Assembly: GCA_039029915.1 (NCBI GenBank)
Contig: JBCCFD010000035.1
Coordinates: forward strand, 1-30,305
Direction: 5' to 3'
Length of the DNA: 30,305 nucleotides
From: Chloroflexota bacterium
GTDB lineage: Bacteria > Chloroflexota > Anaerolineae > Promineifilales > Promineifilaceae
The notes under the pieces were generated by a model. That model had not been told where the DNA came from and did not search any database. It worked only from the letters and a program-made list of their open reading frames with translations. The translations under genes and the position numbers were made by a program. Positions 1 through 30,305 of this stretch are shown in pieces. How positions within the stretch are numbered: the stretch's first letter is position 1; every line of letters begins with the position of its first letter.

Positions 1-2717
<2,717 letters not shown>

Positions 2718-3052
2718 CACATGATACGGAGAATTCGGCATTTCTACAGAAATGCATTACGTTCTGGTAAATCACGCCGGTTTTATCTCAATAAAGATAA
2801 ATATTTATGATTTACCTAGTAATTGACAGTCTCCAGCAACCTAATAAGGATGCATTCTGCCAACTACTCGAATTTTTTTAGAAATTTGATAAGATTATAT
2901 GTTCTTATTCAGTTATTAACGTGCAACTAGTTAACATCTTCGATAGACTGAGATGCTAATGAGTATCTTTTCTTATGAAAGACACTCGTTAATTTCACAA
3001 TCGATTTCGGAAGTGGTGAACTATTTTGTAACGAGGACTTTTAAGGATTTAG

Positions 3053-3125
3053 TGGAGATGAGGAGACTCGAACTCCTGACCTCCGCCGTGCAAAGGCGGC
3101 GCTCTCCCAACTGAGCTACATCCCC
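3053..3125 (-). tRNA. tRNA-Ala (anticodon UGC) in the 16S-23S spacer; CCA not encoded
   Basis: Reverse complement is GGGGATGTAGCTCAGTTGGGAGAGCGCCGCCTTTGCACGGCGGAGGTCAGGAGTTCGAGTCTCCTCATCTCCA, a canonical tRNA-Ala with a G3:U70 pair. Confidence 0.92.
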
Positions 3126-3137
3126 TCAATAAACAGG

Positions 3138-3211
3138 TGGGCCTGGTTGGACTCGAACCAACGACCTCTCCCTTATCAGAGGAACGCTCTAACCAGCTGA
3201 GCTACAAGCCC
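3138..3211 (-). tRNA. tRNA-Ile (anticodon GAU) in the 16S-23S spacer
   Basis: Reverse complement is GGGCTTGTAGCTCAGCTGGTTAGAGCGTTCCTCTGATAAGGGAGAGGTCGTTGGTTCGAGTCCAACCAGGCCCA. Confidence 0.92.
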
Positions 3212-3262
3212 TTCATTACTGTCCCTTAAAAGGTTTATTGTTAAAGGTGCTAAAAATTTAAC

Positions 3263-3280
3263 AACTAAAGAGTGACAGGA
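3263..3280 (-). other. 16S processing-stem half (3' flank); complementary to 4976-4993 in the 5' leader
   Basis: + strand 3263-3280 AACAACTAAAGAGTGACA is the reverse complement of 4976-4993 TGTCACTCTTTAGTTGTC. In the precursor the two would pair to bracket the 16S, like an RNase III processing stem. Confidence 0.6.
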
Positions 3281-3369
3281 ACCATCTTGCCTGAGCCAGA
3301 GCATATTAGCGGGGGCTAATATGACTGACCTGGTTTGGAGCAATATTCGCATATTGCTCAGTAACCTTA

Positions 3370-4876
<1,507 letters not shown>

Positions 4877-5040
4877 AAGAAAGTTTGGACTCTAATTAAA
4901 GAGTCAAAATCCGTGCTTTATATCACGGAACTAATCAAAGTTTTTCTGGACCCAAGCAATTTAACGATAGTTCTTGTCACTCTTTAGTTGTCAAAGTTCT
5001 ATTTTGGCTTTTCCAAACTCTCAATTGAGAGCGGTCTGGG

Positions 5041-5068
5041 AGTATATCAAGCTTCCCAAAGTTGTCAA
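5041..5068 (-). promoter_or_regulatory. rRNA promoter, proximal copy (TTGACA-16-TATACT)
   Basis: Minus strand reads AATTGGCCTTGACAACTTTGGGAAGCTTGATATACTCCC, ~165 nt upstream of the 16S 5' end. Confidence 0.7.
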
Positions 5069-5252
5069 GGCCAATTTCCAATTTAATTTTGCTAGATTCC
5101 CAGACTAAAACGATACCTTAGCTTTTTGAGCTAATTCATGTTTTGCGACTAAATTTCTAGCTACGAATTGGTGTTTAACTGTTAATGATGTTTTGCTTTT
5201 GCAACGACATCTTTTGTTGAAGCCTTTGAGTTATTTTCTCGAAGGGCTTGGG

Positions 5253-5280
5253 AGTATATCAAGCTGTTTTTCTTTGTCAA
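5253..5280 (-). promoter_or_regulatory. rRNA promoter, second copy (TTGACA-16-TATACT)
   Basis: Minus strand reads AATTGGCCTTGACAAAGAAAAACAGCTTGATATACTCCC. Same GGGAGTATATCAAGCT...TTGTCAAGGCCAATT module as the proximal copy. Confidence 0.7.
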
Positions 5281-5455
5281 GGCCAATTCACAAACTGCCT
5301 TACCACCTATGTTAGTGGGGACAAAAAAACGACTCATCTTTTAATAGCGAGCCGCTTAGAGGTTGGCTTTGATTTAAAATTAACTATCTGGTGTTTAGTT
5401 TTAATTGATGTTCTGCTTTTTGCAACGACATCTCGAATAGCTTCGACAGTTTAGA

Positions 5456-5484
5456 AGTATACTAACCTGGAATTTGTTTGTCAA
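5456..5484 (-). promoter_or_regulatory. rRNA promoter, distal copy (TTGACA-17-TATACT)
   Basis: Minus strand reads GCCTTGACAAACAAATTCCAGGTTAGTATACTTCT. Confidence 0.6.
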
Positions 5485-5584
5485 GGCTTTTTTGAACCAA
5501 TTTTTAAACTCAACCTATCTATTTTTAGATCGAAAATTATTTCAAAGTTGTGACCCAACAACACACGATTTATTTATGAGTAGC

Positions 5585-6145
5585 TCACAAATAAATACTT
5601 CTGATCTTGTATCGTGCATCATCAAGATTCCAAGACTCCAATTCAAGCGTGGGAACAATTTTCATTACAAACTGCTCTAATAAGGAAAGCCCCAAGCGGA
5701 AAGTGTCGCTTCTAGTCGTGCCAAAAAGTGCGTTGAGGGTACCGTGTAGCCTGCCCAGCTCAATGACAGGCTGTGGGGAAAGCCGAATTGAAGTCCATTT
5801 CTCAGTTTCGGTTGATTCAGGTAGTTGCAAATCCCATAGGAGAAATAGCGAATCAAGATCAGTCACCCCTTCGGGCATTTCACGATCTCGATCGGATATT
5901 GCTCGCCGCATGGCCTCCATACGGGTAGAGAGGATGGTTACAGCGAGATCGGGAATGTCTGCTCTGGCGATGCCTTTAGGAAACTGTTTGCTTAACGCCT
6001 TAATTTGTTCTTTTTCTTCTTTTGTAAGGGACACGTAAACATTTTGTCGCTCGACTTTCCGAGGCGGGCGGCCTCTTTTAGGCTTTTCCTTTAATAGGGC
6101 GGCCATTGTACTCGAAGATTTGGCAGATGAATTTTTCTTTGTCAT
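5585..6145 (-). CDS. Hypothetical 186-aa protein with an N-terminal AT-hook-like basic motif (KRGRPPRK); operonic partner of the upstream ATPase
   Basis: ORF MTKKNSSAKSSSTMAALLKEKPKRGRPPRK.... Its ATG lies 7 nt after the ATPase stop, so the two are probably translationally coupled. No TM segment and no Cys cluster. Confidence 0.6.
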   Translation of the reverse strand: MTKKNSSAKSSSTMAALLKEKPKRGRPPRKVERQNVYVSLTKEEKEQIKALSKQFPKGIARADIPDLAVTILSTRMEAMRRAISDRDREMPEGVTDLDSLFLLWDLQLPESTETEKWTSIRLSPQPVIELGRLHGTLNALFGTTRSDTFRLGLSLLEQFVMKIVPTLELESWNLDDARYKIRSIYL

Positions 6146-6152
6146 TTAGGTT

Positions 6153-7028
6153 CTAGTTCCCAGCCTGACGGTATCCATGCTGATGCTCTAAGAATTTTTC
6201 TACAAACTCACCGTCGATTGTGGCTTCATTTGTTGATAAAAGTTCTAGACAAAGATGGAGTGAAAGAAGACAAATACTACGCGGGTAACCCTTTGTCTCC
6301 TTCCATATAGGAAGGAAGGAGTCTTCGGAAAATAGCGGTGCTTGTTTTGAATCACGACCTGCGGCTAAGAGTCGATACTCAATCAAAGATTTTGTATCAT
6401 CTGGCGTTAGCGGATCCATTGAGGAACGGGTGGCCACCCTATCATTAAAATCTGGGACACCACGCAGATTGATATCCAAGTCTGGTCGGCCCAGCAAAAT
6501 AAGCTGAAACGCTTTGCCCCCCTTAGGGTCTCTAAAGTTAAGCAGTCGGCGAAGCTCTATAAACTGCTCCGGACTTAATTCGTGTGCCTCATCAATAATA
6601 ATTAGCGGCAGCACATTATCCTGCACGATATCAATAAGAAATGCACGGAATTCGTTAAGTTGATCTTCAGTTGCTCGTCGTGTTCTGATCCCAAATTCTG
6701 AGGCGATTCTTCTTAATAGGAGAAGGCCACTCTTTTTAGGCACCTCATCTACCTTAGCCGCCACAAAATCTGGACGACGATCGTAGCGGCTGTGGAACCA
6801 TGAGGCAAGGGTCGTTTTACCGGTGCCAATTTCCCCGACGATAACAGATGCTCCTTGGCCAGCTTCTACCATGTAACTAACTTTAGAGAGGGCGCGTCTT
6901 GTTTCGGTTGAGAGGTACATAAATCTTGGATCAGCTTCAATTGTAAAAGGGGGCACAACGACGCCGATGCGTTCCCAGTTTGGTGCGTATTGATCAAAAT
7001 CCAAGTCTAATTGATTGCCATTAAACAT
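6153..7028 (-). CDS. AAA+ ATPase of the ExeA/GspA-like (AAA_22) family
   Basis: Walker A GEIGTGKTT, Walker B IIIDEAHEL, and LILLGRPDL...GYPRSICLL, which matches the ExeA/GspA pattern (VLTGEVGTGKT..IDEAQNL..LVGQPEL..G.PR.IN.LC). Confidence 0.75.
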   Translation of the reverse strand: MFNGNQLDLDFDQYAPNWERIGVVVPPFTIEADPRFMYLSTETRRALSKVSYMVEAGQGASVIVGEIGTGKTTLASWFHSRYDRRPDFVAAKVDEVPKKSGLLLLRRIASEFGIRTRRATEDQLNEFRAFLIDIVQDNVLPLIIIDEAHELSPEQFIELRRLLNFRDPKGGKAFQLILLGRPDLDINLRGVPDFNDRVATRSSMDPLTPDDTKSLIEYRLLAAGRDSKQAPLFSEDSFLPIWKETKGYPRSICLLSLHLCLELLSTNEATIDGEFVEKFLEHQHGYRQAGN

Positions 7029-7143
7029 GTCCCTATGTTATATAACTCTATTTTGGTTGTCAAGAATAGGTAAAATCGCCAAAATAATGAGCAATAATTG
7101 ATTTAGTTGGTCAAAAAACGCAATCTATACCATATAGATTGAT

Positions 7144-7172
7144 TGACAGGGCAAAATAATTCTGTTAGACTG
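7144..7172 (+). promoter_or_regulatory. Promoter-like element TTGACA-17-TAGACT in the 737-bp intergenic region
   Basis: TTGACAGGGCAAAATAATTCTGTTAGACT. There is no obvious ORF downstream until 7766. Confidence 0.35.
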
Positions 7173-7409
7173 TCTCGAAATTTAGATTATGTTTATTAAA
7201 ATGGAAAGATAAGGTGGATATTGGGTATTTTCCGGTATGCACCAATCTTTGTGTTTATTGAGGAATTTTTCTGGAGGTTTTTCGATGTTTAAGCCGTTTG
7301 ATTAGATTTATGATACTGATTTGAGCTTTCAACGGCCGTTTCCCCGACGATGCTGCTTCTAGCAAAGATTCCGCCAAAATCTTGTCAATTGGAAATCGCT
7401 ATAGAAAAG

Positions 7410-7452
7410 CAAAAGGCCAGACGTTTCCGCCTGGCCTCAGTGTATTCAGCAA
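7410..7452 (-). terminator. Rho-independent terminator-like hairpin, functional on the minus strand
   Basis: Minus strand reads TGAGGCCAGGCGGAAACGTCTGGCCTTTTGCTTTTCT: a GGCCAG/CTGGCC stem followed by a T-rich run. The + strand reading lacks the T-run. Confidence 0.4.
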
Positions 7453-7765
7453 GTTACCTGTCAACTGATTGGGTGCCGCCAACACCTTTAACAGTGCCTC
7501 TTTAGTGAGGAGGGATTTTTTTGTCCCAAGGTAGCTCACTAGCTAAGTAAGAGAATAACATAGGCAGGCGACCCTGTCAATGGTGCAATCCGTCGTTGAA
7601 TCAGGTTATTTTGTGCTGCTTATATATGTGAAAATCATTACGTATGTGAGAGAGAAAATGGGCAGTTTTTTGGTTTTTACCGAGTAAATATCACATAACC
7701 AGCCTGTTTTTTCAAGATACCTAGTGAGATTCCCCTAAATCTCTTACTGGCAGGAAGCGTATGCC

Positions 7766-9028
7766 TTGTCAACGTCACCTAGCCAGCTTTTGCCCCAACA
7801 AAGTGAGATTTCGCTTGAGGTAAAAGAAGCGCAACAAAAACTTTTAGCGTTGCGCAAACAGATTTCTCAACAACCCAATATGTCATCATTTACAAATGAT
7901 GGCATACCTTCCTCATGTGCTACTCCTTTAGCTGAGAAAGTGCAGGGTTTGCCGGCTCATTTGGGGTGGGGGTCGCAGAACGTGCGTCGTGTTTTACCAC
8001 AATCGCATCCCCAAGATGAATCGGGTGGCCCTTTGGTTGTTGATTGGCCCAGGAACAATAAGCCGACGGACAATGAGTCAACGGCCGTTTCTATTCCTAT
8101 CTTTCCGGATATTGCCCTTTCCTTATTAAAAGAAAAGCAGGTATCAGCAGGGCGAATCTGGTTGCTGTTGCGTCATTTAGACACAAACGGCACGGGCTGG
8201 CTAGAAATTGACGAGGTTAAACATCAGTTAACCAATAAGCAGTCACATACCCGTGTTTGCGGTTGGCGACAGATGAGAAACTTGCTGAATCAAGGGGAAG
8301 GGCTTTTTTGGAAGCGAGCCAACGGCCGTATATGGCTCTGTTCGCTACCCAAAGTGGCCCAAGCTTTGAAAATAAATCGCTTACATACAGATTCCGTCTT
8401 ACTCCCACTGAACATAGTGTTGGCAAAGATAGGGACGCTTCGGGCGCACCTATACGCGACTTTTCACAGCGGGCGAACGGAATCACATCAAGATGGTTCC
8501 AAGAATGGCCAAGCGCCAATCGCACGAGCTACGATTCAAGCGATGACACAAATCAGCCCTAGAATTCAACGGCTCTATGAACGATCAGCAAACGTTTTGA
8601 ATCAATCACATTTTTGCATTGGTGCCTCATTTTCTGAAACATCTTTTAAAGAAGCGGCGTGGCAACATGGCCCAGCTGCTTTTCGATTCAAAGATACAAA
8701 GGGATTACAGGGCAAAGCAGGATGTGAATATGTTGCTTGGCAGATGCCAAATAGCTATGCAGGACCGCATCAAAGACAGAGTAAACGACAGCGTAAACGA
8801 ATCAACAAAAAATTGGTTGACCTATTAAATAAAGGGATAGTGGGGAACGATCAATTAATGAGAAATCGTGCTGAGTCGACTCAGTTTGAGAGACAGTATT
8901 TTGCAAACGGCCGTTTGGCGCACAAAGCGTTGCGTTACAGAAATCAAAAGCCCATTTATTGTCCAAATCAACAGGCAAAAGGGTTCTGGTTTGAACTTAC
9001 GATTGGGGGCGGTAAAGGTCGGAAATAA
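7766..9028 (+). CDS. Hypothetical 420-aa protein; TTG start at 7766 with AGGAAG 8 nt upstream, or ATG at 7880
   Basis: Long open frame containing three ACGGCCGT copies. No motif I can assign. The C-terminus is basic (KRQRKRINKK). Confidence 0.5.
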   Translation: MSTSPSQLLPQQSEISLEVKEAQQKLLALRKQISQQPNMSSFTNDGIPSSCATPLAEKVQGLPAHLGWGSQNVRRVLPQSHPQDESGGPLVVDWPRNNKPTDNESTAVSIPIFPDIALSLLKEKQVSAGRIWLLLRHLDTNGTGWLEIDEVKHQLTNKQSHTRVCGWRQMRNLLNQGEGLFWKRANGRIWLCSLPKVAQALKINRLHTDSVLLPLNIVLAKIGTLRAHLYATFHSGRTESHQDGSKNGQAPIARATIQAMTQISPRIQRLYERSANVLNQSHFCIGASFSETSFKEAAWQHGPAAFRFKDTKGLQGKAGCEYVAWQMPNSYAGPHQRQSKRQRKRINKKLVDLLNKGIVGNDQLMRNRAESTQFERQYFANGRLAHKALRYRNQKPIYCPNQQAKGFWFELTIGGGKGRK

Positions 9029-9076
9029 TGATCCCCCATTTAAAGGGATTATTCAATTAATGTTATTATTTGCTGT

Positions 9077-9979
9077 ATGACACTTGAAATCTATACCATC
9101 GACTTAAATTACCAAAATACACCGGAAACAATTGGTTCTTATCTCATCTTAGGCAGTAGTGACCCTATTCTTGTCGATACAGGACCAGCTTCCACATTAG
9201 AGAATCTCAAAGTTGGACTTAGCCAATTTAATTTAGCTCTAACTGATATTAAGCATGTTCTTGTAACCCATATTCATCTTGATCATTCTGGTGCTGGTGG
9301 GCAGTTAGCTGAAGCAGGAGCAAAACTATATGTTCATCATGTAGGGTATCCTCACTTAGTTGATCCAAGTCGATTAATTAAGAGTGCCACCCGCATTTAC
9401 GGTGAAGAAAATATGGGAAAGCTCTGGGGAACGACAATTCCCGCGATTGCTGAACAAGTAACGGCCGTTGAAGATCAACAAACCATCACAATCGGTGATC
9501 TCCAGTTTATTTGTCATGATACCCCGGGACATGCATGGCATCATATGGCGTATCAGCTAGGCGATAGGTTGTTTACTGGAGACTCAATTGGAAATCGATT
9601 GGGAAATCGACCGTATACTGTTTTACCAGCACCGCCACCTGAATTTAAACTTGATATTTGGCAACAAACATTAGAAAAAATCAAAGTAATTAACCCAAAA
9701 CGCCTATATCCAACCCATTTTGGACCGATTCTTGAAGCGGAACCGCATATAGAGACGTTTAGCCAATTGCTCAATGATGCCTCAAATTTAGTGCTTGAAG
9801 CGCTTAAGAAAGGGACGCCACGGGATGAAATTGTTGAGCTGTATAAAGCATTTGATATTGAGCGTGGAAAAAAGCTAGGCATGTCAGACGGTGAAATTCA
9901 CCAATACATCGTTTCGAATCCACTGCATATGTCGGTTGATGGCATTATTCGATATTGGACGCGGAAGGGTGTCGTTTAA
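9077..9979 (+). CDS. MBL-fold metallo-hydrolase
   Basis: HxHxDH motif HIHLDHSGAGG and downstream His/Asp ligands (DTPGHAWHH). 300 aa. Confidence 0.8.
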   Translation: MTLEIYTIDLNYQNTPETIGSYLILGSSDPILVDTGPASTLENLKVGLSQFNLALTDIKHVLVTHIHLDHSGAGGQLAEAGAKLYVHHVGYPHLVDPSRLIKSATRIYGEENMGKLWGTTIPAIAEQVTAVEDQQTITIGDLQFICHDTPGHAWHHMAYQLGDRLFTGDSIGNRLGNRPYTVLPAPPPEFKLDIWQQTLEKIKVINPKRLYPTHFGPILEAEPHIETFSQLLNDASNLVLEALKKGTPRDEIVELYKAFDIERGKKLGMSDGEIHQYIVSNPLHMSVDGIIRYWTRKGVV

Positions 9980-10023
9980 ATCATAGGCTAAATACATTGT
10001 TACAAAAATAACCTTTACTTTTG

Positions 10024-10184
10024 TGTCATGTCGAGCGGGGCTCAATAAAAGCAGTCTCGGTCATAAGCTGAGTCGAGACATCTCGTCGTTAAAGAAGCAT
10101 ACTTTATTTAATAGTCTAGTGGAGAGATGGGTCAACTCTTTAATTGATTGCCGTGTTAGTCGGCTTGACCCGCTCGACATGACA
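10024..10184. mobile_element. MITE-like or structured element bounded by 16-bp perfect inverted repeats TGTCATGTCGAGCGGG...CCCGCTCGACATGACA
   Basis: 10024-10039 is the exact reverse complement of 10169-10184. The 129-bp interior holds further small hairpins (GTCTCG..CGAGAC). It sits between two convergent genes. ORFs 10023-10271(+) and 10061-10261(-) are probably artefacts of it. Confidence 0.45.
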
Positions 10185-10285
10185 TTATTAAAGGAACTTA
10201 TGTACCAAGTACTAAACCAAAACGGCCGTTTCAGTTTAACTTTTAGGATTTTATTCAGCATGAGTTTATAGAGGGTGCTTCTGTC

Positions 10286-12457
10286 TTAGATAGTACCAAT
10301 TGCTGGGGCAGTTTCAGCTAATGAGGGGATGCGATCTAAGGGGAGGCTTAGTTTGACACAGGTATATTGTTGATACACGCTGTCGATAATGATTTCCCCG
10401 CCAATAACAGCCATCATGGTTGAATGAAGAGCGAGGCCTTGCCCAGATCCTTTGGATTTGGTGTTTGAACTGATGCCCATGCCGTTATCCTCAATGGCAA
10501 TGATTAACTTTTCATCAAGTACGGCTGAGATGGTTAATGTAAACGGCCGTCCTAGCTTTTGTTCTGCGCCATACCGAGCGGCATTTCGGACCGCTTCCCG
10601 GCTGGCATAAAAAAGCACTTCAGCCGTTAAAGATGGCATCTGCTTTAGCGTTTCTTGGGCCGTTGGCTCGATATTCCAAATAATTTGGTCAAATGCATGG
10701 GCTAAATCATTTTCTACTGCTCGCTTTAGGGCAGGTAAGAGACCTAAGCGCACCACATCCGGGGCAGACGTCGTTGGCATATTGCGTAAGAGGTCTGATA
10801 TTTGGCGGTGCGCATCGGTTAATGTGGTTACAGCATCAGAGACGTGATTGTTGGTTGTTGCTTCAGCGCCTAAAGTGATGAGAGCCGTCTGGATAGTGGG
10901 CAAAATATCATCATGAAGGACACGTCTTGTTTGTTGGTCTATTACTTGGGTTTGGGTTAAACGTTCACGCTGGAGAGCCATCAGGCGCTGGCTCATAATC
11001 CCGCTGGCCTGTGTATCAATGAGACGTTCGCCAACAGCGCGAGCAATTTCCATTTCTTCTTGTGTGTAAACACCCCCAGCTCGTTTTTCGCCAAGCAGCA
11101 GCACGCCAATGAGCCCCCGCTCACTCCACAGCGAAATGGCCCAGGTGGCACCCGAGTAAGTTTGCTCGGATACCGGCACAGGAAACACATTTGGCGAGGT
11201 GAACTGATTCATTAAATTGTTAAGTGGAGGCAGTTTGGGGACAAGGCTATCTGGGAAGGCTATCGGCGGTCCGGTTAAGGCAGACATTGGGCCTAATGCG
11301 GCAAGATACGCCATTTTGGCCTCAAGGACCTCATCACACAGCACTTTGAATGGCCCCGCAATATTAACTTCTTGTGGCGTCGAGCTTGTCAGGAGCTGCT
11401 CGTAGAGGTGTTGACTCAGGATAAACGGCCGTAAATTGTCCATAAACCGGTCTCTTTCCACGTAGGAACGCCAGCTTACCAAGGCAAAGAAAAAGGTCAT
11501 TAAGATTGTTGCCAATAGAAGACCATAAATATTTCTAAATCGAAGCCCTCGAACGGCACCAATGACAAAGCCATAGCTCATTGCTAAGATAACAACCCTT
11601 TGCCAATGCTTGAATAAACCGCCGCGAGGCAGCGTCTTGCCAGTGAAAACCTCATAGGAGACCACCGCCTGTCCTAGCATAAAAATAGCCACAGCAATAA
11701 CTGACGATATGATGAGGTCAATGGTAATAATTAGTTCCTGAGACTCAGCATAAATATCTACAAACGAGCGCCGAAATGTGTCTTCAACTATCCAGAGCAT
11801 AACGCCGGTGACAAGCAAGCTAACCACAAGGAGCGCTACGGCCGCTCGAACCAGCCAGGGGTGGGCTCTCTGCCGAGCACGGCTACCCATGATCCGATTA
11901 GACGGTGCAGGCTGGCGCAAAGCGTCTACGGAGAGACCAAAACAGGCTAAGACGTAGATTGAGTACCCAATCGCTAAGATTGGTACGCCAAAAATAGTTG
12001 AACGAATGGTTCGACGGAGAAGTACAAAGTCGCCGGGGGGGGAGGCAATCATCAACACACCAGCAAAAAGACTAATCAGACCGCCCATTAAAATGAGAAT
12101 GATGATGTAGAAAAAGAGTTGATGCCGTTTTCGAAGCGGAGGATTGGTGACCCAGAAGCCCGAAAACCAAAGAATGATGATGTACCAAGCAAACGGTAGC
12201 AAGGTCGTAGGGATAAGCCCCACCGTCCACCAGAAGGTCATGTTGCGTACAGTAAACTGGTTGACGCCCAGACCTAATATTGCTGAGTGACTCACAAAAA
12301 AAGCACCACCCAGCAAAAGACCGCCGGTTGCTAAATAAACGCCCCAATTGCGATGCTCGGCGTTGAGAATGACTGTTGCACCAAGCCAGAGCAGGAGAAT
12401 TGTATTAAAAATGGAGATGGCCATGCTGGCCCAGTTTAAAAAGATGCTGTTTGTCAT
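10286..12457 (-). CDS. Sensor histidine kinase, NarX-like HisKA_3 type, with a large N-terminal multi-TM sensor domain
   Basis: About 330 aa of hydrophobic helices, then an H-box LHDDILPTIQTALITL and a HATPase_c region (IEDNGMGI, GSGQGL). Confidence 0.8.
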   Translation of the reverse strand: MTNSIFLNWASMAISIFNTILLLWLGATVILNAEHRNWGVYLATGGLLLGGAFFVSHSAILGLGVNQFTVRNMTFWWTVGLIPTTLLPFAWYIIILWFSGFWVTNPPLRKRHQLFFYIIILILMGGLISLFAGVLMIASPPGDFVLLRRTIRSTIFGVPILAIGYSIYVLACFGLSVDALRQPAPSNRIMGSRARQRAHPWLVRAAVALLVVSLLVTGVMLWIVEDTFRRSFVDIYAESQELIITIDLIISSVIAVAIFMLGQAVVSYEVFTGKTLPRGGLFKHWQRVVILAMSYGFVIGAVRGLRFRNIYGLLLATILMTFFFALVSWRSYVERDRFMDNLRPFILSQHLYEQLLTSSTPQEVNIAGPFKVLCDEVLEAKMAYLAALGPMSALTGPPIAFPDSLVPKLPPLNNLMNQFTSPNVFPVPVSEQTYSGATWAISLWSERGLIGVLLLGEKRAGGVYTQEEMEIARAVGERLIDTQASGIMSQRLMALQRERLTQTQVIDQQTRRVLHDDILPTIQTALITLGAEATTNNHVSDAVTTLTDAHRQISDLLRNMPTTSAPDVVRLGLLPALKRAVENDLAHAFDQIIWNIEPTAQETLKQMPSLTAEVLFYASREAVRNAARYGAEQKLGRPFTLTISAVLDEKLIIAIEDNGMGISSNTKSKGSGQGLALHSTMMAVIGGEIIIDSVYQQYTCVKLSLPLDRIPSLAETAPAIGTI

Positions 12458-12487
12458 ATGATCGCTAGCAAACGATACAACAAATGA

Positions 12488-13222
12488 TTATAAAGACCAA
12501 CCGACCCATTCCCCTCGCTCGTCCATAACGTGAGGATTGCCGTCTTCATCCCAGTGGATGAGTTGCCCAGCATGAACAATAATCGCAACGCGGGTGCGGG
12601 CTACTTTTTCGTCGGTGGTGGTTTGATTAAGTCCCCAAGCCGTATAAATTTGGCCGTTAATACGGCTAATAGTTCGCTTGTCGCGGAAACCCATGCGGCT
12701 AGCAATGTGCTCGTTACTCATGCCAATGGCGAGCATGCAGGCTACCTCGCGCTCATTGGGCTCGAGCAGGTCCATTGGGGCGTGCTCATCTTTGTGGCGT
12801 ACTTCTTGAACGCGGGTTTCGATGTCGGCGTCAATGAATGAACGGCCGTTAACGGCATCCTGTAGCAGCGGCACAATGAGCTGTGGCAAAAGATAATTCG
12901 ATTTCCGGACATAGGCATAATGACTCAAAATACCAGCCCGACGAAAATCCCGATAGTAATTATCGTCATCTTGGATGGAGTAAAAGACGACGGGCATTCG
13001 GGGGAATTCACGGCGAATGGCAACGGCCGTTTCAATACCATTGAGCTGTCCAGCCAGCTGTACATCCATCAGGATGACTTCCGGTTGCTGCTCAATGCAG
13101 TACTCTATGGCCGCTTCGCCCGTATCAAATTCATTGACGACTTCGATACTTGGAATGGCTTCAAAACCAGCCTTAAGTGCTGGTCGTAACTTCATGTTGT
13201 CTTCGACGATTAGTAATTTCAT
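12488..13222 (-). CDS. Response regulator, NarL/FixJ family (REC + LuxR-type HTH) with a ~50-aa C-terminal extension
   Basis: MKLLIVEDN...ILMDVQL (REC Asp pocket), then LEPNEREVACMLAIGMSNEHIASRMGFRDKRTISRINGQIYTAWGL (GerE/LuxR HTH). The cognate kinase lies 30 nt downstream. Confidence 0.8.
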   Translation of the reverse strand: MKLLIVEDNMKLRPALKAGFEAIPSIEVVNEFDTGEAAIEYCIEQQPEVILMDVQLAGQLNGIETAVAIRREFPRMPVVFYSIQDDDNYYRDFRRAGILSHYAYVRKSNYLLPQLIVPLLQDAVNGRSFIDADIETRVQEVRHKDEHAPMDLLEPNEREVACMLAIGMSNEHIASRMGFRDKRTISRINGQIYTAWGLNQTTTDEKVARTRVAIIVHAGQLIHWDEDGNPHVMDERGEWVGWSL

Positions 13223-13233
13223 GATGTCTTATT

Positions 13234-13300
13234 GTAATTGGTAAATGGTTATTTGTAATGATTGATTGGGCTCACTTGGTGACGATTTATTACCAATTAC
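13234..13300. promoter_or_regulatory. 11-bp perfect inverted repeat GTAATTGGTAA-N45-TTACCAATTAC just upstream of the RR-HK operon start
   Basis: 13234-13244 is the reverse complement of 13290-13300. TTGTAAT half-sites repeat in between. Candidate operator. Confidence 0.4.
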
Positions 13301-13625
13301 CCCCATTATTTGATTTGTAGTTAAACAGAAACAGGTTATTTGAGGTATTTCAAAAAAGCTTTCCGTTTTCTCAGTGAATAGAGATGAATCCACATAATTC
13401 TGTTCATTTTTATTCACATAAACCCAAACGCTTGCGATCTGGAAATATTTTACGTCCAATCGTCAAGCACCCAAGTGCGTTATCAAACGGCTTTAAATGG
13501 TGGTGCTTTTGTCATTTTTTTTATATTGTAACGTCACATAAGTGTTAATTGCTGTAGGTTTGAAAGGTCGTTTTCATTTTTGCAAGGTTGTATTGTTAGC
13601 TCAAATCATTTATGCGGAGATACGA

Positions 13626-14102
13626 ATGAATCTTTCAAACCACTCTTTCAATTTAACACAGCGGTTTTTTAGCGGAACCCACCTTAAAAAATTACTGTTT
13701 GTTTTTGTATTAGGTATTGTTAGTCTTGCTTTGTTTCCATATGGCGTGCTGGCCGAAGAATCAAGGATATTTCGATTTATTATCTATCGAGTCTTTGATT
13801 CTGAATGGTCTCACATCGTTGGTCACTTTGGGATGTTTAGTTTTATTGGAACGGCCGTACTGCTATTCTTTCCTAAGTTGCTCAGCTATCCGATCCTGTA
13901 TTTAAGTGTTATGCTGAACTTGGCTTGGATTCAAGAGTTTTTACAGTTAGCGACATTTAAACGCCGCCCGATCAACTTCGGGGAGCTGAAAGATTTAGGT
14001 ATTGACTTAGCGGCGGCCGTTTTTGTATTTATTGGTTTTGTTCTGTATCGGCATATTAAGAGAAGAAGAAAGCCACAGGTTATACCGACCGGAGACGATT
14101 GA
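13626..14102 (+). CDS. Small polytopic membrane protein, tentatively VanZ-like
   Basis: ATG at 13626 with GGAG 8 nt upstream. The six-frame track starts at GTG 13542. Four predicted TM helices and a basic C-terminus (KRRRKPQ). Confidence 0.5.
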   Translation: MNLSNHSFNLTQRFFSGTHLKKLLFVFVLGIVSLALFPYGVLAEESRIFRFIIYRVFDSEWSHIVGHFGMFSFIGTAVLLFFPKLLSYPILYLSVMLNLAWIQEFLQLATFKRRPINFGELKDLGIDLAAAVFVFIGFVLYRHIKRRRKPQVIPTGDD

Positions 14103-14379
14103 GGTTTCCTCACTGTTACGCATCATCTAAACACCTCAAAAAGCAGCAAAGACTTTTTGACATGCGAAAAACGACTGTAAATCGTTGATTCGATGTTAGA
14201 AAGACACATAACCTAATTGTTTTGTCAGACAGGCAGTGGCGAGTTAGTAGTAGCGACAAAACAGAAATTAAGATCACTGGTTCGTCATTCTTATTGTCAA
14301 GGGGATGGTGGTCTTGATGTGGCCTAATCATCATCGAACTTCAATAGTTGGAGAGTGTTGAAGTGATGACGTTGACCTG

Positions 14380-15042
14380 TTGGAGGAAGACATGGTTCAA
14401 CTATCGGTGGAAGACGAACGGTATCTTCATAAAGAATTACCTTCATTTGGAATTTTATCAGTTTGGTTTGGTGGATTTTTTGTAACGGTTACGGCCGTGA
14501 CGCAAATTTTGCATCAAACAATTGAGCCCACTTGGGCCCGCCCCCTTATCTTGATCATGGAAATCACCCTGTTAGCCATGATTGTGGGGTCCATCCTTTT
14601 TTTAGCCGTTAATTACCAATTTGGTGTCAGATTAGTGGCTATCCCCCTACTAGTAAACATCGGTACACTGCTTATTGTCCATACGGTTGCCTTCGATCGC
14701 ATGTGGGAAAACGCTCGGTTTTCTTCAATGGCATATGGTTTTGAGCAGGTGGTGGAGCAAATCGAAAATAACGAGATTGCCCCAGCTTCGGATGGGTATG
14801 CCATCCTGCCAGAAAGCTACCGCTATTTGTCTTCAAACGGAGATTTGATTCGGATTGAACGGTCAGGTGCGGATGTTTTGACGGTGCTATTCTTTGCAGA
14901 TTATGAATCAGCTAACCAATTTACGGGATACATTTACCGCTCGGATGGTAGCCCACCACCTTCATCGATGTTTAATGTGGATTGGCGGTTTCTACATCAG
15001 CGGTCTGCAAACTGGTATTTTGTCGTGTCTTATCCACAGTGA
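14380..15042 (+). CDS. Hypothetical membrane protein; start possibly ATG 14392 preceded by GGAGGA
   Basis: N-terminal TM helices, then a soluble domain. No recognisable motif. Confidence 0.5.
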   Translation: MEEDMVQLSVEDERYLHKELPSFGILSVWFGGFFVTVTAVTQILHQTIEPTWARPLILIMEITLLAMIVGSILFLAVNYQFGVRLVAIPLLVNIGTLLIVHTVAFDRMWENARFSSMAYGFEQVVEQIENNEIAPASDGYAILPESYRYLSSNGDLIRIERSGADVLTVLFFADYESANQFTGYIYRSDGSPPPSSMFNVDWRFLHQRSANWYFVVSYPQ

Positions 15043-15294
15043 GCTTGAAAGGCTGGTAAACCGTAATGGCAAGCAATAGCTAGTGAGTTGTTGTCAGTAA
15101 ATAGTGAATAACCATGTACCTAGGTCGTTGGTAGATAAAGCCAGCGACTTTTTTTGCCCCTTGACAAAGTGTATGATTTACACTAATATAGCTTGTATAG
15201 TGTTTGTGATACACTATCTACTTGATAAAACAACAATCAGTAACGGCAAAAACTGATTACTGATGACTTAATTCTTCACTAAACGAGGTGAGCC

Positions 15295-16128
15295 ATGTTA
15301 AAAGCAACTTTACTGATCGGATTTATGATTGTTCTCTCTGGGTTTGCTGGAGGAAATATGATGGTATTAACGGCCGTTACCGGCATTGCCATACTTGTTG
15401 GTTGGGCCATGTGGCAAAATACGGCCGTTTTTGTGCCAGAGATGCACACGGGAGTCGTGTATCGACATGGGGGGAGGGAGTATGCTCGCTTTCTTACTCC
15501 AGGGGATCACTTCATTAAACCATTTTCGGAAAAAGTGGGGGATTTTATACCGGTTGATCCCGGTTCGGTAAACGGTCGTTGTGATAGCATTCAAACGATC
15601 GGTGGCTTGCCGCTATCAATTGAGTGGACCATTTCATATAATCTCAATCCATTCCGAATTGCTCCTGAAAATCGGCCAAAGCTAGCCCGAAACCTGCCGC
15701 AAAAGTCTGGCAAGATTGTTCAAAAGCACACCAACAACATTTTACGCCACATTATAAGTGAATACAGCATTGAAGCACTGACCCAGCCGGGGATGCAGCG
15801 GAAATTAGAGCGACAGGTGCGTCAACAGGTGGCAGAACGGCTATCGGCGGCCGGGTTTGAGATTTCTCGAGTAATGATTGGGGCGATTGATATGCCGCCA
15901 CAGGTCACTGATGCGCTGGCTGAAGCGCTTAAGCGGCAGCTTCAAGCGGAGAACGAAGCGATAGCTTTGTCACGTTTGCAGTCGGTGGTCAGCCAATTTT
16001 CAGAAAATGATATGCAGCGATTGATCGAGCTAGAGCGTATCCACATGCTGGGTCAAAATGGGGTGACGCTAATGTATGCTCCACCTGCTGAGGTACAAAT
16101 GGGCTTGGGTAAACGGCCGTTGAACTAA
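15295..16128 (+). CDS. SPFH/band-7 (stomatin/prohibitin-like) membrane protein
   Basis: N-terminal TM, then an SPFH core (VVYRHGGREYARFLTPGDHFIKPF...) and a C-terminal coiled-coil/Ala-rich segment. SD GAGGTGA before the ATG. Confidence 0.75.
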   Translation: MLKATLLIGFMIVLSGFAGGNMMVLTAVTGIAILVGWAMWQNTAVFVPEMHTGVVYRHGGREYARFLTPGDHFIKPFSEKVGDFIPVDPGSVNGRCDSIQTIGGLPLSIEWTISYNLNPFRIAPENRPKLARNLPQKSGKIVQKHTNNILRHIISEYSIEALTQPGMQRKLERQVRQQVAERLSAAGFEISRVMIGAIDMPPQVTDALAEALKRQLQAENEAIALSRLQSVVSQFSENDMQRLIELERIHMLGQNGVTLMYAPPAEVQMGLGKRPLN

Positions 16129-16130
16129 AC

Positions 16131-16182
16131 TACTTCTGCTTATGTATCCTGAGCCTGTCGAAGGACACATAAGCAGAAGTGA
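16131..16182 (+). terminator. Hairpin CTTCTGCTTATGT...ACATAAGCAGAAG after the SPFH gene
   Basis: 13-bp perfect stem, no T-tract. Confidence 0.4.
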
Positions 16183-16196
16183 AAATTAATCACAAC

Positions 16197-16253
16197 CTCT
16201 GAGGCTTGCTGCGCATGATAAAATGCGTTGACGCAACGCTCAGAGGTTTTTTA
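16197..16253 (+). terminator. Rho-independent terminator AACCTCTGAGG...CCTCAGAGGTTTTTTA
   Basis: 9-bp stem with an internal GCGTTGACGCAACGC sub-hairpin, followed by a T6 run. Confidence 0.6.
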
Positions 16254-16390
16254 CATTTAGGAGACACACGTGACAGATACAATATCATACCGAGTGGTGG
16301 ATACCTGCTGAAGAATTAGAAAACCTAAACGACAATATTGTGGGTGAAATTGAGGTTGTTGTTGAGTTTCAATAGAGTGTGATTCGTTTC

Positions 16391-16589
16391 TGTGTAACGT
16401 CGAAATAAACGTAAGGGTGGGACGATTGGCAAGTGATGTGGGGCGTTCAAGTATTCTTGGCCCAATCGTCTCGCTCCTCGACTGACCTGCGCATGGGTGA
16501 GATGGCACGGTTCCGCATCTGTTATCTTTTGAAAATGGTGACCGTGCCATCCCACCCTGACGTACGAACACCTTTTCCCTCGTTACACA
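16391..16589. ncRNA. Candidate structured RNA or cis-regulatory element with nested, mutually exclusive stems; strand not determined
   Basis: Outer stem TGTGTAACG (16391-99) / CGTTACACA (16581-89). Stem GACGATTGG (16421-29) / CCAATCGTC (16462-70). 17-bp stem GGGTGAGATGGCACGGT (16495-511) / ACCGTGCCATCCCACCC (16541-57) with one mismatch. AGGGTGGGA (16414-22) is also perfectly complementary to TCCCACCCT (16549-57), giving an alternative fold. Confidence 0.4.
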
Positions 16590-16621
16590 ACTTTTGATTG
16601 CACTCGTTTCAATAAAACCTA

Positions 16622-16651
16622 TTGCAACATTAGGAACAAATGTTCTATAAT
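16622..16651 (+). promoter_or_regulatory. Promoter TTGCAA-18-TATAAT immediately upstream of the radical SAM ORF
   Basis: A perfect -10 ends 6 nt before the GTG at 16658, implying a leaderless or very short-leader mRNA unless a downstream start is used. Confidence 0.45.
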
Positions 16652-16657
16652 GAGTGA

Positions 16658-17875
16658 GTGGATGTAATAACTAAACTTCAAGATGTTGCCACTCACATGA
16701 ATCTGGAGCCTGATGGTGAACCAGCTAGGCAGCTGCCATTGGCTCAAGAAATAGCCCCTTGTGGGCAGTTGATTCCAAAAGCGCCACCTAACCCTCCAAA
16801 AGGGGATAAAAAATCGATAGGCATTTCCCATTTGATCATGCCAGGTGGCAAAACGCTACCTGCCCTAAAAACCATGTTGACAACCGCCTGCGAGCGGGAT
16901 TGCTACTACTGTCCGTTCCGAGCCGGGCGTTCATATCGCCGACAATCGTTTAAACCGGAAGAGATGGCCAAGACGTTTATGGATATGCATCGGGCAGGTT
17001 TAGTCAAAGGGTTATTTTTAAGCTCTGGCATTATCAAAGGGGGCGTGGCGACTCAAGATAGATTGATCGACACGGCCGATATTCTGCGAAATAAGTATCA
17101 ATATAAGGGATATTTGCACCTAAAAGTGATGCCTGGGGCAGAAAAAGACCAGGTTCGCCGCTCAATGGAACTGGCGAGTCGGTTATCTGTCAACCTGGAA
17201 GCCCCAAATGATAAACGGCTGGCCTTATTAGCACCTAAAAAACAGTTTGTTAACGAATTGGTAAAACCTCTCGAGTGGATTGAGCAAGTTAGGAAAAATG
17301 AACAACCGCTCAATTCTTGGAATACGCGCTGGCCCTCAAGTGTTACCCAATTTGTGGTGGGCGGTGTTGGTGAATCTGATCTTGAACTACTAATTATTAG
17401 TGAGCTACTCATAAAAAAATACAAACTGCAGAGAATCTACTACTCAGCCTTTCGCCCAATTATAGATACACCAATGGAAAATTTGCCTGCTGAAAATCCA
17501 ATGAGACAGCACCGACTGTATCAAACCTCGTTTTTGTTTCGAGATTATGGGTTTGACATGGAGGAAATGCCGTTTGATCGGGACGGCAACTTGCCGCTTG
17601 ATGAAGACCCCAAAATGGCGTGGGCTAATGCGCACCTTTTGGAAAATCCTGTTGAGGTGAATAAGGCTGAGCGCACAATACTGATACGGGTGCCCGGGGT
17701 GGGGCCAATTGGCGTAAAGCGCATCTTGAATGCGCGTCGTCAAGGCAAAATTCGAGACCTGGCTGACTTACGCAAGATTGGTGTGCCAACAAAGCGGCTT
17801 GAGTCATATGTACTCTTAGATGGTAAACGGCCGTTGCGCCAAATGCCACTGTTTCCCGTGAAGCAGAAGCCGTAA
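16658..17875 (+). CDS. Radical SAM protein with a C-terminal helix-hairpin-helix; resembles the 'putative DNA modification/repair radical SAM protein' family (TIGR03916-like)
   Basis: N-terminus MDVITKLQ..., Cys cluster ACERDCYYCPF (CxxxCxxC), and a C-terminal HhH IRVPGVGPIGVKRILNARRQG. GTG start; alternative ATG at 16697. Confidence 0.7.
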   Translation: MDVITKLQDVATHMNLEPDGEPARQLPLAQEIAPCGQLIPKAPPNPPKGDKKSIGISHLIMPGGKTLPALKTMLTTACERDCYYCPFRAGRSYRRQSFKPEEMAKTFMDMHRAGLVKGLFLSSGIIKGGVATQDRLIDTADILRNKYQYKGYLHLKVMPGAEKDQVRRSMELASRLSVNLEAPNDKRLALLAPKKQFVNELVKPLEWIEQVRKNEQPLNSWNTRWPSSVTQFVVGGVGESDLELLIISELLIKKYKLQRIYYSAFRPIIDTPMENLPAENPMRQHRLYQTSFLFRDYGFDMEEMPFDRDGNLPLDEDPKMAWANAHLLENPVEVNKAERTILIRVPGVGPIGVKRILNARRQGKIRDLADLRKIGVPTKRLESYVLLDGKRPLRQMPLFPVKQKP

Positions 17876-17949
17876 AGAGGTGACCTTAAACGTGTACTTC
17901 TTGATGGCCAAAATGTTTTCAAACTGGGTTTGCTTTCGTACAATTGGGT

Positions 17950-18378
17950 ATGAACGATTTAATCATCCGTGAAGCAACCCAGCAGGACATTCCTCAATTA
18001 GGGAAACTCAATCATCAGCTGATTCAAGATGAAGGGCATGAAAATAAATTGGGCGTGACGGGCTTGCAAAAGCGCATGGCTGTTTGGTTACTGCATGAAT
18101 ACCGCTGTTTCGTCGCCACACAGAAACACCTGATTGTGGGGTATGCGCTATTTAAATCAACCGCCACCGGTTTTTATTTACGCCAGCTTTTTGTTTCAAG
18201 AGATCATCGTCGCTTGGGGATTGGCACAGCGCTTTTAGACTTTTTGTTTGCGGAAGTGTGGCATGAGCAAGAACTGCGACTTGAGGTCCTATCTACTAAT
18301 CATCAAGCGATTGCTTTTTATGAACAGTACGGACTGTCTCTTTATTGCCACACATTTCGACGAGCCGCAAAAGCATGA
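17950..18378 (+). CDS. GNAT family N-acetyltransferase
   Basis: HRRLGIGTALLDF (acetyl-CoA binding motif A: RxxGxG/A). 143 aa. The stop overlaps the next start (ATGA). Confidence 0.75.
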   Translation: MNDLIIREATQQDIPQLGKLNHQLIQDEGHENKLGVTGLQKRMAVWLLHEYRCFVATQKHLIVGYALFKSTATGFYLRQLFVSRDHRRLGIGTALLDFLFAEVWHEQELRLEVLSTNHQAIAFYEQYGLSLYCHTFRRAAKA

Positions 18379-19415
18379 GAAAAGCAAGCTTTATTTTGAT
18401 CATTCTTTATTGCCTAGTTGGGTGTCAATCTCAGCCTGCAACCGCTGTGCCAGAAACGGCCGTATCCGAACCAGCCTCAACGGCTATCCCAACTCCAATT
18501 GTAGGTCCGTCTGGTCGATTAATTTTTATTGAGGTTGATGTGGGCAGTCAGTATATTTCGGAATATGACCTTCAATCTAAAACAGTGCGGCGTCTGTTTA
18601 CGGCTCCTGAGAATGGGTGGGTGTCTCAAATAGACATTTTGACAGATTCTGAGCAGCTTTTGATGGCTTACGCCTCACCACCTCCAGATGGCGAAATCCA
18701 GTTTGGTTACACAGATATTTATTTAACAGCACCTGATGAAACGGCCGTTCCTACCTTTTTGATTCAAAGAGAACAACCAGAAGGACTTGTTTTTAATCCA
18801 GTCTGGTCCCCAGAACAACAGTACGTTTATTATTCACGCGTTACCCCAAATTCTGAAGACAGCGCCCAGTTTAAGCTGTTCTTGGAGCGATATGAGGTTG
18901 AAAGCGGAGAGAGTATCCAAATTGCTCCGGAAGGGATATGGCCGGCTGTCTCCCCAGCTAATGATAAGATTTCGTATGTCACTGTTGATCCACAGTCTTT
19001 GGGTAACGCACTGTGGCTTGCCAATCCTGATGGCGGTGAGGCGCGCCAGCTGGTTCCTGAAGGTGAGTTTGAAGTGGTTGATGTGCCCTTGTTTTCACCA
19101 GATGGGGAGTGGGTTTACTTTACAGCAGCGGAGAATCGAGAAACGGCCGTTTCTTGGTGGCACCGTTTGGTTGGCGTAAAAACTGCCTCCGCTCACAATA
19201 TTCCGTCAGATTGGTATCGTATTTCAGCGGCTGGTGGTGATTACGAACAGCTAACAGCTATTCTAGAAACGGGGATTTACGGTGACTTTTCTCCAGATGG
19301 CCAATTGATTGCCTTTGCCACATTTAATGGTTTATATCTGATGAAACCAGATGGCTCAGAGCTTGAAAAGATATTAGACATTGGTGCGACAACATCATTA
19401 TCCTGGGTACGGTGA
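18375..19415 (+). CDS. Lipoprotein with TolB-like PD40 beta-propeller repeats
   Basis: Signal peptide plus lipobox MRKASFILIILYCLVGC. Repeated SPDGEWVYF, SPDGQLIAFA and YLMKPDGSELEKI motifs. Confidence 0.7.
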   Translation: MRKASFILIILYCLVGCQSQPATAVPETAVSEPASTAIPTPIVGPSGRLIFIEVDVGSQYISEYDLQSKTVRRLFTAPENGWVSQIDILTDSEQLLMAYASPPPDGEIQFGYTDIYLTAPDETAVPTFLIQREQPEGLVFNPVWSPEQQYVYYSRVTPNSEDSAQFKLFLERYEVESGESIQIAPEGIWPAVSPANDKISYVTVDPQSLGNALWLANPDGGEARQLVPEGEFEVVDVPLFSPDGEWVYFTAAENRETAVSWWHRLVGVKTASAHNIPSDWYRISAAGGDYEQLTAILETGIYGDFSPDGQLIAFATFNGLYLMKPDGSELEKILDIGATTSLSWVR

Positions 19416-19422
19416 TAATCTT

Positions 19423-19800
19423 ATGCATGTGAATCACGAAGATTGGGATGTTAGATTTATTGGCGAAGAAGTAGCGGTTGAATTTGATGAAGCCCCGCTT
19501 TTTTCTAAAAAGCCTCATTGCCCTAACCGTCTTATCTGGGGTGAGGAGAAGCTGGTTATTCGGACCCTGATTACTGAGTGGCGCAACTATAACCGGCGGG
19601 GTACCTCTGCTGTTAACATGAGGCCCTCAAACTTAACCAAGGCTGCCCGAAAAGGGTCTTGGGGAGTAGGGCGATATTATTTTCGCATTCAATTGGAAAA
19701 CGGCCGTATTTTTGACCTGTACTATGATCGTGCTCCTAAAAGACTTAAACAGCGCGGTGGCAGCTGGTTTCTAGATCGAGAGATGATTCCCAAAGGGTAA
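19423..19800 (+). CDS. Hypothetical 125-aa protein
   Basis: ORF MHVNHEDWDVRF...GRYYFRIQLENGRIFDLYYDRAP...GSWFLDREM. The start is uncertain (TTG at 19381 in the track). Confidence 0.45.
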   Translation: MHVNHEDWDVRFIGEEVAVEFDEAPLFSKKPHCPNRLIWGEEKLVIRTLITEWRNYNRRGTSAVNMRPSNLTKAARKGSWGVGRYYFRIQLENGRIFDLYYDRAPKRLKQRGGSWFLDREMIPKG

Positions 19801-19802
19801 GC

Positions 19803-19852
19803 GAAACGAAGTTCCTGTTTTGAATAAAAAGACGGCTAAAAACTTCGTTTCC
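19803..19852. other. Hairpin GAAACGAAGTT-N28-AACTTCGTTTC between convergent genes
   Basis: 11-bp perfect inverted repeat with no T-tract. A third AACTTCG copy sits at about 19884. Confidence 0.4.
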
Positions 19853-19922
19853 TAGAGGGTCCAGAGTTTTCATCTAACAAGGTTTTCAAACTAGAAACTT
19901 CGGCACATTTAATAGGCATTCC

Positions 19923-21443
19923 CTATTCTGTATTGAGGGTCTTCAACTTCTGCCACGCCTCAACCCTATCTTTTACCTCAACTTGAACTGTCAAATCTGC
20001 CAAAATATCATCCACATATTGCGCTTGCCGCATGCCCACAAGCGTACAGCTCACCCCTTTTGTGCTTCGCAATGCCCGAATGGCCGTTTGGCTTAATGTA
20101 TTTGCTTTCCAATCGGCTGAGATGGAAACGGCCGTTTCTTGAATCTGCAGGGCCTCTTTTGCACCAGCCTCCTGATAAAATGCTGCCACAGCCATCAAGG
20201 TTTCATTAAATCGGTCAACATATGAATTCAACCAATCGATTAGGTCATCAGATGCCTTGGCATGCTGTGATAAAAATTGAATGGCTGATTCAGCTCTTGG
20301 AATAAAAAACTGTGCCTGTAGCTGATGCCAATTTTGATAAGTTTCAAATCCTTGCCACTTACCATCCAGCATTTGGCCTAGGGCTAGATATTCTAAGAGC
20401 TGTTGATTTGTTTGGGCATCTTCTGCCAGGATCGGCAACCATCTATCAGCAAACTCAGCTTCAGCTTGAACCAAACTGTCAACCAAGGTAGACACTTCTT
20501 CAACTGTTGTCGGGTAACTTGGTGGCTGCACGTCAGCGAGTCGGATAAGCTGATCATTGTGAAAGGCATTTAATGGTCGATTAATTAAAACGGTCAAATT
20601 GTTTGCTTCAGCATATGCAATTGTGCTTTCTAAGTTGGGCATATTTTGTTCTGTCAAGCCACCTGTTTCAAACAGATTAAACGGTAGCTGAATAAACTTG
20701 AAATGATGCTCAGGCGAAATCGATTCTGCAATTTCCAGCACCTTTGCTAGGGATGTAAATGTATATTCATCTTTCGTTAACGGGAAGGTGTTTGAGCTGA
20801 TGCCATACCATTGAATTTTGCCCTCAGAAACGGCCGTTTCTAAATATTCAAAAGCTAACTTGATGCGTTTGTAATACTCTTTTTGTGCGCTTTCTTGTGG
20901 AATTGTGGCAACTTTTGCCCAGCTTAGATAATATTCAGGATTATGGAGCAAATAAGCATCAATGGTATTGAGTTGTAATCGATGTAAACTTTTTTGGAGT
21001 TGATCTTCAATGAACTCAGGATGAATGCAGTGATCAAGCCCTTGGCTGTATTTGACTAAGTTTGGAAACGGTCTCCCCTGTCTTCGCCGTTGTCTAGCCA
21101 TTTCATAATTTTGTCCTTGCAGATACCCCACTTTTGAAACAACAACGACTTCTTCGCGATTTAGCTTTTTTTCACTGCATAACTGAGAAAGCACCTCACC
21201 AACAAGTTCTTCGGAACGGCCATCAGCATAATTTGTGCTTGTGTCTATCACATTGACACCCTGCCCAAGCGCTTTTATCAAAGCTTTTTTATGTTGTTCA
21301 TTTCCTGTAGAGATTCGGTAACAGCCAAAACCAACCTGACTAATTTTTAATGAGGTGCTCGATAGCAGGTTTGATTGGATGGTGTTATGACGGGAAAAAT
21401 AAACTGTTGTGCCCTGAAGAGTTGCACCATTACTCTGGGTCAT
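19923..21443 (-). CDS. Aldo/keto reductase family oxidoreductase with a large internal or C-terminal insertion (506 aa)
   Basis: Start set at MTQSNG with AAGGAG 5 nt upstream; the track starts 5 codons earlier. AKR N-terminal core (GFGCYRI...ALGQGVNVIDTSTNYADGRSEELVGEVL) and an AKR-like C-terminal LVGMRQAQYVDDILADL, with about 150 extra residues in between. Confidence 0.7.
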   Translation of the reverse strand: MTQSNGATLQGTTVYFSRHNTIQSNLLSSTSLKISQVGFGCYRISTGNEQHKKALIKALGQGVNVIDTSTNYADGRSEELVGEVLSQLCSEKKLNREEVVVVSKVGYLQGQNYEMARQRRRQGRPFPNLVKYSQGLDHCIHPEFIEDQLQKSLHRLQLNTIDAYLLHNPEYYLSWAKVATIPQESAQKEYYKRIKLAFEYLETAVSEGKIQWYGISSNTFPLTKDEYTFTSLAKVLEIAESISPEHHFKFIQLPFNLFETGGLTEQNMPNLESTIAYAEANNLTVLINRPLNAFHNDQLIRLADVQPPSYPTTVEEVSTLVDSLVQAEAEFADRWLPILAEDAQTNQQLLEYLALGQMLDGKWQGFETYQNWHQLQAQFFIPRAESAIQFLSQHAKASDDLIDWLNSYVDRFNETLMAVAAFYQEAGAKEALQIQETAVSISADWKANTLSQTAIRALRSTKGVSCTLVGMRQAQYVDDILADLTVQVEVKDRVEAWQKLKTLNTE

Positions 21444-21803
21444 GCACACTCCTTTCAAATGGTTGATGAAAAAATTTCATAAGCTTGTAAGATTAAATGA
21501 ATGGTTTATTAATTATTTTCGATAGAGTTGATCAAATGCATCGATAGAAAGGGTATTTCCTAAAAATCGGAACATAAAAATTGTAAAAAATTAAGTCAGT
21601 TCCTGTTGCTCTGCAAATAAGTGGCTTGATCAATAGTTTATGACTGTAAGCATGTTGACACGGATTTCGGATCTTTTCATACTCAGAGTGGGTGGTGGAA
21701 AAACTTTGTAACTATTTTTTTTCAAGGCGGTGTTGTGTCTAAAAACAAATTAGGGCGTCAATTACTATAGCAATAAGACCGTATTGATAGGAGTTAATAT
21801 TTA

Positions 21804-22493
21804 GTGACTCATAAAATTTTAGCAGTTGACGATAGTGAGCATATTTTAAGCATCTTAGAAGTTATCCTCAATCAAGCTGGTTATCATACTATTTTATCTG
21901 ATAGCGGAACAAAAGGTTTAATTCAGTTCCAAGATGAAAAACCAGATTTAGTCATCTTGGATGTGAATATGCCAGAAATGAATGGCTGGGATGTTTGTAG
22001 AAAGATTCGGGAAGTTTCTGAAGTACCAATTATATTCTTAACAGCAGCTCACGTTTCAATTGAAGATAAAATTCAGGGATTTGATTTAGGAGCAAATGAT
22101 TACATTACTAAGCCGTTCCATCAAAAGGAATTTTTGGCAAGAGTTCGAGCAAATCTCCGAATTTCACCAATGCTCCAAAATCAGCATGTTTATGATGATG
22201 GCTACTTAAAGGTTGATTTTATTGAGCGGTGTGTATCCTGCGATAAGAAGAATATTGATTTAACAGAAAAAGAGTTTGGCTTGTTGCGCACCCTTATCCA
22301 ATCACCAAATCAAACTGTGACAAATGAAGTTTTATTTCAAAAGGTTTGGGGGTATCCTGAATCATTTGATCCGAACTATGTCCGAATTTATACAAGCTCT
22401 CTTAGACGAAAAATTGAGCCCGACCATAAAAATCCTGTCTATATTTTAACAGACCGCGGTCGGGGGTATCGTTTTATATCTAACCAGGAATAG
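21804..22493 (+). CDS. OmpR/PhoB-family response regulator (REC + winged helix), orphan
   Basis: ILAVDDSEHIL...LVILDVNMPEMNGWDV and a C-terminal LTEKEFGLLRTL...RGRGYRF. GTG start with TAGGAG upstream. Lower GC (~36%) than its neighbours. Confidence 0.8.
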   Translation: MTHKILAVDDSEHILSILEVILNQAGYHTILSDSGTKGLIQFQDEKPDLVILDVNMPEMNGWDVCRKIREVSEVPIIFLTAAHVSIEDKIQGFDLGANDYITKPFHQKEFLARVRANLRISPMLQNQHVYDDGYLKVDFIERCVSCDKKNIDLTEKEFGLLRTLIQSPNQTVTNEVLFQKVWGYPESFDPNYVRIYTSSLRRKIEPDHKNPVYILTDRGRGYRFISNQE

Positions 22494-22556
22494 GGTAAAC
22501 CGCACCGATCATTCGATTTGCCATCCCGCATAATCAAAGTCTTCTTCTGTAAAGTG

Positions 22557-23654
22557 TTACTCTGATTTGAGGGCTTGAATCAGGGAATCAACATCTCCCT
22601 TAATTAACTCAAGCAATCGAATATATTCTGCTTTTTCCACTGCAGAATGCCCTTTGCTATCGAATTTTGCCAGGTGGGTTCTGATGAAGCGAAGATAGTC
22701 TAAATTATCACGTTGCTTATTTGAGGAAGAGGACTGGGCTTCCGAATCCCCCTGCCCTACTGATGGCAACGGCCGTATCTCTTCAATTTCCTCTTCAGCA
22801 AGCCCCCCTACTGCAGGTTCTTCTTCTTGGGGTGGGGGAGGTTGACGCAGGAGCCGTATCACCTGAGCCACTGTCGAAGTTGGACTGTCTTTTAAATAGC
22901 GGGCAATTTGGGTTCCCTCAGCATCACTGATAGTGCCAGCTTCTCGCTCGCGAACTAGGGCCCGTTGATGAGCGGTGCTGAGACCTTGATAAACGCGTGA
23001 CTCACGTTCGGACATGGTGCCTGAACGAATATTTTCCTGAAGCGCTTCATCTAACTTCAGGACGCCAACCAGTTGGGAAACCCGTTGACGAGACATACCT
23101 AATCGATCGCCCACTTTTGCCCAAGTAATCGTTTTGCCCCACGGTTCTTTCGATTGGATATTTTCAGCTTTTGCGGTAGCTAATTCCTCTTCCATCAGCT
23201 TCTTAAGGCGCGTGAGCCCAATAGCTCGATCGACATCATTTAAATCTTCACGCTGCATGTTTTCCACAAGCTGACGCACAAAGCGAGTTACTTCATCATA
23301 ATTGCGTCGACGCACGATGGCTGGAATGGTATCAAGACCGGCCAGCTTTGCTGCTCGCCAGCGTCGCTCACCGTGAACAATCACATACTGCCCTGGAGAC
23401 ACTTCAGTGACCTCTATTGGCTGGATTACCCCATCTTGCCAAATACTGTCACTTAAATCTTTAAGAGAGTCATCGACAAAGGTTTGACGTGGCTGAAGCC
23501 TGTCTGGCTGGATGGCGTCAATACGCAATGCTAACAACTGTAAACCAGATGATTGCTCAATATCATCAGCAGATGAGAAGAGTTGGGCTAGGTCTCCGCT
23601 TTTGGGGCGGACTGGTTGGGCTAGATTTACTTTAGGGCGTTTCTTTTTTGGCAT
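22557..23654 (-). CDS. parB: ParB/Spo0J-type partition protein with an extended C-terminus
   Basis: ParB box VHGERRWRAAKLAGLDTIPAIVRR and an HTH (LGMSRQRVSQL). Begins 3 nt after the parA stop. Confidence 0.85.
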   Translation of the reverse strand: MPKKKRPKVNLAQPVRPKSGDLAQLFSSADDIEQSSGLQLLALRIDAIQPDRLQPRQTFVDDSLKDLSDSIWQDGVIQPIEVTEVSPGQYVIVHGERRWRAAKLAGLDTIPAIVRRRNYDEVTRFVRQLVENMQREDLNDVDRAIGLTRLKKLMEEELATAKAENIQSKEPWGKTITWAKVGDRLGMSRQRVSQLVGVLKLDEALQENIRSGTMSERESRVYQGLSTAHQRALVREREAGTISDAEGTQIARYLKDSPTSTVAQVIRLLRQPPPPQEEEPAVGGLAEEEIEEIRPLPSVGQGDSEAQSSSSNKQRDNLDYLRFIRTHLAKFDSKGHSAVEKAEYIRLLELIKGDVDSLIQALKSE

Positions 23655-23657
23655 CGG

Positions 23658-24440
23658 TTAGCTCCCTAATACAAGCTCTTTGGCAATCGATTGGTACGCT
23701 TTCGCCCCCTGTGTGTCAGGTGCATAGCTAAGAATGCTTTCCCCGGCCACAGCACTTTCTGCAAATCGGACTGAGCGCCGAATAATTGGTTCAAAGATGC
23801 GAATGTCATTCCCATACTGCTGCAAGATGGCATCATGTATATCTTTTGTGAGGGTAGTTCGCGTATCGGCCATTGTGAGTAAGATGCCTTCAATTTGTAA
23901 TGAGGGGTTGAGCTTCTTTGTGCGCACTGTCTCTATGCTTGACATGATCATGGAAGCACCTCGAGCTGCTAAATATTCTGTTTGGATGGGAATCAGAACA
24001 CCCGTGGCCGTTGTTAATGCATTGATAACGAGAAGACCTAGGGAGGGATTGCAATCAATCAAAATATAGTCATAGTATGGTTTGATGTTTTCTAAAATTG
24101 TGGAGAGCACGCGTTCTCGACTGAGGGTATTCATCAAAGAAAGCTCGATCAGGCTGAGTTCAGGTTGCGAGGGGAGAATGTGAAATCCTTCATCAGTTTC
24201 ATAAACGGCCGTCATGGTATCATAACGGGTTCCATCCATTTCAGCTTTAAAAATATCATAGACTGTTGGGTTAACATGCTCGGGGTCAATGCCACAATGT
24301 TGTGTTAAATTCCCTTGTGCATCTAAATCAATGGCAAGAACGCGCTGTCCAAGCTGGGCAATGCCAGCTGCTAGACTAACCGTCGTTGTCGTCTTGCCAA
24401 CACCACCTTTTTGCATGGCAACTGCAAGGATTTTTGTCAT
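23658..24440 (-). CDS. parA: ParA/Soj-type partition ATPase
   Basis: Deviant Walker A KGGVGKTTT. Start set at MTKILAV with GAGGAG 7 nt upstream; the track ORF starts 5 codons earlier at TTG. Confidence 0.88.
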   Translation of the reverse strand: MTKILAVAMQKGGVGKTTTTVSLAAGIAQLGQRVLAIDLDAQGNLTQHCGIDPEHVNPTVYDIFKAEMDGTRYDTMTAVYETDEGFHILPSQPELSLIELSLMNTLSRERVLSTILENIKPYYDYILIDCNPSLGLLVINALTTATGVLIPIQTEYLAARGASMIMSSIETVRTKKLNPSLQIEGILLTMADTRTTLTKDIHDAILQQYGNDIRIFEPIIRRSVRFAESAVAGESILSYAPDTQGAKAYQSIAKELVLGS

Positions 24441-24470
24441 CTGTTTTCTCCTCAATTAGCAATCGTCGTT

Positions 24471-24521
24471 ACCATATCACGAAGGGAGTAGGGCGTCAAC
24501 GAACTGTCAACCAAGGTTGAC
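24471..24521 (-). promoter_or_regulatory. parA promoter (TTGACG-17-TATGGT on the minus strand) overlapped by GTCAAC repeats and the palindrome GTCAACCAAGGTTGAC
   Basis: GTCAAC at 24495 and 24506; perfect palindrome at 24506-24521. Candidate ParA/ParB autoregulatory operator. Confidence 0.45.
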
Positions 24522-24561
24522 ACTTTGTAAAAGACAGGTGGTAAGCCTTAATTGATAACTG

Positions 24562-24592
24562 GTGAACTGTCCTAGTTTTTAGGACGGTTCAC
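24562..24592. promoter_or_regulatory. Inverted repeat GTGAACTGTCC-N9-GGACGGTTCAC just upstream of the Bro-N gene promoter (TTGACG-17-TATTGT at 24605-24633)
   Basis: 10-bp arms with one mismatch. It lies between the divergent parA and Bro-N/DinD-like genes. Confidence 0.45.
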
Positions 24593-24659
24593 GATAGTTC
24601 TCTTTTGACGGCACTCTGGCTTTTTGCTATTGTCTGTTTGTGACTAAGGAGAGCTTACT

Positions 24660-25520
24660 ATGAGCAATATTGTTTCGTATGAAGATTATGAAGTGCGTCG
24701 AGTGTGGGTTGAGGATGAGCAGGGAAACGGCCGTTGGTACTTTGCAGTTGTTGATGTCATCGAGCTACTCACCGACAGTAAGAAAGTGCGTCAATATTGG
24801 CTCAACATGCAGCAGCGGTCGATCAAAAAGGAAGGCGTTGATCTAAAAGATAATTGCCTCAAAATTCGATTGAAGCACCGCAATAATCGATCATATGAAA
24901 CCGACTGCGCAGATGTCGAGTGGCTTTTCAGAATTATACAAGCCATTCCGTCCCCCAAAGCAGAACCCATTAAACAGTGGTTAGCCCAATCTGGTCGCCA
25001 GCGACTGGAAGAAGAGAATGATCCAGATTTAACCCTCAAACGAATGCGACAATCTTATCTTGATAAAGGGTACTCAAAGGATTGGGTAGAGTCCCGTATT
25101 CAGGGCATTGTGACTCGCAATGAGTTAACGGATGAGTGGAAGCAGCGGGGTGTCGAACCACGGAAGTTTGGTTTCTTAACTTCTGAGATTTCTAAAGGCA
25201 CCTTTAATATCAAAATTAGTGAGCATAAAACATTTAAAGGGCTAAAGAAGCGGGATAACCTTCGTGATAACATGACCCGGCTTGAGCTGCTATTTACCAT
25301 GTTAGGGGAAGAAGCCACGGCCGAAATTGCCCGAACAGATGACGCCCAAGGATTTGGTGAAAATTTAGAGGCGGCTAAGAAAGGGGGTCAGGTGGCTGGT
25401 GATGCCCGTCGTTTGTTGGAGGCTCAAACGGGCAAGCCGGTTCTAAGCTCTAAAAACTTTCTAGATGTGGGGCAGGAAAAACCATTACTTGAAGATGGTG
25501 ATGAGGATGTGCCGTTTTAG
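24660..25520 (+). CDS. Bro-N domain protein, DNA-damage-inducible protein D (DinD)-like
   Basis: N-terminal Bro-N-like segment, then YWLNMQQRSIKKEGVDL...WLFRIIQAIPSPKAEPIKQWLAQ...KDWVESRIQGIVTRNELTDEW, as in DinD/BRO-family proteins. SD AAGGAG 8 nt before the ATG. Confidence 0.6.
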   Translation: MSNIVSYEDYEVRRVWVEDEQGNGRWYFAVVDVIELLTDSKKVRQYWLNMQQRSIKKEGVDLKDNCLKIRLKHRNNRSYETDCADVEWLFRIIQAIPSPKAEPIKQWLAQSGRQRLEEENDPDLTLKRMRQSYLDKGYSKDWVESRIQGIVTRNELTDEWKQRGVEPRKFGFLTSEISKGTFNIKISEHKTFKGLKKRDNLRDNMTRLELLFTMLGEEATAEIARTDDAQGFGENLEAAKKGGQVAGDARRLLEAQTGKPVLSSKNFLDVGQEKPLLEDGDEDVPF

Positions 25521-25678
25521 GATAATTGACTGTATGGTGTGGGAATACGGCCGTAAAATACGGCCCAATGTGCTGAAATCTGCGATTTAAGGCCGATTTA
25601 TGTAAATTGTTGGAAAGAGACTAGATGTGCCTATTAACATAACTTAAAACGCAAAATAAATACATTTGAGCAATAAAA

Positions 25679-25712
25679 AAGGCTTTGCATACTTCGCAAA
25701 GCCTTTTTTTAT
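25679..25712. terminator. Bidirectional rho-independent terminator AAAAAAGGCTTTGC-ATACTTC-GCAAAGCCTTTTTTTA
   Basis: 10-bp perfect stem flanked by A-run and T-run. Sits between the convergent Bro-N and htrA-like genes. Confidence 0.8.
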
Positions 25713-25804
25713 AACTATTTTTGTCTTGTTCCGTGCCGTGAGTGAAATTTAGTGCAACGAACTGCCTACTTTAAATAAAACAACAATCATAAACTGCAGA
25801 ACAC

Positions 25805-27043
25805 TTAGCCTGTGGGTCGGGCCTCAAGAAGAAGCGGAATTGTGATTTGTTCGCCATTGCGAATTACGTTGAGGTTAATCGTCTGCCCCACTTGCGTTTG
25901 TTGAACAAGATAGCCGAGTAAATCTTCAACTGTTGTAACTGGTGTGCCATCGATGCCAATAATAATGTCACCATTCCCATTAGGGCTGCCAACTAAACCG
26001 GCTCGTTGTGCTGGACCCCCGGCAACAACATCTGCCACTACGATACCACCTTCGATGTTAAGACCCAGTTGGGCAATCCCTTCCGGGGTCAATGCCGAAC
26101 CAGAGATACCAACCCAAGGTGTTGAGGCACTACCATTTTGAATGAGCTGAGGGGCAATGGCTGCCACAATGTTTGAAGGAACAGCTAACCCAATGCCAGA
26201 TGAACCGCGTACTGGTGACTCAATCGCTGTATTGACCCCTATCACATTGCCATAGATATCTAAAAGTGGTCCCCCTGAGTTGCCAGGATTAACGGCCGCA
26301 TCCGTTTGAATGATGTCAGGAATTTGGAACTGAGAGTTGCCCGGGAAGGTGCGGTCAACGGCCGAAATAATACCGGATGTCATTGTGTTTTGTAGGCCAA
26401 ACGGGCTGCCTAATGCAATCACAATTTGACCAACCTGAACAGCTCCTGAATCCCCCAGAGGTATTGGTTGTAAATTAGCCTCATTTGGATTGACGCGAAC
26501 AACAGCTAAGTCTGAGCCGGGATCACGGCCCACAAGCTCGGCGTCTAAGACAGTGCCGTCAGCTAAGCCAACAGCAATCTGCTGTGCGCCCTCGATCACA
26601 TGGTTGTTCGTAATGATATGGCCGTTATTGTCATAGACCCAGCCTGAGCCCTGTCCTCCATCCGTTAAAATAACAACAACAGATGGGTTTAAGCGAGCAT
26701 AAAGGTCAATAAAGGCTTGCTGTTGAGCCGCAATGGCTTCAAATCCTACAGGAACTTGAACGACTGGTGCTGGCTGAATAGGGGCAATTTCTGTTTCAAT
26801 AACAGGTGCCACTTCTTCGGGGACTACCTCAACGGGTGTTGACTCAACAACTGAGTTTTCTTCAGGCTCAGCCACGGCCGTTTCTGGCTCAATCAGTTCT
26901 TCAGCAACCGTGGGTAAAATCTCAACGGCCGTATCAACTGGTTGGCTAGCAATAGAAGATAAACCTACCCCACCACATGCGGATAAAATAAAAATGAGAC
27001 CAACTGCAAATGTAAACCAAAAATAGCGATAAGAACGGGTCAT
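25805..27043 (-). CDS. HtrA/DegP-family serine protease (trypsin-like domain + PDZ), secreted or lipoprotein
   Basis: Start at MTRSYRYF with GGAGG upstream. Signal/lipobox ILSACGG. Catalytic motifs TNNHVIEGA, DLAVVRV and GNSGGPLLD (Ser). A C-terminal PDZ follows. Confidence 0.8.
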   Translation of the reverse strand: MTRSYRYFWFTFAVGLIFILSACGGVGLSSIASQPVDTAVEILPTVAEELIEPETAVAEPEENSVVESTPVEVVPEEVAPVIETEIAPIQPAPVVQVPVGFEAIAAQQQAFIDLYARLNPSVVVILTDGGQGSGWVYDNNGHIITNNHVIEGAQQIAVGLADGTVLDAELVGRDPGSDLAVVRVNPNEANLQPIPLGDSGAVQVGQIVIALGSPFGLQNTMTSGIISAVDRTFPGNSQFQIPDIIQTDAAVNPGNSGGPLLDIYGNVIGVNTAIESPVRGSSGIGLAVPSNIVAAIAPQLIQNGSASTPWVGISGSALTPEGIAQLGLNIEGGIVVADVVAGGPAQRAGLVGSPNGNGDIIIGIDGTPVTTVEDLLGYLVQQTQVGQTINLNVIRNGEQITIPLLLEARPTG

Positions 27044-27503
27044 TGTACCTCCACAGATAAAATGGTTTGAAAACAAGCTGACTATTCCATGAAAATGAGC
27101 GGGTCAAAGCTTGGTCTGCTAAACGCCGGATGTGGGATATGTAATCAGCTTGCTTTCTGTAAAATCTTAATTTCAAATATGGACACAGTATGGCTAAAAG
27201 TCGTAAACTAAATGTTATGTGTGACTGAACTTTGCTTAAAAAAATCCGACTTTTCTGAGACCCAAATTAAAAGTGAGTTGAAAAAATGAGGGAGTATGAG
27301 TTGTGGTTAAAAAATGTTTGAAAATTTTGTAAAATATGTCAAAAAGACAAATCGACGAAATAAAGATTTGTTGCTACATTAAAACCGCGACATAAGCACC
27401 CTTCGTGTAGATGTTTCACGGGAAACAATGGTGCGAATATCTTGTTCTTGAGGCCATCAAAGCAGCTAAAAGCACCAATAAAAACAAAGGCTCCGACAAA
27501 ATT

Positions 27504-28181
27504 ATGACCTACTCACTAAAAAATATCGTTCCTTGGGGGCGTACCTTTGACGAGTATCAAGCGATGTTTGCTTTGACTGATGATGACCTGACCAAGGCGA
27601 TCTTAGGCTGCGCAGATGGTCCAGCTAGCTTTAATGCAGAACTGACGGCCAGAAACGGTCGTATTGTTTCCACTGACCCGCTCTATGCTTACAGCAAGGC
27701 CGATATTCAGCAGCGCATTGACGCTATTTATGATGAAGTGGTTGAGCAGGCTCGCCAAAATCAGGACCAGTTTGTGTGGCAGCATATCCCCTCGGTTGAG
27801 TCATTAGGTGAGCTTCGCATGATGGCGATGTCTCGCTTTTTGGCGGATTATGAGGCTGGGAAGAAAAACGGCCGTTATCAAACGGCTAGCCTACCCCACC
27901 TACCTTTTGCAGATAATCAGTTTGATCTGGCGCTTTGCTCACACTTTTTATTCTTGTACAGTGAACAGCTTTCAGAAGAATTTCACGATCAAGCAGTCAG
28001 AGAGCTTTTGCGAGTCGCTCATGAAGTGAGAATATTCCCTCTACTCGATTTAACCGCCTCCCCTTCCAAGCATCTCAATCCCATCATGCAAAAGCTCAAG
28101 AAAGAGGGGCATCAAGTAGACATTTTAACCGTATCTTATGAATTTCAGAGAGGCGGCAATCAAATGTGCCGTATTTCTTGA
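27504..28181 (+). CDS. Class I SAM-dependent methyltransferase (small-molecule type)
   Basis: Motif I ILGCADGPASF and post-II LPFADNQFDLALCSHFLF. No DPPY/NPPY or PCQ/ENV DNA-methyltransferase motifs. Start taken at MTYSLKN; the track starts at 27411. Confidence 0.65.
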   Translation: MTYSLKNIVPWGRTFDEYQAMFALTDDDLTKAILGCADGPASFNAELTARNGRIVSTDPLYAYSKADIQQRIDAIYDEVVEQARQNQDQFVWQHIPSVESLGELRMMAMSRFLADYEAGKKNGRYQTASLPHLPFADNQFDLALCSHFLFLYSEQLSEEFHDQAVRELLRVAHEVRIFPLLDLTASPSKHLNPIMQKLKKEGHQVDILTVSYEFQRGGNQMCRIS

Positions 28182-28403
28182 AACAAATATTTACATTTTC
28201 CGTATAAAGATGTAATGTGTGTGGCGAAATGGTGTAATTAGACCGAAGAGAGCAAGTTGCCCTAATAAAATTTCCTAAGTAAATTCCACATCGCCAACCT
28301 GCTTTATCTCAAGATTTTTTGTGAGACCGACAAATTACAAAGAATCAATTACCAAATTACCAGCTATCCTATATCTTAAAAACCAAAAATCCTCCGTTGA
28401 TTG

Positions 28404-28443
28404 AAGGTAGAGACTGGTTCATGACGAGTCAGTCTTTGTTTTT
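28404..28443 (+). terminator. Terminator-like hairpin GAGACTGGTTCATGACGAGTCAGTCTTTGTTTTTA directly upstream of the SPFH gene RBS
   Basis: AGACTG/CAGTCT stem plus a T-rich tail. Could terminate the MTase transcript or act as an attenuator. Confidence 0.35.
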
Positions 28444-28476
28444 AATTATATTTTGATCAAATCCTAGGAGGATCAT

Positions 28477-30006
28477 ATGGGGTCACTACGCTCAGCAGTC
28501 AGAACGGCCGTTGATGTTGCCCAATCAGATGAATTTCAGCAGTTCGCTATCGACATGCGCGATTTTATTTCTGCGCGTCAAGAGGGCGGGTCATCCAGTA
28601 CCGAAATTACTCAAATGTCAGCAACCATTGACGATGTTGCTGAAGTCATAAACCGGAGCTTTTCTAAAGATGATGGCCAAGGTGGGGAAGTGACCAACAT
28701 TATCTCCCCGGTGGTCATGCCAAAGGCGGCTGGCTCTTACTTTAGAGCACTTTCGCTTCCTGTTATGATGATTATTATTGGAGGTATAGGCTATGTGGCC
28801 ACTGGTATCATTCCGGGCTCCCTCCAATCGGCACTTTTTGGTGTTCACTATTGGCTTCTTGTGATTGCTTTTGCAGGATTTAGCGTATGGCGCAGCCGAA
28901 TTGTGATGGTACCAGACGGCTGCCAAGCCTTAATAACAAAGTTTGGTAAGGTTGAAGAAGTGGTTGGGCCTGGACGAAAATGGTTAGGCTTCCACCCCCG
29001 TCGTAAGGTGAGCTACATCGTTAATGTCACCAAAGCATACCCCTACAATGCCCCTATCCGGGAAGCACCGACCCAAGGTCGAATCAACGCCTCTGTCGAC
29101 CTTTTCCTCCAATTCCGCATTGAAGATCCCCAAGAGTTCATTTTTACCCTTGGTGGTGTGAATGGGTTCTCAGAGAAACTACAAAATGCCATCAGCGAAG
29201 TCACCCGTGCCCTGATTTATGCGCAGCGGGCCGAAGATATCTATGACCTAGTCGGGGAAAGCACCAAAAGCGTGCTCGAATCGCTCAATAAGCAGTTTTT
29301 ACCAGCAGTTCGCTTTGTAAATGCCAATATTACGCATGCAGAGCCATCTAGCCGCGAGTATCGTAAGGACTTAGCCTCTCCTGAGATGGTAAAGGTAGCC
29401 AAAGAAGCCTATACCTATCAATATGAGCTAGAACTTCGTAAAAACCAAGATGAAGGTGAACTCAATAAAGATTTAGCGGAACTTCGTGAACAGCTTTCAG
29501 GGATTCGGGCTGAAATTGCCACTCATCAAGCGCGGATTGATACCGCTCGCGAAAAAGCGATCAATCAGGCGAATGCATACGCTCGTCAGCTACTTGTCGA
29601 AGCAGAGAGTGAAGCGAAAGCGAATGCTGCCCTTCTAGAGGCGCAGGCACTGGATATTCGCACCGTGAATAGTGCTTTCTATCATGAGATTCTTGAATAT
29701 CGTTATCAACAAGAGATTTTAGACCGCATTGAAGGGGTTTCAGATAAATTGCCACAGGTGATCAATATGGGTTCCGCAGAGGATAACCATGTGGACTTCA
29801 TGGCTGTTGCCAAGCAGATGATGGGTATTGATGGTGCGCCTCTCTACAACAGTGCCGATATTGAATCGATGCGCACACGAATTAAAGATATTTCTGGGCG
29901 AATTAAAGAGCGAGCTAAAAAGCTTGCCCAAGAAGAAGAATCAGAGGCGATCGCCATCGCTGAAGAGATGCTCCCCTCTGAAACAAAACCCAATAAGGAG
30001 GCCTAA
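28477..30006 (+). CDS. SPFH/band-7 protein with a long C-terminal coiled coil (flotillin-like), 509 aa
   Basis: SD AGGAGG before the ATG. TM segment, then an SPFH core (VMVPDGCQALITKFGKVEEVVGPG...) and a heptad-rich, Glu/Ala-rich C-terminus. Confidence 0.75.
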   Translation: MGSLRSAVRTAVDVAQSDEFQQFAIDMRDFISARQEGGSSSTEITQMSATIDDVAEVINRSFSKDDGQGGEVTNIISPVVMPKAAGSYFRALSLPVMMIIIGGIGYVATGIIPGSLQSALFGVHYWLLVIAFAGFSVWRSRIVMVPDGCQALITKFGKVEEVVGPGRKWLGFHPRRKVSYIVNVTKAYPYNAPIREAPTQGRINASVDLFLQFRIEDPQEFIFTLGGVNGFSEKLQNAISEVTRALIYAQRAEDIYDLVGESTKSVLESLNKQFLPAVRFVNANITHAEPSSREYRKDLASPEMVKVAKEAYTYQYELELRKNQDEGELNKDLAELREQLSGIRAEIATHQARIDTAREKAINQANAYARQLLVEAESEAKANAALLEAQALDIRTVNSAFYHEILEYRYQQEILDRIEGVSDKLPQVINMGSAEDNHVDFMAVAKQMMGIDGAPLYNSADIESMRTRIKDISGRIKERAKKLAQEEESEAIAIAEEMLPSETKPNKEA

Positions 30007-30008
30007 TC

Positions 30009-30305
30009 ATGAGTCTTGATAGAAATATGTCACGAATTAAAGAAGTAGTTGGCACTTGGGACAATCTAACCCGCCTGTTGCGAACTGGAGACAAAGGCGC
30101 TTTGGTGCCCGTTGTGATTCCTAAAGATCGTCGTGGATTTGGCTGGGCCTTGTGGTTTGGTATGGGCATATACGCTTTTGGCGCGTTGGGCTTTTTCGCT
30201 GATGGTGCTTCAGGTTGGATAGGTGGCTTCATCCTCATGTTGCTACTCTTTGCTTTTGGTGGATTTAGCTGGTGGCGCAGTTCTCTTGTGGAAATTGAGC
30301 AAGGG
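30009..30305 (+). CDS. Second SPFH/band-7 paralog, N-terminal fragment; continues beyond the window
   Basis: AAGGAGG SD. TM helices, then WWRSSLVEIEQG, paralleling VWRSRIVMVPDG of the upstream gene. Confidence 0.55.
   Translation, partial: MSLDRNMSRIKEVVGTWDNLTRLLRTGDKGALVPVVIPKDRRGFGWALWFGMGIYAFGALGFFADGASGWIGGFILMLLLFAFGGFSWWRSSLVEIEQG

Follow-up and report, generated by a model that had tools for sequence, protein, structure and literature searches.

An HIP1-like, highly iterated palindrome with a CGGCCG core in a Promineifilaceae-like clade of Chloroflexota

In cyanobacteria, each highly iterated palindrome (HIP) has a matching methyltransferase (PMC4390886). The closest comparison is with HIP1, whose conservation has been judged too strong for neutral replenishment and for which a structural role has been proposed from its periodicity (PMC5861425), while Elhai's model of HIP1 is of the biased-repair type (PMC4390886). 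HIP1 has also been tied to transformation efficiency and the uptake machinery (bioRxiv 10.1101/2024.09.10.611283; 10.64898/2026.06.24.733823), and transformation was raised more than 100-fold by methylated HIP1 (bioRxiv 10.1101/2024.09.10.611283). The palindrome ACGGCCGT is of the HIP1 kind, in a new sequence and a new phylum, Chloroflexota, where it is the HIP of a Promineifilaceae-like clade.

The window, meaning the whole 30,305-nucleotide stretch analysed, derives from an uncultured Promineifilaceae-like member of the Chloroflexota; it was counted in full and carries 30 exact copies, all within 7332-28511, with a mean spacing of 730 bp. The original prediction gave this number and the implied positions exactly, from the first copy at 7332 to the last at 28504-28511. 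Its estimate of about 0.2 expected copies and about 100-fold enrichment also stands: dinucleotide-preserving shuffles gave a mean of 0.23 copies and a maximum of 2, and with the rRNA operon set aside, leaving 25.3 kb, the observed/expected ratio (O/E) was 129 from base composition. The Markov-model comparison that it had proposed yielded, for the same 25.3 kb, 114 at second order and 34 at third order. Among palindromic octamers, ACGGCCGT ranks top by far, the next reaching 11-fold with 4 copies. The rRNA operon holds no exact copy, as had been claimed. The extended form AAACGGCCGTTT occurs 5 times in the window. The 14-mer GAAACGGCCGTTTC does recur three times (starts 19140, 20125 and 20827), the previously cited 19141, 20126 and 20828 belonging to its inner 12-mer; GCGATCGC occurs once, as reported, at 29947 rather than 29945. 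Within the window, copies of ACGGCCGT are spaced more evenly than chance would give (CV 0.63 vs 0.95, P = 0.005), and evenness was not significant in L085-L087, L004 or L006. The exact copies are listed below with the peptide read, the gene and the state in relatives (L numbers), after the rRNA operon, which is given for context only.

1..4877: rRNA operon (-), no exact copy (23S 1-2718, tRNA-Ala, tRNA-Ile, 16S 3370-4877)
7332..7339: intergenic, ORFs 6153-7028 and 7766-9028 on either side
8081..8088: T-A-V, ORF 7766-9028 (+)
8322..8329: N-G-R, ORF 7766-9028 (+)
8907..8914: N-G-R, extended form AAACGGCCGTTT, ORF 7766-9028 (+)
9461..9468: T-A-V, metallo-beta-lactamase-fold ORF 9077-9979 (+)
10222..10229: intergenic, extended form AAACGGCCGTTT, convergent genes on either side
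10543..10550: G-R-P-F, histidine kinase ORF 10286-12457 (-)
11425..11432: L-R-P-F, histidine kinase ORF 10286-12457 (-)
12842..12849: N-G-R, response-regulator ORF 12488-13222 (-)
13023..13030: T-A-V, response-regulator ORF 12488-13222 (-)
13851..13858: T-A-V, ORF 13542-14102 (+); position matched in L085, L086
14491..14498: T-A-V, ORF 14380-15042 (+); position matched in L085, L086
15370..15377: T-A-V, SPFH/Band_7 ORF 15295-16128 (+); position matched in L085, L086; core only in L003
15421..15428: T-A-V, SPFH/Band_7 ORF 15295-16128 (+); common to L085 only; other residues in L086, L003
16113..16120: K-R-P-L, SPFH/Band_7 ORF 15295-16128 (+); also L085
17827..17834: K-R-P-L, radical-SAM/HhH ORF 16658-17875 (+); exact in L086, one-off in L085, core in L003, L006, L007
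18456..18463: T-A-V, PD40-like ORF 18345-19415 (+); also L087
18741..18748: T-A-V, PD40-like ORF 18345-19415 (+); also L085, L086, L087
19143..19150: T-A-V, within GAAACGGCCGTTTC, PD40-like ORF 18345-19415 (+); common to L085 only
19700..19707: N-G-R, DUF6504 ORF 19381-19800 (+); also L086, L087
20128..20135: T-A-V, within GAAACGGCCGTTTC, aldo/keto reductase ORF 19923-21458 (-); also L085, L086, L087, L004
20830..20837: T-A-V, within GAAACGGCCGTTTC, aldo/keto reductase ORF 19923-21458 (-); window only
22769..22776: I-R-P-L, parB 22557-23654 (-); also L002, L086
24205..24212: T-A-V, parA 23658-24455 (-); also L086, L087, L003
24727..24734: N-G-R, Bro-N ORF 24660-25520 (+); also L002, L086, L087
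25547..25554: intergenic; not conserved in L002
26874..26881: T-A-V, HtrA-type protease ORF 25805-27076 (-); absent from L086
26925..26932: T-A-V, HtrA-type protease ORF 25805-27076 (-); also L086
27868..27875: N-G-R, ORF 27411-28181 (+); syntenic relatives L086, L087 lack the gene
28504..28511: T-A-V, Band_7-type ORF 28477-30006 (+); also L086, L087

These copies lie in both gene orientations and read as TAV (16), NGR (six) or xRP[F/L] (five), with three intergenic, which bears out the earlier description of three frames, both strands and intergenic DNA. ACGGCCGT encodes 16 of the 17 Thr-Ala-Val tripeptides, where codon usage predicts about 8%, and the tripeptides themselves are 7-9 times over-represented (TAV 17 vs 1.8 expected, NGR 8 vs 1.1 expected); the proteins have therefore been shaped by the DNA word, whose retention imposes Thr-Ala-Val, Asn-Gly-Arg or Arg-Pro on them.

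Once present, ACGGCCGT outlasts the surrounding synonymous sites by far. Orthologous copies were retained in 8/10, 12/17, 7/13 and 9/15 cases, whereas control octamers were retained at 14%, 6.1%, 6.2% and 3.9% (binomial P down to 1e-11). The window and L086 have 12 copies in common, with 5 window-only and 11 L086-only, and identity to L086 is 0.88 in the core vs 0.65 in the flanks. At conserved amino acids, codon identity is 0.80-0.86 for motif codons and 0.39-0.53 for other codons, amino-acid identity being no higher in motif codons than elsewhere; it is synonymous sites rather than the protein that show the excess conservation. The copy at 20830..20837 is present in the window only and so is a lineage-specific gain, and at the parA site 24205..24212, L002 and L004 have S-A-V / S-A-I and ACGGCCGT is missing. 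Codon, synonymous-site and ortholog tests all agree with the original view of maintenance at the DNA rather than the protein level: ACGGCCGT is upheld in DNA even at the cost of protein changes.

New copies arise via base substitution, not repeat insertion. A single repeat family with common flanks, the finding named beforehand as contrary to the original prediction, is not what the copies form, their flanks being unrelated and an alignment gap being touched in 1/86 site comparisons. A dispersed mobile repeat (REP or MITE-like), or selection on peptides or codon usage, has next to no probability as an explanation. Its sole point is the threefold recurrence of the 14-mer GAAACGGCCGTTTC, set against unrelated flanks and no indels at copies, the location of 27/30 copies within genes, the encoding of three different peptides alongside intergenic copies, and codons that are not preferred (ACG is 23% of Thr and GCC 33% of Ala codons). 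The flank, indel, frame and codon tests refute it.

Beyond the window, ACGGCCGT occurs at 1.3-2.2 per kb in nine syntenic or related genomes, with 263 copies vs 2.2 expected over 10 assemblies (155 kb); L088, L089 (Candidatus Leptofilum), L090 and L159 have 27-46 copies per ~21 kb. In other bacteria, 77 control loci (534 kb, ParA ~40% identical) held 12 copies vs 19 expected. As sampling covered ~20 kb per genome, "genome-wide" enrichment is an extrapolation.

Sister lineages enrich the hexamer alone: L003, L007 and L160 carry 27-64 CGGCCG per 11-21 kb and few or no octamers. Among one-off sites of the octamer lineages, 56/101 differ at positions 1 or 8 (10 assemblies, 155 kb), the same pattern of deviation as in HIP1 one-off sites (PMC4390886, section 2.6). 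Because sister lineages enrich only the hexamer and deviations cluster at these two positions, CGGCCG is the primary unit. The word has a weak extension, (G)(A)A-ACGGCCGT-T(T)(C). A G-rich/C-rich flank skew, symmetric around the copies, spans 10-40 nt and is much weaker on mobile elements; it is not predicted by the methyltransferase-mark model considered below. In the window, one-off variants number 14, in line with the "at least 12" given earlier, though they are enriched only about 2-fold (11 outside rRNA vs ~6.3 expected); the 11 are:

11838..11845: ACGGCCGC, CGGCCG core intact
14013..14020: GCGGCCGT, CGGCCG core intact
15572..15579: ACGGTCGT, C-to-T within core, N-G-R retained
17072..17079: ACGGCCGA, CGGCCG core intact
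20080..20087: ATGGCCGT, CpG to TpG
21216..21223: ACGGCCAT, CpG to TpG, opposite strand
25317..25324: ACGGCCGA, CGGCCG core intact; L002 shares the TCGGCCGT-type sequence at this aligned position
26292..26299: ACGGCCGC, CGGCCG core intact
26358..26365: ACGGCCGA, CGGCCG core intact
26618..26625: ATGGCCGT, CpG to TpG
27655..27662: ACGGTCGT, C-to-T within core, N-G-R retained

The ATPase pair (5585-7028) and the OmpR-type gene (21804-22493) are indeed motif-free, but the different history proposed for them is not supported. Zero copies are unremarkable at the observed density (P = 0.13 and P = 0.38), the OmpR-type gene occupies the same aldo/keto reductase-parB interval in six other clade genomes and has a copy in 2/5 relatives scanned, and clearly accessory DNA carries ACGGCCGT. 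It was present in a defence island, in an IS and on an integrated conjugative-type element. On such elements in Anaerolineae its density reaches 4 per kb, a value biased upward because these loci were selected by ACGGCCGT itself.

At somewhat better than even confidence, ACGGCCGT is interpreted as a clade HIP whose core is a methyltransferase site marking resident DNA, a scenario already put forward for cyanobacterial HIP1. A DNA cytosine methyltransferase, lineage-specific and probably orphan, would recognise the CGGCCG core; methylated ACGGCCGT would mark resident DNA for a function in repair, recombination or DNA uptake to read; and selection, possibly aided by methylation-directed repair bias, would raise the word and hold it at ~1-2 sites per kb. 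A cognate methyltransferase appears the likeliest agent, a link drawn by analogy with the cyanobacterial HIPs and with CGGCCG-specific m4C and m5C methylation on record in metagenome bins. The window contains no DNA methyltransferase or restriction gene, and no methyltransferase, Vsr-type or restriction gene was found in the window or ~200 kb of clade loci. One complete methyltransferase lies on a motif-rich element; it probably targets CCWGG or CCSGG, since an MvaI/BcnI-family nuclease adjoins it. ACGGCCGT is unlikely to be the target of an active restriction nuclease, because it is enriched 100-fold in host and mobile DNA alike.

It is possible, if distinctly less likely, that an uptake or recombination protein reads the word directly, whether methylated or not. 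ACGGCCGT would then be a DNA-uptake or "self-DNA" recombination signal like Neisseria DUS, Haemophilus USS or Chi, spreading by preferential uptake or recombination; this account overlaps the methyltransferase-mark explanation in its downstream step. The density of 1.2-2.2 per kb and O/E of ~100 fall within the DUS/USS range, and the word lies in all frames, shapes peptides, is conserved beyond its flanks and reaches 4 per kb on the conjugative-type elements, albeit at loci chosen by motif. Known uptake sequences and Chi sites, however, are oriented and non-palindromic, and the octamer-to-hexamer shift between lineages is more like restriction-modification enzyme specificity, even if HIP1 itself has been linked to the uptake machinery and to transformation efficiency (bioRxiv 10.1101/2024.09.10.611283; 10.64898/2026.06.24.733823).

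Rather unlikely is a functionless by-product of a biased repair ratchet. A CGGCCG methyltransferase would then work together with, for example, Vsr-like very-short-patch or methyl-directed mismatch repair, so that near-cognate sequences are turned into ACGGCCGT and mutated copies restored. Gain by substitution only, the turnover beside retention seen against L086, the presence of the word in all resident DNA (IS, defence island and integrated elements included) and a 10-40 nt skew comparable in length to short repair patches fit such a process. In E. coli, nonetheless, Dcm/Vsr has a small effect on CCWGG, well under 2-fold, against the ~100-fold seen here; an efficient one-off-to-motif ratchet predicts depletion of internal one-off variants, and these are not below expectation; and conserved proteins, ParA among them, have had to accept amino-acid replacements. 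Elhai's HIP1 model is of this type (PMC4390886), whereas HIP1 conservation has been found too strong for neutral replenishment (PMC5861425). Selection or a strong repair/conversion bias may each be compatible with the data. It is improbable that an abundant dimeric DNA-binding or nucleoid-structuring protein organises the chromosome by binding these sites. The palindrome, its weak symmetric extension and flank composition, the even spacing in the window and the structural role proposed for HIP1 from periodicity (PMC5861425) speak for it; the lack of significant evenness in L085-L087, L004 or L006, the much weaker skew on mobile elements and the lack of an identified candidate protein speak against it. 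Known site-specific nucleoid proteins, moreover, have far fewer sites per genome than ACGGCCGT would imply.

The likeness to HIP1 with a different sequence, suggested at the outset, is upheld: the behaviour is HIP1-like and the word is ACGGCCGT. No earlier description of a ACGGCCGT HIP was found in the literature searched, and this palindrome is the nearest counterpart yet, outside cyanobacteria, of the HIP1 puzzle.

The 8-bp palindrome ACGGCCGT, whose core is CGGCCG, occurs 30 times in the window, every copy lying within 7332-28511, and dinucleotide-preserving shuffles of the window yield a mean of 0.23 copies and a maximum of 2. Enrichment was modeled on the 25.3 kb outside the rRNA operon at the left end.

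Genes of the rRNA operon at the left end of the window
1-2718, minus strand, 23S rRNA
tRNA-Ala and tRNA-Ile, minus strand
3370-4877, minus strand, 16S rRNA

Observed-to-expected ratio (O/E) of ACGGCCGT in the 25.3 kb outside the rRNA operon, by background model
Base composition (order 0): 129
First-order Markov: 176
Second-order Markov: 114
Third-order Markov: 34

The excess vanishes only when the Markov model includes the 6- and 7-mers contained in the word, which makes the octamer as a whole the unit. In the same 25.3 kb, the runner-up palindromic octamer, AAGCGCTT, reaches 4 copies (11-fold), and none comes near ACGGCCGT. The core is found 37 times against 3.0 expected, with A...T flanks on 30 of these 37, and GGCC elsewhere than in the core occurs at chance-level frequency. 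Extended forms are present as well, five of AAACGGCCGTTT and three of GAAACGGCCGTTTC. One-mismatch variants number 14 against about 6.3 expected, an increase of merely 2-fold or so, which indicates sharp specificity for the exact word. This recount agrees with the copies, extended forms and one-mismatch variants tallied in the original prediction; two of its coordinates are displaced by one or two bases (GAAACGGCCGTTTC lies at 19140, 20125 and 20827, and GCGATCGC, the word of cyanobacterial HIP1, at 29947). That single GCGATCGC is at chance level. ACGGCCGT reaches 1.2 copies per kb here and 1.3-2.2 in related genomes, the abundance of a highly iterated palindrome (HIP), namely a short G+C-rich palindrome that is the most over-represented octamer, with O/E in the tens to hundreds and about 0.5-2.5 copies per kb.

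HIPs are distributed periodically on a scale of 10-90 kb; over the 20-30 kb stretches examined, short-range spacing of copies is more even than random in the window alone; regular spacing as a general feature was rejected, being significant only there. Some copy pairs in different genes lie exactly 51 nt apart (window 15370/15421 and 26874/26925; 1932/1983 and 2100/2151 in the syntenic loci L085 and L087), and three further pairs are spaced 48 nt; both distances are multiples of three, as expected of copies sharing the frame that encodes T-A-V. Within 5001-30305, several palindromic hexamers are scarce: AGATCT is absent (7.5 expected), ACTAGT and ACATGT occur once each (7.5 expected), and GTGCAC, GAGCTC and CCATGG are missing (4.7 expected each). 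These gaps could reflect restriction avoidance by other systems.

Within the window, 27 of the 30 copies lie inside ORFs on either strand and three are intergenic, and the coding copies are read as T-A-V (16), N-G-R (6) and x-R-P-F/L (5); across the clade the frame counts are 103/77/56. As with HIPs, copies are found in coding DNA in all frames and on both strands as well as in non-coding DNA, lacking common flanks and indels. In the 21 window ORFs used for codon and tripeptide counts, 16 of 17 Thr-Ala-Val tripeptides are spelled ACG GCC GTN, against about 8% from codon usage (ACG is 23% of Thr codons and GCC 33% of Ala codons), and AAC GGC CGT encodes six of the eight Asn-Gly-Arg tripeptides. 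The tripeptides themselves are in excess in these ORFs (TAV 17 versus 1.8 expected, NGR 8 versus 1.1), and no permuted tripeptide shows a comparable excess, the highest being VAT with 6 versus 1.8 expected. Because the peptides are both spelled by the word and over-represented, the DNA word is imposed on the proteins and not the reverse. ParA provides an example: T-A-V coincides with the word in the window and in loci L003, L086 and L087, and S-A-V or S-A-I is found, without the word, in L002 and L004. Frames, codon spelling and tripeptide excess thus bear out the earlier proposal that the palindrome is kept at the DNA rather than the protein level. Consequently, the protein sequences of these Chloroflexota are predictably biased toward TAV, NGR and RP.

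Syntenic loci were taken around homologues of the window's radical-SAM protein.

Copies of ACGGCCGT in related and control loci (percentages are radical-SAM protein identity to the window unless stated)
L085 (91%): 11 copies in 6.8 kb
L086 (77%): 26 copies in 14.0 kb
L087 (74%): 29 copies in 13.7 kb
L088 (69%): 27 copies in 21.2 kb
L089 (Candidatus Leptofilum, 2.3-Mb contig): 45 copies in 21.2 kb
L090 (GCA_020634455.1): 45 copies in 21.2 kb
L159 (GCA_016710325.1): 46 copies in 21.2 kb
L004: 8 copies in 6.3 kb
L002: 3 copies in 3.5 kb
Pooled, 10 assemblies, 155 kb, GC 43-54%: 263 copies versus 2.2 expected
Controls (77 loci of other bacteria totalling 534 kb, with ParA about 40% identical): 12 copies versus 19 expected

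Enrichment of ACGGCCGT is a property of a clade, and since the loci are of independent origin (ENA, NCBI, Logan, JGI), an assembly artefact is excluded. The window 16S carries AGCGGAGCGTGTGGTTT, a Chloroflexi-type signature (the GNSB-941F primer site). In the index searched, an exact match to a window protein occurs only in a 2.7-kb Logan contig, which is identical to part of the window. The nearest ParA relative in GTDB species genomes belongs to an Anaerolineae MAG (88% identity), other close ones belonging to an uncultured Ardenticatenaceae MAG (72%) and a Candidatus Promineifilaceae MAG (73%). Radical-SAM protein homologues carry the names Ardenticatenaceae, Anaerolineae or Candidatus Leptofilum, the last classified as Chloroflexota; Ardenticatenia; Promineifilales; Promineifilaceae. 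The host, with its Chloroflexi 16S signature and its relatives among Promineifilaceae or Ardenticatenaceae/Anaerolineae MAGs, is therefore not the cyanobacterium of described HIPs. Judged by eye, the 16S gene (3370-4877, minus strand) departs from widely used universal primer sites, with CCTGCGGGTAGCAGCAG at 341F and GATTAGAAACCCCGGTATTCC at 785/806, and amplicon surveys may under-detect this lineage given these deviations.

The radical-SAM and helix-hairpin-helix protein (16658-17875), strictly syntenic throughout the clade, is related to TIGR03916, a putative DNA modification/repair radical SAM protein family, with a score under that family's cutoff; no UDG-like partner gene was seen beside it, and nothing ties it to the motif. 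The Bro-N protein next to parA (24660-25520) gives a match (E = 1e-103) to PDC-S13, one of the candidate defence families in PADLOC. A P22_AR_N/ORF6C antirepressor-like gene takes its place in L088 (17407-18201) and the position is empty in L089, L090 and L159, making this a variable slot.

Codon-level alignments of window ORFs with their orthologues show how copies arise and persist.

Window copies matched by an identical octamer at the same position, by locus compared
L085: 8/10; control octamers 14.3%; binomial P 6e-6
L086: 12/17; control octamers 6.1%; binomial P 1e-11
L087: 7/13; control octamers 6.2%; binomial P 5e-6
L088: 9/15; control octamers 3.9%; binomial P 8e-10
L089: 4/12; control octamers 3.0%; binomial P 3e-4
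L090: 6/15; control octamers 3.3%; binomial P 5e-6

Against L086, identity is 0.88 in the core, 0.65 in the flanks and 0.675 overall; as the flanks equal the overall value, conservation is confined to the eight bases. Amino-acid identity is about equal in motif codons and elsewhere (0.79/0.70, 0.73/0.69 and 0.49/0.53 in three comparisons), whereas the same codon is used at conserved residues in 80-86% of motif codons versus 39-53% elsewhere (0.86 versus 0.43 in one comparison). Retention is hence no protein effect, and the word, like HIPs, is kept above control octamers independently of protein and codon preference. Turnover is evident too: relative to L086, 12 copies are common, 5 are window-only and 11 are L086-only, and window-only copies such as that at 20830 face quite different sequence in four relatives. 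Only one of 86 site comparisons touches a gap, and the sequences flanking copies are unrelated, in keeping with the original view that this is not a dispersed repeat family.

Comparison among lineages separates the core from its flanks. In lineages that enrich the octamer, 56 of 101 one-off variants fall at positions 1 or 8; the next commonest is CpG-to-TpG at position 2 (15, about 3-fold), and the remaining internal variants are at or under expectation. This bias to the first and last positions around a conserved inner hexamer is that of HIPs. In three more distant sister lineages, whose radical-SAM proteins are 60-64% identical, it is bare CGGCCG that is enriched (2.5-4.6 per kb, 7-16-fold), and ACGGCCGT is rare or missing: L003 has 64 in 13.9 kb with a preference for the half-site AACGGCCG, L007 has 27 in 10.7 kb, and L160 has 64 in 21.2 kb with a single octamer and no flank preference. 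At four of ten window octamer positions, L003 retains the core alone. Outward from the word, A occupies -1 in 63% and -2 in 47% of half-sites, followed by G in 41-44% at -3 and -4. The core CGGCCG is thus the unit, with flanks that vary by lineage. This pattern mirrors HIP1, in which CGATCG is a methyltransferase site, deviations are greatest at positions 1 and 8 (PMC4390886, sections 2.5, 2.6), and palindromic extensions such as GGCGATCGCC are frequent (PMC4390886, section 2.4).

A symmetric compositional skew surrounds the copies. In chromosomal loci, an excess of G and a deficit of C mark the 5' flanks of the half-sites, the top strand being G-rich upstream and C-rich downstream.

GC skew in the flanks of every ACGGCCGT copy in window 7332-28511 and loci L002, L004, L085-L090 and L157, by distance from the word
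-10 to -6: +0.32
-15 to -11: +0.24
Out to about -40: about +0.1
Beyond -60: about 0

Sense and antisense flanks are both skewed, so this is not a coding-strand effect, and six control palindromic hexamers give -0.05 to +0.03. In mobile elements the skew is much weaker (+0.08). An extended hairpin or cruciform was rejected, since flanks are not complementary per site beyond composition. The length scale recalls short repair patches, and the direction misfits simple cytosine deamination.

Motif-free genes had been suggested to have a different history, a proposal that neither Poisson expectation nor synteny supports. At 1.42 copies per kb, zero copies have P = 0.13 in 5585-7028 and P = 0.38 in the 690-bp OmpR-type gene; the slot of the latter between the aldo/keto reductase gene and parB is identical in L086, L087, L088, L089, L090 and L159, and the gene has a copy in L086 and L088. 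The AAA_22 protein of the window resembles ExeA and PEP-CTERM-associated ATPases, its TnsC match being weak. Accessory DNA also carries the word: an IS in L089 has one copy, and 39 copies occupy 22 kb of a 504-kb Anaerolineae MAG contig, in an integrated DUF2637-FtsK/SpoIIIE-ParA element and the adjoining BrxL/WYL/Cas3-like island. The window gene at 27411-28181, which is missing from syntenic L086 and L087, likewise holds a copy; lying between an HtrA-type protease and a Band_7 gene, it has a weak class-I SAM methyltransferase (Methyltransf_11) match and no DNA-methyltransferase motifs.

In IMG/VR, 65 loci were retrieved by requiring two copies at close spacing, and this selection by motif inflates their densities. 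One copy or more per kb is present in 38 of them, with a maximum of about 4 per kb, at GC 50-64%. Genes for FtsK/SpoIIIE-type translocases, ParA, helicase, and transglycosylase or M23 peptidase characterize the densest loci, in which no clear virion genes were seen and which therefore look conjugative or integrative. DUF2637 is also encoded among these contigs filed as viral (L092-L156, e.g., L138, L094 and L148) and at L157:5600-19200. An element homologous to them is the one integrated in the 504-kb MAG contig. Phage origin of the best IMG/VR matches was rejected, as their FtsK/SpoIIIE, DUF2637, ParA and transglycosylase/M23 content is unlike that of tailed phages. Their antirepressor-like protein is 51-54% identical to the parA-adjacent one in L088, and a protein 59% identical to their translocase is encoded in an Anaerolineae chromosome, tying the motif-rich elements to this Chloroflexota group. 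The target of an active nuclease should be avoided or at most neutral, whereas ACGGCCGT is about 100-fold enriched in chromosomes, integrated elements and IMG/VR elements; even allowing for motif-selected loci, a word so frequent in mobile DNA is not the target of an active host restriction enzyme.

Taken together, ACGGCCGT is a palindromic word built on CGGCCG that arises by substitution, is stable in position and is specific to a clade; it acts on all resident DNA and overrides synonymous drift and some amino-acid preferences. We infer that its agent recognizes CGGCCG in the manner of a Type II-like methyltransferase, as a symmetric dimer, and that in most lineages a further requirement sets the terminal A and T. 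Searches with Pfam, NCBIfam and PADLOC found no DNA methyltransferase in window ORFs. A regex screen of all clade and IMG/VR loci yielded six methyltransferase candidates, five from motif-rich loci and one from motif-poor L095. They comprise a truncated C5 methylase, two MT-A70 proteins, two N4/N6 enzymes (of which the complete one, from L151, has an MvaI/BcnI-type nuclease as its partner) and one ORF without a family match; none of the six is attributable to CGGCCG. CGGCCG-specific m4C and m5C methylation does occur in metagenome bins, with no stated link to this clade (Nanomotif supplement).

By analogy with HIP1, an orphan cytosine methyltransferase would mark the site, a repair, recombination or uptake function would read the methyl mark, and selection, perhaps assisted by a repair bias that methylation directs, would raise sites to about one per kb. 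We favor this scenario, which as a whole is somewhat more probable than not. For every cyanobacterial HIP there is a methyltransferase to match (PMC4390886), selection acts on HIP1 copies (PMC5861425), and methylated HIP1 raises natural transformation more than 100-fold (bioRxiv 10.1101/2024.09.10.611283). Several proteins carrying type IV secretion system annotations also co-vary with HIP1 abundance, and the authors tie these proteins to DNA uptake (bioRxiv 10.64898/2026.06.24.733823).

Competing explanations overlap, so their likelihoods need not sum to one. A repair ratchet without function would resemble Dcm/Vsr at CCWGG in enterobacteria, where directed repair raises the frequency of a methyltransferase target, with patches about as long as the flank skew around ACGGCCGT; yet the roughly 100-fold effect is too large, that in E. 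coli being orders of magnitude smaller, internal one-offs are not depleted, and amino-acid changes are forced. No Vsr gene was found in the loci examined, and we consider such a ratchet unlikely. A binding site for a nucleoid protein appears less plausible still. A mobile repeat, or selection on peptides or codons, is refuted and can be set aside with near certainty: REP/MITE sequences are also palindromic and multicopy, but they are longer, mainly intergenic and inserted as units with common flanks, leaving indels between relatives, while ACGGCCGT is an 8-bp, mostly coding word made by substitution.

A direct uptake or recombination signal, overlapping the favored HIP1-type model, is a possibility that we hold only tentatively. 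The DUS of Neisseria and the USS of Pasteurellaceae resemble ACGGCCGT in density, fold enrichment, peptide-affecting genic copies and clade specificity. DUS and USS are, however, non-palindromic oriented words of 9-12 nt with inverted terminator pairs, tied to demonstrated competence and a receptor; ACGGCCGT is a perfect palindrome with 3 of 30 copies intergenic, and no terminator pairs were seen among window copies. Competence genes were absent from the loci examined, and the organisms are uncultured. Nor is ACGGCCGT an asymmetric word of the Chi type, with a strand bias relative to replication, since palindromes have no orientation.

Since 1993, HIP1 has stood as an unsolved puzzle in the genomes of cyanobacteria, and to our knowledge 30 years of work have not settled the genes responsible. 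A second independent system would make HIPs a general phenomenon and not a cyanobacterial oddity. It is conceivable, though doubtful, that a HIP with core CGGCCG arose independently in Chloroflexota through a dedicated methylation-and-repair or methylation-and-uptake system marking all resident DNA, conjugative elements included, in which case the 10-40 nt skew would be the outward mutational footprint of the machinery. If so, comparing octamer, hexamer-only and motif-free sister lineages would reveal the genes responsible; these neighbors form a natural comparative design in which correlating motif state with gene content could find methyltransferase, repair or uptake genes. In practice, ACGGCCGT offers a strong compositional signal by which these abundant Chloroflexota of wastewater and sediment can be binned, and it can help assign mobile elements to them. 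An exact-word literature search for ACGGCCGT returned primer and antibody matches only, and neither this word, CGGCCG nor any Chloroflexota case appears in Elhai 2015, Xu 2018 or the 2026 T4SS preprint. In the literature searched, HIPs are described in cyanobacteria only and none is ACGGCCGT or CGGCCG, which is no proof of novelty.

Among known systems, HIP1 is the closest, and the original prediction of a HIP1-like word of different sequence holds for every HIP1 property testable here except the cyanobacterial host. Both are 8-bp G+C-rich palindromes at about 0.5-2.5 per kb with O/E of 15-300 (PMC4390886; PMC5861425), genic in all frames and also intergenic, without common flanks or indels, and conserved at orthologous positions above control octamers. 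Both have palindromic extensions, one-offs concentrated at positions 1 and 8, and an inner hexamer that looks like a methyltransferase-type site. They differ in core, HIP1 having CGATCG and ACGGCCGT having CGGCCG without GATC, in phylum, and in that HIP1 has its methyltransferase and none was found for ACGGCCGT in the window or loci examined. The alternate cyanobacterial HIPs (GGGATCCC, TCGATCGA, GGCGCC, rCCGGy, GCsGC and CAGGCCTG) are lineage-specific replacement words, some of 5-6 bp, and one has a GGCC core like that of ACGGCCGT; their fixed flanks differ among close lineages, just as octamer lineages differ from bare CGGCCG lineages here.

Follow-up and report, generated by a model that had tools for sequence, protein, structure and literature searches.

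A two-hairpin element in a variable SPFH–radical SAM spacer of an uncultured Chloroflexota: a candidate structured RNA

The window, by which we mean the whole stretch of DNA analysed here, is a 30,305-nt contig from the MAG of an uncultured Chloroflexota, and comparisons of its radical SAM and SPFH proteins place the host among Anaerolineae-like Chloroflexota. According to contig annotation and scanning, an rRNA operon occupies positions 1-4877 on the minus strand, and parA/parB-like genes are present on the same contig. A run of plus-strand genes comprises an SPFH/Band 7 gene (15295-16128), a radical SAM + HhH gene (start at 16658 or 16697, end at 17875), a GNAT gene, a gene for a beta-propeller protein and DUF6504. 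The radical SAM product (MEM7331524.1) scored 281 bits against TIGR03916, “putative DNA modification/repair radical SAM protein”, which is below the curated cut-off of 343. The element that is the subject of this report lies between the first two genes of this run, and both of these flanking genes are syntenic core genes. In a Pfam scan of all large ORFs of the 30-kb contig no transposase, integrase, recombinase or RAYT was identified.

Two repeats were observed on the contig. The palindrome ACGGCCGT, mostly present as AACGGCCGTT, was found in 30 copies in 30 kb compared to 0.23 expected (e.g., at 7332, 8081, 16113 and 17827). Its copies are mostly intragenic. Relatives also have it at conserved positions, such as the 3′ end of the SPFH gene, and it has the appearance of a highly iterated, HIP1-style palindrome of the lineage; as had been stated in the preliminary description, the element itself contains no copy. 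The second is a 24-nt direct repeat (20474-20497 and 24502-24525, 96% identical) of sequence AACTGTCAACCAAGGT(A/T)GACACTT; an aldo/keto reductase ORF contains one copy and the spacer beside parA the other, and the copy at 24502-24525 is itself palindromic (TGTCAACC..GGTTGACA).

The region upstream of the SPFH gene (15124-15215) contains a terminator followed by a strongly conserved promoter, TTGACA (15161-66)-17-TAATAT, which overlaps the palindromes AGTGTA-N5-TACACT and ATAGTGT-N7-ACACTAT and is nearly identical in the related locus L118; this arrangement suggests that the SPFH promoter is under the control of an operator. Downstream of the gene, the sequence and an inverted-repeat search revealed two plus-strand hairpins (16132-16180 and 16194-16248) followed by a T-run ending at 16253. 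Together (16132-16253) they are the canonical intrinsic terminator of the SPFH gene, located upstream of the element. The same hairpins (16131-16252) gave a sub-threshold match to the Rfam family 23S-methyl (RF01065), scoring 34 bits, below the gathering score of 50. The likeness consists in two hairpins of which the second is a terminator with a U-run, but those of the window follow an SPFH gene rather than precede an rRNA methyltransferase gene and are absent from L118, and we take the resemblance as generic. The loop motif of the first hairpin, GAGCCTGTCGA, recurs twice in inverted orientation directly after the SPFH gene of the related locus L161 (933-943 and 979-989).

Between this terminator and the element lies what we read as the remnant of a 114-aa accessory gene that has suffered an internal deletion (plus strand, 16259-16375), found by blastn and BLASTP comparison with the related locus L125, where the intact gene occupies positions 6843-7187. 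The relic retains a Shine-Dalgarno sequence and, from the GTG start codon onwards, about eight N-terminal codons, followed after the internal deletion by the last 30 codons and the stop codon (16283-16375). In BLASTP, window positions 16283-16372 matched residues 85-114 of the L125 protein with 70% identity over 30 aa (E = 2e-14), and the blastn match of the relic to L125 7101-7181 showed 75% identity over 81 nt; the resemblance of the N-terminal part to the L125 gene is our inference from the sequence. The element begins directly after the stop codon of the relic. In L125 the corresponding position, 3′ of the intact gene (7188-7308), is occupied by an unrelated long hairpin (z = -2.3) with a tandem AGACGTTGCAGAACA repeat.

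On its other side the element is followed by the radical SAM promoter, TTGCAA-18-TATAAT on the plus strand at 16622-16651, outside the element; a promoter scan confirmed both this site and its position downstream, as previously proposed. Abutting the -10 is a GAAC-N4-GTTC (LexA-type) box, GAACAAATGTTC (16634-16645), so that box and TATAAT together span 16634-16651. The motif class to which this box belongs has been described (PMC4951493). The string GAACAAA(T/C)GTTCTATAAT precedes the radical SAM gene as a conserved sequence in each of the eight related loci (L118-L125), with the box and TATAAT located, for instance, at 3108-3124 in L118, 2799-2815 in L120, 6941-6957 in L123 and 7340-7356 in L125. 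Judged from the sequence, the LexA-type box would imply SOS control of the radical SAM-GNAT-propeller-DUF6504 cluster. Since this promoter lies downstream of the element, the element is outside the radical SAM transcription unit.

The preliminary description had proposed four pairings between 16391 and 16589, and all four can indeed be formed: a perfect 9-bp pairing of 16391-99 with 16581-89, a perfect 9-bp pairing of 16421-29 with 16462-70, a 17-bp pairing (94%) of 16495-511 with 16541-57, and one between AGGGTGGGA (16414-22) and TCCCACCCT, the latter located at 16550-58 and thus 1 nt from the 16549-57 originally given. This last pairing extends to 14 nt at 93% (16409-22 / 16550-63). The weight of the architecture, however, is carried by only two hairpins, HP2 and HP3, while the outer stem is at chance level. 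According to the minimum free energy fold and RNAalifold, the “9-bp stem with 32-nt loop” is the core of HP2 (plus strand, 16414-16478), a hairpin with a 16-bp basal stem, AGGGTGGGACGATTGG / CCAATCGTCTCGC-TCC, interrupted by one bulge. Its 5′ side carries an asymmetric internal loop that includes the single-stranded 13-nt block UGGGGCGUUCAAG (16439-16451), and its apex consists of a 5-bp stem with a variable tetraloop. HP3 (plus strand, 16495-16557) was recovered by the inverted-repeat search as well as by consensus folding. Its 17-bp stem, GGGTGAGATGGCACGGT / ACCGTGCCATCCCACCC, encloses a 29-nt loop and includes a single A-C mismatch that is kept in both genomes carrying the element.

These two hairpins are far beyond chance. 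The 199-nt stretch folds better than 200 out of 200 shuffles (z = -4.1 on the plus strand and -5.2 on the minus strand), the L118 copy likewise folds far better than its shuffles (z = -3.2), and three perfect 12-mer inverted repeats were observed compared to 0.01 expected. The outer repeat, with arms TGTGTAACG (16391-16399) and CGTTACACA (16581-16589) and assigned to neither strand, behaves differently: when the 651-nt region is shuffled, 45% of the resulting sequences have at least one perfect 9-bp inverted repeat, and in L118, the sole homologue, the corresponding segments are TATGGAACG and CCTTAAACG, of which 4-5 out of 9 positions could pair. We have therefore dropped the outer stem from the architecture. 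Tentatively, and as one part of a joint reading to which we give a little less than an even chance, the element can be delimited as about 190 nt (16374-16563) with two independently folding long hairpins. In this delimitation the conserved 5′ flank (plus strand, 16374-16413; aligned with L118 2749-2796) contains a weak 3-bp mini-hairpin (16398-400 / 16409-11) as well as the 5′ arm of the outer repeat, and the homology with L118 begins 17 nt upstream of that supposed terminal repeat. The tail between HP3 and the radical SAM promoter (plus strand, 16558-16621) is weakly conserved, with 54% identity to L118, where its counterpart has an extra insertion of about 95 nt.

L118 carries the only other copy found, in the same spacer between the SPFH and radical SAM genes (2749-2947, matching window positions 16374-16563), and its proteins are 90% identical to those of the window. 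The comparative alignment of these two copies, which had been suggested as a check, showed that the stems of HP2 and HP3 are conserved: 91% identity was found in the HP2 stem and 88% in the HP3 stem, compared to 72% in the apical part of HP2 and 37% in the HP3 loop. At four-fold degenerate sites of the flanking genes the two genomes are 39-41% identical, i.e. essentially saturated, and the HP3 loop has thus drifted to the neutral level, which the stems have not. Within the internal loop of HP2 the UGGGGCGUUCAAG block is invariant, while adjacent loop positions vary. Most stem changes keep the pairing: there is one clean compensatory change from G-C to A-U in HP3 (alignment columns 96/139), several single changes are accommodated via G-U, and L118 has lost two of the HP3 pairs. 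Because only two sequences are available the covariation is statistically weak, and in a shuffle control (n = 2 sequences) 112 out of 500 shuffles reached the observed score, which is not significant. The overall identity is not exceptional either, as other spacers of this genome pair are 62-81% identical, and the argument consequently rests on the contrast between stems and loop. This contrast suggests, as a further part of the same joint and still tentative reading, that the HP2 and HP3 stems may be under purifying selection.

As for the strand, 76 of the 80 stem cells pair on the plus strand and 70 of the 80 on the minus strand. Seven of the discriminating pair positions, all of them G-U, favour the plus strand, and a single one, the A-C of HP3, favours the minus strand. 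All six variable or G-U positions of HP2 are compatible with pairing on the plus strand only, which by sequence clearly marks HP2 as a plus-strand structure; HP3 by itself gives no clear strand. With RNAalifold the consensus fold reaches -53.3 kcal/mol on the plus strand versus -39.8 kcal/mol on the minus strand, and a covariance model built on the plus strand scored 176 and 174 bits on that strand versus 34 and 42 bits on the other, a contrast that is partly circular. The idea of a small structured, possibly independent non-coding RNA is supported as far as two sequences allow, with conserved stems, a drifted HP3 loop, one compensatory change and G-U pairs pointing to the plus strand. A divergent, LexA-controlled promoter for a minus-strand RNA was also considered and rejected, as no promoter-like site was found. 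A protein-coding small ORF was rejected as well: no reading frame is conserved, with ORF lengths and frames differing between the window and L118, a 1-nt indel falls inside a conserved block of the element, and there is no Pfam hit. A six-frame translation of the element, used as protein query against 5.8 billion called proteins, returned no match at E up to 10.

The distribution of the element was investigated among relatives of the locus. The cluster of radical SAM proteins at 90% identity comprises five members (the window, L118, L123, L124 and L125), all of which were compared, together with several more distant loci. L118 (radical SAM 90% identical to the window) carries the element in the same spacer. 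L123 and L124 (92%) have a 127-nt spacer with an ordinary terminator, and in L125 (90%, and 94% to L118) the 114-aa ORF is followed by unrelated sequence. Among the more distant loci, L120 (78%) has an unrelated 111-aa ORF in the spacer and L122 (73%) has RpiB, while L121 (75%) shows a gap of 90 nt upstream of the radical SAM gene with no SPFH gene called adjacent. The element is absent from all of these (L120 to L125), and it was not seen in the 217 nt available of L119. In L161 and L162, compared by their SPFH proteins (87% and 80% identical, respectively; radical SAM identity not applicable), other sequence directly follows the SPFH stop codon. As L123, L124 and L125 are equally close relatives and lack the element, it is dispensable. 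The spacer (16129-16621 in the window) therefore differs in content from relative to relative, holding the 114-aa ORF, the unrelated 111-aa ORF, RpiB, a terminator only or low-complexity repeats, and it is a hypervariable turnover hotspot, with the window as a mosaic sharing pieces with several relatives. Neither the 114-aa nor the 111-aa spacer ORF was assigned to a family by PADLOC, NCBIfam or Pfam.

The covariance-model check that had been recommended bore out the impression that no known riboswitch class is involved: none of the 4227 Rfam 15 models gave a hit at its gathering score, and at E up to 10 only hits to miRNA-precursor-like hairpins were obtained, with 14-22 bits and differing between the window and L118. 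ARAGORN detected no tRNA or tmRNA in the element. A tRNA-like T-arm considered for the GUUCAAGU loop was rejected, since the loop has no flanking complementary bases and ARAGORN was negative. No second copy was found in the 30-kb contig or in about 65 kb of related loci, and a covariance model run with filters off over the window and all related loci recovered the copies of the window and L118 and nothing else, apart from a weak hit of 6 bits in L125 that we regard as noise. A scan of 596 Gb of genome contigs with the 17-mer GGGTGRGATGGCACGGT yielded 117 loci, all of them chance matches to a pattern that is too short. In the JGI metagenome, GGGGCGTTCAAG-N7-11-CCCAATCGTC had no match; a metagenome scan with ATGGGTGAGATGNCACGG returned 27 loci matching over the seed only, and two seed scans of IMG/VR gave seed-only chance matches. 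Blastn in distant mode against plasmid and phage collections gave no match. Taken over the contig, the about 65 kb of relatives, the metagenome and viral seed scans and the plasmid and phage collections, there was no match to a known repeat or REP family.

Among the possible explanations, the one we favour, with a confidence somewhat short of even, is that the element is a lineage-restricted structured RNA module, read on the plus strand and belonging to the upstream transcription unit. It would then be part of the unit of the SPFH gene or of the decayed 114-aa accessory gene rather than of the radical SAM gene, and may act in cis as a stable 3′-proximal structure that stops, pauses or stabilises upstream transcripts ahead of the DNA-damage-regulated promoter. 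Within HP2, the invariant unpaired block UGGGGCGUUCAAG could be a contact site for a protein or an RNA, and a processed small RNA derived from the 3′-UTR would be an equally compatible variant. That the element is transcribed, and in which role, is proposed here from sequence comparison. In the window the canonical terminator at 16194-16253 lies between the SPFH gene and the element, so that transcription across the element is not assured, and a scan found no conserved promoter upstream of the element and no U-tract terminator downstream of it. Canonical T-run terminators are used nearby (16194-16253 and 15124-15156), which argues that HP2 and HP3 are not ordinary terminators.

An independent small RNA, acting in trans or sequestering a protein, with its own unrecognised promoter, a processed 3′ end and UGGGGCGUUCAAG as seed or binding site, is unlikely. 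It would account for the invariance of the 13-nt single-stranded block amid varying loop positions, and it agrees with the strand bias, which points to RNA, and with a conservation that persists although the window and L118 have different upstream genes. However, no conserved promoter-like site upstream and no intrinsic terminator downstream were found on either strand, no Rfam family is matched, and sites in the window complementary to the block with at most three mismatches numbered 5 compared to 8.4 expected, which is not beyond chance.

Rather unlikely, too, is a DNA-level element belonging to a cassette, either mobile or accessory, such as an attC-like recombination site of folded single-stranded DNA, a non-autonomous transposon of the MITE or PATE type or a REP-like repeat, that arrived with the 114-aa gene at a spacer acting as insertion hotspot. 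Such an origin would agree with the hypervariable spacer (the 114-aa ORF in L125, the 111-aa ORF in L120, RpiB in L122, nothing in L123), with the position directly 3′ of the relic and with the patchy distribution among close relatives. Integron attC sites are about 57-141 bp long and combine paired L boxes with the core sites RYYYAAC ... GTTRRRY. The outer repeat of the window, GTGTAAC...GTTACAC, matches these core sites at 6 of 7 positions each, the 14-nt inner pairing could play the L boxes, and, read by eye, homology with the “empty” L123 spacer resumes at about 16592, 2-3 nt past the outer repeat. Nevertheless, the 199 nt exceed the usual attC range, and in L118 the corresponding sequences, ATGGAAC and CTTAAAC, cannot pair. 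The Pfam scan of the contig showed no integrase or recombinase and the flanking genes are syntenic core genes, besides the absence of transposases and RAYTs mentioned above. Nor do the terminal repeats behave as those of a MITE or REP, as the 9-bp repeat is at chance level and is not kept in L118, whose homology continues for 17 nt past it, and no target-site duplication is present. No second copy was found in the window, the about 65 kb of relatives, the JGI metagenome and IMG/VR seed scans, the plasmids or the phages, and no ORF was ever called over the element. Finally, a decaying insertion would not hold its stems at about 90% identity while the loop saturates, and homologous flanks on both sides in two genomes point to one ancestral event instead of repeated insertion.

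Improbable as well is the absence of any present function, with the hairpins as the leftover 3′ end (terminator or stabiliser) of the lost accessory gene, kept by chance or by slow change of stems. In the window the element does sit beside a dead gene; L123 has lost it with nothing in its place, L125 has unrelated sequence instead, and only two copies are known. Without selection, however, the stems should have drifted to the level of the HP3 loop (37%) or of the four-fold sites (39-41%), instead of the 88-91% observed, and the 13-nt loop block would not be expected to stay invariant.

A regulatory switch had been suggested by the mutually exclusive pairings, and an alternative pairing does exist, because HP2 and HP3 both open with the octamer GGGTGRGA. 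Four segments carry this octamer or its complement, GGGTGGGA, TCTC(G/A)C(T)CC, GGGTGAGA and TCCCACCC, the second and the last being the 3′ bases of the hairpins, so that either 1:2 + 3:4 or 2:3 + 1:4 could form. When the pairing 16414-22 / 16549-57 is forced, the window folds at -52.4 instead of -67.4 kcal/mol, about 15 kcal/mol worse, while in L118, where the 3′ base of HP2 perfectly matches the 5′ base of HP3, the alternative is nearly iso-energetic (-62.3 vs -62.9 kcal/mol). A conserved alternative-fold switch is not supported. We consider it very improbable that the octamer segments form a new class of cis-acting RNA switch that would sense a signal or bind a protein and thereby gate upstream read-through into the SOS-controlled radical SAM operon; if true, this would provide a LexA-independent second input to a DNA-repair radical SAM operon in Anaerolineae-like Chloroflexota.

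As to an expression platform, a U-tract is missing after both hairpins (HP3 runs into CTGACGTACGAACACC and then a 4-T run, HP2 into CTCGACTGACC), the terminator scan reported no terminator-like site in or after the element on the plus strand, and no conserved start codon or Shine-Dalgarno sequence lies in a stem. A T-box, considered for the GGGUGG string, was rejected for want of an Rfam hit, the wrong polarity of the competing strands and the lack of an aminoacyl-tRNA-related gene. The weakest reading, a riboswitch or attenuator of the radical SAM gene itself as originally suggested, is largely refuted by the position of the promoter and is hardly credible: the four segments and the near-balance of folds in L118 would permit it, and a plus-strand transcript crossing the element would enter the gene with no intervening terminator, but the element ends at 16563 or 16589, before the conserved promoter with its LexA-type box and hence outside the 5′ UTR, it is present in the window and L118 only whereas the orthologues in L120-L125 lack it, as does the stretch of 217 nt available of L119, and still keep their promoter, HP3 lacks a U-tract and masks neither a start codon nor a ribosome-binding site, the alternative fold of the window is disfavoured, and no riboswitch or T-box model of Rfam matches even at E up to 10.

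If transcribed, the plus-strand module favoured here would represent an uncatalogued structured RNA in a poorly studied and largely uncultured phylum. Given its location beside a radical SAM repair gene under DNA-damage control, it might also be relevant to the way in which promoters of this type are protected against transcription arriving from upstream. For now, two instances and a patchy distribution make it a candidate motif rather than a discovery. The practical outcome is a negative one, in that a tempting but mistaken riboswitch annotation can be removed, and the spacer emerges as a hotspot of gene turnover.

Compared with known systems, the four octamer segments recall those of four-segment attenuators and riboswitch platforms, in that they allow 1:2 + 3:4 or 2:3 + 1:4, but the element lies upstream of the gene's promoter, has no U-tract, leader peptide or sequestered ribosome-binding site and is absent at orthologous loci. 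With attC sites, MITEs and REP elements it shares an imperfectly palindromic structure, a position immediately behind a small accessory ORF within a variable spacer and, in the window, an outer repeat resembling RYYYAAC / GTTRRRY; it differs in being single copy where searched, with no integrase or transposase nearby, an unconserved outer repeat, a length outside the attC range and no target-site duplication. It resembles the orphan intergenic RNA motifs of the Rfam type in being short and non-coding, with compensatory and G-U changes in its stems, variable loops and a narrow lineage, although it matches no Rfam 15 model at gathering score and its two instances are too few for a family. Like intrinsic terminators and 3′-stabiliser hairpins, HP2 and HP3 are GC-rich and long and are located 3′ of a gene, on the coding strand and before the next promoter; they differ from these in having no U-tract and in a sequence conservation, including an invariant block in the loop, that exceeds the requirements of a terminator.
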